Assembly: GCA_963741115.1 (NCBI GenBank)
Contig: CAVUGR010000008.1
Coordinates: forward strand, 45,251-109,250
Reading direction: 5' to 3'
DNA from: an uncultured Alphaproteobacteria bacterium
GTDB lineage: Bacteria; Pseudomonadota; Alphaproteobacteria; Rhizobiales; Xanthobacteraceae
DNA length: 64,000 bases
Shown: piece after piece, positions 1 to 64,000 of the stretch
Position numbering within the stretch: position 1 is the stretch's first letter
Layout of the letters: each line of letters starts with the position of its first letter
Notes under the pieces: generated by a model
Database searches by the model: none
The model's input: only the letters and a program-made list of their open reading frames with translations
Told to the model about the DNA's origin: nothing
Program-made: the position numbers and the translations under genes

Positions 1-1428
1 GCGCGCACCGATCTGCCCGGCAGCGGCGTGATCCGCGCGCTGGTGACGGCCTCGTTTGTGACGCCGCCGTTTCTGGGCGCGATCGCCTGGGAACTGCTGG
101 CGGCGCCCAATAGCGGGCTGCTCAACAAGATTTTCCGCAGCATCACCGGTGCCGAGCAGGACGTGCACCTGTTCAATATCTATACGCTGACCGGCATCGT
201 CTTCGTGATCTCCTGCTACACCTTCCCCTACGTTTTCGTGCTGGTCGCCAATTCGCTCGACCGCACGCCCGGTGAACTGGAGGACGCTTCTTCCATTCTC
301 GGCGGCGGGCGCTGGTACACCGCGCGGCGCGTCACCATTCCGCTGGTGCTGCCGGCCTTGCTCGCGGGCGCGCTGGTCGCCTTCCTGCAGGCGATGACGC
401 TGTTCGGCTCGCCGGCGATTTTGGCGCTGCCGGCCGGTTTCCACACCATGACCACCAAGATCTGGAGTCTGTTCCAGTATCCGCCCAAGCCCGAGCTCGC
501 CGCCGCCGCCGCGCTGCCGCTGCTGGTGCTCACCGTCTTTCTGCTGCGCGCCGAGCACATGATTCTCGGCCGCCGCGGCTATTCGGTGGTCGGCGGCAAA
601 TATGGCGCGCCGCGCCTGATCCCGTTGCACAACTGGCGCTGGCCGGCATTCGCCATTTGCCTGACCGTGCTGCTGATGCCGGTTTTCCTGCCCTATGTCG
701 CGCTGTTCAACGCGGCGTTCTCACCGGTGGCGACCACGTTCCTGACGTTCAAAAATGCGACGATGCACAACATCTACTTCGTCTTGTTCGACCTGTCGGC
801 GGCATCCTTGGCGCTCAAGAACACGGTCATCCTCGGCGGCGCCACCGCCACCATTGGCACCGCGATCGCGCTGGTGATCGCCTATGTCACCGCGCGCCAG
901 GCGGTGCCCGGCCACCGCATCCTCGGCTTTCTCGCCACTGCGCCGATCGCCATTCCCGGCATCGTGCTCGGCGTCGGCCTGTTCCTGAGCTACACGCGGC
1001 CGCCTTTCGTGCTGTACGGCACGCTGTGGATTCTGCTGATCGCCTTCGTGACCATCGCGCTGCCGTCGGCCTATCAGCAATTACAGGCGGCGTTCCGCAC
1101 CATTCACCCGGAACTGGAAGACGCCAGCCGCATTCTCGGCGCCACGCGGCTGCGCTCGCTCTGGCAGATCACTGCGCCGCTCTTGCGCACCGGCGTGATC
1201 GCGACCTGGTGCTTTATCTTCGTCGGCGTGATGCGCGAACTGTCGGCGGCGATCATTCTGTTCACCTCGGAAACCAAGGTTATCTCGGTGCTGATCTACG
1301 ATCTCAACGAGAGCGGCGACCTCGGCGCCATCTCGGTAATCGGCATCGGCATGCTGATCATCACCTTCAGCGTCGTGATCGCGGTCAACCGCATCCCCGG
1401 CTTCGGCAACGTACGGTTCAGAACATAA
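1..1428 (+). CDS. ABC transporter permease, Fe(III)/FbpB-type fused double-domain, 5' partial (reading frame runs off the window start)
   Basis: Open frame from base 1, no upstream stop. Two permease modules, each with an EAA-like loop (ELEDASSILGGGRWYTARRVTIP; ELEDASRILGATRLRSLWQITAP). Multiple TM helices. Stop at 1426-1428 abuts the next ATG. Confidence 0.8.
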   Translation, partial: ARTDLPGSGVIRALVTASFVTPPFLGAIAWELLAAPNSGLLNKIFRSITGAEQDVHLFNIYTLTGIVFVISCYTFPYVFVLVANSLDRTPGELEDASSILGGGRWYTARRVTIPLVLPALLAGALVAFLQAMTLFGSPAILALPAGFHTMTTKIWSLFQYPPKPELAAAAALPLLVLTVFLLRAEHMILGRRGYSVVGGKYGAPRLIPLHNWRWPAFAICLTVLLMPVFLPYVALFNAAFSPVATTFLTFKNATMHNIYFVLFDLSAASLALKNTVILGGATATIGTAIALVIAYVTARQAVPGHRILGFLATAPIAIPGIVLGVGLFLSYTRPPFVLYGTLWILLIAFVTIALPSAYQQLQAAFRTIHPELEDASRILGATRLRSLWQITAPLLRTGVIATWCFIFVGVMRELSAAIILFTSETKVISVLIYDLNESGDLGAISVIGIGMLIITFSVVIAVNRIPGFGNVRFRT

Positions 1429-2802
1429 ATGGACGCCAAGGCCCCCACCACCTCCGTCGCGCAGCACCTCTCCGAGCACATGGTCGCGTTGCGCAGCGAA
1501 ACGCTGCCTCCGGCGGTGCGCGCCAAATGCGAAGATCTGCTGGTGGACGTCGTCGGGCTTTGCGTCACCTCACGCAACGAGGATTACGTCAGAGCCGCGC
1601 TTGCCGGCTGCGACGATGACGGCCCTTGCACCGCGATCGGACATACGCGCACGCTGAGCGCGGCAAGCGCCGCTTTCGTCAACGGCACCGCCTGCCACGG
1701 CGAGGACTTCGACGACACCTTCGAAGGCGGGCCGGTGCATACCGGTGCGGTGATCGTGCCGGCGGTGTTGGCGGCTTGTGAGCGCCACCAGCCTGACGGC
1801 GCCGCGGCGCTTCTGGGCATCGCGGTCGGTGTCGAGACCATGTGCCGTCTGTCGACCGTGGTGCCGAAGGCGGTGCACAAGGCGGGCTTTCATCCGACCG
1901 CGATTTTCGGCGTGATGGGTGCCGCCGCCGGTGTCGGCGCCGCGCTCGGCCTCAATGCGAAACAGCTCGTCGATGCGCTCGGCATCGCCGGCAGTTTTGC
2001 CGGCGGCATCATCGAATATCTGACCGATGGCGCCTGGACCAAGCGGCTGCATCCCGGATGGGCGGCGCAATCCGGCATTCGCGCGGCGCTGCTGGGGCGC
2101 GCCGGCTTCTTCGGGCCGCGCACGGTGTTCGAAGGCGTGCACGGACTTTTTCACGGCTTCGCACACACCACTAAGGGCGACTATGACGCGCTCACCGGCG
2201 ATTTCGGCAGCAAGTTTGTGACCGAGACGCTCGCCTTCAAGCCCTATCCATGCGGCACCATGGCGCATCCTTATATCGACTGCGCCAAGAAGCTGGCGGC
2301 GAAGGGCGTCAGAGCCGCCGACATCAAGGAGATATTCTGCGAAGTCGCCGAAGGCACCGTGCACCGACTGTGGGAGCCGCTCGTCGACAAGCAGCGGCCG
2401 CGCAACGGCTACATGGCGAAATTCTCGACGCCGTATCTGCTGGCGACCGGTTTCGTGCGCGGCGGCGTCGGCTTCGATCATTTCAGCGAGAAGGCCGTCA
2501 ACGATCCGGAAGTGTTGGCGCTGTCGTCGAAAGTGAAATACGTGGTCGATCCGGGTAATCCGTATCCCAATGCCTTCACCGGCCATATCCGCGCCACACT
2601 CAACGACGGGCGCGTGATCGAAGAGCGCCAGCCGCACTTCCGCGGCGGCGTGCACGAGCCGCTGACACGCGCCGACATCGAGGAAAAATTCGTGCTCAAC
2701 GCGCGTCACGGCGGCTGGGACGATGCGCGCAGCGGCGCGGCGCTCAAGCTGCTGGCCAAGCTTTATGGCGGCAAGATCGATTTAAGTAGCTTGCGCGGAT
2801 AG
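1429..2802 (+). CDS. MmgE/PrpD family protein (2-methylcitrate dehydratase / cis-aconitate decarboxylase superfamily)
   Basis: 457-aa intact ORF. ATG immediately follows the permease stop. Sequence is typical of MmgE/PrpD over its full length. Confidence 0.85.
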   Translation: MDAKAPTTSVAQHLSEHMVALRSETLPPAVRAKCEDLLVDVVGLCVTSRNEDYVRAALAGCDDDGPCTAIGHTRTLSAASAAFVNGTACHGEDFDDTFEGGPVHTGAVIVPAVLAACERHQPDGAAALLGIAVGVETMCRLSTVVPKAVHKAGFHPTAIFGVMGAAAGVGAALGLNAKQLVDALGIAGSFAGGIIEYLTDGAWTKRLHPGWAAQSGIRAALLGRAGFFGPRTVFEGVHGLFHGFAHTTKGDYDALTGDFGSKFVTETLAFKPYPCGTMAHPYIDCAKKLAAKGVRAADIKEIFCEVAEGTVHRLWEPLVDKQRPRNGYMAKFSTPYLLATGFVRGGVGFDHFSEKAVNDPEVLALSSKVKYVVDPGNPYPNAFTGHIRATLNDGRVIEERQPHFRGGVHEPLTRADIEEKFVLNARHGGWDDARSGAALKLLAKLYGGKIDLSSLRG

Positions 2803-2809
2803 TTTTGCC

Positions 2810-2894
2810 GTCATGGCCGGGCTTGTCCCGGCCATCCACGTCTTGGCGGCGGAAAAAGAAAGGCGTGAATGCCCGGCACAAGGCCGGGCATGAC
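2810..2894. repeat. REP-like palindromic intergenic element, family A (GTCATGGCCGGGCTTGTCCCGGCCATCCACG ... CGTGAATGCCCGGCACAAGGCCGGGCATGAC)
   Basis: Near-perfect inverted repeat. A second copy with the same arms lies at 5186-5280. Confidence 0.6.
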
Positions 2895-2912
2895 GGAGCA
2901 AAGAGGTCGGCT

Positions 2913-3668
2913 ATGAGTGAAAAAGAGCTTTCGGGCAAAGCGGCCATCGTCACCGGCGCCGGGCGCAACATCGGCCGCGCCATTGCGCATCAACTTGCCG
3001 CCGCTGGCGCCGCGGTGGTCGTCAACGTTCGCTCGAACAAGGCCGAAGCCGACGCGGTCGTGCGCGAGATCGAATCCGCGGGCGGCAAGGCCATCGGCGT
3101 GCTCGGCGATGCCGCCGATCCGAAAACCGCGGCGGCGCTCGCAGATGCTGCGATCAAAACGTTCGGCCGTATCGATATCCTGGTCAACAACGCGGCACTG
3201 CGGCGCGAGCAGCCGATCGGCGAGATGAGCCATGCCGAATGGCGCGAGGTGTTGGATCTCACGCTCGACGGCGCCTTTCACGGCGTGAAGGCCTGCCTGC
3301 CGGCGATGAAAAAAGCCGGCGGGGGCACTATCATCAATATCGGCGGCATGAGCGCACATATCGGATCGAAAAATCGCGCCCATGTGCTGACCGCCAAAGC
3401 CGGGCTGGTCGGCTTTACCCGCGCGCTCGCGCACGATCTGGCGGAAGCCCACATCACCGCCAACTGCGTGGTGCCGGGCGCGATCGATACGCCGCGGCCC
3501 GAGACCGCGCCGAAACCCGCGCATCATCTCACCCACGGCACCATCACCGGCGAACGCGGCAAGCCCGCCGATGTCGCCGCCATGGTGCGCTTTCTCGCTG
3601 GCCCCGGCGCGCGTTTTGTCACCGGGCAGACCATTCACGTCAACGGCGGGACCTATCTCGGCTCCTAG
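2913..3668 (+). CDS. SDR family NAD(P)-dependent oxidoreductase (3-oxoacyl-ACP reductase-like)
   Basis: TGAGRNIGRAI Rossmann motif, NNAAL, catalytic S...Y..K pattern. ATG at 2913 after the repeat element. Confidence 0.85.
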   Translation: MSEKELSGKAAIVTGAGRNIGRAIAHQLAAAGAAVVVNVRSNKAEADAVVREIESAGGKAIGVLGDAADPKTAAALADAAIKTFGRIDILVNNAALRREQPIGEMSHAEWREVLDLTLDGAFHGVKACLPAMKKAGGGTIINIGGMSAHIGSKNRAHVLTAKAGLVGFTRALAHDLAEAHITANCVVPGAIDTPRPETAPKPAHHLTHGTITGERGKPADVAAMVRFLAGPGARFVTGQTIHVNGGTYLGS

Positions 3669-3754
3669 CCGCGTCCGCGCCCAGTTGGGGCAGGGTGGCC
3701 GCACGCGGCCGAAAGTGCTAATCCACGCCCAACGAAAATCCGGGAGGTTCTCGC

Positions 3755-5182
3755 ATGTACACCGAGCTCAAGCTTTTCATCGACGGAAAATGGCTCAACG
3801 GCGAAGGCCGCAAGGGCGAGGACGTGATCAATCCGGCGACCGGCAAGGTGCTGGCGCATCTGCCGCATGCCAGCAAGGCCGATCTCGATGAAGCGCTTCA
3901 AGCCGCGCAGAAGGGCTTCGCGGTCTGGCGGGCGACCTCGGCCTATGATCGCGCCAAGATTATGCGCAAGGCCGCCGATCTCCTGCGCGAGCGTCACGAT
4001 CATGTCGCGAAAGTGCAGACCCAGGAGCAGGGCAAGGTCTATGTCGAGTCGCGCATGGAGGTGCTGACCTCCGCCGACATCATCGACTGGTACGCCGAAG
4101 AAGGCCGTCGTTCCTATGGCCGCGTGGTGCCGGGCCGCGCCAAAGGCGTGCGCCAGATCGTGCTGCAGGAACCGGTCGGCGTGGTGGCGGCGTTTACGCC
4201 GTGGAATTTCCCGACGCTGACACCTGTGCGCAAGATCGCCGGCGCGCTGGCGGCCGGCTGCTCGCTCATCATCAAGGCCTCGGAAGAAACTCCGGGTGGC
4301 TGTGTCGAGCTGGTGAAATGCTTCGCCGACGCAGGGCTCCCGGCGGGCGTGCTCAATCTGGTGTTCGGCGTGCCGGCCAACGTGTCGGAGCACCTGATCC
4401 CGTCCGACATCGTGCGCAAGATTTCCTTCACCGGCTCGATTCCGGTCGGCAAGCATCTCGCCGGTCTTGCCGCCAAGGGCATGAAGCGCGCCACCATGGA
4501 ACTCGGCGGCCATTCGCCGGTCGTGGTGTTTGACGACGCCGATCCGGAAAAGGCCGCCGACACCATCGCAGCGTTCAAGTATCGCAACGCCGGCCAGGTC
4601 TGCATCTCGCCGACGCGCTTTTATGTGCAGGAGAAGGGCTACAATAAATTTGTCGCCCGCTTCACCGAATATGCCAAGGGCCTCAAGCTCGGCGACGGGC
4701 TGGAGAAGGGCATCACGCTCGGGCCGCTTGCCAATCCGCGCCGGCTCGACGCCATGGAGAGCTTTGTCAACGACGCCAAGGCGAAGGGCGGCAAGATCCA
4801 GACCGGCGGCTCGCGCCACGGCAACCAGGGCTTCTTCTTCGAGCCGACCGTGATCACCGACATTCCCGACGACGCCAAGATCATGAAGGAAGAGCCGTTC
4901 GGCCCGGTCGCGCCGATCGTGCCGTTCAAGACTTTCGACGAGGTGGTCGAGCGCGCCAACTCGCTGCCGTTCGGTCTGGCGGCCTATGCCTTCACCGCGT
5001 CGGGCGCGACCGCGACCGCGATCGGCGATGCCATCCAGTCCGGCATGGTCGGAGTCAATTCCGTCGCCATCTCGACGCCGGAGACGCCGTTCGGCGGCAT
5101 CAAGGAGAGTGGCTACGGCTCGGAAGGCGGCATCGAGGGCTTGCAGGCCTACATGAACACGAAGTTCATTTCGCAGGCTTAG
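3755..5182 (+). CDS. NAD(P)-dependent aldehyde dehydrogenase
   Basis: 475-aa intact ORF. GGGAGG Shine-Dalgarno before the ATG. FTGS.PVG, ELGG and catalytic Cys region are present. Confidence 0.85.
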   Translation: MYTELKLFIDGKWLNGEGRKGEDVINPATGKVLAHLPHASKADLDEALQAAQKGFAVWRATSAYDRAKIMRKAADLLRERHDHVAKVQTQEQGKVYVESRMEVLTSADIIDWYAEEGRRSYGRVVPGRAKGVRQIVLQEPVGVVAAFTPWNFPTLTPVRKIAGALAAGCSLIIKASEETPGGCVELVKCFADAGLPAGVLNLVFGVPANVSEHLIPSDIVRKISFTGSIPVGKHLAGLAAKGMKRATMELGGHSPVVVFDDADPEKAADTIAAFKYRNAGQVCISPTRFYVQEKGYNKFVARFTEYAKGLKLGDGLEKGITLGPLANPRRLDAMESFVNDAKAKGGKIQTGGSRHGNQGFFFEPTVITDIPDDAKIMKEEPFGPVAPIVPFKTFDEVVERANSLPFGLAAYAFTASGATATAIGDAIQSGMVGVNSVAISTPETPFGGIKESGYGSEGGIEGLQAYMNTKFISQA

Positions 5183-5185
5183 TAA

Positions 5186-5280
5186 CAGCGTCATGCCGGG
5201 CCTTGTGCCGGGCATCCACGTCTTACTTTTTAGAGCCAGGCAAAGCGTGGATGGCCGGGACAAGCCCTGCCATGACAGCG
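5186..5280. repeat. REP-like palindromic intergenic element, family A (second copy)
   Basis: Arms TCATGCCGGGCCTTGTGCCGGGCATCCACG / CGTGGATGGCCGGGACAAGCCCTGCCATGAC. Confidence 0.6.
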
Positions 5281-5281
5281 A

Positions 5282-7618
5282 TTATTTCGCCATCCCCTTC
5301 TGACACGCTTCCCACACCTTCGCGGGCGTCGCCGGCATGTCCATGTGATCGGCGGCGCCGTTCGGCACCGCGTGTCCGATCGCGTTCATCAGCGCAGCGA
5401 TCGCGGCGGTGGTGCCGGCCTCGCCGGTGCCCTTGACGCCCAATGGATTGGTGGTGGCCGGAGTGGACAGTACCGCCTCGCGCAATTCCACCGGCATGTC
5501 GTGTGCGCGCGGCATGGCGTAGTCCATGAACGAGCCGGTGAGCAGCTGCCCGCCGTTCGGGTCGTAGACGACGTTCTCCAGGAGCGCCTGGCCGAAACCG
5601 TTGGCCAAGCTGCCGTGCACCTGGCCCTCGACGATCGTGGGGTTGAGCATGTTGCCGCAATCGTCGACCGCGGTGTAGGTCACCACGTCGACCTTGCCGG
5701 TGTCGGGATCGATCTCGACTTCGGCGATGTGCACGCCGTTCGGGAAAGGTCAGCGGCGTCTCGGCCTTTTCCTTGGTGTCGAGGCTTTCCGACATTTCCT
5801 TGGCGCGGCGCGCAGTCTCGAACAGCGAGATGCGGCGGTCGGTGCCGACCACTTCGAAATTTCCGTTTTTGTACTGGATGTCGCTCTCGGATGCTTCCAG
5901 CAGACCGGAGGCGATTTTCTTGCCCTTGGCCAGCATCACTTCGGTGGTGTGCACGATGGCGTGGCCGGCCGCCATCGCCGAGCGCGAGCCGACCGAAGCA
6001 AAGCCGACGATCTCCCGCGACGAGTCGCCGTGCTGGTGCTCGATGGTCTTGCGGTCGATGCCGAGCTGGTCCGACAACAGCCGGCCGAACACGGTGGCAT
6101 GGCTCTGTCCGGTCGATTGGACGTTGAGCGCCAGAATCAACTTGTCGCCGCCGGGAAACACCAGCGAGGCGCTTTCGGTCGGCAGCGCGCCGGCATGTTC
6201 CAGCATGCAGGAAATGCCGATGCCGCGCAGTTTCTTGCGCTTGGCGGATTCGCGTTTGCGCTTGTTGAAATTCTTATAGTCGCTCATCTCCATCGCCTTG
6301 GCGAAGATCGCCGGAAAATCGCCGCTGTCGTAGGTGGTGGTGACCGCGGTCTTGTAGGGCATCGCCGAGGGCGGAATGAGATTCTTGCGGCGCAGCTGCA
6401 CGGTGTCGATGCCGGTGACGCGCGCCGCTTCCTCGACGACCCGGTCGAGCGCGTAATTGGCTTCCGGGCGTCCGGCGCCGCGATAGGGCCCGATCGGCGC
6501 CGTGTTGGTAAATACGCAGCGCGAGGAAAAATCGATCTTCGGAATGCGGTACATCCCGGGCAAGCAGCGCGCGACATTGTTGGTGTTGATGCCGATGCCG
6601 GCCGGTGTGACATAGGCGCCCTGGCCGCACAGGTGTTTCATGCGCAGCGCCAGGAATTTGCCGTTCTCGTCGAGCGCCAGTTCGCTTTCGGTATAGGTGT
6701 CGCGCGCCTGCGTGTCGGTCATGAAGGCTTCCGAGCGCGTCGACATCCAATGCACCGGACGTCGGAGCTTCTTGGCGGCGACCAGCACCGCCAGATATTC
6801 CGGGTAGACCGGGTCTTCATGCCGAAGGCGCCGCCGACATCCTCGGTGATGACACGCAGCTTACTGTTGTCGACGCCAAGGATCGGCGCGGTCTGATTGC
6901 GGATGGTGCCGGCGCTCTGCGAGCAGGCGTGCAGCGTGTAACTTTCGGTCTTGGGATCGTAGGTACCGGTGGCGCCGCGCGTCTCCATCGAGGCAACCAC
7001 CATGCGCTGATTGCGTACGGTGACGCGCGCCACGTGCTTCGCGCTCTTGATGATCGCATCGACCTCGCGCTCGTTGTCCGGGCTGTCGACCATGCCGGGC
7101 CAGTCGATGGCGAGATTGTTCGGTGCTTCCGGGTGCAGTTGCGGCGCGCCGGCTTTCAGCGCCTCGCGCGCATCGATCACCGCCGGCGTATCTTCGTATT
7201 CGACCGCGATCTGGTCGGCTGCGTCCAACGCCTGGCCGAGCGTCTCTGCCACCACCATGGCGACCGCCTCGCCAACATAGAGCACGCGCTCACCGGCAAG
7301 CGTCGGCCGGAACGGCTGGATCAACTCCTTGCCGCCGCGGCCCGGCAGCGGCGGATGGCGGCCCGCGCTTTTCAATCCGGCCGCCTTGATGTCTTCGGCG
7401 GTGAGCACCGCCACCACGCCCTTGGCGCCGCGTGCCTTGGCCGCATCGATCGAGACGATGCGCGCGCTGGCATGCGGCGAGCGCACGAACACGGCGGCGG
7501 CCTGGTTCGGCAGGCGCGGATCGTCGGCATATTTGCCGGCGCCGCGTACCAGGGCGTCGTCCTCCAGGCGCAGTTCGGCTTTGCGGTGGGCGAGGGGCGT
7601 ATTCATGCGGGGTTCCAC
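5282..7618 (-). pseudogene. xanthine dehydrogenase family molybdopterin-binding large subunit (CoxL/aldehyde oxidase-like), frameshifted at least twice
   Basis: One protein is split over three frames: 6719-7618 N-terminus, 5740-6788 middle, 5282-5734 C-terminus. A 1-nt indel lies near 6800 (GMKT|PVYPEYLAVLV) and another near 5745 (LTFP|NGVHIAEVEIDPDTGKV). No adjacent FAD or Fe-S subunit genes. Confidence 0.75.
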
Positions 7619-7668
7619 GTGAAACTTGAGGCCCGTTTATAACGCATAGTTAGCCTTCGGACAGGGGC

Positions 7669-8736
7669 TTGCGTCCGGTCCTTGGCTGCGGCACTCAGTC
7701 CGCTCGACATAAGTGTAATTTTCAGGGGACGAAATGGCCGAAACTGCGGACGATCGACACCCACACCCACATTCTGACCCTGGAGACGGCCGCGCTGCTG
7801 ACCAAGGCGGGCGCCAAGGTGACCATCACGCCGGATGACGCAGAATTGTCGACGCTGGATGTCAACGGCGTTGTCTACAAGGCCTTCCCGACCGGAGGCT
7901 ACGACATTCCGCGGCGCTTGAAGGATATGGACGCCACCGGCGTCGATGTGCATGTGCTGTCGGCTACGCCGCAGACTTATCTCTACAATCTGGAGCCCGA
8001 GCTGAGCGCGACCCTGGCCACGATCCAGAACGACCAGATGGCCAAGCACGTCGCCGCCCATGCGGACCGCTTCATGGCCATCGCGACATTGCCGCTGGCG
8101 CAGCCCGCCCGAGCCGCCGACGAACTCAATCGCGTCATCACCAAACACGGTTTCAAGGGCGCCATGTTCGCCTCCAACGTCAAGGGTGTGAACCTCGACG
8201 ATCCGATGTTCGAGCCGCTATGGGCTGCCGCCCAAGAGCTCGGCGCCTTCATGTTCGTTCACCCGAACAATGTTGCCGGCGCCGATCGCCTGAAGTCCTA
8301 TTATCTCGCCAACCTGATCGGCAATCCTCTCGACACCACCATCGCCGCCGCGTCCCTTTACTTCGGCGGCGTGATGGACCGCTATCCCAGGCTGAAGGTG
8401 ATGCTGGCGCATGGCGGCGGCTTTACGCCGTACCAGGCGGCCCGCTGGGAGCACGGCTGGGCGGTGCGCGCGGAGGCCAAGAAGAACATCAAGACGCAGC
8501 CGAACAATATCGCCGGCCGCTTTATCTACGATACCATCCTGCATTCCGATAAGACGCTCGAGGCGATGATCGGACTGGTCGGCGCCGACAAGGTCATGCT
8601 CGGCAGTGACTACCCCTACGACATGGCGATGCTCGACTGTGTCAAGCATGTGCAGGGCCTGAAGATTTCCGACACCGACAAGGCGGCAATTCTCAACGGC
8701 AATTTCGAAAAATTCCTGGCGGGGATGCCGGCATGA
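7669..8736 (+). CDS. amidohydrolase-2 family protein (ACMSD-like metal-dependent hydrolase/decarboxylase)
   Basis: IDTHTHIL N-terminal motif and a long intact frame. Start is uncertain: the in-frame TTG at 7669 is weak. An ATG at 7733 with a good Shine-Dalgarno is +1 out of frame, so the true start may be 7733 with a 1-nt indel just after it. Confidence 0.7.
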   Translation: MRPVLGCGTQSARHKCNFQGTKWPKLRTIDTHTHILTLETAALLTKAGAKVTITPDDAELSTLDVNGVVYKAFPTGGYDIPRRLKDMDATGVDVHVLSATPQTYLYNLEPELSATLATIQNDQMAKHVAAHADRFMAIATLPLAQPARAADELNRVITKHGFKGAMFASNVKGVNLDDPMFEPLWAAAQELGAFMFVHPNNVAGADRLKSYYLANLIGNPLDTTIAAASLYFGGVMDRYPRLKVMLAHGGGFTPYQAARWEHGWAVRAEAKKNIKTQPNNIAGRFIYDTILHSDKTLEAMIGLVGADKVMLGSDYPYDMAMLDCVKHVQGLKISDTDKAAILNGNFEKFLAGMPA

Positions 8737-9812
8737 ACGTGCAGACCAATACCAAAGCCGGGCGCGTTCCGATTGCGGCCGTCACCGGCCTGATCGTCGA
8801 TGCGATGATCAAGGCCAATGTTCCGGCGCCGGACGCTGCCAAGATCGCCGAACTGATGCTGGAGGCCGATCTGGTCGGCGCCGATGCGCACGGCGTGTTT
8901 CGCCTGCCGCAATATGTTCAGCGCCTGAAGCTGGGTTCGACCAATGCACGCCCGGACATCAAGGTCGATCGCACCGCGCCGGCAACCGCGCTGGTGCACG
9001 GCGACAACGGCATGGGACATCTGGTGGTGGCGCGCGCGGCGGAAACCGCCATCGAGCTTGCGCGCGAATGCGGGGTCGCCTGGGTCGGCGCCGTGATGTC
9101 GAACCACGCCGGGGCTGCCGGCGTCTATGCCGCGCTGCCGCTCAAGTCCGACATGATCGGCATCTATTCGGCGGTGGCGAATGCCAACCACATGCCGCTC
9201 TCCGGCGGCGCCGAGCCGCTGCTCGGCACCAATCCGCTGGCGATCGCCATTCCGGCCGGCGAGGAGCCGCCACTGGTGCTCGACATCGCCACCTCGATCG
9301 TCTCCTACGGCACCATCAAGAATCACAAGCTGCTGAACCGTCCGCTACATGACGACTGGATGATCGATCCCAAGACCGGCGAGCCGGTCATCGATCCGCA
9401 CAAGAGCATCGAGGCGCTGCTGCTGCCGATGGCCGGTTACAAGGGGGCGGGGTTGGCGCTGATGCTGGGTATGCTGGCCGGCACGCTCAACGGCGCGCTG
9501 TTTGGCCGCGACTGCATCGACTTCAACGCCGATCCGGAGAAGGTCACCAATACCGGCCAGTTCGTCGTCGCGCTCGATCCCGGCCGTTTCCAGAAGCTCG
9601 AGGTGTTCAAGGCGGAAGTCGACCGCCACGTGCGCAGCCTGCGCAGCTCCAAGGTGCTGCCGGGAAACGATCCGGTGCGGCTGCCCGGTGACGCCCGCGC
9701 CAAGCGGCGGGCGGATCGCGTCAGCAACGGTCTCACGCTACCGCCGGAATTATTGGTGCAATTGGATAGACTCGCCAAGGAATTGGCGATCAAGCCGCTG
9801 GCGGCGCGCTAG
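8733..9812 (+). CDS. Ldh family oxidoreductase (malate/L-lactate dehydrogenase family, Ldh_2 fold)
   Basis: 359-aa intact ORF. ATGA overlap with the preceding gene suggests translational coupling. Confidence 0.8.
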   Translation: MNVQTNTKAGRVPIAAVTGLIVDAMIKANVPAPDAAKIAELMLEADLVGADAHGVFRLPQYVQRLKLGSTNARPDIKVDRTAPATALVHGDNGMGHLVVARAAETAIELARECGVAWVGAVMSNHAGAAGVYAALPLKSDMIGIYSAVANANHMPLSGGAEPLLGTNPLAIAIPAGEEPPLVLDIATSIVSYGTIKNHKLLNRPLHDDWMIDPKTGEPVIDPHKSIEALLLPMAGYKGAGLALMLGMLAGTLNGALFGRDCIDFNADPEKVTNTGQFVVALDPGRFQKLEVFKAEVDRHVRSLRSSKVLPGNDPVRLPGDARAKRRADRVSNGLTLPPELLVQLDRLAKELAIKPLAAR

Positions 9813-10407
9813 GCCGCAAATCCGTACTTGGATGGCCGGTGCGAATAGGCTTTGAAGCCGTAGACGCTGACGTCCTCACATTGTTGCCCAAGCGGAGCCG
9901 TTTGCCCACGCAGAGCCTTGGCCGCCTTGCAAAGGATCATGTCCTTTTGGACTCGTCCGATCACACCCGCTTTGTGCAGGCATCTGGCCTTCACGGCCAT
10001 CAACTCGGCCGATGATGTGTCCCTGATGGGGAAGATCAGATCGAGGTCGAGGTTGCGGTTCATGACGCCAGGACAAGTCGCGGGCCGCGAATCAGTTCCC
10101 GTGCAGACGCTCCCGAATCAAAAAATCCCTCTTTCAAGAGGTAACCCGCGCCGCACGGCATTACAAAATCTTGCAGCCGGCTAGTTGAATATTGCGAAGA
10201 ATCCATATTCACGGGAACAATTCTTAGCCGAGATGCTTTGTCCAATGACGGGATCACATATATGCCGCATTTGCCGTGCTCAAACGCGCGAACAGATCAA
10301 CTGTCGCCATCGTTTCCGACCAGCACTGGAATAATCCGTGCTTGGGGTCCTCAAAAACGATGCTGCCGATGATGTCGGCGCCGACAAAATTTCCCCGAAG
10401 GAAGCTG

Positions 10408-10887
10408 ATGAATTGGCTCGCAAGAAAATTGCAGTATTTGGCATTGGCGCTGTTCTGCGGCGGCATGCTGGCGGTTGGGCCGGTCAGCAATGTGTCCGGC
10501 GAAGACAGCTATGACCGCATTCAGGCCGGGCAGTGGGTTACCGCCTCGATGTACTGGGAAGACAAGCTGGTTTCGAGCGGCAAGAGCTTCAATCCGATCG
10601 GATGGCACGCCGCCCACAAGACACTACCGATCGGAACATTGATTCGCGTGTCAAATCCAAAGAACCACCGTTCGATCAATGTGACGATCAACGATCGCGG
10701 CCCGTTCGTGCCGGACCGCGAGCTGGATCTGAGCCTGGGCGCGGGCGCCTTGCTCGGGCTGCAAGGGCTCGGCACCGTTTACATGGAAGTGCTGTCGATT
10801 CCACCGGCCAAGAATATTCAAAGGCCGGTGGTGGAATCCTTGTTCGCCGTGAACGGGACCGCCTGCGTGGTGCAGCCGAATTGTTAG
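10408..10887 (+). CDS. RlpA-like double-psi beta-barrel (septal ring lytic transglycosylase RlpA family) secreted protein
   Basis: AAGGAAG Shine-Dalgarno before the ATG at 10408. N-terminal signal/TM segment. DPBB core (GKSFNPIGWHAAHKTLPIGTLIRVSNPKNHRSINVTINDRGPF). Preceded by about 500 bp of lower-GC DNA. Confidence 0.65.
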   Translation: MNWLARKLQYLALALFCGGMLAVGPVSNVSGEDSYDRIQAGQWVTASMYWEDKLVSSGKSFNPIGWHAAHKTLPIGTLIRVSNPKNHRSINVTINDRGPFVPDRELDLSLGAGALLGLQGLGTVYMEVLSIPPAKNIQRPVVESLFAVNGTACVVQPNC

Positions 10888-10903
10888 TTCGCTGTGCCCG
10901 CGC

Positions 10904-11923
10904 CTACGGCTGCGTTTCCAGTTTGGCGCCGGTTTCTTTCACCACCCGCTGCCATTTCGCCGAATCGACCGCGACATAGGTCTTGAAATCCTCCGGCGAT
11001 CGGCTGGTGTTCGGCAGCATCCCGCCCTGCAGCATGAGCTCCCGCACTTTCGAGTCGGCCATGGCCTGCACCAAAGCGGCATGCAGCTTGGCGACGATCG
11101 GCTTTGGCGTTCCGGCTACCGCGAACAATCCCTGCCATGATGAACTGACGCTTTCCGGATAACCGAGTTCCAGCACGGTCGGGACATCAGGCAGCAAAGC
11201 CACGCGCTCGCGCGTGCTTACGGCGTATGCCTTCAACGCGCCGCTCTTTACATGCGCGACCGCCGCGGAGACGGTCACGAACATCACGTCGACATGGCCG
11301 CCGATGAGATCGGCGATCGCCGGGCCGGCGCCGCCTTTGTAGGGGACCTGCGTCATCTCCAGACCGGCGGTGCGGCGAAACGATTCCATCTCCAGCGTAT
11401 TGAGCGTGCTGACACCCGAAGACGCGTAATTGACCTTGCCGGGCCGCGCCTTCACGTAGGCGATCATTTCCTTGAGCGAGTTGGGCGGAAAATTCTTGCT
11501 GGCGATCAAGATGCCGGGCGTTTCCGAGGCCAGCGACACCGGCTCGAAATCGCGTTCCGGCACCACCGTCAGTTCGGGAAAGAAGTGCGGGTTGATCGAG
11601 ACGGTGCCGACATTGCCGAAAAACAAAGTGTAGCCGTCGGGCGCCGCCCGCGCGGCCACTTCCATGCCGACATTGCCGGCGGCGCCCGGCCGATTGTCGA
11701 TCACGATCTGCTGACCGAGCGCTTGCGCGAAACCAGCCTGCAGCAGCCGGATTGCGAGGTCGGTCGCGCCGGCCGGCGCGAATGGCACGATGATGTGGAT
11801 AGGCCGCACCGGATAGTCGGCGACGTCGTCGGCGGCCACGGCTCTGCCGGCGCCGAGGTTCGCTACGAGGCAAAGCAGCGCGCCACATATGCGTGACAGC
11901 GTCATCGCTGCCCTCATCGTCAC
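10904..11923 (-). CDS. tripartite tricarboxylate transporter substrate-binding protein (TctC / Bug family)
   Basis: Signal peptide, then a Bug-family sequence throughout. GTG start at 11923. Confidence 0.85.
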   Translation of the reverse strand: MTMRAAMTLSRICGALLCLVANLGAGRAVAADDVADYPVRPIHIIVPFAPAGATDLAIRLLQAGFAQALGQQIVIDNRPGAAGNVGMEVAARAAPDGYTLFFGNVGTVSINPHFFPELTVVPERDFEPVSLASETPGILIASKNFPPNSLKEMIAYVKARPGKVNYASSGVSTLNTLEMESFRRTAGLEMTQVPYKGGAGPAIADLIGGHVDVMFVTVSAAVAHVKSGALKAYAVSTRERVALLPDVPTVLELGYPESVSSSWQGLFAVAGTPKPIVAKLHAALVQAMADSKVRELMLQGGMLPNTSRSPEDFKTYVAVDSAKWQRVVKETGAKLETQP

Positions 11924-11945
11924 CTCCGCTCCGACCAGCCGAGTC

Positions 11946-13062
11946 CTAGGCCGCCGCCATTACATCGGCGACATCGAGCGGCAGCTTCACCGGCGCCTTG
12001 CGCTTGGCCGACAAATCCAGCGCCTTGGTCAGCATCAGATTACGATGCGCTTCTTCAACCGTCGCCGCCGCCGTCGGCAGGCCCATGGCGACGCGGTTGA
12101 GCCAGCTATCGGTCTCCAGCGCCATCGGCCCGCGCAGTTCGCCGAGCGCCATGTCGCCGGGCGGATAGCTGCCCATGAAATCGACGAGCCGCGTGGCATC
12201 GGGGTTGTAGCCCTCGGACTGTGCCTTCGACACCGCCAGCACGATATCGCGGTGGGTGTCGTCGATGGTCAGCACGCCGGTGGTGCCGACGATGCCGACT
12301 TCGAGCGAGTACACCGCGCCCGGCCAGGTCACCGGCAGCGCCCAGGAAATGTTGAGGTGATAGACCGTGCCGTCGGAAAACATGATCATGCCGGCGGTGG
12401 CATCGATGCCCTGGTAGAGCGGGCCCAGCACCTTGTCGATCGAACGCGCGTAGACTTCGACCGGCGTCTTGCCCTCCAGGCACCACATGCAGATGTCGAG
12501 CGCATGCGTGCCGGAAATCACCATCGGCGAGATCGTCGCCGGATCGTTGGTGCGCTTGTAATTGTCGATCGCCACCAGCCGGTTCATGAACGCGCGCGAG
12601 GTGACCAAGCGTGACATCCCCGAGCGCGCCGGTGCGGCATTTCTCTTTGGCCGCCAGCCAGCGCCGGCGGAATCGTTGCGTATAGCCGACAACCGCGTCG
12701 AGCTTGGCGTCTTTGATCAGCTTCAGCACCTTGGCGGATTCGGCCAGATTGGTCGCGAGCGGCTTCTCGATCAGCATCGGAATGCCGCGCTCGATCGCCG
12801 CCATTATCGGATCGACATGCAAATGCTCGTCGGTCGCGATGATGCAGGCGGTCACTTCCGGGCGCTTGAGCAATTCGACGTGGCTTTGCGTGACGAAGTC
12901 GGCGCTTATTTTCGGGCCGACTTCGCCGGCGCGGTTCGGGTTCTTTTCGGCCAGCCCGATCCACTCCACCGACGGATGGCGCGCCGCCACTTCGCCGCGG
13001 AACAGCCCGACGCGTCCGCCGCCGATGATGGCGAGTCCGACGCCTTTGGCGGTGTTCTTCAT
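11946..13062 (-). pseudogene. Gfo/Idh/MocA family oxidoreductase, one frameshift
   Basis: N-terminus is in ORF 12106-13062 and C-terminus in ORF 11946-12692. The junction (GALGDVTL|VTSRAFMNRLV) is explained by a single inserted T near 12611. Confidence 0.75.
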
Positions 13063-14153
13063 CCTGGATTGGCTCCCGACCGGTTCTGTTCCTTGAATTC
13101 CGCGATGGCCGAAATCGTCTCGTTGCTCAGCGGCAGGTCGACCGGCTCGTTGCGGAACGCCGACAGATCGGCGGCGCTGTAGGTCTCCATCACCCGGCGC
13201 GCGCTTTCCGGCGTGACCATTACCGGCGTGTCGCGGATGCAGGCTTCCAGGAAGTGGATGGTCTCCGGTCCCATGCCGCCGGCGAACACTTCGCCGACCT
13301 GCTCGCCCGGCATGGTCGACATCGGAAACACCTGGCCGTTGCTGACGGTGTTGAGCCAGTTGTCGCGCTGGGTGTCGTCGAGCACCAGCGCGCCTTCGGT
13401 GCCGGTGATCTCGATCCAGGTCGAGCAGTAGTTCGGATAGCTCGGCGGGAAATTCCAGCCGCCGCCGATCATCACCACCACGCCATTGTCCATGGTGACG
13501 GTGGTGAACATCACGTCATGCGAGCCGTTGACCGGCTTCATGTAGCCGTAGGCACCCTGCGAATAGACGCGCACGGGCTTGGCCGGCTCCAGCAGCCAGA
13601 ACACGAAGTCGAGGTCGTGGGTGCTCTCCATCACCACCGGCGAGAGCCGCACGCGGCCGGCGATCTTCTTGCCGAGGCTGCGCGACAGATGGCGGCTGAC
13701 CAGCACCGAGACCATATTGCCGAGCGTGCCGTCGACGATCTTCTTCTTGGCGTAGGCGATCTTGGTGTTGAAGCGCTGCGAATAGCCGATGGTGAATTTG
13801 AGATTGTTCTGTTTGGCGATATGGATCAGCTCGTCGGCTTCCCACAGTTCGAGCGCGATCGGCTTTTCCAGCATCACGTTCTTGCCGGACTTCAGACAGT
13901 CCTTGGCGATCGGATAATGGTTGGTCTCCGGCGTGGTCGAAATGTAGACCACCGAGATATTCGGATTGTCGATGATGTCCTGGTATTTCAGCGTCGCGGT
14001 GGCCGGCTTGTAGAGGGCCTTCACCTCGGCCAGCCGGTCGGGCTTGATTTCGCACAGGTGCAGCTTGTCGACCAGCGCCGTGCGCGCCAACGTTTCCGCG
14101 CGCGTGCCGCCAACCCACCCGACCCCGATCACCGCCGCTTCAACTGTCTGCAC
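13059..14153 (-). CDS. Gfo/Idh/MocA family oxidoreductase
   Basis: 364-aa intact ORF. N-terminal Rossmann fold (IGVGWVG). 4-nt overlap with the downstream paralog. Confidence 0.8.
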   Translation of the reverse strand: MQTVEAAVIGVGWVGGTRAETLARTALVDKLHLCEIKPDRLAEVKALYKPATATLKYQDIIDNPNISVVYISTTPETNHYPIAKDCLKSGKNVMLEKPIALELWEADELIHIAKQNNLKFTIGYSQRFNTKIAYAKKKIVDGTLGNMVSVLVSRHLSRSLGKKIAGRVRLSPVVMESTHDLDFVFWLLEPAKPVRVYSQGAYGYMKPVNGSHDVMFTTVTMDNGVVVMIGGGWNFPPSYPNYCSTWIEITGTEGALVLDDTQRDNWLNTVSNGQVFPMSTMPGEQVGEVFAGGMGPETIHFLEACIRDTPVMVTPESARRVMETYSAADLSAFRNEPVDLPLSNETISAIAEFKEQNRSGANPG

Positions 14154-14252
14154 TCTGCGTTTCCTTCAGCTTCTATTGTTGATTTTCCGCCGCCGGCCGG
14201 CCGCGCGGCGGCACACTAGCCCACGGGTGAATTGACTGGAAGGGGATGAACT

Positions 14253-15011
14253 TCAGCTTGCGGCGGCGGCGGCTTGGCCTATCCCGAACACCTGCGCCGC
14301 GAATTGCGGATAGACCTCGGCGAGCTGCGGCGCCACCGTCTCGCGCAGGAGCTTGAGCGTGGCGGGTGAGGGCGCCGGCGTTTCCGGCACGCTGGCCGGG
14401 AGCTCGAATTCGAAACCGGTGTTCTCGATCACTTCTGCGACCGTGTGGCCGGGATGCACGCTGGCGAGCGTGAAGCGCCCGTTGGCGAAGGAGAACAGGC
14501 AGCGGTTGGTCACCAGCGCGATCGGGCCACCCGGGCGATAGACGTTTTGTTCGCTGGCGCCCGGCGCGCTGATGAAATCGACGCGCGGCACCAGCGTGCG
14601 GCGCGAATGCTCGACCCGGAACAAGATCACCTTCGGCACCACGTAATAGAGATAGGTTGAGCCGAAGGAGCCGGGGAAGCGCACCTTCGGATGCCCGTGC
14701 TCGCCGATCTCCACCAGGTTGACGTTGCCCTGGCCGTCGATCTGCCCGCCCGAGAGGAAGAACACGTCGATGCGGCCTTGCCCGGCGCAATCGAACAATT
14801 CGCGCGCGCCGTCGGTGAAGAAATTGTGTTTGCGGCTTTGCAGCAGCGACACATAGGGGCGGCCGCCTCCGCGCTCGCGCGCCAGCAGCGCGGCGGTCGC
14901 CGGAATCGGCGAGGCATTGCCGACCGCGACGTGGCGCACCTCGCCGATCAGCCGCGCGATCACGTCGGCGAGCAGCTCCTCGTCGCGGAAATTACGCGGC
15001 GCGCCGTTCAT
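14253..15011 (-). CDS. CoA-transferase subunit B (glutaconate CoA-transferase GctB-like)
   Basis: Start ATG at 15011 (MNGAPRNF...) overlaps the subunit A stop by 20 nt. The ORF extends to 15098 only as an upstream non-coding frame. Confidence 0.75.
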   Translation of the reverse strand: MNGAPRNFRDEELLADVIARLIGEVRHVAVGNASPIPATAALLARERGGGRPYVSLLQSRKHNFFTDGARELFDCAGQGRIDVFFLSGGQIDGQGNVNLVEIGEHGHPKVRFPGSFGSTYLYYVVPKVILFRVEHSRRTLVPRVDFISAPGASEQNVYRPGGPIALVTNRCLFSFANGRFTLASVHPGHTVAEVIENTGFEFELPASVPETPAPSPATLKLLRETVAPQLAEVYPQFAAQVFGIGQAAAAAS

Positions 15012-15822
15012 ACACATACCGCTCGAGATATTCTGCAAAACCCTCCGCCGTCGCCGCCATGCGCGCATAGAGCGCGAGATGCTCGGCGTCGGCGGCATAG
15101 TGATCCGGCAAGCCCAGCGGCCAGGCGCCGCGCTCAGTCACCGCGATGCTGTCGACATAGAAGCCGGGCAGCGTGCCGGCCGCCATCACCGGATCGTCGA
15201 GCAGATTGCCGTCGTAAATCTTTTCCACGGTCGCGATGGTTTTCTCCGCCGCATGCGCCATGGTCGCCAATTCTCGCTGCCGGCCGATCCAGACATTGCC
15301 GAAGCGATCGGCCATGGCTGCATGGATCAGCGCTACGTCCGGCTTGATCGCGGGCAGCAGCACGATCGGATCGTCATTGCCGAACGGTGAGTCGACCACC
15401 TTCCAATCGTCGCGATATTTCAAGATGTCCGACCCGATCAGCCCGCGCAGCGGCATGAACGGCACGCCTTTTTCTGCCGCCTGTAGTGCAGCATGCAGCG
15501 CCGGGCAGGTCGCGTCCTTCATGGTAATCGCGCCGGCGAGAATGGCGGCGGTGAAACGCGGCGCCGGGCCGAATTCGCCGAGGCTCACGGCCGACGTTTC
15601 CAGCGTTTCGACGCAACCGGCGCCGATCAGCAGGTCCGCCTGCAGACTGGAGGTCGGCAGCGCCACCAGATGCAGCCGCTTGACGGAGCGCCGGATCAGC
15701 GCGCGCGTGGCCGCCATCGGCACGCCCGAAACCTCGCGCGGAACGACCAGCAGGCAGCCGTCGGCAACGGGCGCGAGCGCATCGTCGATGGATTTCGCCA
15801 GTTGAAACATGCCTGCCCGCAT
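14992..15822 (-). CDS. CoA-transferase subunit A (GctA-like)
   Basis: 276-aa intact ORF. First gene of the minus-strand operon A-B-oxidoreductase-oxidoreductase-TctC. Confidence 0.75.
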   Translation of the reverse strand: MRAGMFQLAKSIDDALAPVADGCLLVVPREVSGVPMAATRALIRRSVKRLHLVALPTSSLQADLLIGAGCVETLETSAVSLGEFGPAPRFTAAILAGAITMKDATCPALHAALQAAEKGVPFMPLRGLIGSDILKYRDDWKVVDSPFGNDDPIVLLPAIKPDVALIHAAMADRFGNVWIGRQRELATMAHAAEKTIATVEKIYDGNLLDDPVMAAGTLPGFYVDSIAVTERGAWPLGLPDHYAADAEHLALYARMAATAEGFAEYLERYVYERRAA

Positions 15823-15905
15823 GGCTGCGCGTCTTTCGCGTCTTGGAGCGTCTTTTTCCCATTCTTATGCTTGCAAGGTCCACTCAATTTTGCGACTTGG
15901 TCGCG

Positions 15906-16823
15906 ATGGGAACCACGCTTCAAGACAAGCTGAAGGCCGGGCGCTTCGTCATCACCGCGGAGGTAACGCCGCCGGTGTCGGCCGACCGCGGCGAATTGCT
16001 CGCCAAGGCGCTGCCGCTCAAGGGCCTCGCCGACGCCGTCAACATCACGGATGGCGCCGGCGCGCGTCCGCATCTCGGCGCGGTGACCGCGGCGGCGCTG
16101 CTGGTCGATTCCGGCATCGAGCCGGTACTTCAGCTCACCTGCCGCGACCGCAACCGCATCGCCCTGCAGAGCGACCTGCTCAGCGCCGCGGCCTCGGGCA
16201 TCCGCAATTTGCTGGTGTTGCGCGGCGACGACCCGAGCGCGGGCGACCAGCCCGACGCCAAGGCGGTGTTCGATCTCGATCCGCGCCAGCTTCTGGAAAC
16301 CGCGCGCCGGCTGCGCGATACCGGCGAACTTCCGTCCGGCCGCAAGGTCAGCGGCCGAACCGATTTCTTCCTGGGCAGCGCCGACAACCCGCTCGATCCG
16401 CAGCCCGGCTGGGAGCCGAAGGCGCTCGCCGCCAAGGTCGCGGCCGGCGCGCAATTCGTGCAGACCCAGTTCTGCATGGATGCCGGCGTCGTGCGCCGCT
16501 ATCTGGCGCGGCTCGAGGAGGCGGGGTTAGCCGGCAAGCTCAAGTTCCTGATCGGCATCGTGCCGCTGCGCTCGGCCAAGTCGGCGCGCTGGATCAAGGA
16601 GAAGCTGTTCGGCGCCATTATTCCCGACGCGATTATCGAGCGCATGGAGTGCAGCCCCGATCCGGCGGCCGAGGGCCGCCGCATCTGCATCGACATCGTG
16701 CGCGAACTTTCCGACGTTCCGAATGTCGCCGGCGTCCACATCATGGCGCCGGGCAACGACGCCGCGGTGCCCGACATCATCGTCGCGGCGCGCGATAGCG
16801 TCGCAAGGCCGGCGGCGGTTTAA
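15906..16823 (+). CDS. methylenetetrahydrofolate reductase (MetF/MTHFR)-like protein
   Basis: RFVITAEVTPP, QLTCRDRNR and QFVQTQFCMD motifs. ATG at 15906; the alternative upstream start at 15843 adds 21 aa. Divergent from the CoA-transferase operon. Confidence 0.7.
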   Translation: MGTTLQDKLKAGRFVITAEVTPPVSADRGELLAKALPLKGLADAVNITDGAGARPHLGAVTAAALLVDSGIEPVLQLTCRDRNRIALQSDLLSAAASGIRNLLVLRGDDPSAGDQPDAKAVFDLDPRQLLETARRLRDTGELPSGRKVSGRTDFFLGSADNPLDPQPGWEPKALAAKVAAGAQFVQTQFCMDAGVVRRYLARLEEAGLAGKLKFLIGIVPLRSAKSARWIKEKLFGAIIPDAIIERMECSPDPAAEGRRICIDIVRELSDVPNVAGVHIMAPGNDAAVPDIIVAARDSVARPAAV

Positions 16824-16862
16824 ATTTCCGCTGTCGTTCGCCCGGGACGACAGCAAAGTGCG

Positions 16863-19153
16863 TCAGCTCAGCGCCGCCTTCACCCGGTCGGGCGAGAACG
16901 GCACCCGGCGGATGCGCACGCCGGTGGCATCGAAGATGGCGTTGGCGATCGCCGCCGCCACCGGGCGGATCGACGGTTCGCCGGCGCCGGAGGGCGCGAT
17001 CTCCGGATGGTTGATCAGCACCACGTTGACCTCGCCCGGCGTTTCGGTGATGTCGAGGATCGGATAGGAAATCCAGTCCACGCTGGTCACCGCCTTGCTG
17101 TCGAAGGTGACCTCCTCCCACAGCGTGCGGCTGACGCCCTGCACGATGTTGCCTTCGATGCATTTCACCAGCCCGTCCGGATTGATGATCTGCCCGCAAT
17201 CATGCGCGACCGTGAACTTGCGCGCCCAGATCTTGCCGGTCGCGCGGTCGATATCGACCTCGGCCACGATGGCGACGCGCGTGCCGTTGCGCTGCGAGTA
17301 GGCGATGCCGCGGCCGGACACCTTGGCTCCGGTCTGGTCGCGGCGCGGCGAGGGCCGCGTTTCCCAATTGGCCTTCGCCGCCGCCGCCTTGATGACGGCG
17401 ACGTCGCGCGCCTCGGTGATGTAGCGCAGGCGGAACTCGATCGGATCGGCGTTCACCGCCGCCGCCACTTCGTCGATGAAGGATTCGCTGGCGAAGTGGA
17501 TCTGCGGCCCGACCGGATCGCGCAAATGCGCGCTGCGCAACGGCGACGCACGGTCGAGCAGCGGCGGGATGGTCTCCCACGCCATGCGCTTGTTGTCGAA
17601 GGCATAGGATTCCGCCGGCACGCCGAAGCCGTCGCCGGATTTCAGCGCCACGCCGCGCAGTCTGCCCGCCAGCGTGTCGTGCGGCTTGCTGCCATTGGTG
17701 TTCACGTCCACCCGCGAGAAGCCCTTGCTGGTGAACTCGTAGGCGATGACCTTGCCGGAGGCGTCGAGCGCGGCGCGCGCCTTGTGGATCGAGGCGGGGC
17801 CCTTCGGGTCCCAGCCGGTGCCCTGGTCGCGCATGTATTGCAGCCGCACCGGCTTGCCGACCGCTTTCGCCAGGACGGCGGCATCCATGGCGCGCAGTCG
17901 TCGGCGTCGTTGCGGCCATACGAGCCCGGGCCGGTCGCCCAGATGACTCTGCACTTTGTCGACCGGAATGCCGAGCGTGCCAGCGATGCCCTTGCTGCAC
18001 GAAATGCGACTTCTGCGTGCCGCTCCAGCAGGTCACCTCGCCGTCCTTGATCTCGACCAGTGGCGCAGGCCGGACCCATGCTGGCATGCGACTGGAACGG
18101 CCATTCGTATTCGGCCTCGATCACTTTGGCGGCGGTCTTGAAGGCCTCGTCGACGTTGCCGTTTTCCTTTTCGACCTCGCGCTTGCGCACGGGCGCCTTG
18201 CGGATGTGATCGTAGAGCGAAGCCTGTTCCGGGAACGGTGGCGTTACCGTCGACCATTCCACTTTCAGCTTTTCCGCCGCCTTGATGGCGTCCCATTCCC
18301 TGTCGGCGACGACGCCGAGGAAGCCCTTGTCCCAGACCACCTTGGCGCCGGGGATATCCTTGATCGAGGCTTCATCCACCTTCACCGGCACGCTGCCGGC
18401 AACGGCCGGCCGGATCATGCGGCCATGCACCATGCCGGGCACCTTCACGTCGGTGAGAAGTCTTCCTTGGCGAACACCTTGGGCGCGACGTCTTCGCGCT
18501 TGATCGGCTGGCCGACGATCTTGTGCTCGCTCGGCTTCTTCGGCTGCGCCTTGCCGGGCGCGTAGAGCGTGTTGCCGTATTGCTTGTTCCAGTCGAGCTG
18601 GACGTTGAAATATCTTGCCGCCGATCATCTGCGCATAGGAGATGCGCTTGGACTTGTCGTCGGCGGCACTGACGACGCCGTCGTTGACGGTGAGTTTTTC
18701 GGCCGGCACCGACAGCAGCCCGGCCGCCATCTCGACCAGCACGCGGCGCGCTTCCGCCGCCGCCATGCGCATCTGCTTGCCGCCGAGCTGGATGCCGGTG
18801 GAGCCGGAGGCGCCGCCCTGGTTCACCGACGTGCCGGTGTCGCCCATGATGACCTTGACGCTCTTGAACGGAACGTCGAGCTCTTCGGCGACGATCTGGC
18901 CGATGGCGACGAACAGCCCGTGGCCCATGTCCATCTTGCCGAAATAGGCGGCAACGCTGCCGTCGGCATTGACCGCGATGTAGGAGGACAGCTGGTCGGG
19001 CGTGAGCGGCGGCTTGGCGCCTTGCGCATAGGCCTGCTGGATCGAGAACAAGGTGTCGATCGAGACCGCGGCGCCGACTGAAATCACCAGCGCGCCACCG
19101 CCGAGCAGGACCGAGCGGCGGGAGAAGGATGAGGTCTTTTCAAATTTTGTCAT
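16863..19153 (-). pseudogene. aldehyde oxidoreductase / isoquinoline 1-oxidoreductase beta (IorB-like) molybdopterin subunit, at least 5 frameshifts
   Basis: Twin-arginine signal (SRRSVLLGG) at the ATG at 19153. The protein is readable end to end only by changing frame near 18617, 18460, 18035, 17975 and 17900. Between shifts the sequence is typical IorB (e.g. VDKVQVIWATGPGSYGRND). Confidence 0.8.
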
Positions 19154-19164
19154 GGTGCTCTCCT

Positions 19165-19632
19165 TCAACCCATCATCGTGGCGGCGCGCTTGACCGCCTT
19201 GAGAATGCTGATGTGCGTGCCGCAACGGCACTTCAGTCCGGAGAGCGCGTCCTTGATCTCGGCTTCGCTCGGGTTCTTCTTGTCGCGCAGGAAGGCGGCG
19301 GCGGTCATCAGCCAGCCATTGATGCAGTAGCCGCATTGCGGCACCTGCTCCTCGACGTAGGCGGTCTGGATCGGGTGCGGCTTTTCCGGCGTGCCGAGAC
19401 CGGCCAACGTCACCACCTTGGCATTGCCGACCATGGAGAGCGGCGTGATGCAGGAGCGGGCGGGCTGGCCGTCGATATGCACGGTGCAGGCGCCGCATTG
19501 CGCGAGCCCGCAGCCGAAGTGCGGATTGTTGAGGCCGATATCGTTGCGCAAGGCATAGAGCAACGGCATGTCCGGGTCGGCATCGACGGTATGGGTTTTG
19601 CCGTTGACGTTGAGCGTGAAGCGTTGGGTCAT
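19165..19632 (-). CDS. (2Fe-2S)-binding small subunit (IorA-like)
   Basis: Both 2Fe-2S motifs (CGLAQCGACTV ... CGYCINGW ... CRCGTH). Intact 155-aa ORF. Confidence 0.85.
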   Translation of the reverse strand: MTQRFTLNVNGKTHTVDADPDMPLLYALRNDIGLNNPHFGCGLAQCGACTVHIDGQPARSCITPLSMVGNAKVVTLAGLGTPEKPHPIQTAYVEEQVPQCGYCINGWLMTAAAFLRDKKNPSEAEIKDALSGLKCRCGTHISILKAVKRAATMMG

Positions 19633-19836
19633 GGCGAGCAGCCTCCCTGAAATTCGGACCGCGGCTTACGGCCTGCGTCCCGTCGCGGACTTCCGCGAGC
19701 GCGTCGTTGACCGACGCTTGCAGACCAAAGGCTAGTCCTCGCCGCTGGCCAGGGGAACGCCTTTTGGGATAAAAATGGTGTTACCATGCAGGGAATAGAC
19801 GCCTTAAGGCGCGGCACTCGGAGGAGGAACAAAATT

Positions 19837-20954
19837 ATGCGCACTGCACCAATCATCGGGATGACGCTCGCGGCGATCATTGTGGCCGCAACCGCTATCG
19901 CTGTGGCGGTTCCCGCCGCCGGGCAGGAAAAGGTTTGGAAGCACGGCCTGATCAACGCCAAGGCCGATGCCGGCATCTTCATGATGGTGGGCAGACGCGA
20001 CTTCGCCGCCAAGCAGGGCCTCAAGCTCGAACTGCTGGAGTTCAAGGACGACCAGCTCGGCCTCAAGGCGCTGATCGCCGGCGAACTGGACAGCTTCGAA
20101 GGCGGCCCGCAGGGCGTATTCGCCGCCGATGCCAAAGGCGGCGACGCGAAAATCCTCGGCTGCCACTGGATCGTGGTGCCGCACGGCATCTACGCCAAGG
20201 ACAACATCACCAGTGTCGAGCAGCTCAAGGGCAAGTCGATCGCGGTGTCGGCGCCGAACTCGATGCCCAATATGTTGGCAATCGAGGCACTGGCGAAATA
20301 CGGAATTTCCGACAAGGACGTCAGCCTAGCGGCGGTTGGCGGCGACCGCGAGCGCTACCAGGCGCTGGTCGGCGGCGTGGTCGAAGCCGCGGTGGTGTCG
20401 AACGAATATGAACCGATCTCGCCGAAGAATATCCATCTGCTGGTCGCCGGCCGCGACGCGGTGCCGAATTTCCTGCGCGTCTGCATCGTCTCCAGCGCCA
20501 AGAAACTGGCCGAGCGCGGCGATGACGCGGTGAAGGTTTCTTGCCGCCGAAATGAACGCGCTGCGTTTCGCGCTCGCCAACAAGGACGCCACCGTCGCGC
20601 TGACGCGCGAGATCAGCCAGGCCAAGCCGGACGATCCGCGCCCCGGCTTCGTGTTCGACGACGCGGTGGCGCACAAGGCGGTCGATCCGGACGCTGCCGA
20701 TCCCGGCCGCGAAGATCATGTGGATCCAGGAGCAGATGGTGAAGTCCGGCAAGCTCGACAAGCCGCTCGACCTCAAGGTCGTCACCGCGCCGGAATATCG
20801 CGAACGGGCGTTCAAGAAAGTCGGCATTGATACCATTTGTCATTCCGGGACGGTCCGAAGGGCGGACGCGAATCCAGATCATGACGCCGGCCTGGATTCG
20901 GGTTCCGGGCCTCGCTCGCGTCCTGGAATGACGATGGAGATTTTGAATGGGTGA
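19837..20954 (+). pseudogene. ABC transporter substrate-binding protein, NMT1/THI5-like (NitT/TauT family), at least 2 frameshifts; 3' end uncertain (20830-20954)
   Basis: GGAGGAGG Shine-Dalgarno before the ATG at 19837, then a signal peptide. The frame breaks near 20540 and 20715. Confidence 0.65.
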
Positions 20955-21726
20955 AGTAACTTTCCTCGACGTCTCCAAGCGCTTCTCGTTGCGCGTGGAC
21001 GGCGAGCTGCATCACGTGCAGGCGCTCGACCGCGTCAGCTTCACGGTGCACGATGGCGAGATCGTCGCGCTGATCGGCCCGTCCGGCTGCGGCAAGACCA
21101 CGGCGTTGCGCGTGGCCATGGGGCTGGACCCTCGACCAGCACCGGCCGCGTCACCGTCGACGGCCGCGAGGTGCACGGCTGCGGCCACGACCGCGGCATG
21201 GTGTTCCAGCACGCCGAACTGCTGCCCTGGCTCTCCGCCTTGCAGCAATGTGATGTTCGGCCTCGAGATGAAAGGCATGCGCGGCGCCGAGCTGCACGAC
21301 ACGGCGGAGAAATATCTCGAACTGGTCGGTCTGACCGATTCGCAGAACCGGCGCCCGCATCAGCTCTCCGGCGGCATGAAGCCAGCGCGTCGGCATTGCC
21401 CGTGCGCTCGCCATCGATCCGTCCGTGCTGCTGATGGACGAGCCGTTCGGCGCGCTCGACGCGCAGACGCGCGAGTCGATGCAGGCCGAGTTGCTCGACA
21501 TCCACGCCCGCACCGGAAGACCATTTTGTTCGTCACCCACGACCTCGACGAGGCGGTGCTGATTGCCGACCGCATCGTGATCATGCGGGAGGGCCGCGTC
21601 GCCGACATCATGACGGTGCCGGCCAAGCGGCCGCGCGATCTCGCGCGGTGCGCGGCACGCCGGAATTCGCCGAGACCCGCTACAAGGTCTGGCGCGCGCT
21701 GCACGACGAGCAGACGGTTCACTAAT
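20947..21726 (+). pseudogene. ABC transporter ATP-binding protein (NitT/TauT family), at least 5 frameshifts
   Basis: Walker A (GPSGCGKTT), LSGGM signature, Walker B (LLMDEPF) and H-loop are recovered only by switching frame near 21125, 21250, 21385, 21515 and 21655. Confidence 0.75.
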
Positions 21727-22553
21727 GGTCGATATTTCCGATAACCAGATAAAGACCGCGCCGGCGGCCGAGCCGCGAAGAGCGCAAGCCGCTGCCGCGC
21801 TGGGTGATCACCTGCGCGTCGGTTGCGTGCCTGCTGATCTTCTGGGAAATCTTCGGCCGCGACATCAATCCGATGTTCGGCTCCTATCCGAGCGCCATTG
21901 CGGTGGCGTTCTGGGAGCTGCTGGTCAGCGGCCAATTGTGGAAGGCGCTCTACGACAGTCTGCGGCCGTTTTTGCTCGGCTATGCGCTCGCGATCGTGTT
22001 CGGCGTGCCGCTTGGGCTTCTCATCGGCGGCTTCCGTACGGCGGAAGCAGCGCTCGGCATCTACGTCACCGCCGGTTACGCCATGCCGCTGGTGGCGCTG
22101 GTGCCGCTGCTGATCCTGTGGCTGGGTCTGGGCTTTGCGGTCAAGGTCGCGGTGGTGTTCCTGATGGCGCTGTTCCCGATCACCATCAACACCTGGCTCG
22201 GCGTCGTCGCCGTGCCCAAGACGCTGATCGAGGTCGGCAAGTCGTTTGTCGCCCCCGATCTGGTGATCCTGCGCCGCATCGTGTTGCCGGCGACGCTGCC
22301 TTACATCATGGCCGGCGTTCGTCTGGCGGTCGGCCGCGCCGTGGTGGCGATGGTGATCGCGGAATTCTTCACCACCATTTCCGGGCTCGGCGCGGTGATC
22401 ATCAACTCGGCCAATAATTTCGACACCGCCACCATGTTCGTGCCGATCATTATCCTGATGGTGATGGCAATCGGCTTGAACAGCCTGATCGGTTTCGTCG
22501 AGCGCACCGTCGCGCCCTGGCAGGCGGAGATCGCGGGACGGGAGCGGGAGTAG
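21725..22553 (+). pseudogene. ABC transporter permease (NitT/TauT family), N-terminal frameshift near 21780
   Basis: The ATG at 21725 overlaps the ATPase stop. The frame of MVDISDNQIKT must shift to reach the intact permease body (RKPLPRWVITCASVA... to stop at 22553). Confidence 0.7.
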
Positions 22554-22560
22554 GTCGCTA

Positions 22561-22656
22561 CTGTCATGCCCGCGCAAGCGGGCATCCAGTACGCCGTGAG
22601 GTATCGGATTAAATTGAGACCTGCGTACTGGGTCCCCGCCTTCGCGGGGACGACAA
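22561..22656. repeat. REP-like palindromic intergenic element, family B (GTCATGCCCGCGCAAGCGGGCATCCAGTAC ... GTACTGGGTCCCCGCCTTCGCGGGGACGAC)
   Basis: Inverted-repeat arms. Related copies lie at 23701-23772, 30551-30682, 42756-42790 and 52271-52340. Confidence 0.6.
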
Positions 22657-23676
22657 TTACTCTGAGGCTAGGTTCGTCACCGCCGCGAACAAATCGCGGA
22701 CCTGCTTCTCCGAAATATTCCTGGTGATGAACACCACGCGGCTCTGGCGATTTTCGTCCGGCCAGGTTTCAAGTTCGACCGGCGGATGCGCGAGGTGCTG
22801 CACGAACTGCACCACCACCGGGCCTTTGCAGCCGTCCACCGCGAGGAAGCCTTTGACGCGCAGCAGGTCTCCCCCGCGCAGCGCCATCAGCGTGTCCATG
22901 GCGCGCGCGAACACCTTCCACGATACCGGCGCCGCCTCGTTCAAAACAAAGCTTGAAATGCCGTCGCTGTGCGCGGCCTCCGCGACGAAGGCGTTGCGCT
23001 GAATTACCACCGGCTCGGTCAGCCGTGTCGGGTCAAGTTCGCCGTTCACCGCCCGCAGGATTTCCGCGCCGGAGTTGAGCGCGCGCAGTTGCGCGGTTAG
23101 CGCGTCGGCCGTCTTTTGCCCGGCAATATCGGTCTTGGTCACCACCAGCCGGTCGGCCAGGATTGCCTGCTTGCGCGCTTCGGCCGACCAGGAAAGCGTG
23201 TCGAGCCCGGTCGCCGCATCGACCACCGTGACCACCACGTCCACATGAAACGCCGCCCCCAACGCGCGGTCGGTGGCAAACGTCTGTAAAATCGGGCTGG
23301 GATCGGCTAGCCCTGAGGTCTCGATCACGACGCGGCGGAAGTCGGGGATTTCGCCGCGCTCGCGCTCGACTACCATTCGGCGCAAGGCGTGTTGCAGGTC
23401 GCTGCGGGTGATGCAGCACAGGCAGCCGTTGCCCAAGAGCACCGTCTCGTCAGCGCCTCCACGCACCAGAGCATCGTCGATGCCGGTTGCGCCGAATTCA
23501 TTGATCACCACCGCAGTGCCGCGGCCCGCCTCGGTGCCGAGAAATGTTTGTAGCAGCGTAGTCTTGCCGGCGCCCAGGAAGCCCGTCACCACCGTGACCG
23601 GCACGCGAGCCCCGCGTTCGCGCTTGAGCCTGCGCCCGAACAGGCCGGCGGCGGGTGAGGGGAAAATCTCGTTCAT
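22657..23676 (-). CDS. CobW/G3E-family GTPase (COG0523 metallochaperone-like)
   Basis: P-loop GFLGAGKTTLL, metal-binding GCLCC motif, and the typical C-terminal domain. Intact 339-aa ORF. Confidence 0.85.
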   Translation of the reverse strand: MNEIFPSPAAGLFGRRLKRERGARVPVTVVTGFLGAGKTTLLQTFLGTEAGRGTAVVINEFGATGIDDALVRGGADETVLLGNGCLCCITRSDLQHALRRMVVERERGEIPDFRRVVIETSGLADPSPILQTFATDRALGAAFHVDVVVTVVDAATGLDTLSWSAEARKQAILADRLVVTKTDIAGQKTADALTAQLRALNSGAEILRAVNGELDPTRLTEPVVIQRNAFVAEAAHSDGISSFVLNEAAPVSWKVFARAMDTLMALRGGDLLRVKGFLAVDGCKGPVVVQFVQHLAHPPVELETWPDENRQSRVVFITRNISEKQVRDLFAAVTNLASE

Positions 23677-23700
23677 CTCATACCGTCATCGCCCGCGAAG

Positions 23701-23772
23701 GTGGGCGATCCAGTAAACACCGGACGTGCGGTATGGCCAAGCGCTGGATGCCCGCCTTCGCGGGCATGACAG
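23701..23772. repeat. REP-like element, family B
   Basis: CCAGTA...GGATGCCCGCCTTCGCGGGCATGACAG arms shared with the other family-B copies. Confidence 0.55.
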
Positions 23773-23775
23773 CCT

Positions 23776-25017
23776 CTAAAAATCCATCTCCAGCACATAC
23801 AGCCCGCCGCTGAAACGATCGACGCAATAGACGATCTCGCGCTCGTCGACGTAGACGTCGTTGATCTGCACCGCGCCGACCGGCGTGCCGTTCGGGGCCG
23901 GCGGCACGAAGGCGGCCACTTCCTTCGGCTGGTAGGCGTTGGAAATGTCGTAGGCGCGCAAGCCCCCGTTGAAGAAGGTGCCGAGCACGATCTGGTCGGA
24001 CTTCCAGGCGGTCGGCACCGGCGTGTTCTCGTGGATATTGTGCGCGCCGAAACGCCCGCCGCGGTTGGCATAGGCATCGACCGGCGGCATCGGACAGGTG
24101 GCGATCGGCACCACATGGGTTTCGTCGCGCGCGTCGAGAATCCAGATCAGCTTCGGCCAGTCCTTGGCGGCGTTCTCGGTCGACTCGTCGGTCACCAGCA
24201 TCAGGCCGCGATCGAACAGCGGCACCGCCGTGTGCATGAAGCCGGTATAGGGCGGCGAATTGGTCCAGTGCGAGATAACTTTTGGACTCGCTTTATCCTT
24301 GATGTCCATTACGAACATGCCGCCGTCGATGTAGCAGAGATAAAGCCGGTCCGGCCGGTCCGGATAGACGTTGGTGTTGTGCGCGCGATAGCCCTTGTCG
24401 AGCGGATGGCGCGGCGGCGGCTTGACGTTGTCGGTGACGGATGTGCCAGGCATCCACCAGCGGCCGACCTCGACCGGCTTGGACGGATTGCGCACGTCGA
24501 TGCAGCGGTAGAACTGGTCGTCCTGCGGATGGCTCGGCTTGAAGTCGGGCGCGCCCGAGGCCATGTGCACGTATTCGCCGTCGCAGAACCACAACTGGTG
24601 CACGCCGCGCGAATTGGCGCCCGAGCAGTCGAAGAACGAAATCGAGCGCGGCTTTTCCGGCACCGAGCAGTCGAACAGTTCGAGCCCGGCCGGCTGCTGG
24701 CCGACCTTCTGCGTCTGATAGGCGACCGCCAGGATGTCGCCGGTCATCTCCAGCGAGTTCGAGCGCATATGCGCCTGCGGCAGGGCGGTCTGCACCACCA
24801 CTTTCGGATTGCGCGGATCGGACACGTCGACGCCGGTAAAATTCTTCGGCGCGCTCTCGTGCGCCAGCCAGAGGATGCGGCGCCCGTCTTTGGCGATCTG
24901 CACCGCGATGCCTTCGCCCATGCCGCCGAAGCCGCCGAGATCGTTCTGCGCGAGCAGCTTGAAATTCCAGGTGGTGGGCTCGCCGGACTGGCTGAGCGGA
25001 TTGGTGGCGGTGGACAT
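23776..25017 (-). CDS. hypothetical cytoplasmic beta-propeller protein (LVIVD-repeat-like)
   Basis: 413-aa intact ORF with no signal peptide. It has repeated Gly-rich beta-strand motifs ending in hydrophobic-x-hydrophobic-D (e.g. DILAVAY, LYLCYIDGGMFVMDI, GGLYVLEMDF). I recognise no catalytic family. It sits between the CobW GTPase and the ABC importer in the same operon. Confidence 0.6.
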   Translation of the reverse strand: MSTATNPLSQSGEPTTWNFKLLAQNDLGGFGGMGEGIAVQIAKDGRRILWLAHESAPKNFTGVDVSDPRNPKVVVQTALPQAHMRSNSLEMTGDILAVAYQTQKVGQQPAGLELFDCSVPEKPRSISFFDCSGANSRGVHQLWFCDGEYVHMASGAPDFKPSHPQDDQFYRCIDVRNPSKPVEVGRWWMPGTSVTDNVKPPPRHPLDKGYRAHNTNVYPDRPDRLYLCYIDGGMFVMDIKDKASPKVISHWTNSPPYTGFMHTAVPLFDRGLMLVTDESTENAAKDWPKLIWILDARDETHVVPIATCPMPPVDAYANRGGRFGAHNIHENTPVPTAWKSDQIVLGTFFNGGLRAYDISNAYQPKEVAAFVPPAPNGTPVGAVQINDVYVDEREIVYCVDRFSGGLYVLEMDF

Positions 25018-25096
25018 TCGCGTCTCCGATGTTGGCGTTGGTCGCGTGGAAAGGCCGGCGCCTAGGCGCCGGCCTAGCGTGGATGTAGGATGAAGT

Positions 25097-26086
25097 TTAA
25101 GCCCCGGCCTGCTTGAAGAATTCAGTGCGCAGCACTTTATCCCAATCCGGGATCGCCTTGATCTTGTTCTCCCTGAGCAGGATTTCGGCCTGCGCCTGCA
25201 TGTAGGGTTTGATGTCGGCCGGCCAGCCCGGCTGCACTTCGACGCGCGACAGCGCCTTGGTGAAGGTGTCCTTCGACATGGTGTAGCCCTTCGAGGTGTA
25301 GAACGTGTAGATCACGTCCGCCACCTTGCCGGGGTTGGACTTGAAGTCCTTCGCCACTTCGATCCAGGCCTTGAGATAGGCGACCACGGTCTGCGGGCTC
25401 TTCTCGACGAAGTCGGGCGTCGCCGCCATGAACACCGGCAGTCTGTCGAAGGTATCGAACTCCGAGATCGTGTTCGCCAGACCGTCGGCTTCCGCGATGG
25501 CGTTGTAGGGCTCGACATTGCACATGGCATCGACGGTCTTGGCGGCCATGGCGGCCACCATGTCGTCGACGTTCATGCGGACTTCCTGATAGTCGCCCTT
25601 CTTCAGGCCGGCTTTGGTTGCGATCTGGTCGACGAAAATGTTGCCGGTCGACGAGCCGGTCTGGTTGGCGACCTTCAAACCTTTAAGCTGCTCGACCTTG
25701 GTGAGTCCCAGATCCTTGCGCGCCATCACGCGCGCGGTCTTGCCGACATATTCGATCATGGCGATGGCGACCATGCCGCCTTTGTCGTGGCCGAGCGCGA
25801 GCGATGGGCCGGCATAGGTGCCCATGTCGACCTGGCGCGCCACCATCTGCTGCATGGTGAGATTGCCGGACGGCACCGCGAATTCCTCGAACTTGACGCC
25901 GTTCTTCTCAAGCAGGCCGGAGCGCAGCAGATAATAAGTCGGCATGCCCCACATGTTGGTCTGGTAGCCCTGGCGCACTGTCTCCAGCGCGAAGGCCGGC
26001 CGCATGCCCAGGCCCGCCGCCAGTACGCCGGCGCCGGTTGCCGCCAGCGCGTGCCGGCGGGTAATTCCCTTTTGCAGAATGGTCAT
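25097..26086 (-). CDS. ABC transporter substrate-binding protein (NMT1/THI5-like, NitT/TauT family), Tat-type signal
   Basis: RRHALAATGAGVLAAGLG signal. Intact 329-aa ORF. Confidence 0.8.
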   Translation of the reverse strand: MTILQKGITRRHALAATGAGVLAAGLGMRPAFALETVRQGYQTNMWGMPTYYLLRSGLLEKNGVKFEEFAVPSGNLTMQQMVARQVDMGTYAGPSLALGHDKGGMVAIAMIEYVGKTARVMARKDLGLTKVEQLKGLKVANQTGSSTGNIFVDQIATKAGLKKGDYQEVRMNVDDMVAAMAAKTVDAMCNVEPYNAIAEADGLANTISEFDTFDRLPVFMAATPDFVEKSPQTVVAYLKAWIEVAKDFKSNPGKVADVIYTFYTSKGYTMSKDTFTKALSRVEVQPGWPADIKPYMQAQAEILLRENKIKAIPDWDKVLRTEFFKQAGA

Positions 26087-26125
26087 CGCGTTATCCTCCC
26101 TTTCGAATTGGCTGTCAGTTGACCG

Positions 26126-26899
26126 CTAATTTGCCGTTTCTTCTACTTTCACATCATGACCCAGAAGTTGCATCAGCTCCTTCTGGCATTCGACGAATTC
26201 AACGCTGAGCGGATCGCGCGGGCGCGGCAACGCTATCTTGACCAGCGCTTTGACCGTGCCGGGATGCGGGCTCATCACCACCACCCGGTCGGCCAGATAC
26301 ACCGCTTCCGCCACATTGTGCGTCACGTAGATCACCGTCTTGCGGGTAGCTTTCCACACATCGGCGAGCAACCGCTGCATGTCGTCGCGCGTCATCGCGT
26401 CCAATGCGGCAAACGGTTCGTCCATCAAGAGTACCGAGGGATTGTACGCCAGCGCGCGGGCGATGGCGACCCGTTGCTGCATGCCGCCGGATAAATGGTG
26501 CGGGTAGGAATTGATGAACTTCTCCAGTTTCACCAGGCGCAATTGCTCGCGCGCGATTCTGTCGCGTTCCTGCTTGGGCACGCCCTTCATTTCCAGCCCG
26601 AATTCGACGTTGCCGAGCGCCGTCCGCCAGGGAAACAACTGGGCGAAGTCCTGGAACACCACGCCGCGGTCCATGCCGTGCCCGGTCACGGCCTTGCCGC
26701 CGATGCGGATTTCGCCGGACACCGGCGCAAGGAATCCGGCGATGATATTGAGCAGCGTGGACTTGCCGCAGCCGGACGGCCCGACGATGCATAAAAACTC
26801 CGAGGCATCGATGTTGAGGCTGACGTTCTTGACGCCCGGCACCTTGCCGCCGGGCGTGTCGTAGGTCAGCGTCACGTCGCGTATTTCGATTGGAACCAT
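26126..26899 (-). CDS. ABC transporter ATP-binding protein (NitT/TauT family)
   Basis: ATG at 26899 (MVPIEIRDV...). Walker A GPSGCGKST, LSGGMQQR, LLMDEPF. The ORF-track extension to 27385 is upstream out-of-context sequence. Confidence 0.85.
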   Translation of the reverse strand: MVPIEIRDVTLTYDTPGGKVPGVKNVSLNIDASEFLCIVGPSGCGKSTLLNIIAGFLAPVSGEIRIGGKAVTGHGMDRGVVFQDFAQLFPWRTALGNVEFGLEMKGVPKQERDRIAREQLRLVKLEKFINSYPHHLSGGMQQRVAIARALAYNPSVLLMDEPFAALDAMTRDDMQRLLADVWKATRKTVIYVTHNVAEAVYLADRVVVMSPHPGTVKALVKIALPRPRDPLSVEFVECQKELMQLLGHDVKVEETAN

Positions 26900-26901
26900 T
26901 G

Positions 26902-27723
26902 TTAGCCTTTTGCTTTTTCTTTTTTCGCCGGAGCCCAGCGCGGAGGGCGCTTCTCGAGGAACGCCGCCAGACCTTCGGCGGCTTCCGCGCTCTGACGCTT
27001 GGCGGAATGTGCTTCGATCAGCCCGGTGAAGGCCGCGTCGTCGAGATGGGCCCAGGCCGAGCGCAGCGCACATAATTTCGTTTGCGCGACGGCGTCCGGC
27101 CCGCTGGCCAGCAGTTGACCGACAATGCGCTCGCCGGCGGCTTCCAGTTCGGTAAGCGGCACCACCTCGTGCACCAGGCCGATGCGGCGCGCCTCCGCCG
27201 CATCGAAGCGCTCGCCAGTGAGCGCATAGCGGCGTACCTGGCGCAGGCCGATGGCGTCGTTGAGCTGCGGGATAATGATGGTGCCGGCGACGCCGACGCG
27301 CACTTCGGCGATCGAGAAGGCGGCGCTGTCGGCGGCGATCACGATGTCGCACGCAGAGATGATGCCGGTGCCGCCACCGAAGCAATAGCCCTGCACCAGC
27401 GCTACCGTCGGAACCGGCAGCAGATTGAGCCGCTGCACCGCTTCCGCGGTCATGCGCGAGGCGCGCAAATTTTCCGCAGGCGAGGACTGCCGCACTGAAT
27501 TAAGCCAGCCGACATCGGCCCCGGCCTGGAAATTCTTGCCGTTGCCGGTAATGACGACCGCGCGCAACGACATCGCGCCGAGCGCGTCGTAAGTTTTCAG
27601 CAAAGCCGCGATCAGCTCACCATTATAGGCGTTATAGACTTCCGGGCGGTTGAGGATGACGCGCGCCACGCCACGTTCGTCGACGCTCCACAAGACCGGG
27701 CCGGTGGAAGACGCCTGGGTCAT
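26902..27723 (-). CDS. enoyl-CoA hydratase/isomerase (crotonase) family protein
   Basis: Crotonase-fold motifs (VITGNGKNFQAGADV; GYCFGGG). The stop abuts the ATPase start. It sits between the permease and ATPase genes of the transporter. Confidence 0.85.
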   Translation of the reverse strand: MTQASSTGPVLWSVDERGVARVILNRPEVYNAYNGELIAALLKTYDALGAMSLRAVVITGNGKNFQAGADVGWLNSVRQSSPAENLRASRMTAEAVQRLNLLPVPTVALVQGYCFGGGTGIISACDIVIAADSAAFSIAEVRVGVAGTIIIPQLNDAIGLRQVRRYALTGERFDAAEARRIGLVHEVVPLTELEAAGERIVGQLLASGPDAVAQTKLCALRSAWAHLDDAAFTGLIEAHSAKRQSAEAAEGLAAFLEKRPPRWAPAKKEKAKG

Positions 27724-27726
27724 CGC

Positions 27727-28533
27727 TTAGCCCTTGGCCGCGCGCGACATGCCCCAGCGCTGCACGGTGGCACGCTCGATCGACCCGAACACCAGGCGCT
27801 CGAACAGATAGCCGATGGCGCCGATGACGATGAGGGCCGCCAGCATGACGTCGGTATTGAGGAATTCCTTGGCGTCGAAGATCACCCAGCCCAACCCCCA
27901 ATCGGAGGCCGCAATCATCTCGGCGCCGACCACCGCGATCCAGGCGCGCAGGAACGATTGCCGCATGCCGGTGATGATGAAGGGCGAGGCGCCGGGAATG
28001 ATCACCTTCCAGAACAGGCTGTGCTCGTCGGCGCCCATGCAGCCTGCCGCGCGCAGCCAGAGCGGATTGACCGAGCGCACGCCCGACCAGGTGTTGAACA
28101 CCATCGGAAAGGTCGCGGCATAGAACACGATCAGGATCGTGGTCAGGTTGCCGATGCCGAACCAGAGCATGAACAGCGGCACCAGCGCGAAGGAAGGGAT
28201 CGGCATCAGCGCGCTGATCAGCGGCAGGCAGAAATGCTCGATTCGCTTGAAGCGCGCCATCAGGATGCCGAGCGGGATGCCGACCACTACGGCGAGGCTG
28301 AAGCCGAACATCACCCGGTACATGGTGAAAGCGGCGTGCTCGATCATGGTGCCGTCGGCAAGGGTGGCGAAGAGCGCGGAGAGGATGGCCGAGATCCGCG
28401 GCAGCAGCGCCGGGGCAAAATAGCCGCTGCGCGCCAGCGCCTCGTAGCAGGCGGCGGCAGCGGCAAGGGTGACGGCGGCGCGCACAAAGGAGCGCGCGCG
28501 CATTCCGTTTTCGGTCATTACAACTGCGGTCAT
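27727..28533 (-). CDS. ABC transporter permease (NitT/TauT family), subunit 2
   Basis: ATG at 28533 overlaps the upstream permease stop (ATGA). EAA loop and TM helices are present. Confidence 0.8.
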   Translation of the reverse strand: MTAVVMTENGMRARSFVRAAVTLAAAAACYEALARSGYFAPALLPRISAILSALFATLADGTMIEHAAFTMYRVMFGFSLAVVVGIPLGILMARFKRIEHFCLPLISALMPIPSFALVPLFMLWFGIGNLTTILIVFYAATFPMVFNTWSGVRSVNPLWLRAAGCMGADEHSLFWKVIIPGASPFIITGMRQSFLRAWIAVVGAEMIAASDWGLGWVIFDAKEFLNTDVMLAALIVIGAIGYLFERLVFGSIERATVQRWGMSRAAKG

Positions 28534-29360
28534 GCGCGCACCATGCCCCAGCGCACGACGGTGTAGTCCTCGATCTTCTGGAACACGAGTTTTTCCAGGA
28601 TCAGGCCGATGATGGCAATCACCGCGATGCCGGCCATCATGACGTCGGTGTTGAGGAACTTGCGCGCGCCGAAGATCATCCAGCCCAGCCCCCACGGCAC
28701 GGCGGCCAGCATCTCGACCGCCACCAGGATGCGCCAGGCCTGCGCCAGGCCGAGCCGCATGCCGGTGAGGATATAGGGCAGGGCGCCGGGCAGGATGACG
28801 TAGCGGAACAGACGTTTGTCGTCGGCGCCCATGGATTGCGCCGAGCGCACCCAGATTTCCTTCACCGCTTTGACGCCGGTCCAGCTGTTGAAGATGATCG
28901 GGAACGACGACACGAAGCCGACCAGCAGCACGGACGAGAAATTGCCCAGGCCGAACCAGAGCAGGAACAGCGGCGCGTAAGCGAGGCCGGGGATCGGCGC
29001 GCAAATGCTGACCAGCGGCAGGAAGATGTCCTCGGCCCGGCGCGAACGCGCCATCAGCACGCCGATGATCACGCCGAACACCGCGGCAAGCGTAAAGCCG
29101 GTCAGCAGACGGATCACCGTCTCGATGGCGTGATGCGGCAGGATGCCGTTGACGGTCAGCCGCACGAAGGCCGACACGACTTCCTCGAGCGTCGGAAATA
29201 GCCGGCGTGGGAACACGCCCATCCAGGCGACGATCTCCCAGATGGTACCGACCACCACGAACGGGAAGATGTTGCGCGCGATGAGGCGCCAGCGCTCGTT
29301 ACCGCTTTCGGGGCGGTCGGGCGCATCCGTTACGGCAATGGTGGTGACCGCATCCTGCAT
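28530..29360 (-). CDS. ABC transporter permease (NitT/TauT family), subunit 1
   Basis: 276-aa intact ORF, paralogous to the downstream permease. This family usually uses one permease as a homodimer, so two different permeases suggest a heterodimeric channel. Confidence 0.8.
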   Translation of the reverse strand: MQDAVTTIAVTDAPDRPESGNERWRLIARNIFPFVVVGTIWEIVAWMGVFPRRLFPTLEEVVSAFVRLTVNGILPHHAIETVIRLLTGFTLAAVFGVIIGVLMARSRRAEDIFLPLVSICAPIPGLAYAPLFLLWFGLGNFSSVLLVGFVSSFPIIFNSWTGVKAVKEIWVRSAQSMGADDKRLFRYVILPGALPYILTGMRLGLAQAWRILVAVEMLAAVPWGLGWMIFGARKFLNTDVMMAGIAVIAIIGLILEKLVFQKIEDYTVVRWGMVRA

Positions 29361-29593
29361 GGCTGCCGGCGCTCCTCCCTGAACGTCTTGGTTCGCGGGC
29401 CTCTTGCGGGCCCTTCAGCGGTTGTTGCCGCCACGGGGCGCAGAATAATGCGCTTTGAACGGTAACCACAAGCATGCGTGCTGCTGCATTCGCGAGCACC
29501 GGCGCGCCCTCTGGCGATTTGGCGGCAGACCGGCTAAAGCCCCGCTCAAGACCGCGAATGCCGCGGCAAAAATTCCAACGGGAGAGTTTCGTG

Positions 29594-30547
29594 ATGTCGA
29601 ACAATGCACAAAAGATCGGCTGGATCGGAGTCGGCCGCATGGGGACGCCGATGGTCGAACGGCTCCTGAAGGCCGGTCACGACGTGACGATCTGGAACCG
29701 CACCCGCGCCAAGGCCGAGCCGCTGGCCGCCAAGGGCGGCAAGATCGTCGACAAGCCGGTCGATCTGGCCGGTTGCGACGTGGTGTTCGCCATCGTTTCC
29801 ACCGGCAAGGACGTCGAGGAAGTGGTCTTCGGCAAGGACGGTCTGCTCAGCGGCGCCAAGAAACCGAAAATGCTGGTCGACTGCTCGTCGATCTCGGTCG
29901 AGGAATCCGCCGAGATCCGCAAGCGCCTGCAAGAAAAGGGCGTGAGCTTTCTGGCCGCGCCCGTGTCCGGCAATGCCAAGGTCATCAAGGCCGGCAAGCT
30001 GTCATCGGTGGTGTCAGGCCCCGAAGCCGACGCCAAGATCGCCATGCCGCTGATCGAAGTGTTCGCGCCGCAGGGCGTCTCCTACGTGGGCGACGGGCGA
30101 ACTCGCGCGCATCTGCAAGATCGCGCACAACGTCATGCTCGGCGTGGTGATCGAGAACCTGATCGAGATCACGCTGCTCGCCAACAAGATGGGCGTGCCG
30201 CGCCACGCCTTCCTCGCCTTCATGAACAACGGCGTGATGGGCTCGATGTTCACCAAGTACAAGACGCCGGCGCTGGTCAATCTCGACTGGACCACGACGT
30301 TCACGCCGGAGCTGTTGCGCAAGGATCTCGATCTGGGTCTCGCGCTCGGCCGCGAATGGGACGTGCCGATGCCGGTGACGGCGGCGACGCGCGAGGTGCT
30401 GCAAGGCCATTTCGGCGCCGCCATGCTGCAGAAGAATCCGGAGGAATACTCCAGAAGGATTTCGCCGCGCTGGCCGAAACCATGGCGCTCGCCGCCGGCA
30501 TGAAACTCACGCCGGAAAACAAGAACGTCGGGACGGGGCTGGAGTAG
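29594..30547 (+). pseudogene. NAD(P)-dependent oxidoreductase, 3-hydroxyisobutyrate dehydrogenase (HIBADH) family, about 3 frameshifts
   Basis: GGGAGAG Shine-Dalgarno before the ATG at 29594. N-terminal GWIGVGRMG Rossmann fold. The frame is lost near 30095, recovered as ORF 30135-30503, and lost again near 30455 (EEY|LQKDFAAL; one missing C). Confidence 0.75.
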
Positions 30548-30550
30548 CTG

Positions 30551-30682
30551 TTGTCGTCCCCGCGAAGGCGGGGCCCCAGTAATCACCGGCAGCGTTTTGA
30601 TCGATAGGCTGTCGAGTACTGGATGCCCGCCGGAGCCTGTCATCGGGCCGCGCTTCGCGCGGACCCGTTGGCGGGCATGACG
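30551..30682. repeat. compound REP-like element (family B arms, two nested palindromes)
   Basis: GTCGTCCCCGCGAAGGCGGGGCCCCAGTA ... TACTGGATGCCCGCC ... GGCGGGCATGAC. Confidence 0.55.
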
Positions 30683-30695
30683 GCGCGTGCGCACA

Positions 30696-30720
30696 CAAAA
30701 AAGGGCCCCTTGCGGGGCCC
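30696..30720 (-). terminator. GC-rich hairpin (GGGCCCC-TTGC-GGGGCCC) followed by a T7 run on the minus strand; candidate intrinsic terminator with no minus-strand CDS upstream of it
   Basis: Seen directly in the sequence. Both flanking genes are on the plus strand. Confidence 0.3.
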
Positions 30721-30907
30721 TGTGTGCATAAGGTGGAGGATTCTCGCCGCCGTAGCCAAAAGGGAGGAAAACGGCGACTGCGCACGGGAACAGTGAAGCG
30801 GTCACACGCGGTTACCACAAGTAAATTGCCCGTAAATTCCCATTGGCTTATGTACGGTCGCCGACGCATCATTTGATTTGATAAATCCGAGGGAACCGGG
30901 GACCGCC

Positions 30908-31660
30908 ATGGCCTTCAAGCTCTACAACGCGCCGCAATCGACCTGCAGCCAGCGCGTGCGCTTCGTGCTCAACGCCAAGAAACTGCCGTTCGACGAGGTG
31001 AAGCTCAATCTGCTGGAAGGCGACCAGCTCAAGCCCGACTACCTCAAGCTCAATCCGAACGGCGTGGTGCCGACGCTCGACCATGACGGCGACATCGTCA
31101 TCGACTCCACCGTGATCACCGAATATCTCGACGAAGTCTCGCCGGCCGACAGCTTCACCCCGGAATCGGCGGTCGAGCGCGCCCGCATGCGCGCGCTGAT
31201 GCATTTCATCGACGAGATGCCGGCCGCCGCCGTGCGCGTGCCGACCTTCAACCTCGCCTTTTTGCCGAGCTTCCAGAAGATGAGCCGCGAGGCCTTCGTG
31301 GCGATGGCGGAGTCCAAGCCGCTGCGCAAGCGAATTCATGATGACCATGGGGCAGACCGGTTTCCCCAAAGCCGAGATGGACGCCGCGCTCGCGCGCCTG
31401 CGCCGGACCTATGAGCGCATGGACGCGCAGATCGAGAAAAGCGGCGGACCGTGGCTGCTGGGCAAGAAGATCACGCTCGCCGACGTGGCGGTGATGCCGG
31501 CGCTGGTGCGCATGGACGATCTCGGCATGAGCGCGCAGTGGCAGGATCTGCCGCGCATCGTGACCTGGTTCGACAATATCCGCGCGCATCCGGCGTTCAA
31601 GCCGACTTATTATCCGGGCTCGCTGCTGAGCGAGCGCTTCCCGCATTTGCGGGAGAAGAG
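30908..31660 (+). pseudogene. glutathione S-transferase family protein, frameshift near 31340; 3' end uncertain
   Basis: N-terminal thioredoxin-like GST domain from the ATG at 30908. One inserted C near 31340 (PLRK|EFMMTMG). The continuation frame has no stop before the next gene, so one more shift near the C-terminus is likely. Confidence 0.65.
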
Positions 31661-31793
31661 TCGCGGCGCGGGCTGTAGACGATTCGCGCCGGCCTCGTAT
31701 CTCCGATTGCCGAGGGCGCTATCTCTAGGCGAGGACGGCGCATATTCGCCGCTGCGCCAGCTGCTATATGATTCCAAACACGGAGCCTCCCCG

Positions 31794-32624
31794 ATGAACC
31801 AAATTACCCTGCTCATCACTACCGTTCTTGGCGCCATAGGCGGCCTGCTGTTCGTCAGCGGCCTTCTCATCCCCGGCATCGTCTTCGGCGTCCTCGCCGT
31901 GCTCACGCTCTATTCGCTCAAGATGGCGAACAACTGGGAGCGTTACGTCATCTTGCGCGCCGGCAAATTGTCGAGCGTGAAGGGACCGGGCCTGTTCGCG
32001 ATCATACCGGTCATCGACAGCATCGCCGCCGTCATCGACGAGCGCATCCAGACCACCGGCTTCAACGCCGAGCAGGCGCTCACCAAGGACACCGTGCCGG
32101 TCAATGTCGACGCCATCGTTTTCTGGCACGTGCACGACGCCCAGAACGCCGCGCTCAACATCGCCAATTACCGGCAGGCCATCGACCAGGTGGCGCAGAC
32201 GTCGTTGCGCGAAATGATCGGCTCCTCGATGCTCTCCGAGCTGTTGTCCGAGCGCAAGGTGGCGGACGAAGTCCTGCGCACCGAGATCGCGCACAAGACC
32301 GCGGAGTGGGGCATCTCGATCAACTCGGTCGAGATCCGCGACGTCGCCATCCCGGTCGCCTTGCAGGACGCCATGTCGCGCCAGGCGCAGGCCGAGCGCG
32401 AGAAACAGGCGCGCGTCATCTTGGGGTCCGCCGAGGCGGCGATCGCGGCGAAATTCGTCGAGGCGGCGGAGATCTACGGCAGCAACGCCGCCGCGCTGCA
32501 TCTGCGCGCCATGAACATCATCTACGAAACGACCAAGGAGCGCGGCGCCACCATTCTGATGCCGACCACCATGGTGGATTCCATGAGCGTGGCGCTGCCG
32601 GCCGCGTTCATGGCGCCGAAGTAG
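31794..32624 (+). CDS. SPFH/band 7 (stomatin/slipin-like) membrane protein
   Basis: N-terminal TM segment, an SPFH core, and a C-terminal coiled/Ala-rich region. Shine-Dalgarno GGAG before the ATG at 31794. Confidence 0.8.
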   Translation: MNQITLLITTVLGAIGGLLFVSGLLIPGIVFGVLAVLTLYSLKMANNWERYVILRAGKLSSVKGPGLFAIIPVIDSIAAVIDERIQTTGFNAEQALTKDTVPVNVDAIVFWHVHDAQNAALNIANYRQAIDQVAQTSLREMIGSSMLSELLSERKVADEVLRTEIAHKTAEWGISINSVEIRDVAIPVALQDAMSRQAQAEREKQARVILGSAEAAIAAKFVEAAEIYGSNAAALHLRAMNIIYETTKERGATILMPTTMVDSMSVALPAAFMAPK

Positions 32625-32755
32625 CGCGAATTCCGCTGGCTTTCTTCAGGCATTCCTTCGGCGTCGCGGGGCGCTTGAACCTTTTGTGGGTAAGCGCCGA
32701 CTTAATGTGTAGCGGCGGCTTTGCCGCCTGTAGCCTATCTGCCGTGGGGGATATC

Positions 32756-34105
32756 ATGCGCCATAGCTTGAAGTTGCTTGCCGCCGCCTGCCTGCTGTCC
32801 GCGCTCGCCGCGCCGGCCTGGGCGCAATCCAATCCGAACGTCGAGATCTGCAAATCGGCCGATGGCAGCGCGACATCGCCGCAGCAGCGCATCGCGGCCT
32901 GCACCGCTCTGATCGACGCCGGCAAGGATGCCCCGCCGCAGGAACTGGCCGCGCTGCTGACCAACCGCGGCGCCACCTATTGGTACATCAACAAGATGCC
33001 GCTGGCCTTGGCCGATCTCGACCGCGCCATCGCGCTCGATCCGGCCAATTCCCGCGCCTTCCGCGAACGCTCGAACTACTACCGCACGCTGGGCCGGCTC
33101 GATCGCGCGCTCGCCGACGCCAACCAGGCGGTGCGGCTCGATCCCAACGATCCCAAGGCCTTCGACAATCGCGGCAACGTGTTCAACAACAACAACCAGT
33201 ACGACCGCGCCATCGAGGACTACAACGAAGCCATCCGGCTCGATCCGAAGGATTCGCTGGCGTTCATGGATCGCGGCGTCGCGCATTACTTCAAGGAGGA
33301 ATACCAGGAAGCGATCAAGAACTACGACGAGGCGATCCGGCTCGATCCGACGCGCTCGCGCGCCTTTACCAATCGCGGCTCGGCCTTGAAGAAGCTCGGC
33401 CGCAAGGAGCAGGCGCTGGCCGACGAAAGCCAGGCGATCAAGCTCGATCCGCTGGTGCCGGAATATTACGACAATCGCGGCCTGTCGTATGAGAATGACG
33501 GCGACTATGACCGCGCCATCATCGACTTCAACGAGGCAATCCGGCTCAAGCCGCAGGCGAATTTTCTCACCAACCGCGGCAACTCGTACAATTTGAAAGG
33601 CGACTACGACCGCGCCATTACAGACTACGACCGCGCGCTGGCGCTCAACCCGGGCTTCTATCTCGCCTATAACAATCGCGGCGCCGCCTTCCGCAAGAAG
33701 GGCGACATCGAGCGCGCCATCGCCGATTACGAACAGGCGCTGCGCGTCAACCCGAAGTTCGAATTCGGCGGCGGAGAATCTTGCGACGCTGCGCGAGGAA
33801 CGCGACCGGCGCGGAACGCTTTCCGAACGCCTGCTGCCGACCTTCGATTGCGGTAGCGCCAGCCGCGCCGTCGAGAAGGCGATCTGCTCGGATCCGGATC
33901 TGGCCCGCCTCGACCGCCAGATCGGCGACGCCTACAAGGCCGCGATGGCCAAGCTCGACCGCAAGGGCGTCGCCCGCCTGCGCGAGGGCCAGCGCGACTT
34001 CGTTGCCGAGCGCAACAAGTCGTTTGGCCGTCCCGACTACGTGCTCAAGCGCGAACTGGAGCGGCGGCTTGTGGCGCTGCGCGGAATGACGGCGGACAAC
34101 AACTG
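32756..34105 (+). pseudogene. secreted tetratricopeptide-repeat protein with C-terminal LprI/DUF1311-like domain; one frameshift near 33768
   Basis: Signal peptide, then about nine 34-aa TPR units (A..Y.NRG......Y..AI.D...A..L.P). After one extra G, the +2 frame continues as AAENLATLREERDRRG...CGSASRAVEKAICSDPDLARLDRQIGDAYKAAM... to the stop at 34105. Confidence 0.7.
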
Positions 34106-34134
34106 AAGCCTGCGCGGGGACGAACGGATTTGGG

Positions 34135-34531
34135 CTAGCGCCCAACCGCGGCTAGCTCCCGCGCTTTCTTGGCGCCTTCGAAGCCGTGCATGCCGCCGTA
34201 CCATTGGATGGCGACCACGGCGCCTTTGACCGGCTGCAGCAGGCCGAGCGTCATGATCAGCGCCATCGTCGGCCACAGCGTCATGCCGAGCCAGAGCGGC
34301 GGCGCGAATTCCGTTTCCACCACCAGAATGGTCGGCACCAGGATATGGCCGACGATGACGATCACCAGGTAGGCTGGAAAATCGTCGGCGCGGTGATGAT
34401 GCAATTCCTCGCGCGCAGTGCGGGCATTGATCCGCGATCTTCAGGAAAGCGCGGAACATGCGGCCTTCGCCGCAGGCCGGGCAGCGCCCGCGAAACCCGC
34501 GCCATAACGCTTGTCCGGCGCCGGAAGGCAA
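34135..34531 (-). pseudogene. DUF983 family small membrane protein, one frameshift near 34400
   Basis: The N-terminal zinc-ribbon-like CPACGEG....CPHC is in one frame and the hydrophobic C-terminus (HHHRADDFPAYLVIVIVGHILVP...) in another. Confidence 0.5.
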
Positions 34532-34586
34532 CCGACCGCGGGCCGCTTTTTGCCGGCCGCGCGGTCGCCATTTCCGCCAGCCACGC

Positions 34587-35888
34587 TCAATACCTGTTCG
34601 CGATCGGCAATTCCTCGGCCGGGAACAGCGAGATCAGGCGGCAGCCTTTGTCGGTGACCACGACCTCTTCCTCGATGCGCGCGGCGGAAAAGCCGTCGGT
34701 CGCCGGGCAATAGGTCTCGATCGCGAACACCATGCCTTCCACGATTTCGGTCGGGTGATCCATCGACACCACGCGCGAGATGATCGGCCGCTCGTGCAGG
34801 TTCAGGCCGAGGCCGTGCGCGAATTGCAGGCCGAAGGCCGTCATCTCGTCGGGAAAGCCGAACTCCTCCGCCTTCGGAAACACCTCGCAGATATGCGCGG
34901 TGCAGGCGCCGGGCTTGATGCGCTCGATCGCGTTGTCGAGCCATTCGCGCGCCTTCCTGTAGCAATCGTGCTGCGCCGGCGTGGCGCGGCCGACATTGAA
35001 GGTGCGGTAGTAGCAGGTGCGATAGCCCATGAAGCTTGCAGAATGTCGAAGAACGCCTGGTCGCCCGGGCCGGATCATGCGGTCGGTGAAGTTGTGCGGA
35101 TGCGGACTGCAGCGCTCGCCGGAGATGGCGTTGACCGCCTCCACGTCGTCGGAACCGTGCGTGTAGAGGAACTTGTTGACCTCGGCGACGATGTCGTTCT
35201 CGCGCACGCCCGGGCGCAGCATGTTGTTCACCAGGTCATAGGCGCCGTCCACCATGGCGGCGGCGCGGTTGAGCAGCGCGATTTCGTCGGATGACTTCAC
35301 CTCGCGTGCGCTCAGCATGACCTGCTGGCCGTCCTTGATCTTGAGCCCGGCTTTTTCGAGCTCGAACATCATCGGCGGCTCGATGATGTCGACGCCGATC
35401 GGCATCTTGGCGACGCCGGCGGCTTTCAGGATCGAGGCCATCTCCTCGGCATGGCGCTTCATCAGGCCGAAGGCGGGATCGACGGTGCCGCGCAACCCGA
35501 CCAGGCCGGCCTTGCAGTTTTCCGGCTTGAGCCAGGGCGAGTACAGCCGGTGATGCACCGCGGCCGAGCCGAAGTCCCACAGGATCGGATCGCCGCCGCG
35601 CATCAGCAGCGCCCAGCGCGACAGCTTGTCGCGCGCCCATTCGCCGATCTTGGTCGAGGTGACGTAACGGATGTTGTTGTCGTCGAACAGCAGCAGCGCG
35701 CCGAGGTCGGAGTTCTCGAGCGCCGCTTGCGCGCGGGCGAGCCGGTAGCGGTGCATGCGCCGGTAATCGACGCGCTCCTCGAAATCGACGCCCATGGTGC
35801 CGAGCACCGGCAGATGGCGGCCCCAGTTGTAGCGCGGGTTGATGTCCTCGGCGCGGATTTGCAGCGGGTCGCGCGTTCTCTCGTCCAT
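34587..35888 (-). CDS. M24 family metallopeptidase-fold protein with creatinase-type N-terminal domain (DddP-like)
   Basis: AGGGAGA Shine-Dalgarno before the ATG at 35888. The N-terminal LLLFDDNNIRYVTST motif region resembles DddP/creatinase. C-terminal pita-bread domain. Intact 433-aa frame. Confidence 0.7.
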   Translation of the reverse strand: MDERTRDPLQIRAEDINPRYNWGRHLPVLGTMGVDFEERVDYRRMHRYRLARAQAALENSDLGALLLFDDNNIRYVTSTKIGEWARDKLSRWALLMRGGDPILWDFGSAAVHHRLYSPWLKPENCKAGLVGLRGTVDPAFGLMKRHAEEMASILKAAGVAKMPIGVDIIEPPMMFELEKAGLKIKDGQQVMLSAREVKSSDEIALLNRAAAMVDGAYDLVNNMLRPGVRENDIVAEVNKFLYTHGSDDVEAVNAISGERCSPHPHNFTDRMIRPGRPGVLRHSASFMGYRTCYYRTFNVGRATPAQHDCYRKAREWLDNAIERIKPGACTAHICEVFPKAEEFGFPDEMTAFGLQFAHGLGLNLHERPIISRVVSMDHPTEIVEGMVFAIETYCPATDGFSAARIEEEVVVTDKGCRLISLFPAEELPIANRY

Positions 35889-35984
35889 GGGTGCTCTCCC
35901 TGATCGGTATTGGCTGGCCGGCCTTATAGCCGGGGGCATGGCCGGATTATAGGCCTTGGTCAAACGCGGCGGCAGTCCCGATCG

Positions 35985-36070
35985 CCCTCATCCTGAGGAG
36001 CGCGTCTCGAAGGACGAGGCCGCCCATCCTTCGAGAGGGGCGCAACGCGCCCTCCTCAGGATGAGGGCGG
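35985..36070. repeat. palindromic intergenic element, family C (CCCTCATCCTGAGGAGCGCG ... CGCGCCCTCCTCAGGATGAGGG)
   Basis: 20-nt perfect inverted arms around a 46-nt centre. Confidence 0.55.
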
Positions 36071-36151
36071 AAAAGGGTAGTGGGTCAGTTTGGATTTAAT
36101 TCCCAAATTCAGCCCTAGCGGCATCGCGCTAGGGGCGGCATATTTAGGGCG

Positions 36152-36424
36152 ATGCAAAAGGTCTTAGCCATCGGGGTTGTCGTTTTCAGTCTTTTGGCCG
36201 GTGTATTGTGGTTGATGGCTACTATCGTTTGGGTCAGCGACAAAACAACAGACAAACCAGACGCAGACGGAATGCATCCATTCCGAATAACTGACCCTGA
36301 ATTGGGCGTTGATATTTTCGCCACTGCTGCCCGCCAGATATGGTGGAACCGCCTTGCTGGTGCGGCAACCTGCGCGGCGGCCTGCTGCCAAGCAGCCACA
36401 GTCTTTTTCTATGGGATGCCATGA
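36152..36424 (+). CDS. hypothetical small membrane protein (90 aa, one N-terminal TM helix)
   Basis: ORF in a locally lower-GC segment. No homolog recognised. Confidence 0.3.
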   Translation: MQKVLAIGVVVFSLLAGVLWLMATIVWVSDKTTDKPDADGMHPFRITDPELGVDIFATAARQIWWNRLAGAATCAAACCQAATVFFYGMP

Positions 36425-36574
36425 CCACCCACCGCAAACGCTCCCGCGATCCCAATCAGCTCGCCAAGGCGGGCTGGAATTCAGGAGACGGCGTACCCGG
36501 TGCCGCTAAAGAATGCGGGCGGCGAAGCGTTGGCTTTTTCTTTATCCCTCCCCGCAAGCGAGGAGGGTAAGAAG

Positions 36575-37017
36575 CTACGCCGCCTCGACCACGCGACGCA
36601 GGGAGCTACGCAGATCCTGCGCGGCGGCTTCGCCATAGGCGCCTTCGAATTCCTTCTGCGCCTGCCGCCAGCGCGCGGCTGCTGTCTTGAACCGCGCTTG
36701 CCCCGCCTGGTCAGGCTGACCCTGCGGGTGCGGCCATCCGGCCCGGCGCCCGACCGCCACCAGCCGGTCGCGCTCGAGCGGTCGCAGCGCGCGGCCGAGC
36801 GCGGTGCGGTCCATGCACCATGGACTCGGCGAGCTTGCCGATCGGCATCGGCGCCGAGCCGGCTGAGCTTGGACAGGATCGAATATTGCGTGCTGCGCAG
36901 CCCTTCCTGCGCCAGATGCCGTCATAGATCTGGCTGAGGTGGCGCGCGGCCTGCCGCAAGGCCAGGCAGTTGCAGGGCGTCTGATCGGGCGCTTCGGGCG
37001 GGAGTCTTTTTCGGCAT
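36575..37017 (-). pseudogene. MarR family transcriptional regulator, about 2 frameshifts
   Basis: AGGA Shine-Dalgarno before the ATG at 37017 (MPKKTP...), then a shift (extra C) into the frame that carries a MarR-like block (DQTPCNCLALRQAARHLSQIYD). A winged-helix C-terminus (MDRTALGRALRPLERDRLVAV ... to the stop at 36575) is in a third frame. Confidence 0.7.
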
Positions 37018-37061
37018 AGCTCGCATTCCTGAACGGACGGGGCAACGGCTCTTGCCAATAT

Positions 37062-37105
37062 GTGCATATGCACGTATTAATGTCAAGAGAAACGTGCATA
37101 TGCAC
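37062..37105. promoter_or_regulatory. two copies of the perfect 12-bp palindrome GTGCATATGCAC (37062-37073 and 37094-37105; 32 bp centre to centre) in the marR-MATE divergent intergenic region; candidate MarR operators
   Basis: Seen directly. The first copy extends to the 16-bp palindrome ACGTGCATATGCACGT. Confidence 0.5.
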
Positions 37106-37128
37106 CTACTTGCGACGGAGCGCTTGCC

Positions 37129-38514
37129 ATGGATCCCGCGAACCCGAATGCTGCTGGAGGCGCCGGTCGGCGCGCACCATCGTGCGGCTGGCGCTGCCCA
37201 ATGTCGTCGTCATGGTGGTGCAGGCCTGCGATCGGCCTGATCGAGACCTATTTCGTCGCCAAGCTCGGCCTCGACGCGCTCGCCGGCATGGCGCTGGTGT
37301 TCCCGCTGTTCATGCTGCTGACGATGATCTCGGCCGGCGCCATGGGCGGCGGCATCCTCTCGGCCATCGCGCGCGCGCTCGGCGTCGGGCAATCGCGAGC
37401 ACGCCAATGCACTGGTCTGGTAGGCCGTCGTCATCACGGTCCTGCTCGGCGCGATCACCACCGTGCTGGCGTTGCTGTTCGGGCCGAAGCTCTACGCGCT
37501 GATGGGCGGCCGCGACGGCTCGCTCGCCGCAGCGGCGACTTATTCGAGCGATCGTTTTCGCCGGCGCCGTTCCGCTCTGGCTGTTCAACTCGTTCGCGGC
37601 CATGATCCGCGGCACCGGCAACATGTTCTTGCCGGCGTCGGTGATCAGCGCCGGCGCCTTCATTCTCATTCCGCTGTCGCCGCTGCTGATCTTCGGCCTC
37701 GGGCCGTTCCCGCAACTTGGCATCGCCGGCGGCGCCGATCGCGGTTCTCATCTATTACGTCGTCGGCTGCGCGATCTTCGCCGACCTACATCTGGTCCGG
37801 CCGCGGCGTGCTGCAAGCCGTCGCTCGATTCCGCCGCGCTGACCTGGGCGCCGATGCGCGAAATTCTGCGCGTCGGCGCGACCTCGTCGATCGTCAGCCT
37901 TTCGACCAATGTCACCATCGCGGTGGCGACCGGGCTCGCCGGTCTGATCGGCCCGGCCGCGGTCGCCGGTTACGGCACCGCCGTGCGGCTGGAATATCTG
38001 CTGGTGCCGCTGGTGTTCGGGCTGGGCGCGCCGGTCGCCGCCATGGTCGGCACCTCGATCGGCGCCGGCCGCAACGAGCGCGCGCTGCGCGTCGCCTGGA
38101 CCGGCGCGGCCATCGCCGTTCGGCTTGACCGAAGCGATCGGTCTTGCCGCCGCGTTGTTTCCCAACGCATGGTTGTCGCTGTTCGGCGACGACGCGAGCA
38201 TGCTCGCAGACCGGCACGCTCTATCTGCGCATCGTCGGTCCGTTCTACGGCTTTTTCGGCGGCGGGCTCGCGCTCTATTTCGCCTCGCAGGGCGCCGGCC
38301 GCGTCGGCTGGGCCATGATGGTCGCGGTGCTGCGCGTCGTCATCGCCGCCGGCGGCGGCTGGCTCGCGGTCACGCTGCTCGGCGGCAGTACCGGGCTGTT
38401 CGTCGCCCTGGCCGGAGCGCTGGTGATCTACGGGCTGCCAATGTCGTTGCGGTCGCCAGCGGCGTGTGGTTCAAGGCGCCCAAAGCGCCGGCGCTGGTGC
38501 CGCAAGCGTCATAA
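37129..38514 (+). pseudogene. MATE family efflux transporter, many frameshifts (at least 6)
   Basis: MATE-like TM segments (e.g. LIETYFVAKLGLDALAGMALVFPLFMLL) appear in all three forward frames between 37129 and 38514. No single frame is open for more than about 700 nt. Confidence 0.75.
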
Positions 38515-38523
38515 GGTGACCGC

Positions 38524-39000
38524 ATGAGCGAAACGAAAACGCGCCTTTATCTCGACGATCTTAAAGCCGGGCAAACGTTCCGCAGCCGGATGGTGACGAC
38601 GGTCGAAGATGCGGCGATCAAGACCTTCGCCACGGAGTTCGATCCGCAGCCGTTTCACCTGGATGACGCTGCCGCGCAGGCGACCATGTTCAAAGGGCTC
38701 GCCGCCAGCGGCTGGCACACCGCGGCAATGACCATGCAGCTTCTGGTCAACGACGGGCCGCCGCTCGCCGGCGGCATCATCGGTGGCGGCATGGACGAAT
38801 TGCGCTGGCCGCAAGCCGGTGCGGCCGGGCGACACACTGCGCATCGAATGCGAAGTGCTGGAAGTGCGCCCGTCGCGTCGCGCCCGGAGCAGGGCATGGT
38901 CAAGATGAAAACGACCACGCTCAACCAGAACGACGAGCCGGTGCAGGTTATGGTCGGCAACCTGATCGTGCCGCGCAAGCGGCGGCGGGCTACGCCGCAC
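38524..39000 (+). pseudogene. MaoC-like (R)-specific enoyl-CoA hydratase/dehydratase domain protein, frameshifted; 3' end approximate
   Basis: Hot-dog fold N-terminus (FATEFDPQPFHLDDAAAQATMFKGLAASGWHTAAMTM). The frame is lost near 38810 and partly recovered (GMVKMKTTTLNQNDEPVQVMVGNLIVPRK). Confidence 0.6.
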
Positions 39001-40164
39001 TCTTCTTCCCCCACAGCCGGCCGAGGCGATGTCGGCGCCTTCGCGGATGGCGCGCAGCTTGAGCCACACCGCCGGCTCGATCACCCATTCGCGGTTGGTG
39101 AAGGTGCCAAAGCCGCAATCGGTCGAGGCGATCACGCGCTCGCGCTCGCCCACCGACGCGCACCGCTTCCTCGATGCGGCGCGCCACCACTTCCGGATGC
39201 TCGACGAAATTGCGAGTGGTCTCGATCACGCCGGGGATCAGCAGCATGTCCTTCGGCAGCGGATGCTTCTTGAGCGCGTCATATTCATGCGCGTGGCGCG
39301 GATTGGAGAACTCGATCGACAGCGCGCCGACTTTGCGCCTGATAGAGCGCCGGCAGGATCGTCGCCGAGCGGCACGTCGTGGATGTGCGGGCCTTCCCAG
39401 TTGCCGTAACAGACGTGCAGCCGCACGCGGTCGCGCGGAATGCCGTCGATGCCTTCGTTGATCGCGTGCGACATGCCGCTCGACTGCCTTGACGAAGTCC
39501 GGCGTCGTCGAGATCGCGGTACATCATGGTGCGGTCCATGGCGAGATCGGGCGCGTCGATCTGCAAGATCAGGCCGGCCTTGTGGATCGCCTGATATTCG
39601 TTGCTTCATCTCGCGCGACAGCGCCGTCGAGATATTTGTCCTGGCTGCCGTAGAAGGCGTTGAGCATGGTCGTCGAGACGATGCCGGGCGAGGGCGCCGT
39701 CATGAACTGCTCGGCGAATTTGCCCTGCGGCGATTTTCTTGAAGCGCGCGATCTCGTTCTCGATCGGCTTGATGTCGAGATATTTCAGCTCGCTCTGGCA
39801 CTCCGGCGCGTTCTGCTGCTTGCTGATATGCGGGAAGCGCCGCATCAGGCTCGCCACCAGCTCGGGAAATTCCTCGAATTCCTTGCCGCGCCGGCGCTTC
39901 GACACGCCGCCGAAGCCGCTCATGCGCTGCGGCACGTAGGTCTGGAAGCCGACGCGCTGCTGCTCGCCGTCATTGCCGATGTCGATGCCGGCGGAGACCT
40001 GCTTGTCGACGACGTGGCTCACCGCCTTGTCCATTTCGGCGGCCATCTCCTGCGGCGTCGAATTTCTCGCCGGCTTCCTGGCGCACCAGCAGATCGGACA
40101 GTTTCTCGTTGCGCGGCAGGCTGCCGACATGGGTGGTCAGAATGCGGTCCCGGCTGAAGATCAT
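38990..40164 (-). pseudogene. cobalamin-independent methionine synthase (MetE) C-terminal-domain-like protein, paralog A, at least 5 frameshifts
   Basis: From the ATG at 40164 (MIFSRDRILTTHVGSLPRNEKL...) the protein continues through fragments in three frames: ...QEMAAEMDKAVSHVVDKQVSAGIDIGNDGEQ...; ...HAINEGIDGIPRDRVRLHVCYGNWEGPHIHD...; ...RERVIASTDCGFGTFTNREW..., down to a TAG near 38992. Confidence 0.7.
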
Positions 40165-40260
40165 GAGGCGTAGCTCCCTTAAACGCTGGCGCGAAATATG
40201 CTTCGCTTTGCAGCACCTTCTTTGGCGGGCATAATACGCATCCGTCTGGGAGGAAAAACA

Positions 40261-41883
40261 ATGGCTATCGCCGAAGCGCGCGCGGCAGAGCCGATCGCGC
40301 AGATTAGGCGCGGGAGTGCCGGTGGGCGCAATCCCACGCGATTACAATTTCGCCGCCGATGTGCTGCAGACGCAATCTCGATGCCGGCCGCGCCAACAAG
40401 CCGGCCTATATCGACGCGCGCGGCACGACGACCTACGGCCAGCTCGCCGATCGCGTCGCGCGCTTCGGCGCCGCGCTGCGCGGCCTCGGCATCAAGCGCG
40501 AGGAGCGCGTGCTGCTCGCGCTGCATCGACACCATCGACTGGCCGACCGCGTTTCTCGGCTGCCTGAAGGCCGGCATCATCGCCGTGCCGGTCAATACGC
40601 TGCTCACCGAAGACGACTACCGCTTCATGCTGGCCGACAGCCGCGCCAAATGCCTGGTGGTGTCGGAGGCGCTGTTTCCGAAATTCGAGAAGCTCATCAA
40701 GCAAAGCCCGACCTCGAGCATGTCATCGTCTCCGGCGACAATCCACACGGCTACCGGCTGTTCGAGGATCTGATCGGCGCCGACGAGCCCGAAGCCTTAC
40801 ACCGCGCCGACCACCTGCGACGACATGGCGTTCTGGCTCTACACCTCGGGCTCGACCGGCAAGCCGAAGGGCGCGGTGCATGTGCATGCCAGCCTGAAAC
40901 TCACCGCCGATCTTTACGGCACGCCGGTCGCCGGCATCAAGGAAAGCGACGTCTGTCTATTCGGTGGCGAAATTGTTTTTCGCCTACGGCCTCGGCAACG
41001 CCATGACGTTCCCGATGTCGGTCGGCGCCACCACGGTGCTGCTGGGCGACCGGCCGACGCCGGACGGCGTCGCGGCGCTGCTGCGCAAACATCCGGTCAC
41101 GGTGTTCTACGGCGTGCCGACCTTCTACGCCGCGTTCCTGGCCAGCCCGAACGCGCCGCAGAAGTCGCGAAGTGAAATTGCGCCGCTGCATTTCCGCCGG
41201 CGAGGCGCTGCCGGAAGGAAGTCGCGCAAGCACTGGCACGACCGTTACGGCGTGCGAGATTTCCGACGGCCTCGGCACCACCGAGATGCTGCACATCTAT
41301 CTGACCAACGTTCCGGGCGCGACCAAATACGGCACCACCGGCAAGCGCGGTGCCCGGCTACGAGATCAAGCTGATCGGCGAGGACGGCCAGCCGGTGAAG
41401 CACGGCGAGATGGGCGAGATGTATGCGCGCGGGCCGACCAGCTGCGATCATGTACTGGAACAACCGCGAGAAATCGCGCTCGACCTTCCAGGGCGAATGG
41501 ACGCGCTCCGGCGACAAATATATCGAGGACGCCGACGGCTATTACGTCTGCTGCGGCCGCGCCGACGACATGCTGAAAGTGTCGGGCATGTATGTCTCGC
41601 CGTTCGAGGTCGAGGCCGCGCTGTCGTCGCATCCCGGACGTGCTGGAAGCGGCGGTGGTCGGCTGGAACGACGAGCAGAAGCTGATCAAGCCGAAAGCCT
41701 TTGTCGTGCTCAAGCAGCCGGACAAGGCGAGCGATGCGCTCGCTGAAGGCGTTGCAGGAGCACGTGAAGCAAAAGCTTGCGCCGTTCAAATATCCGCGCT
41801 GGATCGAATTCCGCAAGGAACTGCCGAAGACGGCGACCGGCAAGATCCAGCGCTTCAAGTTGCGCGCGGAAGGACAGGCTTGA
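40261..41883 (+). pseudogene. aryl-CoA ligase of the benzoate/4-hydroxybenzoate-CoA ligase (BadA/HbaA) family, at least 10 frameshifts
   Basis: GGGAGG Shine-Dalgarno before the ATG at 40261. AMP-binding motifs (YTSGSTGKPKGAVHVH; GEMGEMYARGP; WTRSGDKY; [10 protein letters not shown]) are spread over all three frames across 1.6 kb. Between shifts the sequence looks undamaged. Confidence 0.8.
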
Positions 41884-41889
41884 CGCGCA

Positions 41890-42699
41890 ATGGCTCTGGC
41901 AGATTCCGGCTTCCTCTCCATCGGCACGCAGCGCCTCGAATACCGCATGATCGGGCCGCGGCCGGACGAAGGCCCGACGATCGTGATGCTGCATGAGGGC
42001 CTCGGCTGCGTCGGCCTGTGGGGCGATTTTCCCGACAAATTGCAGGCGGCGACCGGTGCCGGCGTGTTCGTCTATTCGCGCGCGGCTTACGGAAAATCGA
42101 GCCCCGTCACGTTGCCGCGCCCGCTCAGTTTCATGCATGACGAAGCGCGCGACGCGCTGCCGCGCCTGCTCGACGCGATCGGCTTCCAGCGCGGGCTGCT
42201 GATCGGCCACAGCGACGGCGCGTCGATCGCCGCGATCTATGCCGGCAGCCATCAGGATCATCGCGTCGGCGGCCTGGTGCTGATCGCGCCGCATTTCTTC
42301 ACCGAGCCGTCCGGCCTCGCGGCCATCGCCGAAACGCGCAAGGCCTACGAGAGCGGTGAATTGCGCGCGCGCCTGTCGCGCTGGCATGCCGACGTCGACA
42401 ACGCGTTCAACGGCTGGTGCGATGCCTGGCTCGATCCCGATTTCCGAACGTGGAACATCACCGACGAGCTCGCCTATATCCGCGTGCCGATGCTGATCGT
42501 GCAGGGCGAGGACGACCAATACGGCACGGTGAAGCAGATCGAGGTCGCGCAGACGGAATGCTACTGCCCGGTCGAGGTCGTGCTGCTGCCCGGCGCCAAG
42601 CACTCGCCGCAGCGCGACGCGCCGGAGGCGACGCTGAAGGTGATCGTGGAGTTTGTCGGGCGGGTGTTGCGCGCCAATCGGTGGCGGTGTGCCGCGTAA
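41890..42699 (+). CDS. alpha/beta hydrolase fold protein
   Basis: Intact 269-aa ORF 6 nt after the ligase stop. Nucleophile elbow GHSDG. No frameshift, despite at least 10 in the adjacent gene. Confidence 0.8.
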   Translation: MALADSGFLSIGTQRLEYRMIGPRPDEGPTIVMLHEGLGCVGLWGDFPDKLQAATGAGVFVYSRAAYGKSSPVTLPRPLSFMHDEARDALPRLLDAIGFQRGLLIGHSDGASIAAIYAGSHQDHRVGGLVLIAPHFFTEPSGLAAIAETRKAYESGELRARLSRWHADVDNAFNGWCDAWLDPDFRTWNITDELAYIRVPMLIVQGEDDQYGTVKQIEVAQTECYCPVEVVLLPGAKHSPQRDAPEATLKVIVEFVGRVLRANRWRCAA

Positions 42700-42755
42700 T
42701 GCATAGATCCCGACGTAAACGCAATCGCTTCGATCAAATCGATGAGCCGGAGATT

Positions 42756-42790
42756 ACTGGGTCCCCCGCTTTCGCGGGGGACGACAGCAT
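42756..42790. repeat. REP-like element, family B (single palindrome CTGGGTCCCCCGCTTTCGCGGGGGACGAC)
   Basis: Shares arms with the other family-B copies. Confidence 0.5.
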
Positions 42791-42795
42791 CAATC

Positions 42796-44005
42796 CTACT
42801 CCGCCGCCTGCTTGGCCGCGCTGCCATGCGCGGAGACGAGATAATCCATCGCCGCCTGCACGCCGCCCTTCTTGTGCGGAATGCCGGCCAGCGACAGCGC
42901 CATCTCGGTGATGCCGAGCGCGCCGATCAGCATGCCGTCGTTGATGTCGCCGAGATGGCCGATGCGGAAATACTTGGCGGTATAGGCGCCGAAGCTCGCA
43001 CCGTAGGAGATATTGAAAGTATCGAGCGCCAGCGCGCGGAACGTGTCGGCGTCGTGACCCTCGGGCACCATGACCGCGGTGATGGTCGGTGAGTACTGAC
43101 TGGCGTTCTTGTTGAGATTCTCCAGTCCCCAGGCCTTGACGGCGCGGCGGGTGGCTTCCGCCAGCCGGTCGTGACGGGCGAACACGTTGTCGAGACCTTC
43201 CTCGTGCAGCATCTCGATGCCGGCCGCGAGGCCGTGCAGCATCTGCGTCGCCGGGCGTGTAGGGGAAGAAGCCGATCTTGTTCATGTTCAGCATGTCGTC
43301 CCAGGCGAAGAACGACTTCGGAATCTTGGAGGTCTTGTTGGCGGCCAACGCCTTGTCGCTCACCGCGTTGAACGACATGCCGGGCGGCATCATCAGGCCC
43401 TTCTGCGCGCCGCCGATGGAGACGTCGACGCCCCATTCGTCATGCCGGTAGTCGGCGGAGGCAAGCGAGGAAATGGTGTCGACCATCAGCAGCGCCGGAT
43501 GGCCGGCGGAGTCGATCGCCTTGCGAATCTCCGGGATCGGCGCCAGCGCTCCGGTAGAGGTCTCGTTGTGAAGAACGCAGACCGCCTTGATCTCTTTGCT
43601 CTTGTCCTCGCGCAATTTGGCTTCGATGACTTTGGGATCGGTGCCCTGGCGCCAGTCGGTGGTAATGAACTCAGGCTTCAGGCCGATGCGCTCGGCCATT
43701 TTCTTCCACAGCGTGGCGAACTGGCCGGTCTCCACCATCAGCACTTTGTCGCCGGGCGACAGCGTGTTGACGAGGGCGGCTTCCCAGGCGCCGGTGCCGG
43801 TCGCGGTGTAGATGATGACCGGGTTGGTGGTCTTGAAGATGGTCTTGATGCCCTCGAGGCACTTCTTGGCGAGCTTGGAGAATTCCGGTCCACGGTGGTC
43901 GATGATGGGCGTATCCATCGCCCGCAGCACGCGGTCGGGCAGCGGGGTGGGGCCCGGAATTTGCAGGAAATGTCGGCCTACCGGACGCGAGGAATTCTTA
44001 GCCAT
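42796..44005 (-). pseudogene. class V aminotransferase (serine-glyoxylate / alanine-glyoxylate aminotransferase family), one frameshift near 43245
   Basis: AGGAG Shine-Dalgarno before the ATG at 44005. The N-terminal 250 aa are in ORF 42734-44011 and the C-terminal 148 aa in ORF 42796-43242. One inserted G explains the junction (FFPYTP|ATQMLHGLAAGIEMLHEEG). Confidence 0.8.
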
Positions 44006-44098
44006 TGGCATTCGCTCCTAAACCGCCGCTTTTTAAGGAATTTCGTGGCTTAACCACGGCCTGCCCGGCAAAGGGCGCGGCGCTTGTGGCGTTGAACT

Positions 44099-47000
44099 AT
44101 GAATGCGACATTGCGGTCAAGCGGTTTTCCGCACGGCAGATACGCTCCCCATGTATTGGCAGATCTGGTCACGACAAGGACTGATGCCGTGGCGGTGGTG
44201 ATGCCCGGCCTGGAACGGCGGCTGAAGGCCGAGTTGAGCGGGGACGTGCAGTTCGACCGCTACACGCGGGGCCGTTACGCGACCGACGCCTCGCATTACC
44301 AGATCACGCCGGTCGGCGTGGTCGCGCCCCGCACCATTGAAGAAGCCGATCGGGCGATAGCCATTGCCCGGGCCGAGGGCGCCACCGTGCTGGCGCGCGG
44401 CGGTGGCACCTCGCAGGCCGGACAGACCGTCGGCGAATCGCTGGTCGTCGACTGCTCGAAATACCTGACCCGCATCCTCGACCTCGACGTCAAGCGGCAG
44501 CGCTGCACGGTCGAACCCGGCATCGTGCTCGACGATCTCAACCGCGCGCTGAAACCGCATGGGCTGTGGTTCCCGGTCGACATCTCCACCGCCTCGCGCG
44601 CAACAATAGGCGGCATGGCCGGCAACAATTCCTGCGGCGGCCGCTCGATGCGCTACGGCACCATGCGCGACAACGTCATCTCGATCGAGGCGCTGCTGGC
44701 GGACGGCACGCTCGGCCATTTCGGCCGCATCGGCGGCAATCTCAATGACGTGCCGGCGCTGCTGCGGCCGCTGGTCAAGGACCTGCTGGCGATCGGCACG
44801 CGCGAGGCCGGCGAGATCGCCGCGCGTTTTCCGCGGGTCCAGCGCCGCGTCGGCGGCTACAATCTCGACGCGCTGGTGCCGTTCAAGAACGACGTCAACC
44901 TCGCGCATATACTGGTCGGCGCCGAGGGCACGCTCGGCTTCTCCACCCGGATCGAATTGAAACTGGCGCCCTTGATGGGCCGCCGCGCGGTCGGCGCCTG
45001 CCACTTCGGCAGTTTCCACGGCGCGATGGATGCCGCCCAGCACATCGTGCGGCTCGGGCCGATCGCGGTCGAGTTGATCGACAGCACGCTGATCGAACTC
45101 GCGCGCGAGATCGCGATGTTCGGGCCGACGCTGGAAAAATTCGTGCGCGGTACGCCGGCCGCCGTCCTGCTGGTCGAGTTCGGCGAGGACGATCATGAGG
45201 CGAATCTCGACGGCCTGCGGAATTTGAAGGGCTTGATGGGCGATCTCGGTTTCGGCTTCGACCAGAGCGGCGCCAAATGGGGCGGCGTGGTCGAGGTGCT
45301 CAACGCCGAATTGCAGGCCGCCATCACCGACGTGCGCACCTCCGGCCTCAACATCATGATGTCGATGAAGGCGGAGGGAAAACCGGTCTCCTTCGTCGAG
45401 GATTGCGCGGTGCCGCTCGAGCATCTTGCCGCCTACACCGCGCGGCTGACGCAAATCTTCGAGAAGCACGGCACCCGCGGCACCTGGTACGCGCATGCCG
45501 GCTCCGGCTGCCTGCATGTGCGCCCGGTGCTCAATCTGCGGCAGGAGAAGGACGTGCATGCCATGCGCGAGATCGCCGAGGAGGCGTTCGCCATGGTGCG
45601 CGAATACAAGGGCTCGCATTCGGGCGAGCACGGCGACGGTCTGGTGCGCTCGGAATTCAACGAGGTGATGTTCGGCTCGCGGCTGGCGCGCGCCTTCGAA
45701 GAGGTTAAGGACCGTTTCGATCCGAACGGGCTCTACAATCCCGGCAAGGTCGTGCGGCCGCCGAAATTCGACGATCGCAGCCTGTTCCGTTACGCGCCCG
45801 ATTATCACGGCGAGCAGATCGAAACCCAGCTCGACTGGTCGGCCTATTCCGGCGTCGGCGGCGGTTTTCAGGGCGCGGTCGAGATGTGCAACAACAACGG
45901 CGCCTGCCGGAAGATGGCGGGCGGCGCCATGTGCCCGAGCTATCGCGTCACCCGCGACGAGCGCGACGTCACGCGCGGACGCGCCAATACGTTGCGGCTG
46001 GCGATCTCGGGCCAGCTCGGGCCCGACGCGCTCGCCTCCGACGAGATGGCGGAAACGCTCAAGCTCTGCGTCTCCTGCAAGGCCTGCCGGCGCGAATGCC
46101 CGACCGGCGTCGACATGGCGCGCATGAAAATAGAAGTGCAGGCCGCGCGCGCCAAAAAAAATGGCATCACGCTGCACGACCGGCTGGTCGGCTGGTTGCC
46201 GCGTTACGCGCCGCGCGCGGTGCGCGCGCCGTGGCTGTTCAATCTGCGCGACAATATCGGCGTTCTGCGACGAGCTGTCCGAAACCTTCGCCGGCTTCTC
46301 CGCGCGGCGCAGCCTGCCAAAATGGCGCAGCGATACCTATCGCGACCGTTCCGACTGGGCCTATGCCCCGGCGGATGCGAGCCGCGCCGTCGCGCGAGGT
46401 CGTGCTGTTTGCCGACACCTTCAACCGCTATTTCGAGCGCGAGAATCTCGATGCCGCGTTGCGCGTGCTCACGGCCGGCGGCTATCGCGTGCACGCGGTT
46501 CTGCCCAAGGATGGCGACGAACGCCCGCTCTGCTGCGGCCGCACTTTTCTGGCAGTCGGCCAGGTCGAGGAGGCGCGGCGCGAAATGGCGCGCACGCTTG
46601 ATGCGCTGGCGCCTTATGCCTTGCGCGGCGTTCCGGTCATCGGGCTGGAGCCGAGCTGCCTGTTCACTTTCCGCGATGAAATGCCGGCTCTGCTCAAGAC
46701 CGACGCGGCCAACGCGCTGTCAGGGCAGGCGCTGTTGCTGGAGGAATTCCTCGCCCGCGAGCAGGCGCAAGGCCAGCTCAACCTGCCGCTTGGTCCGCTG
46801 CCGCGCAAGGCGCTGCTGCACGGCCATTGCCATCAGAAAGCATTCGACGCCATGGGCGCGGTCGAGAGCGTGCTCAAGCTGATCCCCGAGCTTTCGGTCG
46901 AGACGGTGGAATCGAGCTGTTGCGGCATGGCCGGCAGTTTCGGCTATAACGCCGACACGATCGACGTCTCGCTCAAGATGGGCGAGTTGTCGCTGTTGCC

Positions 47001-47146
47001 GGCGGTGCGCAAGGCGCCGCGCGATGCGCTGATCGTCGCCGACGGCACCTCGTGCCGGCATCAGATTCACGACGGCAGCGGGAGGGCAGCCGCCCACGTA
47101 GCGACCGTGCTGGCGATGAGCGTTGCGGCGGCATCGGGAAGGCTGA
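44099..47146 (+). pseudogene. FAD-binding and (Fe-S)-binding domain-containing oxidoreductase (GlcD-like FAD domain + 4Fe-4S/CCG domains; YdiJ-like), 2-3 frameshifts, 3' end approximate
   Basis: About 720 aa in a continuous frame from 44099 (FAD-binding PCMH domain; 4Fe-4S CxxCxxCxxxCP). The frame is lost near 46265 and regained near 46385 (VVLFADTFNRYFERE ... CCGMAGSFGY ... DGTSCRHQI). No in-frame stop before the next gene, which implies a further shift near 47110-47146. Confidence 0.75.
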
Positions 47147-47200
47147 TAGTCTCGTCGCGAATAAAGCGCGCCCAAGACGCGCCGATGCCGGGAGGACACG

Positions 47201-48239
47201 ATGCCGCTGCCTTTGCTGCCGACCTCGCTGGTCGGCTCCTACGCGCAGCCGGATTGGCTGATCGACCGCAAGAAGCTCGCCGGCCGCTTTCCGCCGCGCG
47301 TGCGCGCCAAGGAGCTCTGGCGGGTCGCGCCGGAATTCCTCGACCAGGCGCAGGACGACGCCACGCTTGCTGGCCATCCGCGATCAGGAGCGCGCCGGGC
47401 TCGACATCATCACCGACGGCGAGATGCGGCGCGAAAGCTATTCCAACCGCTTCGCCACCGCGCTCGAAGGCGTCGACATCGACAATCCCGGCACGGCGCT
47501 CGATCGCTCCGGCCATCCCAATCCGGTGCCGCGCGTCACCGGCAAGATGCGCCGCAAGCATCCGGTCGAAGTGCGCGACCTCGAATTCCTGCGCGCCAAT
47601 ACCGACCGCATGATCAAGATCACGGTGCCCGGCCCGTTCACCATGTCGCAGCAGGCGCAGAACGATTTCTACAAGGACGAGCAGGAGATGGCGCTCGATT
47701 ATGCCGCGGCGGTGAACGCCGAGATCAAGGATCTGTTCGCGGCCGGCGCCGACGTGGTGCAGATCGACGAGCCTTATATGCAGGCGCGGCCCGGAGAAGG
47801 CGCGCCAGTATCGGCCTCAAGGCGCTGAATGCCGCGCTCGACGGCGTCAAAGGCACGACCGCGGTGCATATCTGCTTCGGCTATGCCGCGATCATCCATG
47901 TGCGGCCGGAGGGCTATTCGTTCCTGCCCGAGTTTGCCAATTCGCAGGTCGCAGCAGGTCTCGATCGAGACCGCGCAATCCAAGCTCGATTGCGCGGTGC
48001 TGGAGAAATTGCCGGGCAAGACCATCATTCTCGGTGTGCTCGATCTGTCCGACATGGCGATCGAGACGCCTGAGATGGTCGCCGCGCGCATCCGCCGCGC
48101 GCTGCCGCACGTGCCGGCGGAGCGCATCGTCGTCGCGCCCGATTGCGGGCTGAAATATCTGCCGCGCGAAGTTGCCTATGGGAAGATGTGCGCCATGGTC
48201 GCGGGCGCAAAAATCGTGCGCGCCGAGCTTTCCAAATGA
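47201..48239 (+). pseudogene. MetE C-terminal-domain-like protein, paralog B, about 4 frameshifts
   Basis: From the ATG at 47201 (MPLPLLPTSLVGSYAQPDWL). Fragments 47367-47828 and 47829-48239 are in other frames. About 75% identical to the intact tandem paralog C over aligned pieces. Confidence 0.75.
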
Positions 48240-49264
48240 AATTGTTTCCTACTTCTCTCGTCGGCTCCTATCCACAGCCCGAATGGCTGATCGACCGCGC
48301 GCGGTTGTCGAAGATGGTACCGCGCGTGCGCATGCAGGATCTTTGGCTGGGCGATCCACAGCACCTAGAAGCCAAGCAGGATGAGGCGACGCTGGAAGCG
48401 ATCCGCGACCAGGAGCGCGCCGGGCTCGACATCATCACCGACGGCGAGCAGCGGCGCGAAAGCTATTCCAATCGCTTTGCCACCGCCCTCGAAGGTGTCG
48501 ACACCGATAATCCCGGTACGACGATCAACCGCAGCGGCAAGCCGATCCCGGTGCCGCGCGTCACCGGAAAAATCCGCCGCAAATATCCGGTGGAAATTCG
48601 CGACATGCGGTTTCTGCGCGCCAATACTAAGAAGCCGGTGAAGATGACGGTGCCCGGCCCCTTTACCATGTCGAAGCAGGCGCAGAACGAATTCTACAAA
48701 AGCGAAGAAGAGATGGCGCTCGATTATGCCGCCGCGGTCAATGCCGAGATCAAGGACCTGTTCGCAGCCGGCGCCGACATCGTTCAGATCGACGAACCGT
48801 GGATGCAGCAACATCCCGACAAAGCGCGCCAATACGGTCTAAAGGCGCTCGACCGTGCGCTCGACGGCGTCACCGGCACGGTCGCGGTGCATCTATGCTT
48901 CGGCTATGCCGCGGTGGTGCACGAGAAGCCAGCCGGTTACTCGTTCCTGGGCGAGCTTGAGGGGTCGAAAGCCGCGCAAGTGTCGATCGAGGCGGCGCAG
49001 CCCAAGCTCGATCTTGGCGTTCTGGAGAAGCTGCCGGGCAAGACCATCGTCCTCGGCGTCATCGATCTGTCCGACATGACGGTGGAGACGCCGGAGATTG
49101 TCGCCGCGCGCATTCGACGCGCGCTGCCGCACGCCCCGGCCGAACGCATCGTGGTGGCGCCCGACTGCGGCATGAAATATCTGAGCCGCGATGTGGCGTT
49201 CGGAAAACTGCAGGCGATGGTGGCGGGCGCGAATATCGTGCGCGCCGAAATCGGAAAAAAGTGA
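48236..49264 (+). CDS. MetE C-terminal-domain-like protein (methionine synthase II-like, about 340 aa), paralog C, intact
   Basis: The ATG at 48236 overlaps the paralog B stop (ATGA). Continuous 342-aa frame. Zn-ligand context typical of the MetE/UroD-like fold (HLCFGY ... APDCGMKY). Confidence 0.8.
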   Translation: MKLFPTSLVGSYPQPEWLIDRARLSKMVPRVRMQDLWLGDPQHLEAKQDEATLEAIRDQERAGLDIITDGEQRRESYSNRFATALEGVDTDNPGTTINRSGKPIPVPRVTGKIRRKYPVEIRDMRFLRANTKKPVKMTVPGPFTMSKQAQNEFYKSEEEMALDYAAAVNAEIKDLFAAGADIVQIDEPWMQQHPDKARQYGLKALDRALDGVTGTVAVHLCFGYAAVVHEKPAGYSFLGELEGSKAAQVSIEAAQPKLDLGVLEKLPGKTIVLGVIDLSDMTVETPEIVAARIRRALPHAPAERIVVAPDCGMKYLSRDVAFGKLQAMVAGANIVRAEIGKK

Positions 49265-49300
49265 CCCGCCCGGATGGGGACTAACCGGGCGGGTCGTTCG
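49264..49300. terminator. inverted repeat ACCCGCCCGG-N12-CCGGGCGGGT between convergent genes; candidate bidirectional terminator
   Basis: 10-bp perfect stem immediately after the metE-like C stop. The T-tract is weak. Confidence 0.35.
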
Positions 49301-49345
49301 GATCGGCGCTGGGATGGACGGGGGTGGCGCCGATCACGATTGAGA

Positions 49346-49549
49346 TCAGTAGGGGACGACGTCGCAAGTCTTGATGGTGAGAACATTGCCAGCATTGTCG
49401 GCGCTATCGGTGAAGCGGCATTCGTCGTAGCCGGCATTGACCCGAAAGGCCGGATCGGAATAGCCGCTTGAGACGGCACCGGCGTTCAGCGTGGCGGCCA
49501 AGGTGACGGCGAGCGTCAGCGCGGCGGCGATGGTGTTGGATCGGGTCAC
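49346..49549 (-). CDS. hypothetical small secreted protein (67 aa, signal peptide, 2 Cys)
   Basis: MTRSNTIAAALTLAVTLAATLNAGA signal-like N-terminus. No homolog recognised. Confidence 0.35.
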   Translation of the reverse strand: MTRSNTIAAALTLAVTLAATLNAGAVSSGYSDPAFRVNAGYDECRFTDSADNAGNVLTIKTCDVVPY

Positions 49550-49674
49550 GGCGGTCTCCCTCCGCGAACTGGGGCGGCCGTCAGGGCCGCGTATTCATGG
49601 GTCGCGTCCGTCCCGGGAAAGGTTCAAGGGGCTCGCCGGTTGCCGCGCCGGGCCGGCAATGAGAAGATGACAAA

Positions 49675-50692
49675 ATGATGCGATTAGCGGCGATTTTGTT
49701 GGCTTTGGCAGCCGGTCTGGCGCCGGCGCAAGCCCAGCAGCTCGACAAGGTCCGCTTCGGCACCAATTGGGTGGCGGAGGCCGAGCACGGCGGCTTCTAT
49801 CAGGCGCTCGCCGACGGCACCTACAAGAAATACGGCCTCGACGTCACCATCGTGCCTGGCGGTCCAAACGTGAACAACCGCATCCTGCTCCCCGTCGGCA
49901 AGCTCGACTTCTTCATGAGCGCCAATTCGCTGCAGAGTTTCGACGCGGTCGCCAACAACATCCCGACCGTCGCGGTGGCCGCGATCTTCCAGAAAGACCC
50001 GCAGGTGCTGATCGCGCATCCGGGCAAGGCCGAGATATTCGCGGACCTGAAGAAGCTGACGCTGTTCGTCTCCAAGGAAGGCATGGCCAGCTACTTCCAG
50101 TGGCTGAAATCGGATTACGGCTTCGACGAGTCCAAGGTGAAGCCCTATACCTTCAATGCGCAGCCGTTTCTCGCGGACAAGAATTCCGCCATGCAGGGCT
50201 ATGTCACCTCCGAGCCATACGCGATCGAGCAGCAGGGCAAGTTCAAGCCGGTCGTGTTCCTGCTCGCCGATCACGGCTTCAACGCCTATTCGACGCTGAT
50301 CGAGACGAGGCGCGATCTGGTGGAGAAGAAGTCCGACCTAGTGCAGCGCTTCGTCGATGCCTCGGCCATCGGCTGGTATCACTATCTCTATGGCGACAAC
50401 GCCGCGGGAAATGCGTTGATCAAGAAGCAGAATCCGGAAATGACCGATGCGCTGCTGACCTATTCCATCGCCATGATGAGGGCCTACAACATTCTCGAGT
50501 TCCTTCGACACGCGCACGGGCGGCATCGGCGCCATGAATGACGCGCTGTGGAAGAGCTTCTTCGATAAGATGGTGCGCGCCGGCGTGATCAAGGGTTCTC
50601 TCGATTACCGGCGCGCCTATACGGAGCAATTCGTCAACAAGGGCGTCGGGGTCGAGTTGAGACCGACGTACCTTGACCAGAAGATCCGGTAA
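49675..50692 (+). pseudogene. ABC transporter substrate-binding protein (NMT1/THI5-like, NitT/TauT family), one frameshift near 50495
   Basis: Signal peptide. The frame is intact to about 50495. After one indel the C-terminus ...FDTRTGGIGAMNDALWKSFFDKMVRAGVIKGSLDYRRAYTEQFVNKGVGVELRPTYLDQKIR reads to the stop at 50692. Confidence 0.7.
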
Positions 50693-50713
50693 TTCCGGTA
50701 ACAGCGGGGATTT

Positions 50714-51481
50714 GTGAGCGCGCTTGGCGGAACGTCATCCATTGTTTCGCTGCACGGCGTCGGCAAGACGTTCGAGAGCGGCACGGTCGCGCTTCGTGAT
50801 TTCGATCTAGACGTGCGCGCCGGTGAATTCGTCTCGCTGCTGGGCCCATCCGGTTGCGGCAAATCGACCGCGCTGCGCATCATCGCGGGCCTGAGCGAAG
50901 CGTCGGCCGGCACGGTCGAGTGGCCAGCCGGTGCAGGAAAAATTGGCTTCGTGTTTCAGGAGCCGACCTTGATGCCCTGGGCGAACGTCGCCGCCAATGT
51001 GCGGCTGCCGCTCAAGCTCGCTCACGCCGACGAGGCGCGCTCACATGCCGCGGTCGCACAGGCGCTGAAGCGCGTCGGACTTGCCGACTTCGCCGACGCG
51101 TATCCGCGCGAATTGTCCGGCGGTATGCGCATGCGCACCTCGATCGCGCGGGCGCTGGTGACCGAGCCGGATCTGCTGCTGATGGATGAGCCGTTCGCCG
51201 CGCTTGATGAGATCACCCGCTTCAAGCTCAACAATGACCTGCTCGACGTCTGGCAGGCGCTGCGCCGCACCGTGATCTTCGTCACCCATTCGGTGTTCGA
51301 GTCGGTCTATCTCTCGCAGCGCATTGTGGTGATGACGCCGCGCCCCGGTCGCGTATTCACGGAGGTCGCCATCCCGGCGCTCTATCCGCGCGACGAGCGC
51401 TTCCGCACCTCGGCCGACTATGCCGGCTTTTGCCGGCAGGTCGGCGAGGCGCTCGGCAAAGCAATGGGAGGTGCGTCATGA
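50714..51481 (+). CDS. ABC transporter ATP-binding protein (NitT/TauT family)
   Basis: GTG start. GPSGCGKST, LSGGMRMR, LLMDEPF. Intact. Confidence 0.85.
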   Translation: MSALGGTSSIVSLHGVGKTFESGTVALRDFDLDVRAGEFVSLLGPSGCGKSTALRIIAGLSEASAGTVEWPAGAGKIGFVFQEPTLMPWANVAANVRLPLKLAHADEARSHAAVAQALKRVGLADFADAYPRELSGGMRMRTSIARALVTEPDLLLMDEPFAALDEITRFKLNNDLLDVWQALRRTVIFVTHSVFESVYLSQRIVVMTPRPGRVFTEVAIPALYPRDERFRTSADYAGFCRQVGEALGKAMGGAS

Positions 51482-52260
51482 GCGAACGCGCGCTCCGCAT
51501 CGGGCTCCCGGTCATTGTGCTGGTGCTCGTCGTGCTGGCTTGGGACCTTGTCGTGCGGCTGTTCGCCATTCCGCCTTATGTCTTGCCGAGTCCGGGCCTC
51601 GTGCTGACGACGCTGATTTCCGACGGCAGCCTGTTGTGGCAGTCGCTGCTGGTCACGCTGACGCTTACGCTTGAAGGTTTTCTGCTGGCGGCGCTTGGCG
51701 GCATCGCGCTGGCATTCGTATTCAACCAATGGCGGCTGGTCGAGCACGCGCTCTATCCCTACGCGGTCATTCTGCAGGTGACGCCAATCGTCGCTGTTGC
51801 GCCGCTGCTGCTGATCTATCTGCCGCAGCCGCTGGCGGTGCTGGCCTGCGCCTGGATCGTGGCGTTCTTCCCGGTACTCGCCAACACCACGCTGGGCGTA
51901 AGCTCGGTCGACCACAATCTCATCGCGCTGTTCGAACTCTACAAGGCGTCGCGCTGGCAGGTGCTGTGGAACTTGAAATTGCCGGCGGCTTTACCGCAGA
52001 TGCTGGCCGGCCTGCGCATAGCCGGCGGGCTGTCGCTGATCGGCGCGGTGGTGGCCGAGATCGCCGCGGGTTCGGCCGGCGCCGGCTCGGGGCTTGCCTA
52101 TCGCATCGCCGAATCCGGCTACCGGCTTAACATCCCGCGCATGTTCGCGGCACTGCTGCTGCTGTCGCTCGCCGGCGTCGCGATCTTCTTCGTGCTGTCG
52201 GCGCTCTCGCATCTTGCGCTGCGCCGCTGGCACGAGAGCGCGATCTCGCGCGAGCGCTAG
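51478..52260 (+). CDS. ABC transporter permease (NitT/TauT family)
   Basis: ATGA overlap with the ATPase stop. Intact 260-aa frame. Confidence 0.8.
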   Translation: MSERALRIGLPVIVLVLVVLAWDLVVRLFAIPPYVLPSPGLVLTTLISDGSLLWQSLLVTLTLTLEGFLLAALGGIALAFVFNQWRLVEHALYPYAVILQVTPIVAVAPLLLIYLPQPLAVLACAWIVAFFPVLANTTLGVSSVDHNLIALFELYKASRWQVLWNLKLPAALPQMLAGLRIAGGLSLIGAVVAEIAAGSAGAGSGLAYRIAESGYRLNIPRMFAALLLLSLAGVAIFFVLSALSHLALRRWHESAISRER

Positions 52261-52270
52261 AATTTATTTC

Positions 52271-52340
52271 CGTTCGTCCCCGCGAAAACGGGGACCCAGC
52301 GTTTCTTACCCTGGATCCCCGCTTGCGCGGGAATGAACGG
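52271..52340. repeat. REP-like element, family B (two half-palindromes)
   Basis: GTCCCCGCGAAAACGGGGACCCAG ... GGATCCCCGCTTGCGCGGGAATG. Confidence 0.5.
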
Positions 52341-52342
52341 AG

Positions 52343-53673
52343 TCACATTACGTAATGTATCGCCGCGCCGAGCGCGGCCATTGCCAAAACGACTTCGATC
52401 AGGCTGCGGTGCAGCCCGAAGGCTAGCACCGCGGCGATAGCCGCCAGCGCCGCCGCACGGATATCGAGCGCCAGCGGATCGAAGGCGTACCAGCGCAGCG
52501 GGCCGGCGTGCATTTCGGTGACTTTGCCGAACAGTACATGCAGCGCGAACCAGACCGACAGATTGAGGATGACGCCGACCACCGCCGCGGTGATGGCGGC
52601 GAGCGCGCCCGACAGATTTCGGTTGGCGCGCAGCCGCTCAACGAAAGGCGCGCCGGCAAATATCCACAGCATCGAGGGAACGAATGTCACCCATGTCGTC
52701 ATCGCGGCGCCGAGCACGCCGGCGGTGATGGGAGAAAACGGCGGCGCCTCGCGAAACGCCGCGAGGAAGCCGACGAATTGTGTGACCAGAATAAGCGGTC
52801 CCGGCGTGGTTTCGGCCAAGCCCAAGCCATCGACCATCTCGGGCGCGCTCATCCAGCCGTAGGTCTCCACTGCCTGCTGCGCCATATAGGCGAGCAGCGC
52901 ATAGGCACCGCCGAAACTCACCACCGCGAGTTTGGAAAAAAGAATCCGATGCTTGTAATGACATGGTGCGGGCCGAGAATCAGTGCCGCAAGCAAGACCG
53001 GGGTCCACCATGCCAGCAATCCCACAAGCGACGCCACGACGAATTGCCGCCAGCGGCCTTTCGCCGGTGGTGGCACGCTTTCCATTTTGGCGGCGATGCC
53101 GAGCCGCTCGGGCGAGCGGCGCGCGACCAAATATCCGATGAGCGCGGCGGCTGCGACGATCAAGGGAAATGGCAGTGCCAGAAAGAAGATGCCAACAAAG
53201 GCCGCCGCCGCCAAGGCGAGCAGCACCGAAGTCTTGAGCGCGCGCTTGCCGATGCGGATGAGCGCCTCGATCACGATCACCAGCACGGCAGCCTTGATGC
53301 CGAATAGAATTCCGTCCACGACCGAGATGCCGCGCCCGAGCGCATAGAGCAGGCTCAATCCCAGCATCACGAAGGCGCCCGGCAGCACGAACAGGATGCC
53401 GGCCGTCAGGCCGCCGCGCACGCCGTGCAGCAGCCAGCCCAGATAAGTGGCGAGTTTTTGCGCCTCCGGCCCGGGCAGCAGCATGCAGAAATTGAGTGCG
53501 TGCAGGAAACGCTGCTCTTCCACCCACTTCTTCTCGTCGACCACGACGCGATGCATCAATGCGATCTGCGCCGCCGGCCCGCCGAAATTGATGCAGCCGA
53601 TCCCCAGCCAGACCTTGAAGGCTTCGCCGAAGCTCGGAGGCGGGCTGGCTTCAGTTGGTGCCATGGTGGTCAT
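52343..53673 (-). pseudogene. chrA: chromate transporter ChrA (CHR family, two-domain), one frameshift near 52960
   Basis: The N-terminal CHR half ([23 protein letters not shown]...) is in ORF 52918-53724. The C-terminal half ([15 protein letters not shown]...) is in ORF 52343-53527. The ATG at 53673 overlaps the upstream gene stop (ATGA). Confidence 0.75.
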
Positions 53674-54494
53674 GCCGCCTTTGCTGGCCAGTTGTGCCGT
53701 TCGTCGGCGGCAAAGCGCAGCCACGCGAACAAACCATCGTAGACCAAGAAACCGCGTTTGAGCAGCCCGTGATCATCATCGCCGGCCAGCGCTGACAGGC
53801 CGAGCGAGATCGCGTGCAGCCCAGCCGCCTCCGGTGCGATGTCGGGCCGCGCGGTGTCGGCGCCGCGCACGATCAGGGCAAGGCGCGCCAGAGAGGGTTC
53901 GCCTTCCAGTCCGAACAGCTTGAGCATGGTGTCGAAGGTGCAGCGCTCGCCATCATGGCTCAATTCGATGTCCTTGATATCGAACGGGACGCCGCCGCTC
54001 TCGCGCGCGACATTCACCACCTGATCCGGGTCGACGAACAGGATGCGGGCCTGCGGATCGAGAAAACGATGCACCAGCCAGGGACAGGCGATGCGGTCGA
54101 TCTTCGGCCGCCGCCGCGTCACCCATACGCCCGGGCGCTTCGGCGTGAGCCGGTCGAGCTCAGGCTTGGCAACCAGCGGCAAGCCGGCTTTCGCCCAGGC
54201 CTCGTAGCCGCCTTCCAGCACGCGTGCATCGAAGCCGTCGGCGCGCAATTGCGCCACCGTGGTCTGGCTCATTTCGTGACCGGCCTTGCAGGCGATGGCG
54301 ACCGACCGCGCGCGATCGAACTCGGCCGACCAGGCTTGCGCCTTGCTCGCATCGCGCCAAGTCGCCGCCGGCAACAGGTGTGGCGAGGCCTCGAAGGCTT
54401 CGCGCCGCCGCACGTCGATGATTTGCGGCGCATCGCGCGTCGCGATCGCATTCCAGAGATCTTTCGGTGAGACTGAGTAGGCCGGAGACAGCAT
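53670..54494 (-). CDS. rhodanese-domain / chromate-resistance (Chrome_Resist, ChrB C-terminal-like) fusion protein
   Basis: N-terminal rhodanese-like region (IIDVRRREAFEASPHLLPAATW ... CKAGHEMSQTTV), then KIDRIACPWLVHRFLDPQARILFVD, typical of the Chrome_Resist domain. Translationally coupled to chrA. Confidence 0.65.
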   Translation of the reverse strand: MLSPAYSVSPKDLWNAIATRDAPQIIDVRRREAFEASPHLLPAATWRDASKAQAWSAEFDRARSVAIACKAGHEMSQTTVAQLRADGFDARVLEGGYEAWAKAGLPLVAKPELDRLTPKRPGVWVTRRRPKIDRIACPWLVHRFLDPQARILFVDPDQVVNVARESGGVPFDIKDIELSHDGERCTFDTMLKLFGLEGEPSLARLALIVRGADTARPDIAPEAAGLHAISLGLSALAGDDDHGLLKRGFLVYDGLFAWLRFAADERHNWPAKAA

Positions 54495-54606
54495 AGGTCC
54501 CCTCCGTGAACGAAGGAGACGGTGCTTGGGCTCCGTAGCCTAAAGGGGCGACCGCCGCAGGCCCCACCAAAAAAATCTAGCTCAGCGCATCATCGCGGGC
54601 AAGCCG

Positions 54607-55347
54607 TCAGCGAAAGAATGCCGGCACCACCAGCGACAATCCGGAAATCAGCAACAAGAAGAGAATGGCCTTGCGAAAGGCCGCGTCGTCGAGTTTTCCG
54701 TAGAGTTTGATACCGACCCACAAACCCAACAGCAGCGCCGGCAAGCCCATGAGGAAAAGTTTGAGGATGTCGGCGTTGAACAGATGGCCCGCGGCCGCGA
54801 AAGTCAGCGTGGCCATGGTCATGGTCATGAACAGCACGGGCTGAAAAATCGCGCGCTGCACGTCTTTCGGGCCGCCGCCGAGTTGCACCCAGATCGTGCT
54901 GATGACTCCGCCAAGACCGGTGAGACCACCGAGCAGGCCGTTCAGGACGCCGATGCCGGTATCGGCCGCCGGATTGGATCTGATGGGGGTGAAGGTCGGC
55001 CGCGCGAGGTTGTAGGTGCTGTACGCGATCAGCAATACGCCGACGCCGATGCGCAGGTACGCGGGATTGAGAAAGGTCACCAGATAGGCGCCAAGCGGGA
55101 CGCCAACGGCTGCGCCGATGACGAACGGCAGAATCCGCCGCCACTGCAGCGCATGGCGGACTTTCCAGACGCCATAGGCTTGATTGACCACCCCGTAGGC
55201 GGCGATCAGCATCGCCGTCTGCAAAGGCGTGATGATGTGCAACCAGACGCCCGACACAACAAGTCCGGCTGCGAAGCCGGTCAGGCCGCTGGTGAAACCG
55301 CCGAGAAATGTCGCGATAAGGAAAAGTGCGATTGTCATGCCATCCAT
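54607..55347 (-). CDS. sulfite exporter TauE/SafE family permease, copy 1
   Basis: ATG at 55347 (MDGMTIALF...). 4+4 TM repeat architecture. Confidence 0.8.
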   Translation of the reverse strand: MDGMTIALFLIATFLGGFTSGLTGFAAGLVVSGVWLHIITPLQTAMLIAAYGVVNQAYGVWKVRHALQWRRILPFVIGAAVGVPLGAYLVTFLNPAYLRIGVGVLLIAYSTYNLARPTFTPIRSNPAADTGIGVLNGLLGGLTGLGGVISTIWVQLGGGPKDVQRAIFQPVLFMTMTMATLTFAAAGHLFNADILKLFLMGLPALLLGLWVGIKLYGKLDDAAFRKAILFLLLISGLSLVVPAFFR

Positions 55348-55592
55348 AGAAGTCGCTCCCGGAGCGAAAGGGCGCAGCGCTTGGATGGATGTCATCTGAC
55401 GGGGAGGCGGCATGGTCCCCGGGTTATGTCGAATTGTATTTCTGAGATCGCTCAGCCCGCAAACAGCACAGGTCCCCTCCGTGAACGAAGGAGACGGTGC
55501 TTGGGCTCGCAAGCCTTGGAGAAATGGGGCGACCGCCGCAGACCCCACTCGAAAACTGTAGCGCAACTGCGGATTTGCAGCAAGCCGTTCGA

Positions 55593-56333
55593 TCATCGCA
55601 ACAGCGACCACGGCACGATCAGCGTCAGCCCAGACAACAGCAGGAGCAGGAGAATGATCTTTCGGAATGCAGCTTCGTCGAGATGCCCATAAAGCCTCAG
55701 CCCGAGCCAAAGTCCGGCCGCGAGCGGCGGCAGCCCATAAAGATACAATTTAGCGAGATCGGCCGTGACCGCGCCGGCAAACCCCAGTGAAATCGCCGTC
55801 ATCACGAAGGCTGCCAGGATGACCGGTTGAAAGATCGCGCGTTGGGTATCCCTCGGCCAGCCACGCAACTGGCACCAGATTGTGATGACTGGGCCCGCCA
55901 GCCCGGTCATTCCGCCGAGCAACCCGTTGAGTACGCCGACGCCGGTCTCGACGGCGAAGCCGGCGTGCATCGGCTTGAGATGAGGGCGCGCCAGCGAATA
56001 GGCGCTGTAGACAACGAGCAGGACCCCTACGCCAACGCGAAGAAAACCGGGATTGATATAAGTAAGCAGCGCGGCGCCGATTGGAATGCCGATTGCGCCG
56101 CCGATAATGAAAGGCGCGACCTTACGCCACGCCAACGCATGCCGCAGTTTCCAGATGCCATAGGCTTGCACCAGCAGGCCGTAACCGACGATCAAGGCCG
56201 CGGTCTGAATCGGCGTGAGGATGTGCAACCAGATGCCAGACACCACCAGGCCCATGGCGAAGCCGGCCAGGCCCGTGACGATGCCGCCGATGAAAACAGT
56301 AAAAAGGAAAATTCCGAGAATCGTGCCATCCAT
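55593..56333 (-). CDS. sulfite exporter TauE/SafE family permease, copy 2 (tandem paralog)
   Basis: ATG at 56333 (MDGTILGIF...). Aligned directly, about 65-70% identical to copy 1. Confidence 0.8.
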   Translation of the reverse strand: MDGTILGIFLFTVFIGGIVTGLAGFAMGLVVSGIWLHILTPIQTAALIVGYGLLVQAYGIWKLRHALAWRKVAPFIIGGAIGIPIGAALLTYINPGFLRVGVGVLLVVYSAYSLARPHLKPMHAGFAVETGVGVLNGLLGGMTGLAGPVITIWCQLRGWPRDTQRAIFQPVILAAFVMTAISLGFAGAVTADLAKLYLYGLPPLAAGLWLGLRLYGHLDEAAFRKIILLLLLLSGLTLIVPWSLLR

Positions 56334-56475
56334 GGGTCGCTCCCAACATGAAGTGACCAGCGCTTGGATGCGATTCTCTGGATGGATGGCTGCCATCTCC
56401 AGGGGAGGCTGCTATGTCCCCTGCCAGCGCTGTATAGCAATCCACGACTAATCGAACCAGCCAGATTTATCCGCT

Positions 56476-57405
56476 ATGCCCAGCACGAAAATGAAGGCGA
56501 TCGAGATCGCGCAGCAACGCCGTCAGCGGCTGATCGGCATCGCCTTGATGTGCGCGACCGTGGCCGTTTTTGCTTGTCTCGACACCACAGCGAAATATCT
56601 CGGCACGCAGATGGACCCGCTGCAGGTCGCCTGGGGCCGCTACACCAGCGCCTTCGTTTTGACGCTGATCATCTCCAATCCGATCACGCATCCCGGTCTC
56701 GTCAAGACCAGGCGCCCGGTACTCCAGCTCGTGCGGGCATCGCTGCTGGTCGCCTCGACGGTGCTGAATTTCTTCGCGCTGCGCTGGCTGCAACTCGACG
56801 AAGCGCTATCGATCATTTTTACGTTCCCGTTCATTGTCGCCATCGCGTCAGGCCCGATTCTAGGCGAGTGGCTCGGCTGGCGGCGCTGGACTGCGATTGG
56901 CGTCGGCTTCTGCGGCGTGCTGCTGATCACGCGGCCCGGCCTCGGCGGCTTCAATCCAGGGGCTTTGCTCTCGCTGGCCTCGGTGATCTGCTACGGGCTC
57001 TATGCGGTACTCACCCGCGTCGCATCGCGTGTCGATTCCAACCAAACCTCGCTGTTCTACAACAACGCCGTCGGGGCGCTGGTGATGCTGCCGGTCATTC
57101 CGTTCGTCTGGACGACGCCGGCGAGCTGGGTCATCACGCTGATGCTCTTGGGAACCGGCGTGCTCGGCAGCCTCGGGCATTTCTTTCTGATCTCCGGGCA
57201 CAAGCTGGCGCCGGCCGCGGTGCTGTCGCCCTTCATCTACACGCAACTGATCTGGGTGGTGATCTTGGGGTATCTGGTGTTCGACCACGTGCCGACCGCC
57301 TGGACCCTGGCGGGGGCGGCGATTGTCATCGGTTCCGGCCTGTATTTGCTGTATCGCGAGCGCCAGGTGGGCAAGACCACCACCAGCGAGGCGGTTATCG
57401 AATAG
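56476..57405 (+). CDS. DMT superfamily transporter (EamA-like)
   Basis: 309-aa intact ORF with 10 predicted TM segments in two EamA repeats. Confidence 0.8.
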   Translation: MPSTKMKAIEIAQQRRQRLIGIALMCATVAVFACLDTTAKYLGTQMDPLQVAWGRYTSAFVLTLIISNPITHPGLVKTRRPVLQLVRASLLVASTVLNFFALRWLQLDEALSIIFTFPFIVAIASGPILGEWLGWRRWTAIGVGFCGVLLITRPGLGGFNPGALLSLASVICYGLYAVLTRVASRVDSNQTSLFYNNAVGALVMLPVIPFVWTTPASWVITLMLLGTGVLGSLGHFFLISGHKLAPAAVLSPFIYTQLIWVVILGYLVFDHVPTAWTLAGAAIVIGSGLYLLYRERQVGKTTTSEAVIE

Positions 57406-57490
57406 AGAATGAATAGAGAGTTGCAGCCTCGCGCCGAGAGGGGCTAAGTTCCCGGCCACAAAACAAATTCCGACCTTTCGAGGATCATCC

Positions 57491-58525
57491 ATGGCGACAG
57501 TAAAGGACCGGGCCTCGGTGCCGGCCGGCTCGGGCTTGAACGACGATATCGGCGAGCCAAAGCGCCTGGACATGTACCGCTCGCAAGTGCGCCTGCGCGA
57601 AGCGGAGCAGCGCGCCTACGATCTGTTCCTGCAAAATTTGGTCAAGGGCACCAGCCATCTGTCGCTCGGACAAGAGGCGGTCGCCACCGGCTTTGCCGAA
57701 GCCATGCAGAAAGGCGACTTGAGTTTTTGCACCTATCGCGGCCACGCCCATACGCTGGCGCGCGGCGTGCCGGTCGAGAAGGTGCTCGGCGAACTGATGC
57801 AGCGCGACAACGGCTTGATGCGCGGCAAGGGCGGCTCGATGCATCTGACCTCCGAGGCACACGGCGTGATGGGCTCCTACGCCATCATCGGCGCGCATCT
57901 TCCGATCGCCTGCGGCGCCGCCTGGCGCGCGCAATACAAAGGCGACAAGGACGTGTCGGTCTGCTTCTTCGGCGACGGCACCACGAATATCGGCGCGTTC
58001 CATGAGGCGCTCAATTTCGCCGCGGTCTGGAAGCTGCCGGTGATCTTCGTGTGCGAGAACAATCTCTATATGGAATACACACCGATTGCCGACGTGACCG
58101 CGGTCGAGCATCCGGCCGCTGACCGCGCGTCGGCCTACGGCCTCGAGCGCATCGTGATCGACGGCAACGACGCCGACGTCGTGTACCGCACCGCGCAGAA
58201 GGCCTTCGCCAAGGCGCGCGCCGGCGACGGGCCATCGCTGATCGAATGCATGACCTATCGTCACAGCGGCCATTCGCGCGCCGACCCCGCCAAATATCGT
58301 CCCGAGGGCGAGCTGGAAAAGTGGAAGCTGCGCGATCCGATCAAGATCTATCGCGAACGGCTGCTGCAGTTCGGCATTTCGGAAAAAGTCATCGCCGAGA
58401 TCGACGCCAGCGTGCTCAAGGAGGTCGATGACGCGACCGAGGTCTGCAAGGCCGCGCCGCCGCCGCCGCTCGATATCCTGACCACCGATGTCTACGCTGA
58501 CGGAGGTTGGGCATGGCGGAACTGA
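57491..58525 (+). CDS. thiamine-diphosphate-dependent 2-oxoacid (pyruvate/acetoin-type) dehydrogenase E1 component alpha subunit
   Basis: GDG(X)nN ThDP-binding motif (CFFGDGTTNIGAFHEALNFAA...CENN) and the phosphorylation-loop region YRHSGHS. Confidence 0.85.
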   Translation: MATVKDRASVPAGSGLNDDIGEPKRLDMYRSQVRLREAEQRAYDLFLQNLVKGTSHLSLGQEAVATGFAEAMQKGDLSFCTYRGHAHTLARGVPVEKVLGELMQRDNGLMRGKGGSMHLTSEAHGVMGSYAIIGAHLPIACGAAWRAQYKGDKDVSVCFFGDGTTNIGAFHEALNFAAVWKLPVIFVCENNLYMEYTPIADVTAVEHPAADRASAYGLERIVIDGNDADVVYRTAQKAFAKARAGDGPSLIECMTYRHSGHSRADPAKYRPEGELEKWKLRDPIKIYRERLLQFGISEKVIAEIDASVLKEVDDATEVCKAAPPPPLDILTTDVYADGGWAWRN

Positions 58526-59493
58526 GTTATCGCGACGCCGTCATCCGCGGCATCGCGCAGGAAATGGCGCGCGATCCCGATGTCGTCTTCCTCGGCGAGG
58601 ATGTGGCCAAGGCCGGCGGCGTGTTCAAGGCGACCGTCGGGCTGTTCGAGCAGTTCGGGCCGTTGCGCGTGCGCGACACGCCGATCTCCGAGCAGGCGAT
58701 CCTCGGCGCCGCCATGGGCGCGGCGATGACCGGGCTGAAGCCGATCGCCGAGATCATGTTTTCGGACTTCTTCGCGGTCTGCTTCGACTACATCGCCAAT
58801 GAATTCCCCAAGAGCCGCTACATGTCGAACGGGCAGACCAAATGCCCGCTGGTGGTGCGTACCGGCAATGGCGCGGGCTCGCGCTTCGGCGCGCAGCACA
58901 GCCAGAGCGTCGAGAACTGGTGCATGATGATCCCCGGGCTGAAGGTGGTGGCGCCTTCGACCCCGCTCGACGTCATCGGCCTGCTGGCGGCGGCGGTGCG
59001 CGATCCCGATCCGGTGATTTTTCTCGAGCACAAGTCGCTCTACGCGACCAAGGGCGAGGTTCCGGACGGCGAGATCGTCGACACGCTGGGCACCGCCAAG
59101 ATCGTGCGGCCCGGCAAGGACGCCACCATCGTGGCGCTGGCCTTGATGGTTCCGCGCGCGCTCGAGGCAGCCGAGAAGCTCAAGGCCGAACACGGCATCG
59201 ATTGCGAAGTTGTCGATGTGCGCTCGCTGGTGCCGCTCGACACGCAGACGATTCTCGGTTCGGTCGCCAAGACGCACCGGCTGTTCACGGTCGAGGAAAA
59301 TCCACGTCTTTGCGGCTGGGGCGCCGAGATCGTTTCGATCGTGGCGGATGAATTGTTCTACGATCTCGACGGGCCGCCGGTGCGCATCACCACACCGCAT
59401 ATACCGTTGCCGGCCGCCGACATCCTGGAAGACATCGTGCTGCCGACACCGGCTCGCATCATGGACACGGTGCGGCGGAGTTTGGGGAGCTGA
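58513..59493 (+). CDS. 2-oxoacid dehydrogenase E1 component beta subunit (transketolase-like)
   Basis: The ATG at 58513 overlaps the alpha subunit end. Intact 326 aa. Confidence 0.85.
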   Translation: MAELSYRDAVIRGIAQEMARDPDVVFLGEDVAKAGGVFKATVGLFEQFGPLRVRDTPISEQAILGAAMGAAMTGLKPIAEIMFSDFFAVCFDYIANEFPKSRYMSNGQTKCPLVVRTGNGAGSRFGAQHSQSVENWCMMIPGLKVVAPSTPLDVIGLLAAAVRDPDPVIFLEHKSLYATKGEVPDGEIVDTLGTAKIVRPGKDATIVALALMVPRALEAAEKLKAEHGIDCEVVDVRSLVPLDTQTILGSVAKTHRLFTVEENPRLCGWGAEIVSIVADELFYDLDGPPVRITTPHIPLPAADILEDIVLPTPARIMDTVRRSLGS

Positions 59494-59636
59494 GTTCTTT
59501 TGTCCCGGACGCGATGCAGCGCTTAGCGGTGCATCGCTGATCCGGGACCATTACGGGTTGAGACGGTACCGGTTCTACGGCGCATCACTTTGTGCTGCGC
59601 TGCGCCCGGGACAAGATGAGTTGAAGGACAATCATC

Positions 59637-61088
59637 ATGTACGAAAATCTCCTCGCCAATGTTCCGACCGACCTGTGGATCGGCGGCAAGTGGCGCAAGT
59701 CGTCCGATAACCAGCGCTTCGACGTGATCGATCCGGCGACTGAAAAGACCATCGCGTCGGTCGCGAGCGCCACCGTCGAGGACGCCAAGGCAGCCGTCGA
59801 TGCCGCGGACGCTGCCTTTTCAGGCTGGGCTTCCCGCAAGCCGCGCGAACGCGCGGAGATCCTGCGCAAGGCCTATGAACTGATCATGCGCGATGCCGAG
59901 CGCTTCGCCAAACTGATCACGCTGGAAAACGGCAAGGCGCTGTCGGATGCGCGCGGCGAAATCGCTTATGCCGCCGAATTCTTCCGGTGGTACGCGGAAG
60001 AGGCCGTGCGCAATATCGGCCAGATCTCGATGGCGCCGGCTTCCGGCGCCCGCATCGTGGCGCAGCACAAGCCGGCCGGCATCGCCGTGCTGGTGACGCC
60101 GTGGAATTTCCCGGCCGCAATGGCGACGCGCAAGATCGGCCCGGCGCTCGCCGCCGGCTGTCCGGTGGTGCTCAAACCTGCCTCCGACACCCCGCTCACC
60201 ATGCTGGCTTTGATGCCGGTGCTGGAAGAGGCGGGCGTTCCCGCCGGCGTGGTCAACGTGGTGCCATCGCGCCGCTCCGGCCCGGTGGTCAGTGCGATGC
60301 TGCACGATCCGCGCGTGCGCGTGCTGTCGTTCACCGGCTCGACCGAAGTCGGCCGCAAGCTGCTGCACGAGGCCGCCGACAACATCATCAAGCCATCGAT
60401 GGAGCTGGGCGGCAACGCGCCGTTCCTGGTGTTCGAGGACGCCGACATCGATGCCGCGATCGACGGCGCGATGATCGCCAAGATGCGCAACATGGGCGAG
60501 GCCTGCACCGCGGCCAACCGCTTCTACGTGCACGAGAAGGTGCATGACGAATTCGCCAAGAAGCTGACCGACAAGATGAAGGCCCTCAAGATGGGCAACG
60601 GCCTCGACGACGGCATCAATCTGGGGCCGCTGGTCAACAAAGAAGGCCGCGACAAGGTGATCGAACTGGTCGACGACGCGGTGAGCAAAGGCGCCAAGGT
60701 GCTGACCGGCGGCAAGTCGTCGGACGGGCCAGGCTATTTTTATCCCGCGACCGTTCTCACCAACGTGTCCGACGACGCCAAGATGCTGAACGAGGAAATC
60801 TTCGGGCCGGTGGCCTCGATCCAGACATTCAAGACCGAGGACGAGGCGATCAAGCGCGCCAACGACACCGAATATGGCCTGGTGGCCTATCTGTTCACCA
60901 AGGATCTCAGCCGCGGCATGCGCGTTTCCGAGAAACTCGATTTCGGCATGATCGGCCTGAATCGTGGGCTGGTGTCCGATCCGGCGGCGCCGTTCGGCGG
61001 CACCAAGCAGTCCGGCCTCGGCCGCGAAGGCGCGCAAGAGGGCATGAAGGAATTCCAGGAAACGCAATACGTGTCGGTGATCTGGTAA
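59637..61088 (+). CDS. NAD(P)-dependent succinate-semialdehyde dehydrogenase-like aldehyde dehydrogenase
   Basis: 483-aa intact ORF. SSADH-type motifs (VLVTPWNFP; ELGGNAP; catalytic Cys in GEACTAANR). Confidence 0.85.
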   Translation: MYENLLANVPTDLWIGGKWRKSSDNQRFDVIDPATEKTIASVASATVEDAKAAVDAADAAFSGWASRKPRERAEILRKAYELIMRDAERFAKLITLENGKALSDARGEIAYAAEFFRWYAEEAVRNIGQISMAPASGARIVAQHKPAGIAVLVTPWNFPAAMATRKIGPALAAGCPVVLKPASDTPLTMLALMPVLEEAGVPAGVVNVVPSRRSGPVVSAMLHDPRVRVLSFTGSTEVGRKLLHEAADNIIKPSMELGGNAPFLVFEDADIDAAIDGAMIAKMRNMGEACTAANRFYVHEKVHDEFAKKLTDKMKALKMGNGLDDGINLGPLVNKEGRDKVIELVDDAVSKGAKVLTGGKSSDGPGYFYPATVLTNVSDDAKMLNEEIFGPVASIQTFKTEDEAIKRANDTEYGLVAYLFTKDLSRGMRVSEKLDFGMIGLNRGLVSDPAAPFGGTKQSGLGREGAQEGMKEFQETQYVSVIW

Positions 61089-61101
61089 AGGAAGCGCTTA
61101 A

Positions 61102-62412
61102 GTGGACGTATTGATGCCCCAACTCGGCGAGACCGTCGCCGAGGGCAAGATCGTGAAATGGTTCAAGTCGGCCGGCGACGCCGTCAAGCCGGGCGACAAC
61201 CTGTTCGAGATCGAAACCGACAAGACCTCGATGGAAGTGCCGGCTACCAGCGCCGGCACGCTGTCGGCGATCAATTTCGGCGTCGGCGAGGTGGCCAAGG
61301 TCGGCGCGGTGGTGGCGATCATATCGGGCGCCGGCGAGGCGCCGGCGAAAGCCCCGCCGCCGAAAGCGCCTGTCGCGCCGGCTGCGCCTGCCGCGCGGCC
61401 TGCCAGCGTGCCGCAAGCTTCCTTTGCCTCGCCTGCGCGCGCCGCTACGCCGATAAAAATGGATCCCTTCAACGAAGTGCGCAGCCCCGAGCGCAATTTC
61501 GGGCCGGCGAAACTGACGAGCGGCAGTTTCACCACGCCGCTGGCGCGCCGCCTGGCGTCCGAGCGCGGCATCGATTTGTCGCGCATCTCCGGCTCCGGCC
61601 CGCGCGGCCGCATCGTCGCCAGCGACGTCGAGAAGTCGGCCCCGCCGGCCGCGGCGATGGCCACCGGCGCCAGCGCGGCGCAGGTCAAGGCACTGTACGA
61701 CGGCATCGCCTACCAGGAAGTGCCGCTCGACTCGATGCGGGCGACCATCGCCAAGCGGCTGATCGAGGCCAAGCAGACCATCCCGCATTTCTATTTGACT
61801 GCCGATATCGAGATCGGCCGGCTCAGCGAAATGCGCGAGGAGGCCAATGCCGCCGCTCCGAAGGACAAAGACGGCAATCCGGCATTCAAGCTCTCGCTCA
61901 ACGATTTCATCATCAAGGCCTGGGCGGCGGCATTGCAACGCATTCCCGCCGCCAACGCGGTGTGGGCCGGCGACCGCATCTTGCGCTTCACGCACTCCGA
62001 TATCGGCGTGGCGGTGGCGCTCGAAGGTGGGCTGATCACGCCGGTGATCCGCAACGCCGAGACCAAATCGCTCACCGCGATCTCGTCTGAAATGCGCGAT
62101 CTCGCCGACCGCGCGCGTGCCAAGAAGCTAAAGCCTGACGAATATCAGGGCGGCGCCAGCGCCATTTCCAATCTCGGCATGTACGGCGTGCGCGAATTCG
62201 CGGCCATCATCAATCCTCCTCACGCGACGATTTTGGCAGTCGGCGCCGGCCGCCGCGCGCCGGTCGAGGCGGACGACGGCAGCGTCAAGTTCGTCAGCCA
62301 GATGTCGGTGACGCTGTCCTGCGACCACCGCGTGGTGGACGGCGCGCTCGGCGCGCAATTGCTGGCCGCCTTCAAGAATTTCGTCGAAATGCCGGTCACC
62401 GCTTTGGTTTAA
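61102..62412 (+). CDS. 2-oxoacid dehydrogenase E2 component (dihydrolipoamide acyltransferase), single lipoyl domain
   Basis: AAGGAAG Shine-Dalgarno before the GTG at 61102 (alternative ATG at 61114). Lipoyl Lys in EIETDKTSMEV. Ala/Pro-rich linker, peripheral subunit-binding domain, and catalytic domain with DHRVVDG. Confidence 0.85.
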   Translation: MDVLMPQLGETVAEGKIVKWFKSAGDAVKPGDNLFEIETDKTSMEVPATSAGTLSAINFGVGEVAKVGAVVAIISGAGEAPAKAPPPKAPVAPAAPAARPASVPQASFASPARAATPIKMDPFNEVRSPERNFGPAKLTSGSFTTPLARRLASERGIDLSRISGSGPRGRIVASDVEKSAPPAAAMATGASAAQVKALYDGIAYQEVPLDSMRATIAKRLIEAKQTIPHFYLTADIEIGRLSEMREEANAAAPKDKDGNPAFKLSLNDFIIKAWAAALQRIPAANAVWAGDRILRFTHSDIGVAVALEGGLITPVIRNAETKSLTAISSEMRDLADRARAKKLKPDEYQGGASAISNLGMYGVREFAAIINPPHATILAVGAGRRAPVEADDGSVKFVSQMSVTLSCDHRVVDGALGAQLLAAFKNFVEMPVTALV

Positions 62413-62426
62413 CAGGAGAGGCGAAG

Positions 62427-63403
62427 ATGGCGGGCGAAAAGCCGGACGTATTGCTGGTTGGAAGCAGGAAGCCCGTTATCGTCGGCGGCCTCGAATCCGA
62501 AGGTCAATCTGCATTACCTGCTCGAGGCCAAGGATCAGGATGCCTTCATAAAATCAATCGGCGACAAAATCCGCGCAATCGCGGTCGCTTATACGCCGAA
62601 CAAGGTCGATGCCGCTTTCATGCAGAAATTCCCCAAGCTCGAGCAGATTTCGAGCTTCGGCGTCGGCTATGACCATATCGACGCTAAATGGGCGGGCGCG
62701 CATGGCATCATCGTCACCAACACGCCGGAAGTGCTCAACGAGGAAGTCGCCGACACCGCGCTCGGACTTCTGCTCTGCACGGTGCGGGAGTTCCCGCAAT
62801 CCGACCGCTATGTGCGCGCCGGTAAATGGCCGCAAGCAGCAATATCCGCTCACCAAGGCGACGCTGCGCAACCGCACCGTCGGCATGGTCGGCATGGGCC
62901 GCATCGGCAAGGCGATCGCGCGCCGTCTCGAGGCGTTCGGCGTGCCGGTGGTCTATCACAGCCGCAATCCGCAAGCCGGCGTCGAGTACAAGTACTATCC
63001 CAAGCTGGTCGACATGGCGCGCGATGTCGACACGCTGATGGTGATCGTGCCGGGCGGGCCGGCGACGGCGAACATGATCAATGCCGAGGTGCTCAAGGCG
63101 CTCGGCCCGGACGGCATTCTCATCAACATGGCGCGCGGTTCGGTGGTCGATGAGCCGGCATTGATCGCGGCGCTTAAAGACCGCACGATCTATTCCGCCG
63201 GCCTCGATGTGTTCGCCAAGGAACCGCAGGTGCCGAAAGAACTTATCGAGATGGATCACGTCGTGCTATTCCCGCATCTCGGCTCTTCGACCGAAGTGAC
63301 GCGGGCTGCGATGGATCAACTCGTGGTCGACAATATTCTGGCATGGGTGGCCGGCAAGGCGCCCCTGACACCGGTGTCGGAGACGCCGCCGAAACGTGCA
63401 TAG
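62427..63403 (+). pseudogene. D-isomer-specific 2-hydroxyacid dehydrogenase (glyoxylate/hydroxypyruvate reductase-like), 2 frameshifts
   Basis: From the ATG at 62427. Frame changes near 62500 and 62840. GMVGMGRIGKAIARRL NAD-binding motif and the catalytic R/E/H region are present. Confidence 0.75.
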
Positions 63404-63438
63404 GCCGATGTAATCAATGCTTGTCACGACAGGTTCGA

Positions 63439-64000
63439 CATGATGCGCTTTTTGATTTTTCTTGCCGCCGTACTTTGCCTCGCCGCGGCGGCGCAATCCG
63501 CCACCACGCTCGGCGAATCCGCCAAGGCGTTGATCGGCACCTGGGAATTCTCCAACGCCGACCGCGACAAAATCTGCACCGCCACGTTCAAGGATGACCC
63601 GGTCAGGGTCGGCTTCAAGGTCGAGTTCGATGCCAGTTGCGCAGAACTATTTCCGATTGTGAAAGAGGTCGCCGGCTGGAATTTCCCCGAGGGAGATATG
63701 CTGCGGCTGGTCGACGGGCAGGGCAGAGCGCTGGTCGAATTCAGCGAGGTGGAGGACGGCATCTATGAGGCGCCGACCCCCGGGATCGGCGTCTTGTTCC
63801 TGCAAAGCCCCGCCGACGCCGCTCCGCCGCCGAAGTCGCCGGAAGAGGTAGCCGGGACTTGGGCGATCACGCGCGGGGCCGGCGCGCCGGTATGTACGCT
63901 CACTCTGGCGAACACGGTCTTGCGCGACGCCTTTGTGTTGACGGTGAAGCCGGGCTGCGACCCCGCGATTGTGCGGATCGGCTTCAATCAATGGCGCATG
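63439..64000 (+). CDS. secreted protein with two tandem Inh/Omp19-like (protease-inhibitor fold) domains, 3' partial (runs off the window end)
   Basis: Signal peptide (MMRFLIFLAAVLCLAAAAQSA). The motif GTWEFSNADRDKICTATF ... C repeats at GTWAITRGAGAPVCTLTL ... C. Confidence 0.5.

Follow-up and report, generated by a model that had tools for sequence, protein, structure and literature searches.

Clustered single-base frameshifts in an alphaproteobacterial contig are very probably consensus errors, most of them in patches

The many frameshifts in the window, a stretch of 64,000 nt of one contig, are very probably indel errors of the consensus in poorly covered or unpolished patches and would not be present in the DNA of the organism, as judged by comparison with related genomes. 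A technical origin is almost certain because the patches ignore gene borders and other damage is absent. The first-pass annotation had preferred consensus errors of an unpolished or low-coverage assembly, and this reading was supported by the lack of substitutions, the repair by single bases, the intact orthologs and the excess of insertions.

Results

The source of the contig is a Pseudolabrys-like alphaproteobacterium (Hyphomicrobiales) that is uncultured. Indels were called by frameshift-aware protein-to-DNA alignment and by aligning the DNA to that of as many as 20 orthologs (Table 1). About 76 frame-breaking indels were found in 22 of the approximately 58 genes of the window (38%). More than 45 frameshifts in about half of the genes had been reported at first; the number was exceeded, but the share of genes was lower. 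That single-nucleotide frameshifts are numerous was confirmed, and all per-gene minima given earlier were held or exceeded in the recount (ligase, 13-14; MATE, at least 11; IorB, 6; ABC ATPase, 5; metE-like A, 10; metE-like B, 4). Ortholog alignment typed 57 insertions and 10 deletions, six more indels lie in the MarR gene, and three were untyped. Insertions outnumbered deletions by about 60 to 13 (4.6:1; binomial p = 2e-8). Nearly all indels were one base in size, and those at 17895 and 21131 added two bases. The codon phase of the insertion sites was uniform (22/21/12, p = 0.19, n = 55).

Table 1. Indel blocks and genes in the window (+, inserted bases; -, missing bases)
Feature	Position	Strand	Frame-breaking indels	Basis
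CoxL/xanthine-dehydrogenase-like large subunit gene	5285..7636	-	2 isolated frameshifts, near 5746 and 6811	codon-usage Viterbi segmentation
Gfo/Idh/MocA-type oxidoreductase gene	11964..13143	-	12609 (+1), isolated	
Block A	17895..18614		6 indels that shift the frame, 720 nt, all inside the IorB-like gene	ortholog alignment
IorB-like gene	16866-19190	-	17895 (+2); 17950, 17993, 18063, 18614 (+1); 18457 (-1)	
Block B	20535..21776		8 indels over three genes	ortholog alignment
Substrate-binding protein (SBP) gene	19786-20830		block B: 20535, 20689	
ABC ATPase gene	20947-21725		block B: 21131 (+2), 21246, 21382, 21514 (-1), 21642 (-1)	
Permease gene	21725-22553		block B: 21776	
3-Hydroxyisobutyrate-dehydrogenase-like gene	29573..30547	+	30095 (+1), 30451 (-1)	
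Gene 30884..31664	30884..31664	+	31328 (+1), isolated	
TPR-repeat gene	32747..34103	+	33762 (+1), isolated	
Small membrane-protein gene	34144..34568	-	34413 (+1), isolated	
Creatinase/aminopeptidase-like gene	34587..35900	-	compensating pair 35071 (+1), 35035 (-1)	
Block C	36708..41745	both	42-43 indels in 5.04 kb, five genes, ~1 per 120 nt	
MarR-family regulator gene	36578..37076	-	~6 frameshifts: 36708, 36751, 36814, 36849, 36921, 36998	
MATE efflux gene	37093..38508	+	10 insertions and 1 deletion typed; total possibly 13	
MaoC-like dehydratase gene	38539..38982	+	38812 (+1), 38877 (-1)	
metE-like A (Meth_synt_2 domain)	38993..40164	-	10 (9 insertions, 1 deletion)	
Aryl/acyl-CoA ligase gene (AMP-binding)	40249..41877	+	13-14 (12-13 insertions; 1 deletion, 40707)	
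Alpha/beta hydrolase gene	41890..42699	+	none; right-hand limit of block C	
Class-V aminotransferase gene	42796..44017	-	43255 (+1), isolated	
Block D	46270..47951		6 insertions, FAD/FeS oxidase gene and metE-like B	ortholog alignment
FAD/FeS oxidase gene	44099-47142		block D: insertions 46270, 46380; first 2.17 kb clean	
metE-like B	47189-48239		block D: insertions 47372, 47790, 47810, 47951	
metE-like C	48221..49264	+	none; tandem paralog of B	
ABC substrate-binding protein gene	49684..50668	+	50499 (+1), isolated	
Chromate-transporter-like gene	52343..53679	-	52946 (-1), isolated	
D-2-hydroxyacid dehydrogenase gene	62485..63394	+	isolated frameshift near 62820	codon-usage Viterbi segmentation

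The indels were strongly clustered (variance/mean 4.2 in 1-kb bins, p = 3e-26), and the earlier remark that uniform error does not predict such clustering was borne out. Four blocks were delimited, at 17.9-18.6, 20.5-21.8, 36.7-41.7 and 46.3-48.0 kb. Each is 0.7 to 5 kb long, with about one extra base per 120-280 nt, and they are separated by long stretches nearly free of indels; 13 indels are scattered singletons outside the blocks. The claim that the density follows gene boundaries did not hold. At least four block edges are intragenic: both edges of block A in IorB, one in the SBP gene and one in the FAD/FeS oxidase gene. Block B extends from about 750 nt into the SBP gene to a point some 50 nt inside the permease gene. 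In IorB, the six events are confined to 719 of 2325 nt (P = 0.013), and both flanks are clean at the local rate (1029 nt on the 3' side, P = 2e-4; 576 nt on the 5' side, P = 8e-3). The density in block C was even over its five genes and both strands (chi-square p = 0.80). This indicates that the density is set by region, not by gene or strand. Beyond block C, the hydrolase gene carries no event over its 810 nt (P = 1e-3 for zero events if the block rate held), and the end of the block may extend up to 359 nt past 41745. The GC content of the blocks was slightly above that of the rest (0.658 vs 0.639), and no sequence property accounts for the block positions.

The regions named as clean by the first-pass annotation were largely found so. 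The hydrolase gene, metE-like C and 22.6-29.4 kb were free of indels relative to orthologs. At 53.7-62.4 kb, the part up to 58.5 kb was partly checked against orthologs, and 58.5-62.4 kb is considered clean by its intact, normal-length ORFs only. Cross-polishing between the paralogs metE-like B and C had also been suggested. It is implausible, since the two share only 77.7% nucleotide identity and each of the four changes in B is one additional base that none of 20 orthologs has.

Removing the extra bases and filling in the missing ones restored a single open frame of high GC3 in each of the 19 repaired genes. One internal stop was present in about 7,900 codons, and 18 of the 19 genes had none. 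The repaired proteins gave full-length Pfam matches, and the stitched proteins were 85-96% identical to their orthologs, as were the clean neighbours. The translations between breaks had been described as undamaged, and both the repaired frames and the comparison with orthologs agree with this. The proposed count of substitutions against indels was carried out at columns invariant in 20 orthologs. In the five genes with the most breaks, which hold 38 frameshifts, substitutions private to the window occupied 21 of 3500 such sites (0.60%); in clean genes they occupied 84 of 5576 (1.5%). In the corresponding loci of 81 relatives, nine genes had no more than 36 candidate frameshifts over 636 kb. 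In the window, the broken members of this set of nine have 34 in about 10.3 kb.

In block C, the repaired ligase frame was open throughout, with full-length matches to AMP-binding and AMP-binding_C (Pfam), and the repaired MATE protein matched MatE (PF01554) twice. An in-frame TAG at 37421-37423 of the MATE gene could be a genuine nonsense mutation. The MarR gene, which is divergent from the MATE gene, was absent from the first-pass list. It was recognized when three orthologs were aligned to it by a frameshift-aware method (that of L040 at 78% identity) and by DNA alignment, and the L035 ortholog matches Pfam MarR (PF01047). L161, the closest relative, had the same nucleotide identity within block C as outside it. 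Outside the blocks, Pfam matches run over the junctions of the CoxL-like gene (MoCoBD_1 and MoCoBD_2, full length) and of the D-2-hydroxyacid dehydrogenase gene (2-Hacid_dh_C, 1-178 of 178). The creatinase/aminopeptidase-like ORF is still open, with 12 codons garbled between its compensating indels.

The breaks had been said to lie often in short G/C runs, which proved to be no more than chance: 43.6% of 55 insertions were compatible with a homopolymer, and 47.8% is the value for random insertion. None of the 55 created a run of four or more bases, though the window has 351 such runs. The inserted C was preceded by G in 23 of 40 cases. TCGCA/TGCGA lay near 8 of the 55 insertion sites, with 0.7 expected, and none of 400 simulations reached that number. 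Hence there is a weak k-mer bias at the insertion sites. An error of the homopolymer type (454, Ion Torrent, Nanopore R9 or polished PacBio) is not supported, because homopolymers are not enriched at the sites.

Discussion

We propose that the contig sequence is in two quality states, with near indel-free stretches and four error patches. The patches would have retained the raw-assembly error rate because depth was low there or because a polishing or hybrid-correction step lacked usable reads, and the rest of the contig would have been corrected. The 13 singletons may be residual errors of the same kind. Most errors would be single bases called in excess at ordinary positions outside homopolymers, and substitutions would be nearly absent.

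Watson and Warr reportedly drew attention in 2019 to gene-fragmenting indel errors of assemblies made from long reads. Fragmentation of genes by indels in long-read or low-coverage assemblies has been documented (PMC12007338, PMC8574707, PMC9262707, PMC8445201). The window resembles such long-read, hybrid or low-coverage errors (Kastor, PMC12007338; ARAMIS, PMC8574707; PMC9262707) in having single-base indels, often several per gene, frames that are restored by removal, no substitution damage, and orthologs intact elsewhere. Such errors persist where coverage is low. Over 70% of residual PacBio errors lie in homopolymers (PMC8574707), those of Nanopore are 'indels in homopolymers' (Sereika et al. 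2022, PMC9262707), and G/C deletions make up most of the residual long-read errors of high-GC genomes (PMC8574707, PMC9262707). Unlike the published errors, those in the window are dominated by insertions at 4.6:1, show no homopolymer enrichment, and form sharp blocks between error-free stretches. This departure from the usual signature counts against the technical reading, as do the k-mer bias, the in-frame TAG of the MATE gene and the want of a sequence property that would place the blocks.

Co-existing strains that were collapsed into one sequence, with clusters of variants shifting the read alignments and extra bases kept in the consensus, would be a special case of the technical explanation, and an unlikely one. 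A PacBio assembly with collapsed alleles provides a documented case of the mechanism (PMC8445201). In that case, Trypanosoma brucei Lister 427, nearby allelic variants led to misaligned reads and indel errors, the variants were very unevenly spread, and indels made up 98% of error-type variants (PMC8445201). The likeness lies in apparent frameshifts that exist in no real molecule and are uneven along the sequence. The source is evidently a lineage of a soil metagenome with many close relatives, and a mixture would account for both the patchiness and the missing link to homopolymers. However, T. brucei is a diploid eukaryote studied by variant calls, the mixture here is conjectural, and the codon-phase test is not in its favour: insertion slots are not enriched beside third codon positions, where strain SNPs are expected, and 21 of 55 fall in the slot between the first and second positions. 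The match to the neighbouring base (43.6%) is also nearer to random insertion than to the roughly 28% that we estimate for allele doubling.

Genuine pseudogenes, with real and fixed indels from gene decay or recent gene-specific inactivation, are highly improbable. The indels are present in the sequence and strongly clustered, the MATE gene has its in-frame stop, and the MarR-MATE-MaoC segment is an accessory region found in few relatives. However, the clustering that had kept gene-specific inactivation under consideration is region-wise, with blocks that begin and end inside genes and cross strands. In bacteria, indels are roughly a tenth as frequent as point mutations, so decay should have brought well over 100 additional substitutions; private substitutions are in fact rarer in the broken genes than in the clean ones. 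By this ratio, the pseudogene reading is strongly disfavoured. Repair leaves nearly all genes without an internal stop, and the orthologs are essentially intact in 81 relatives. Natural bacterial indels are said to be biased to deletions (Mira, Ochman and Moran, 2001), the opposite of the insertion excess seen here. Mycobacterium leprae and Sodalis are pseudogene-rich through reductive evolution, and decay brings stop codons, missense changes, deletion bias and per-gene damage. The window is like them in the large share of frameshifted genes, but these hallmarks of decay are not seen in it.

A real and recent local burst of +1 insertions, or 'indel shower', for example by error-prone repair synthesis, would have placed about 1% single-base insertions in four tracts of 1-5 kb, with a preference for C after G and for TCGCA/TGCGA, too recently for substitutions to follow. 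The tract-like blocks of uniform density, independent of strand and gene, and the near absence of substitutions suit such a burst, and the context bias resembles a mutational signature; but k-mer-dependent errors of base calling or consensus yield the same pattern. It would also have disabled 22 genes together, among them conserved metabolic genes intact in all relatives. We are aware of no process in bacteria by which single-base insertions reach about 1% outside repeats while substitutions stay absent, nor of a precedent for a bacterial shower of this sort, and we regard it as very hard to credit. Programmed frameshifting, transcriptional slippage and phase-variable loci share the one-base frame change, but each uses a single site in a gene, at a slippery heptamer or simple-sequence tract; they do not fit the window, where a gene has up to 14 sites, none at a run of four or more, and repeat tracts are absent at the sites.

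Consensus errors of this kind have practical consequences. Automatic annotation would label about 22 genes as pseudogenes or split ORFs, overlook the MarR regulator, and accept at least one 'intact' ORF with 12 garbled codons (34587-35900). An error signature of sharply bounded blocks, in which single-base insertions lie outside homopolymers and show a k-mer bias, is of some technical interest for the curation of metagenome-assembled genomes. The signature is unlike common homopolymer errors, so homopolymer-aware correction would leave these errors in place. The biological weight of the frameshifts is small, given that the organism almost certainly has these genes intact. Genome reduction, the loss of aromatic-acid, methyltransferase-like or efflux functions, and comparisons of gene content would be wrong if drawn from this assembly.

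Results

Relatives of the Window and Detection of Frameshifts

The 64-kb window has a G+C content of 64%, and its approximately 58 genes are typical of a soil alphaproteobacterium. Its nearest public relatives are uncultured Pseudolabrys-like Hyphomicrobiales. The alpha/beta hydrolase protein is approximately 82% identical to that of the nearest relatives among species-representative genomes, and its best match (92%) is at L161, a locus on a 5-kb ENA metagenome contig. The closest relatives are approximately 90% identical in DNA and 82-92% in protein, and none of the loci compared is of the same species. Searches for identical sequences with two clean proteins gave no match.

A codon-usage Viterbi segmentation was trained on long clean ORFs and showed a few regions with dense frame switching. 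The proteins stitched from its segments read well and were used in BLASTP searches for the choice of references. ORFs were extracted from two sets of 80 syntenic loci, one surrounding the hydrolase gene and the other the ABC permease gene, and aligned to the window by a protein-to-DNA dynamic programme allowing +1 and -1 shifts. Event positions were fixed in MAFFT DNA alignments with at most 20 orthologs and by aligning the window pairwise with L161. The detection methods were concordant. Stop-to-stop reference ORFs have N-terminal extensions, and frameshifts called there (e.g., 14170 and 29500-29600) were dropped as unreliable. The frameshifts of the CoxL-like gene (two) and the 2-hydroxyacid dehydrogenase gene (one), which have no orthologs, were called on full-length Pfam domain matches spanning the junctions.

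Number of Frameshifts and Affected Genes

The first-pass annotation had reported more than 45 one-base frameshifts in about half of the genes. The frameshifts are real, but that number was too low: the total is approximately 76, and the affected genes are 22 of approximately 58 (38%). The genes it had named as clean were also clean here: the hydrolase, metE-like C and 22.6-29.4 kb by comparison with orthologs, 53.7-58.5 kb partly so, and 58.5-62.4 kb by having intact ORFs of normal length.

Indel-rich blocks, affected genes and other features of the window
Feature	Position	Strand	Events	Remarks
Block A	17895-18614		6	Wholly within IorB; remaining 1029 nt and 576 nt of the gene clean
Block B	20535-21776		8	Starts ~750 nt into binding-protein gene, spans ATPase, ends ~50 nt into permease
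Block C	36708-41745		42-43	MarR (-), MATE (+), MaoC (+), metE-like A (-), ligase (+)
Block D	46270-47951		6	Starts 2.2 kb into FAD/FeS oxidase gene, runs on into metE-like B
Outside blocks			13	Scattered over ~55 kb
Aryl-CoA ligase	40249-41877	+	13-14	
MATE		+	At least 11	
metE-like A	38993-40164	-	10	
IorB-like			6	
MarR-family gene	36578-37076	-	~6	
ABC ATPase	20947-21725		5	
metE-like B	47189-48239	+	4	Tandem with C
metE-like C	48221-49264	+		Tandem with B
Substrate-binding protein gene	19786-20830		2	
3-Hydroxyisobutyrate-dehydrogenase-like gene (HIBADH)			2	
Creatinase-like gene	34587-35900	-	2	-1/+1 pair, 35035 and 35071
MaoC		+	2	
FAD/FeS oxidase			2	
CoxL-like			2	
Nine further genes			1 each	
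chrB-b RNA motif (Rfam)	55374-55421	-		51.5 bits; gathering score 36.5
chrB-b RNA motif (Rfam)	56357-56422	-		40 bits; gathering score 36.5
TauE-like permease paralogs	54479-55387; 55454-56370			67.5% nt identity
Rhizobiales-2 sRNA (Rfam, borderline)	49263-49362	-		42.8 bits; gathering score 40; spacer after metE-like C
Inverted repeat, ~91 nt	2807-2895; 5189-5279			86% identical; two intergenic spacers

The MarR-family gene, which is divergent from the MATE gene, had not been recognised earlier; its frameshifts hide it from ORF and codon-usage scans. Its identity was set by frameshift-aware ortholog alignment and by the Pfam match of the ortholog at the relative locus L035, and the hand-stitched translation gave no Pfam match. 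Among the 80 loci from relatives, only a few had orthologs of the MarR-MATE-MaoC segment, indicating that the segment is an accessory island. In the creatinase-like gene, the two frameshifts compensate each other 36 nt apart, so that 12 codons are garbled and the ORF stays open. Intact-looking ORFs can therefore conceal paired errors. The check for such pairs covered the genes with orthologs, which lie between 12 and 58.5 kb.

Distribution of the Events

The events were strongly clustered (variance/mean 4.2 in 1-kb bins, p = 3e-26). Their density had been thought to follow gene boundaries; instead, the units are regions, with block edges lying inside genes and both strands crossed. The two clean flanks of IorB had probabilities of 2e-4 and 8e-3, respectively, at the local rate. 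The density in block C was even over its five genes (chi-square p = 0.80), with 1 event per 120 nt. The contrast drawn earlier between the ligase and the clean hydrolase is real, the probability of no event in 810 nt being approximately 1e-3, but its match to the gene border is uninformative, because block C may end anywhere up to approximately 360 nt past its last event. Base composition does not explain the blocks, as their GC excess is slight (0.658 vs. 0.639 elsewhere) and they contain fewer homopolymer runs.

Reading Frames and Substitutions in Broken Genes

Undoing the inferred indels restored a single open frame in 19 of 19 repaired genes. The check was made in the high-GC3 frame, as open but wrong frames are common at 64% GC. 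The repaired ligase, MATE, metE-like, IorB-like and MaoC proteins gave the expected Pfam matches. The sole internal stop in these 19 genes was a TAG at 37421-37423 in MATE, at a position where TCC or CAC stands in the orthologs; either a substitution error or a single genuine nonsense mutation may account for it.

Substitutions and indels were counted against orthologs, as the first-pass annotation had proposed. In the five most broken genes, 21 of 3500 positions (0.60%) differed at columns invariant in 20 orthologs, compared with 84 of 5576 (1.5%) in the frameshift-free genes; the indels came without extra substitutions. Identity to L161 per 500 nt was also alike within block C (0.85-0.91) and outside it (0.81-0.92). 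Spontaneous indels in bacteria are roughly a tenth as frequent as point mutations and are biased to deletion. If the 38 frameshifts in these five genes were natural, a large excess of substitutions would be expected; neither this nor a bias to deletion is seen here. Nine genes compared across 81 relatives' loci had no more than 36 candidate frameshifts there, over 636 kb; the broken ones among the nine had 34 in approximately 10.3 kb of the window. The genes in the window are not decaying.

Among relatives from long-read metagenome bins, the FAD/FeS oxidase ortholog had six candidate frameshifts at L054 and three at L005. Errors in those assemblies, or misalignment across a variable linker, may account for these.

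Nature and Sequence Context of the Indels

In the window, 67 events could be typed by alignment: 57 insertions, of which 55 are one base long and 2 are two bases long, and 10 one-base deletions. With MarR included, the ratio of insertions to deletions was approximately 60:13 (binomial p = 2e-8). The indels had been described as often lying in short G/C runs, which occurred no more than by chance: 43.6% of the one-base insertions matched a neighbouring base, against 47.8% in simulated random insertions. None made a run of four or more (the window has 351 such runs). With no excess of homopolymer-compatible insertions, homopolymer slippage was rejected. The inserted bases (G22, C18, A10 and T5) were in line with the genome composition, and the insertion slots showed no preference for any codon phase (22/21/12, p = 0.19).

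The insertions were nevertheless biased in context. With the inserted base written as C, a G preceded it in 23 of 40 cases (simulations, 33% +/- 8%). CGCA/TGCG lay within 6 nt of 20 of the 55 insertions (7.2 expected), and TCGCA/TGCGA within 6 nt of 8 (0.7 expected), the inserted base being part of the 5-mer in 7 of these 8. None of 400 random-insertion simulations reached either value. Examples are the sites 37228, 39470, 41254, 41443, 46270, 46380 and 47951. This pattern argues against purely random noise and is in keeping with a bias of base calling or consensus building that depends on the k-mer.

Other Features

Each chrB-b RNA motif lies upstream of one of the two tandem TauE-like permease paralogs. 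The ~91-nt inverted repeat probably represents a repeat element dispersed among intergenic spacers. L161 carries an 87-nt insertion between metE-like A and the ligase, which may be similar to it. The three short MetE-like genes lie within 10 kb, encode the Meth_synt_2 catalytic domain only (approximately 345-390 aa) and adjoin the aryl-CoA ligase and FAD/FeS oxidase genes. Together, these genes may form a methyl-transfer or demethylation cluster conserved across the clade.

Discussion

The best-supported explanation is that the frameshifts are technical, that is, consensus errors and mostly over-called bases. Consensus indel error had been the preferred reading from the start. The indel-to-substitution ratio, the bias to insertions, the position of block edges within genes and the intactness of the orthologs support it and contradict genuine gene decay. 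Gene fragmentation by indel errors has been reported in long-read and hybrid assemblies (PMC12007338; PMC8574707), and polishing with short reads is required for metagenome bins of low coverage (PMC9262707). Errors would survive in patches of low depth or without usable reads for polishing or hybrid correction, and the sequence outside the patches would be essentially correct. Blocks A, B and C have near-identical densities (1 per 120-155 nt) beside event-free stretches of 5-10 kb, which points to two states rather than a gradient and so favours incomplete polishing or gap-filling.

Strain collapse is a possible sub-type of the technical explanation, since allele collapse can produce indel artefacts near variant clusters (PMC8445201). 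However, neither codon phase nor neighbour identity speaks for it, or for "SNP doubling" at synonymous positions when strains are mixed in one consensus. A real mutational signature behind the insertions would also be expected to show a context bias, and we keep a small probability for it. The paralogs metE-like B and C are only 77.7% identical, which, together with the nature of the four changes in B, excludes the suggested cross-polishing between them.

The signature in this window differs from the errors usually described, which are homopolymer indels and, in high-GC genomes, G/C deletions (PMC8574707; PMC9262707). The published profiles compared here disagree with this pattern and also with one another; we therefore name no platform. 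The frameshifts are not a biological feature of this organism. Their meaning is a modest technical one: the errors of this public assembly are patchy, biased to insertions and not tied to homopolymers.

Follow-up and report, generated by a model that had tools for sequence, protein, structure and literature searches.

The functional core of a seven-gene block in the 64-kb window (the window being the whole stretch of DNA that was analysed) is a two-gene module composed of a cytoplasmic beta-propeller and a CobW-type GTPase of the COG0523 family. On balance, we favour the reading that the propeller works in the cytoplasm as a metal-dependent hydrolase, receives its metal from a COG0523 chaperone of its own and is placed within a catabolic uptake cluster. 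The features of the block and its borders are as follows:

28530..29360, minus strand: ABC permease 1 (NitT/TauT type, 276 aa); PF00528 (BPD_transp_1), 77 bits
27727..28533, minus strand: ABC permease 2 (268 aa); BPD_transp_1
26902..27723, minus strand: crotonase-fold enoyl-CoA hydratase/isomerase family protein (ECH, 273 aa); PF00378 (ECH_1)
26126..26899, minus strand: ABC ATPase, TauB/NtrCD-like (257 aa); PF00005 (ABC_tran), 115 bits
25097..26086, minus strand: periplasmic SBP, NMT1/SsuA family (329 aa); PF09084 and PF13379
25052..25075, minus strand: GC hairpin of 10 bp with UUUCC after it, between the SBP and propeller genes; RNA fold
23776..25017, minus strand: predicted cytoplasmic seven-bladed LVIVD-type beta-propeller, Sb-PTE homologue (413 aa); model and profile search
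23677..23775, no strand: REP/MITE-like palindrome between propeller and cobW; RNA fold
22657..23676, minus strand: COG0523 (CobW/G3E) GTPase with GCLCC motif (339 aa); PF02492 and PF07683
22556..22656, no strand: second REP/MITE-like palindrome, directly 3' of the cobW stop codon; RNA fold
29591..30541, plus strand: divergent beta-hydroxyacid (HIBADH-like) dehydrogenase; tblastn, frameshifted

Gene block, importer and spacers

The seven minus-strand genes of the initial annotation were assigned to Pfam families and all confirmed at these positions, together with their close junctions: the stop codon of permease 1 and the start codon of permease 2 overlap in ATGA (28530-28533), the ECH and ATPase genes are 2 nt apart (TAAcaATG), and 3 nt separate permease 2 from ECH. 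The other spacers within the block measure 39, 79 and 99 nt. The block is free of internal frameshifts, as had been reported, and the frameshifted genes lie on its flanks, namely the HIBADH-like gene (29591-30541, with two frameshifts and three tblastn segments in frames 2, 3 and 2), a GST gene (30908-31655) and a second SBP gene (19930-20825).

The importer is assigned to the NitT/TauT type from its NMT1/SsuA-type SBP, BPD_transp_1 permeases and ABC_tran ATPase, whose best matches are to Tau, Ssu and Nrt models, with no specific NCBIfam equivalog cut-off reached by the importer proteins. Permease 1 best matches the TauC, SaoP and SsuC models (all under cut-off), the ATPase scores 250 bits against the NCBIfam taurine ATPase model (cut-off 357), and the SBP, at 120 bits against TIGR01728 SsuA_fam (cut-off 163.5), has E. 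coli SsuA as its closest solved structure (E 5e-8) and an N-terminus (ITRRHALA...AFA) that looks like a twin-arginine (Tat) leader. The permease, ATPase and SBP families are held in common with TauABC, SsuABC and NrtABCD, but here there are two paralogous permease genes (49% identical) rather than one, and enzyme genes are inserted inside the transporter block. The presence of two different permeases, flagged earlier as unusual, is real and conserved (permease 1 in 57 and permease 2 in 58 of 69 related Xanthobacteraceae loci, with the SBP found in 61 of the 69), and amounts to a minor oddity.

The ECH belongs to the crotonase / enoyl-CoA hydratase superfamily (PF00378, 157.9 bits, cut-off 27), reaches no NCBIfam equivalog cut-off and finds its best NCBIfam model in gamma-carboxygeranoyl-CoA hydratase (213 bits, cut-off 426). 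Its location inside the transporter block, also singled out previously, holds for this genome but falls outside the conserved unit. The gene occurs in 16 of the 69 related loci, other genomes hold other genes at the same slot, and in two loci (L044 and L045) ECH lies directly upstream of the propeller without a transporter; the gene is accessory, and its slot is variable.

The propeller gene had been described as flanked by two REP elements. One such palindrome (23677-23775; -59 kcal/mol, z-score -5.9) does lie between propeller and cobW, but the other (22556-22656; -56 kcal/mol, z-score -6.8) flanks the far side of cobW, and the SBP-propeller spacer holds a different element, a simple 10-bp GC hairpin (25052-25075; -28.4 kcal/mol, z-score -2.85) that was not called by the terminator scan and possibly acts as an attenuator or mRNA-stability element. 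The REP that parts propeller from cobW is absent from relatives, in which the two genes abut or overlap, and is a lineage-specific insertion. Since the genes overlap in relatives, this REP is no evidence for separate units.

The propeller and its candidate metal site

Modelling of the protein encoded at 23776-25017, which had been proposed as a structural check, yielded a predicted seven-bladed beta-propeller with four-stranded blades (pLDDT 93.5, pTM 0.91), and the translation contains no signal peptide. The top Foldseek match is Sb-PTE (5hrm) at E 7e-15, with generic WD40 propellers at about 1e-9. The family profile A1 matches Sb-PTE at E 2.2e-19 (hmmsearch against the PDB), a single-sequence phmmer comparison does so at E 4e-4, and Sb-PTE is the sole specific relative with a solved structure. 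The LVIVD family (PF08309) scores 20.4 bits (gathering cut-off 20.2), and none of the repeats passes by itself; the propeller has more than 5600 homologues, many of which have precomputed PF08309 matches, and NCBI labels some of them 'LVIVD repeat-containing protein'. These sequence comparisons place the propeller in the LVIVD / Sb-PTE superfamily of propellers, which supplants the earlier view that no family could be named for it. No closely related homologue has been characterised.

Sb-PTE is a binuclear-manganese phosphotriesterase (haloalkylphosphorus hydrolase) from Sphingobium sp. TCM1 (PDB 5HRM/5IOJ). It has in common with the propeller its seven blades, detectable homology and LVIVD-type blade motifs, but the two proteins are 16-18% identical and Sb-PTE is approximately 100-170 residues longer. 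A man-made phosphotriester, as for Sb-PTE, is an unlikely substrate for the propeller. Sb-PTE is presumably exported, unlike the cytoplasmic propeller, and we know of no chaperone gene associated with it.

The ligands of the Sb-PTE binuclear site are reported by Mabanglo et al. (2016) to be Glu-201 (bridging), His-258, His-317, His-389, Glu-407 and His-475, and each of these six positions is occupied by His or Glu in the sequence of 5ioj. Five of these six positions are conserved His or Glu in the propeller family, giving the candidate ligands H140, H213, H262, E278 and H326/H329. In the HMMER alignment, H262, E278 and H329 correspond to His-389, Glu-407 and His-475, respectively, and H140 is one residue off His-258; H213 is equated with His-317 by its position after the preceding blade motif. 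The model places the candidates at the start of a blade's innermost strand or the end of its second strand, that is, on one predicted channel face, and homology together with these strand positions points to their clustering at one metal site. Further residues lining the channel are E35, R85, N87 and D387. The candidate ligands are kept in 113-119 of 119 CobW-linked homologues and, depending on the residue, in 24-38 of 43 distant representatives, with H329 the lowest. The bridging Glu-201 aligns with M84, at a position where Glu is not conserved in the propeller family, so the putative site may be mononuclear or built differently.

The six-bladed propeller lactonases (PON1, SGL, Rpa3624 and XylC) have no detectable homology to the propeller and serve as an analogy only, differing in their six blades and in a metal that is mostly Ca2+ held by Asp, Glu and Asn. 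These enzymes use a metal-activated water at a channel mouth, and their gene neighbours are often dehydrogenase and sugar or acid uptake genes (PMC9843451).

The COG0523 GTPase and its pairing with the propeller

The GTPase matches PF02492 (cobW) at 157 bits (cut-off 20.7) and PF07683 (CobW_C) at 73.6 bits (cut-off 22), and its translation holds the COG0523 G-domain motifs GFLGAGKTT (Walker A), ETSG and TKTD, as well as the GCLCC (CxCC) metal motif reported for it earlier. Among propeller-linked GTPases, CxCC is present in 127/132 and Walker A in 129/132. Among solved structures, E. coli YjiA comes closest (E 1e-48), and sequence comparison assigns the protein to an unnamed subfamily of COG0523, as it reaches no NCBIfam cut-off. 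Equivalogs of CobW proper, ZigA and YjiA were rejected on score (TIGR02475, 135.7 against 332; ZigA, 112 against 600; PRK11537, 210 against 361). A 2024 review names CobW and Nha3 as the sole bacterial COG0523 members whose clients are known (PMC11672702). Nha3/P47K is an activator encoded beside its client, iron-type nitrile hydratase; there too a CxCC COG0523 GTPase gene adjoins that of a catabolic metalloenzyme which, in the proposed working model, the GTPase loads with metal (PMC11672702), but the prospective client here is a propeller rather than an alpha/beta fold, and its putative ligands are His and Glu rather than Cys.

In 68 of 71 Xanthobacteraceae species genomes, the propeller gene is followed on its own strand by a cobW gene, and in 12 Xanthobacteraceae species genomes the two genes overlap by 4 nt, an arrangement that suggests coupled translation. 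The same order recurs in 50 of 65 metagenome loci with propellers at 57-68% identity and no importer, and in L084 and L088 (34-37% identity), where the gene context is different; about 120 linked pairs were recovered at 34-91% identity. No cobW is found nearby in P0126, P0137, P0148, P0204, a Rahnella plasmid copy and 15 of the 65 metagenome loci. The association of propeller and GTPase noted initially is a conserved pair and, to judge by the overlaps, often translationally coupled, and this marks the propeller as a good candidate new client of the COG0523 metallochaperones, a family that is poorly understood. To call it a candidate new metalloenzyme and COG0523 client is a fair reading, given this pairing and the conserved His and Glu residues, which agree with the metal site in the sole solved relative.

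Proposed mechanism and competing explanations

From the structure and linkage of the genes, their homology and the conservation of the ligands, all described above, we infer metal binding, chaperone-to-client transfer, hydrolase chemistry and a link between importer and substrate. The propeller would carry a His4/Glu metal site on one channel face (H140, H213, H262, E278 and H326/H329), and the COG0523 GTPase, encoded directly downstream, would bind metal at GCLCC and hand it over to the apo-propeller in a GTP-dependent manner, comparable to Nha3 with iron nitrile hydratase and CobW with cobalt chelatase. Once loaded, the propeller would most likely act as a hydrolase, using a metal-activated water to attack a small organic acid at an ester, lactone or (cyclic) amide bond. 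In the Xanthobacteraceae lineage, this substrate may enter through the upstream NitT/TauT ABC importer, with its Tat-exported SBP and its two permeases, and downstream products may be handled by ECH, the divergent beta-hydroxyacid dehydrogenase and a nearby CoA-transferase, all of which would be optional.

The importer lies beside the pair in 61/69 Xanthobacteraceae loci (about 88%), is missing from the other 8/69 and is missing from 79 of 80 metagenome loci at 57-68% identity, L102 being the exception. Of the CobW-propeller-importer-ECH arrangement expected in relatives, the pair is conserved, as is the importer within the Xanthobacteraceae, but not the importer elsewhere, nor ECH; outside this family, the usual neighbours of the pair are TctC-type receptors. 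Within the Xanthobacteraceae, importer linkage is indistinguishable from inherited synteny. The propeller-CobW pair may be a unit apart from the importer, whether or not ECH goes with the latter, the two units being adjacent only through such synteny, a possibility that we consider rather unlikely; the absences just listed favour it, as do the stable hairpin between the SBP and propeller genes and the filling of slots within the transporter block by unrelated genes, but in L085 (37% identity) and L102 propeller genes have independently come to lie next to ABC genes of the NMT1 type, and the seven same-strand genes have short spacers, with no predicted promoter or terminator between the importer unit and the pair. 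Unaided metallation of the propeller, with the GTPase acting as a general metal-homeostasis factor or serving another enzyme of the pathway (a PuuE-like deacetylase or an amidohydrolase, for example), appears distinctly improbable to us. Many propeller homologues occur without cobW, 17 cobW-less propeller loci have a PuuE-like gene instead, and Rhizobiaceae plasmids carry related COG0523 genes beside polysaccharide-deacetylase genes without a propeller; the propeller is nonetheless the only constant neighbour of cobW across three identity tiers, the 4-nt overlaps suggest coupled translation, and no other conserved metal hydrolase is found in the seven-gene block.

An equally small probability attaches to the propeller being no enzyme but a partner of the GTPase with a metal-binding or adaptor role, whether as a cytoplasmic counterpart of the AztD-type zinc chaperone or as a WD40-like scaffold bridging CobW and another client. 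AztD is itself a beta-propeller zinc chaperone of a family often encoded beside CobW genes (PMC6689063), COG0523 subgroup 5 adjoins 'WD40' genes in Bradyrhizobiaceae (Haas et al. 2009, PMC2770081), and the distant CobW-linked homologue P0190 retains cobW despite replacement of most putative ligands (H140, H262, E278, H326 and H329). The subgroup 5 modules, with 'WD40'/AztD and ZnuABC, likewise set a CobW-family gene by a propeller and an ABC transporter in related bacteria, but they serve Zur-regulated zinc uptake and have the gene order COG0523 then WD40, whereas here there is no Zur box within the 64-kb window and no ZnuA, nor any ZnuABC genes, in the cluster. AztD is, moreover, eight-bladed and periplasmic (PMC6689063), in contrast to a seven-bladed, Sb-PTE-like propeller without a signal peptide, and no similarity to AztD appeared in the PDB profile search at E up to 1 or in the top 50 Foldseek matches; membership of the AztD zinc-chaperone family was rejected on these grounds. 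Against a non-enzymatic role in general stand the sole specific homologue, a hydrolase, and the catabolic surroundings (importer, dehydrogenases and amidohydrolases).

The preferred reading, a hydrolytic propeller loaded by its own GTPase, can be extended tentatively, and with less confidence than we place in the reading itself: these propellers might be cytoplasmic seven-bladed metallohydrolases that make up a large family, so far unrecognised, whose active site can be assembled only by a dedicated COG0523 GTPase. They would act on some natural substrate, and the xenobiotic phosphotriesterase Sb-PTE would have been recruited from this background. If true, bacterial COG0523 clients would gain a third class open to experiment, next to cobaltochelatase and iron nitrile hydratase. 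COG0523 GTPases occur throughout life, and how and why particular enzymes receive metal from them could be studied with a small, soluble and confidently modelled propeller that is tightly and widely coupled to a COG0523 gene of its own, since GTP-dependent metal transfer could be tested cleanly with these two proteins. The fold of Sb-PTE, which is of interest for bioremediation, would thereby gain a natural biological context, and an annotation would become available for the thousands of 'hypothetical / LVIVD repeat' proteins abundant in metagenomes and in soil Alphaproteobacteria.

Transport genes aside, the commonest recurring neighbour of the pair is the HIBADH-like gene, whose family occurs at 70 loci, including 13 from the distant metagenome set. 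Neighbouring genes as a whole hint in two directions, toward cyclic amides (AtzD, amidase, PuuE-like proteins and amidohydrolases) or toward hydroxy-acid/CoA chemistry.

Organization of the seven-gene block

The ORF listing and domain scans recovered seven intact genes on the minus strand, in agreement with the initial annotation.

Genes of the block, from the ORF listing and domain scans
28530-29360, minus strand, NitT/TauT-type permease 1
27727-28533, minus strand, NitT/TauT-type permease 2
26902-27723, minus strand, crotonase-fold enoyl-CoA hydratase-family gene (ECH)
26126-26899, minus strand, ABC ATPase
25097-26086, minus strand, NMT1/SsuA-type SBP with a twin-arginine leader
23776-25017, minus strand, 413-aa propeller with only a borderline LVIVD match
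22657-23676, minus strand, COG0523 GTPase (cobW) with GCLCC, Walker A, ETSG, TKTD and a CobW_C domain

The first junctions are as tight as had been described, with an ATGA overlap between the two permease genes followed by gaps of 3 nt and 2 nt, and the other spacers measure 39, 79, and 99 nt. The importer does contain two different permeases, as proposed, which are paralogues with 49% identity; SaoPAX, their top NCBIfam name, was rejected as it belongs to an unrelated selenoprotein-linked system. No RNA family was found in the block with Rfam, and promoter and terminator scans of the block region gave background level only.

REP/MITE-like palindromic elements, composed of GCCCGCGAAGGCGGGC-type hairpins (-56 to -59 kcal/mol), occur at three sites.

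REP/MITE-like palindromic elements
23677-23775, ~100 nt, between the propeller gene and cobW
22556-22656, ~100 nt, after cobW
30559-30572, further site

The elements had been thought to flank the propeller gene, whereas one lies between it and cobW and the other after cobW; the spacer between the SBP and propeller genes holds a simple GC hairpin that differs from these palindromes. In relatives, cobW directly adjoins or overlaps the propeller gene; in the window an element is inserted between the two. This insertion is lineage-specific and no argument for separate functions of the two genes, and it could affect their co-transcription in the window's organism.

The claim that the block is free of frameshifts also held, and the genes on either side are frameshifted.

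Frameshifted flanking genes
29591-30541, HIBADH-like dehydrogenase, two frameshifts
30908-31655, GST, one frameshift
19930-20825, second NMT1-type SBP, of a convergent second NitT/TauT system, two frameshifts
20947-21744, ATPase of the same convergent system, broken

Related genomes have intact orthologues of these genes. The shifts, which do not fall at obvious homopolymers, may reflect true gene decay or errors in the assembly. The window also holds intact CoA-transferase, MTHFR-like, and M24 (creatinase/prolidase-like) genes at 14998-16808 and 34590-35888, 6-9 kb from the block; such genes turn up repeatedly in the vicinity of the propeller-cobW pair in related genomes.

Fold and candidate metal site of the propeller

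The propeller, which the initial annotation could assign to no family, has more than 5600 homologues by sequence search, with 2668 matches in a library of 50%-identity representatives, and its family profile matches the sequence of the Sphingobium sp. TCM1 phosphotriesterase (Sb-PTE) with an E-value of 2e-19. The closest homologues (75-90% identical) are named 'hypothetical' or 'LVIVD repeat' and come from metagenome-assembled genomes of Pseudolabrys and other Xanthobacteraceae. Pfam and NCBIfam returned, besides the borderline LVIVD match, only MtoX, a name discarded as meaningless at E 0.006. The AlphaFold model, for which a 40-sequence alignment served as input, is a confident propeller of seven four-stranded blades (pLDDT 93.5, pTM 0.91), and a Foldseek search of the PDB placed Sb-PTE first (E 7e-15, TM 0.68-0.70), followed by generic WD40 propellers at ~1e-9. 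According to the titles of its structure entry and paper, Sb-PTE is a seven-bladed propeller with a binuclear manganese centre. The R. palustris propeller lactonase Rpa3624 was rejected as a relative, being a six-bladed Ca2+ enzyme (PMC9843451).

No propeller-CobW fusions were found among longer homologues, in which the extra length consists of frameshift artefacts or Lys/Ala-rich tails. Six orthologues (P0100, P0104, P0105, P0109, P0110, and P0113; 77-80% identical) carry a strongly basic, Lys/Ala-rich N-terminal tail of ~45 aa, exemplified by MKRAKKKVAAKKTAKKTAKNKKK..., that the window's propeller does not have.

We take the Sb-PTE ligands of Mabanglo et al. 2016 to be Glu-201 (bridging), His-258, His-317, His-389, Glu-407, and His-475, an assumption supported by the fact that all six numbers land on Glu or His in the residue count of 5ioj.

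Propeller residues and the presumed Sb-PTE ligands to which they correspond
H262, His-389, by HMMER alignment
E278, Glu-407, by HMMER alignment
H329 (H326 three residues before), His-475, by HMMER alignment
H140, His-258, by HMMER alignment, one residue off
H213, His-317, at the equivalent position after the preceding blade motif
M84, Glu-201 (bridging), aligned, not conserved

The match of H213 was placed by hand from aligned target residues, blade repeats confounding the segment profile. H140, H213, H262, E278, and H326 are retained in 117-119 of 119 CobW-linked homologues and in 33-38 of 43 distant full-length representatives; E35, R85, N87, R322, N327, E330, and D387 are equally retained among the 119. 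In the model, each candidate and co-conserved residue sits where the innermost strand of a blade begins or where the second strand ends. We infer from these positions that the residues share one face of the central channel, where propellers usually have their active site.

Conservation of the propeller-cobW pair

Species-representative genomes yielded 80 loci, to which two were added by look-up, all from Xanthobacteraceae, their propellers sharing 76-91% identity with that of the window. Counting only loci with sufficient flanking DNA, cobW lies downstream on the same strand in 68/71, the two genes having 4 nt in common in 12 loci, and the SBP gene lies upstream in 61/69, with permease 1 and permease 2 present in 57 and 58 of the 69, respectively. 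The emphasis earlier placed on the ECH is not borne out, as it is found at 16/69 loci; at loci lacking it, permease 2 and the ATPase have nothing between them or are separated by other genes (e.g., TctC, Amidohydro_2, or a gene of the isocitrate-dehydrogenase family in the opposite orientation). At L044 and L045 the ECH stands immediately ahead of propeller-cobW and the transporter is absent.

Classical enoyl-CoA hydratases carry a GGGxE motif. The window's ECH (26902-27723) has FGGGTGIISACD at this position and so apparently lacks the first catalytic Glu; instead of a hydratase, the protein may be a crotonase of the isomerase, decarboxylase, or hydrolase type. Elsewhere, locus L003 encodes tandem propeller paralogues (8001-9239 and 10404-11597; 91% and 70% identical to the window's) before a single cobW.

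A metagenome scan added 80 loci with propellers 57-68% identical to the window's. Here cobW follows the propeller gene immediately in 50 of the 65 loci with enough downstream DNA, and the NitT/TauT importer is absent from all except L102 (1/80). Genes found repeatedly nearby encode TctC receptors, HIBADH-like dehydrogenases, Amidohydro_2, SDRs, and MTHFR-like proteins. Propeller-linked GTPases retain CxCC in 127/132 and Walker A in 129/132. Seventeen metagenome loci without cobW (e.g., L120 7169-8065 and L098 7188-8054) have a PuuE allantoinase-like polysaccharide deacetylase gene after the propeller gene, and on Rhizobium/Shinella plasmids (L170 and L171; Rhizobiaceae) a related COG0523 gene follows a pair encoding a 'polysaccharide deacetylase' and a '110-aa hypothetical' protein. 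The three families thus co-occur pairwise, and judging from the plasmid pairing, GTPases of this COG0523 clade appear to serve hydrolases of more than one type.

At 34-37% identity, L084 and L088 present a distinct conserved module, an AtzD/barbiturase-family gene divergent from SDR-propeller-cobW, and their GTPases share 43-45% identity with that of the window; in the L088 propeller most putative metal ligands are gone. The L084 module also adjoins amidase, malonyl-CoA decarboxylase, and CoA-transferase genes, a context that hints at oxidative pyrimidine or barbiturate-type catabolism. Other distant propellers without cobW are secreted or lie in sugar, oxidoreductase, or amidohydrolase clusters, and that of L085 is encoded in an NMT1-type ABC operon flanked by two amidohydrolases. 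The conserved unit is the propeller with its COG0523 GTPase; in the Xanthobacteraceae lineage the importer often accompanies this unit but is replaceable, and the ECH is accessory.

Predicted function of the propeller

The central proposal of the initial annotation, that the propeller is a candidate metalloenzyme and CobW client, is supported by this comparative evidence. In the most economical mechanism, the GTPase would supply a metal to the cytoplasmic propeller at its His/Glu site, the loaded propeller would hydrolyse a small imported metabolite, and the dehydrogenase, CoA-transferase, and ECH would process the products. Across the family, neighbouring genes point either to cyclic amides (AtzD/barbiturase, amidase, PuuE-like deacetylase, Amidohydro_1/3, creatininase, and M24 creatinase-like) or to hydroxy-acid/CoA metabolism (HIBADH-like dehydrogenase, CoA-transferase, ECH, and TctC), and they do not converge on a single substrate.

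The propeller could instead itself be a metal chaperone, by analogy with AztD, a propeller with this role that adjoins a CobW gene (PMC6689063), and the homologue P0190, whose cobW is kept despite loss of most putative ligands, is a caveat in this direction. However, the propeller shows no sequence similarity to AztD, which is missing from the PDB profile hits at E up to 1 and from the 50 best Foldseek hits, and the propeller has seven blades rather than eight, is cytoplasmic, and stands in a catabolic gene context, in a window where a search for a Zur box found none.

Clustering of COG0523 with 'WD40' genes in Bradyrhizobiaceae was already noted in a Zur/ZnuABC context (Haas et al., 2009; PMC2770081), and a 2024 review lists CobW and Nha3 as the only bacterial COG0523 proteins with known clients (PMC11672702). 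A literature search for a link between LVIVD propellers and COG0523 found no such paper. Systems in which a catabolic metalloenzyme has a maturation GTPase encoded next to it are already known; the propeller as a client fold and its pairing with COG0523 appear undescribed.

Follow-up and report, generated by a model that had tools for sequence, protein, structure and literature searches.

The window (the whole stretch of 64,000 nucleotides analysed here) carries three genes, A, B and C, that we predict to be functional and to encode zinc-dependent thiol S-methyltransferases of the single-domain ('core') MetE type. From their genomic context, we infer that they probably serve the demethylation of a methylated, likely methoxy-aromatic substrate, and not housekeeping methionine synthesis. 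Demethylation is the best reading because the active site is kept, the scores fall below the cut-offs of the described methionine synthases, no MesX gene was detected at the loci searched and no riboswitch in the window, and the family recurs in ring-cleavage operons. We give a probability of roughly 45% to this explanation as a whole, which comprises functional core-MetE S-methyltransferases, a conserved cluster, frameshifts that are sequence errors, and catabolic demethylation.

Three core-MetE genes and their neighbours

The genes discussed below are the following.

15906..16823, plus strand: divergent MTHFR-family gene (PF02219 at 119 bits)
34596..35888, minus strand: M24-family hydrolase, DddP-like (PF00557)
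38524..38990, plus strand: gene for a MaoC-like hydratase domain (PF01575 at 4e-11)
38990..40164, minus strand: gene A, distantly related core-MetE paralog, type 'cobalamin-independent methionine synthase II' (three-frame reconstruction)
40261..41884 (start approximate), plus strand: benzoate-CoA ligase family gene, divergent from A (TIGR02262 on the ortholog)
41884..42699, plus strand: intact alpha/beta-fold hydrolase gene (Abhydrolase_1/6 on the ortholog; PcaD-like matches weak)
42796..44004, minus strand: class V aminotransferase, BhcA/serine-glyoxylate-like (PF00266 on the ortholog)
44099..47144, plus strand: OX, fused FAD-linked oxidase and Fe-S protein, YdiJ/GlcD-GlcF-like 2-hydroxyacid dehydrogenase (FAD_binding_4, FAD-oxidase_C, Fer4_8)
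47201..48239, plus strand: gene B, core-MetE (B-type), ~345 aa after removal of four insertions (PF01717 on fragments)
48236..49264, plus strand: gene C, core-MetE (C-type), intact ORF of 342 aa (PF01717)

The initial annotation of this DNA had described three genes of about 340 codons corresponding to the C-terminal domain of MetE, two of them head-to-tail and the third on the opposite strand. Three single-domain PF01717 genes are indeed present. B and C have the proposed arrangement, the TGA of B (48237-48239) overlapping the ATG of C (48236) as ATGA, which was read directly from the sequence. The ATG of B at 47201 is preceded by an SD-like GGAGGA, and the ORF is split across three frames in the assembly. 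Gene A, the third copy, is on the opposite (minus) strand as described, with its ATG at 40164 and its stop at 38990-38992; however, its product is 391 aa long and only 29% identical to C, and A therefore belongs to another subfamily.

On PF01717 (Meth_synt_2; gathering score 21 bits), C scored 133.9 bits (E 1e-38) and covered positions 1-322 of the 324-position profile, and two fragments of B scored 67.5 and 49.7 bits. The fragments of A in the window are too broken for a Pfam score, and we used its ortholog in a relative (L007:710-1885), which scored 62.4 bits. After correction, B is 75% identical to C and 88% to the L007 B, and A is 80% identical to the L007 A. Identity within the B/C family is 63-82% across phyla, and soil metagenomes contain thousands of single-domain MetE relatives with 84-98% identity to C. 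Judged by sequence, B and C are tandem paralogs in a widespread family that has MesD as its closest solved and curated match. We also looked for Rosetta-stone fusions; in the longer representatives (P0266, P0338, P0273 and others) Pfam shows no additional domain, and they resemble fusions produced by frameshifts.

The active site is conserved, and the scores fall below the cut-offs for known methionine synthases

Next, we checked the proteins for the seven residues that Price et al. 2021 (PMC7857596) give as functional in MetE, namely the Zn ligands H641, C643, E665 and C726 and the homocysteine-binding residues S433, E484 and D599 (MetE numbering). All seven are present in C and in the corrected B and A, so the His, Cys, Glu, Cys set that the initial annotation had singled out for checking is complete in all three proteins. 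In an alignment of 96 sequences, which takes in MesD and six A-like/YxjG-like paralogs, each position is retained in 94-96 of them; the sole replacements are two Glu-to-Asp changes, plus two gaps at the Ser.

The closest solved structure to C is that of MesD, 3RPD (199 bits, E 1e-57), and both B and C are 37% identical to it; with a solved structure at this level of identity, the fold is settled. Plasmid-borne MesD genes showed ~38% tblastn identity to the B/C type. On the MesD equivalog model NF006589 (cut-off 392 bits), C scored 256.1, the L007 B 260.1 and the L007 A 62.3 bits, while the control, 3RPD itself, reached 703.1 bits. Price et al. (PMC7857596) placed the MesD threshold at about 55% identity or more to ACIAD3523, in place of which 3RPD served as our reference; judged by the 37-38% identities above, B and C probably fall short of this threshold. 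The three proteins are 342-391 aa long; the score on TIGR01371 (MetE) was 100 bits against a cut-off of 930, and the N-terminal Meth_synt_1 domain (PF08267) scored 18.9 bits, below its cut-off of 27. The models for MesA, MesB and MesC also scored below their cut-offs (PRK00957, 125 versus 258; PRK01207, 97 versus 399; PRK04326, 236 versus 406). By these sequence measures, none of A, B and C would be classed as MetE or MesD.

MesD is almost always adjacent to DUF1852, that is MesX (Price et al., PMC7857596). Using a MesX query from Agrobacterium pAspH13-3a, we searched 90 loci (the window and 89 others; 1.57 Mb) and, apart from the positive control locus, where the gene adjoins a true MesD, obtained no tblastn match with E < 0.3. 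DUF1852 was also absent from the families listed for the neighbours of B/C genes. Among 209 neighbour proteins scanned, no B12-binding or corrinoid-protein family was found in the 25 most frequent Pfam families. A search at Rfam gathering thresholds detected no B12 (cobalamin) or SAM riboswitch in the whole window, and a permissive search detected no cobalamin or SAM element in 38.4-49.5 kb.

Assembly errors most likely account for the frameshifts

B had initially been annotated as frameshifted and C as intact. The observation holds: mapped against the intact ortholog L007:8943-9974, B carries four single-base insertions (~47365, 47790, 47811 and 47950), and C has none. As a biological difference, however, it is most likely an artefact. 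The frameshifts of A, about eight single-base insertions and three small deletions (mapped against L007:710-1885), had been overlooked. The benzoate-CoA ligase family gene has 12 single-base insertions and one deletion and, after indel removal, is ~87% identical to its L007 ortholog. A single-base insertion at 43251 interrupts the aminotransferase gene, and OX has two to three frameshifts, its 3' end being inferred.

In A, B and the neighbouring genes, we consider a noisy assembly, and not decay, the most likely source of the frameshifts, because the insertions are random, non-homopolymer, +1 events, dN/dS is low, the corrected A and B contain no in-frame stops, and the A, B and ligase orthologs are intact in short-read relatives. 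After indel removal, dN/dS was 0.10 for B, 0.15 for the ligase and 0.26 for A, and 0.08-0.19 for other genes. Breaks of this kind affect many unrelated genes throughout the window, and two long-read relatives, L001 and L002, show them as well, at different sites.

One could argue from the sequence as given (four frameshifts in B, more than eight in A, none in C) that A and B are decaying duplicates and that C alone is functional. The uneven spread of the indels, ~7 per kb in A and the ligase gene against ~1 per kb elsewhere, and the occurrence of B or C alone in some relatives would agree with this. Bacterial gene decay is biased towards deletions, unlike the random single-base additions that make up nearly all the changes here, and A and B resemble their intact neighbours in dN/dS and in the lack of premature stops. 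True pseudogenisation of A and B was rejected on dN/dS and indel type, and we regard it as scarcely credible. The noise in this assembly makes pseudogene calls from the window unsafe.

A conserved gene cluster surrounds A, B and C

The order A / ligase and hydrolase / aminotransferase / OX-B-C is common to Xanthobacteraceae/Pseudolabrys-like soil bacteria, and carboxylate transporters flank the cluster. Short-read and high-quality relatives have the cluster with intact genes. OX is the first gene of the OX-B-C unit, with a 4-nt gap to the next gene in relatives.

The ligase can be placed firmly, as its intact ortholog (L007:1968-3674) scored 778.6 bits on TIGR02262 against a cut-off of 375. 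The other enzymes are more loosely assigned: the aminotransferase ortholog gave 460 bits on NF045640 (BhcA; cut-off 650), OX 522 bits on NF049975 (YdiJ; cut-off 1350) and the M24 hydrolase 108 bits over its full length on NF043017 (DddP; cut-off 600). The alpha/beta-fold hydrolase is possibly a thioesterase or lactonase. In three relatives (L004, L009 and L083) the M24 gene is adjacent to A in the order A-GST-M24, with a GST between them; in the window, MATE and MaoC DNA separates A from the M24 gene.

The initial annotation had pointed to an aryl-CoA ligase/MaoC/hydrolase group. All three genes are present, but MaoC is no fixed partner: L084 has the gene and L004, L009 and L070 lack it, which marks it as a variable accessory. 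No ring-cleavage dioxygenase was found in the window's own cluster, and its link to aromatic compounds would rest on the family of the CoA ligase and on the homologs that its genes have in other operons.

The MTHFR-like gene, proposed earlier as a possible supplier or acceptor of the C1 unit, is real but divergent, with 65 bits on TIGR00676 (cut-off 294) and 186 on NF006396 (cut-off 453), both MetF models. It lies 22-31 kb from the MetE-like genes, between opposite-strand CoA-transferase and Mo-hydroxylase genes. Of 85 loci, only one (Terricaulis L074, near a B-type gene) has a homolog at 10 kb or less from a gene of the B/C or A type. With this distance and frequency, a functional link to A, B and C, and with it the proposed folate role, is unsupported.

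B/C homologs recur in ring-cleavage operons

We then analysed the neighbours of B/C homologs in other genomes, using GC3-filtered gene models and Pfam scans of the neighbour sets. An intradiol dioxygenase gene lies directly beside the homolog at 10 of 69 non-cluster loci and within 10 kb at 5 more. The ten loci belong to Alphaproteobacteria, where the genes often overlap or are separated by at most 55 bp, and to three Acidobacteriota. LigB-type extradiol dioxygenases are close by at 3 loci. Other genes near the homologs encode VdcC-like UbiD/UbiX, Peripla_BP_6 binding proteins, IclR regulators and VanA_C proteins, and operons with B/C homologs include genes for UbiD decarboxylases and for transporters of aromatic acids. 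Among annotated isolates, Aminobacter sp. MSH1 (on pUSP2) and Roseomonas and Pseudoroseomonas (on plasmids) carry the gene within ring-cleavage operons. Orthologs in isolates include DCS14_RS30145 of Aminobacter sp. MSH1, IAI59_RS18030 of Roseomonas haemaphysalidis and a gene of Neorhizobium vignae. More than half of the B-type loci have no aromatic genes in the vicinity. VanA-like O-demethylase genes lie near 3 loci, where the MetE-like enzyme could do something else.

Comparison with described enzymes

MesD (PMC7857596; 3RPD; NF006589) resembles B and C in being a single Meth_synt_2 barrel of ~340 aa without the folate-binding N-terminal domain, in having identical Zn ligands and homocysteine-binding residues, and in occurring in aerobic bacteria. 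It differs in adjoining MesX, whereas B and C, at 37% identity, reside in catabolic operons with no DUF1852 nearby; A, at 62 bits on NF006589, is more distant still. Two-barrel MetE (TIGR01371) shares the catalytic C-terminal barrel and the Zn-thiolate chemistry, and C aligns to positions 434-761 of the T. maritima enzyme. A, B and C have no N-terminal barrel, and 5-methyl-THF is not a methyl donor for the core enzymes that have been characterised. MesA, MesB and MesC (PMC7005905, PMC7857596) are likewise minimal, single-domain enzymes that bring a non-folate methyl group to homocysteine. They belong to methanogens and Wood-Ljungdahl anaerobes and take the methyl from corrinoid proteins, whereas the hosts of A, B and C are aerobic-type soil lineages.

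YxjG/YxjH-type proteins (1YPX; PRK06233/PRK06520) are single-barrel MetE relatives of ~370-390 aa and include the nearest solved relative of A. A, however, matches 1YPX at 36 bits only and shares 24% identity with the YxjG-like proteins of L036, and its scores on the curated models lie far below the cut-offs. YxjG/YxjH-like paralogs flank a B-type gene in L036.

LigM and DesA of Sphingobium are tetrahydrofolate-dependent aryl O-demethylases of the GcvT fold. In the proposed role they are alike, removing methoxy groups in a cofactor-light, non-oxidative manner just upstream of ring-cleavage dioxygenases, but they show no homology to A, B and C, and their acceptor is THF and not a thiol. The GCV_T family was not among the most frequent families near B/C homologs. 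BHMT/Bmt and MmuM (PF02574) pass a methyl group from a nutrient directly to Zn-activated homocysteine, in the case of glycine betaine catabolically (PMC12478193); they differ in having an unrelated fold and onium donors.

Discussion

The initial annotation had favoured substrate-specific methyl transfer over housekeeping methionine synthesis. Apart from the folate role, this proposal still gives the best reading, as demethylation, given the scores below the equivalog cut-offs and the catabolic operons. In such a reaction, the Zn site (His-x-Cys, Glu, Cys) would activate the thiol of homocysteine, held by the conserved Ser, Glu and Asp, and the thiolate would attack a methylated substrate specific to the pathway and take its methyl directly; the most likely source is a methoxy group on a lignin-type phenol or aromatic acid. 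Methionine would be formed, and the demethylated diol could then enter ring cleavage. Each paralog would have its own substrate, and folate, corrinoid and MesX would not be needed.

Some considerations speak against demethylation. We know of no precedent for the attack of a Zn-thiolate on an aryl methyl ether; known O-demethylases are Rieske or P450 oxygenases, or use THF (LigM) or Co(I) corrinoids. Stoichiometric formation of methionine in a catabolic pathway would need costly recycling of homocysteine, for which BHMT-type betaine catabolism offers a precedent (PMC12478193). This reading also assigns no role to the aminotransferase or to the FAD/FeS dehydrogenase.

B and C, and perhaps A, might instead be housekeeping or backup cobalamin-independent methionine synthases, MesD-like, with an endogenous donor from a partner encoded elsewhere. 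MesD is both their closest solved structure and their best-scoring curated family, the Zn and homocysteine residues are all kept, and many loci lack consistent neighbours; conservation across phyla at the level observed would also fit a central metabolic role. 'Mes-like' genes of aerobic Alphaproteobacteria have been discussed as possible second synthases (PMC12366255). Split-MetH mutants of P. inhibens, however, need methionine despite a Mes-like gene, which may not be of the B/C type, and the bmt mutant of this organism shows residual growth only (PMC12478193, PMC12366255). We consider a housekeeping role unlikely, since the scores of B and C (256-260 bits) lie under the MesD cut-off, no DUF1852 was found within 10 kb at any locus searched and no B12 or SAM riboswitch in the window, and two to three paralogs lie in one catabolic cluster, tightly spaced or overlapping with dioxygenase and dehydrogenase genes.

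The donor could also be an onium compound (DMSP, S-methylmethionine, betaine or an aromatic betaine), the enzymes then being homocysteine methyltransferases like BHMT/MmuM in a MetE fold. Onium compounds are chemically the easiest donors for a Zn-homocysteine thiolate, and BHMT/Bmt sets the precedent (PMC12478193, PMC12366255). The M24 hydrolase that follows A in relatives has the DMSP lyase DddP as its best curated match, and the CoA ligase, MaoC and hydrolase could handle an acrylate-like product. That match is far under its cut-off, though, the ligase falls firmly within the benzoate-CoA ligase family, the lineages are from soil and not marine, and the recurrent partners of B/C genes are ring-cleavage dioxygenases and UbiD decarboxylases rather than betaine or DMSP genes, which leaves an onium donor quite improbable. 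A weak PF01208 (URO-D) match in B/C-type proteins, whose orthologs bear the NCBI name 'uroporphyrinogen decarboxylase family protein', raises the idea of UROD/MetE-fold metal enzymes that are not methyltransferases and act on hydroxy-aromatic acids, for example by non-oxidative decarboxylation or thiol conjugation. Such enzymes would supply catechol or hydroxyquinol to the adjacent dioxygenase, and the substrates of the neighbouring intradiol dioxygenases do lack a carboxyl group. We hold this to be very unlikely, since the proteins share 37% identity with a methionine synthase established by genetics, and since several of the loci concerned already have UbiD-type decarboxylases.

Single-domain MetE relatives are very common in aerobic bacteria, where databases label them methionine synthase or uroporphyrinogen decarboxylase and a role has been genetically shown for MesD only. 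In the literature searched, we found no biochemical or genetic characterisation of the B/C family. In the present analysis, a MesD-related family without MesX is found repeatedly in operons for aromatic ring cleavage; these come from at least two phyla, and cultured isolates are among their hosts. Starting from demethylation as the preferred reading, we tentatively suggest, as a still rather doubtful proposal, that the B/C family, and perhaps A, may form an undescribed class of cofactor-independent MetE-fold aromatic O-demethylases that use Zn-homocysteine on lignin-derived aryl methyl ethers. If so, they would yield methionine together with a catechol-, hydroxyquinol- or gallate-type diol for the neighbouring ring-cleavage dioxygenase, and in abundant soil bacteria the methoxy carbon of lignin would be linked without detour to the methionine/SAM cycle. 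Demethylase activity of this kind would constitute a new enzymatic route for lignin demethylation, and would correct a widespread mis-annotation that inflates predicted B12-independent methionine synthesis.

The MetE-like genes of the window

A tandem pair of genes for the catalytic domain of cobalamin-independent methionine synthase (MetE), a third copy and an MTHFR-like gene had been described in the initial annotation. Its coordinates and descriptions were right except for two points, both of which concern gene A.

48236 (ATG) to 49264 (stop), plus strand: C, an intact ORF of 342 aa matched end to end by PF01717 (MetE catalytic domain, E 1e-38)
47201 (ATG) to 48237–48239 (TGA), plus strand: B, with GGAGGA ahead of its ATG and a reading frame broken 3–4 times
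40164 to 38990, minus strand: A, readable solely by hopping between frames
15906 to 16823, plus strand: MTHFR-like gene, with a PF02219 match that is real but divergent and below the MetF equivalog cut-offs

The stop codon of B and the start codon of C overlap as ATGA. A third paralog is indeed present at 38990–40164; it is, however, 391 aa long, 29% identical to C and, judged by its sequence, of a different subfamily. The frame of B is broken as had been called, but that of A is even more so. The window has a G+C content of 64%, and its closest relatives, 81–90% identical over the region, are Pseudolabrys/Xanthobacteraceae metagenome-assembled genomes (MAGs).

Active site and closest relatives

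Consistent with the Zn/homocysteine-binding barrel described initially, all four zinc ligands (His-x-Cys, Glu and Cys) are present in the aligned A, B and C. Likewise kept are the three residues by which MetE and MesD, the oxygen-dependent core methionine synthase, bind homocysteine at its carboxyl and amino groups (functional residues from Price et al. 2021, PMC7857596). Each of these positions is conserved in 94–96 of 96 aligned sequences, comprising members of the B/C family, six more distant paralogs and MesD.

Among solved structures, the closest to C was the MesD methionine synthase 3RPD, with 199 bits and 37% identity. The profile NF006589, confirmed as the MesD model by the 703 bits of 3RPD (cut-off 392), gave 256–260 bits with B and C, and 62 bits with A. 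MesD is functionally defined by its partner MesX (DUF1852) (PMC7857596). Using as query the MesX of an Agrobacterium plasmid, where a true MesD has an adjacent DUF1852, we searched 90 loci (1.57 Mb) and found it neither in the window nor in the 89 others; only this positive control matched. We therefore rejected a MesD identity of B and C by context. They were also rejected as MetE: they have its catalytic fold but lack the N-terminal barrel, and TIGR01371 gave 100 bits (cut-off 930). The window contains neither a cobalamin nor a SAM riboswitch. The profile, structure and MesX results thus place B and C in an uncharacterised family, with MesD as the nearest relative that has been characterised. 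A belongs to a second uncharacterised subfamily apart from B/C; its nearest solved structure, the YxjG/H-like 1YPX, scored only 36 bits, and its orthologs carry the NCBI name 'cobalamin-independent methionine synthase II family protein'.

Gene cluster in Xanthobacteraceae

Thirteen related loci, as well as L084 and L085, have a common order: A (minus), ligase and hydrolase (plus), aminotransferase (minus), FAD/FeS dehydrogenase and B and/or C (plus). The annotation of the first four partner genes below was drawn from the intact orthologs of L007 (Pseudolabrys sp.).

40261 to 41884, plus strand: ligase, member of the benzoate-CoA ligase family (TIGR02262, 778 bits, cut-off 375)
41884 to 42699, plus strand: hydrolase, generic alpha/beta-fold, no scored match
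42796 to 44004, minus strand: aminotransferase, BhcA-like (460 bits, cut-off 650)
44099 to 47144, plus strand: dehydrogenase, YdiJ-like (522 bits, cut-off 1350)
34596 to 35888, minus strand: M24-family hydrolase, best curated match the DMSP lyase DddP over the full length (108 bits, cut-off 600)

Genes for TctCBA, DctPQM or NMT1-type transporters usually follow the cluster, and some loci also have a GntR/FCD regulator there. The dehydrogenase is followed by a C-type gene alone in L005, L006, L084 and L085, by a B-type gene alone in L025 and L070, and by both elsewhere, as in the window. B and C are interchangeable in the cluster and, since some genomes have a single type, may be redundant or differ in substrate.

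The cluster is modular: on a 7.2-Mb chromosome (OY970184.1), the ligase / A-GST-M24 unit is present without dehydrogenase-B-C. The M24 gene directly follows A in L004, L009 and L083, sometimes with a GST gene between. These arrangements suggest that ligase / A-GST-M24 is a module. In the window, inserted MATE and MaoC DNA separates the M24 gene from A. This stretch (36560–38990, plus strand) comprises a MATE-like efflux gene with many frameshifts and a gene with a MaoC domain. It is absent there in L004 and L009 and has the appearance of an insertion into the A-M24 unit that is specific to this lineage.

Origin of the frame breaks

We mapped indels by aligning the window to the intact short-read ortholog, L007. 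Single-base insertions numbered 4 in B (plus a 3-nt in-frame insertion near the start), 8 in A (plus three small deletions), 12 in the ligase (plus one deletion), 2–3 in the dehydrogenase (plus a 3-nt in-frame deletion) and 1 in the aminotransferase, which had no other indels. There were none in the hydrolase, which has a 3-nt in-frame deletion near its start, or in C, which has in-frame differences at its two ends only. All four bases are represented among the insertions, the majority of which lie outside homopolymer runs. Their density is ~7 per kb in A plus ligase against ~1 per kb for the other cluster genes, a difference for which local coverage may be a cause.

After removal of the indels, dN/dS was 0.10 for B, 0.15 for the ligase and 0.26 for A, compared with 0.08 for C and 0.12–0.19 for the others; the corrected genes are under the same purifying selection as their intact neighbours, and A and B contain no premature stops. 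Many unrelated genes elsewhere in the window are split by similar frame breaks. Examples of split genes across the whole window, the ligase included, are 5291–7630 (−), 16869–19111 (−), 19924–20822 (+), 36560–38449 (+), 40261–41884 (+), 52346–53631 (−) and 62500–63367 (+), and wherever an ortholog was available the cause was a single-base, non-homopolymer insertion of a random base. The long-read relatives L001 and L002 are fragmented too, at sites differing from those of the window, and every cluster gene is intact in short-read MAGs and in two high-quality long contigs.

Hence, the frameshifts are most likely assembly errors. That A and B are real pseudogenes, as their broken frames would have it, is highly improbable, because pseudogenes with 4–12 indels each would not keep a dN/dS of 0.1–0.26; we treat both as functional and mis-assembled. 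The initial reading of B as a frameshifted paralog is disfavoured by its low corrected dN/dS, its stop-free frame and its intact short-read relatives. The window resembles an unpolished long-read assembly, so pseudogene calls from it are unsafe. A glutathione S-transferase gene at 30908–32621 (plus strand) is apparently frameshift-split, its C-terminal part fused in frame to an SPFH/Band-7 protein; this fusion is probably another assembly artefact.

B/C homologs in other genomes

Homologs of B/C at 63–82% identity occur in Alpha- and Betaproteobacteria, Acidobacteriota, Actinomycetota and others. For 69 loci that have no window-type cluster, we modelled the genes and searched Pfam with the neighbouring ones. 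The 79 immediate neighbours included 16 Peripla_BP_6 binding proteins, 9 intradiol dioxygenases (Dioxygenase_N plus Dioxygenase_C), 4 FAD_binding_3 monooxygenases and 4 DUF5996 proteins; among 130 wider neighbours were AMP-binding ligases, IclR regulators, UbiD decarboxylases, family III CoA-transferases and three VanA_C (vanillate O-demethylase-like) proteins.

In seed searches, with hits assigned by NCBIfam, an intradiol dioxygenase immediately adjoined the B/C gene in 10 loci and lay within 10 kb in five more. Seven of the 10 are alphaproteobacterial C-type operons ordered binding protein, MetE-like gene, dioxygenase, often overlapping or ≤55 bp apart; the other three are from Acidobacteriota, and in two of these (L044, L072) the dioxygenase and the MetE-like gene are convergent, on opposite strands. 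LigB-type class III extradiol dioxygenases were found in L036, L042 and L046, accompanied by an RraA-like aldolase in the two Neorhizobium loci among these, VdcC-like UbiD in ~7 loci (88–100% identity) and UbiX in 7.

Three annotated isolate plasmids agree with this aromatic context. Aminobacter sp. MSH1 pUSP2 has a tight operon of CocE/NonD hydrolase, B/C-type gene, citryl-CoA lyase, CaiB CoA-transferase and extradiol dioxygenase, and the plasmids of Roseomonas haemaphysalidis and Pseudoroseomonas cervicalis carry FAH, TTT binding protein, intradiol dioxygenase, ABC transporter, oxidoreductase, NTF2 and a B/C-type gene. The association with ring cleavage is repeated across at least two phyla and no fewer than four different arrangements, the operon contexts being not fully independent because related genomes share operons.

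In several loci, from Hyphomonadaceae and others, B-type genes also have genes 38–49% identical to A nearby. Extreme paralog stacking in an aromatic context was observed in an alphaproteobacterial MAG (L036:8874–13267, plus strand), where three YxjG-like genes and one B-type gene are consecutive, ~1.3 kb downstream of a LigB-type dioxygenase fused, per the gene model, to an oxidoreductase domain.

The MTHFR-like gene and other features

The MTHFR-like gene is a lone plus-strand gene flanked by CoA-transferase and molybdenum-hydroxylase genes of the minus strand; A is 22 kb away and B 31 kb. Of 85 loci searched, just one has a homolog at ≤10 kb from a B-type gene. Nothing ties it to the MetE-like genes as the C1 partner that it had been suggested to be. 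The single locus, from Terricaulis sp. (L074:4289–5138, minus strand; 61–63% identity), has the homolog within 5 kb of the B-type gene and an A-like fragment at its edge.

Further features of the window are:

55374 to 55421 and 56357 to 56422, minus strand: two copies of the chrB-b RNA motif (Rfam RF03086), scoring 51.5 and 40 bits against a gathering score of 36.5; they precede two paralogous genes for membrane proteins and are adjoined by a ChrB/rhodanese gene and a split chromate-transporter gene; syntenic loci have TauE-family genes hereabouts
49263 to 49362, minus strand: Rhizobiales-2 RNA match (42.8 bits, gathering score 40; E 0.02–0.12), antisense to C and beginning one base before C ends
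23785 to 24996, minus strand: 404-aa ORF with a strong coding signal and no NCBIfam match; its operon also contains genes of an NMT1-type ABC transporter and one resembling enoyl-CoA hydratase (by-eye assignment)

Proposed function

We tentatively propose, at a probability of about 0.45, that these proteins carry out Zn/homocysteine-dependent demethylation of a pathway substrate, most plausibly an aryl methyl ether. The firm basis is the MetE catalytic fold, the complete Zn/homocysteine site, the absence of a folate domain and of MesX, and the catabolic aromatic context of the family. Zinc-activated homocysteine would take the methyl group directly from the substrate. An aryl methyl ether would be the most plausible donor, as the family lies just upstream of enzymes that require vicinal diols and beside aromatic-acid ligases, decarboxylases and transporters. 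Our literature search found no description of such a homocysteine-dependent demethylating enzyme, and we know of no precedent for this chemistry with a thiolate. Also against the proposal, the methionine formed would need recycling, the window's own cluster contains no dioxygenase, and the roles of the aminotransferase and dehydrogenase are not accounted for.

A MesD-like housekeeping methionine synthase would agree with 3RPD as the closest structure and with the shared Zn/homocysteine residues, but the scores of B and C below the NF006589 cut-off and the missing MesX make it unlikely. Methyl transfer from an onium donor, for which the same site could serve, we consider improbable, and a function other than methyl transfer very unlikely. 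The earlier idea of substrate-specific, non-housekeeping methyl transfer fits the evidence, whereas its link to folate and MTHFR and its frameshifted paralog do not.

For the 'Mes-like' genes that aerobic Alphaproteobacteria carry, the function is expressly given as unknown (PMC12478193, PMC12366255). A, B and C are new additions to an abundant, uncharacterised family that resembles MesD most closely. Should they prove to be demethylases, this would be of real interest for lignin and one-carbon biology.
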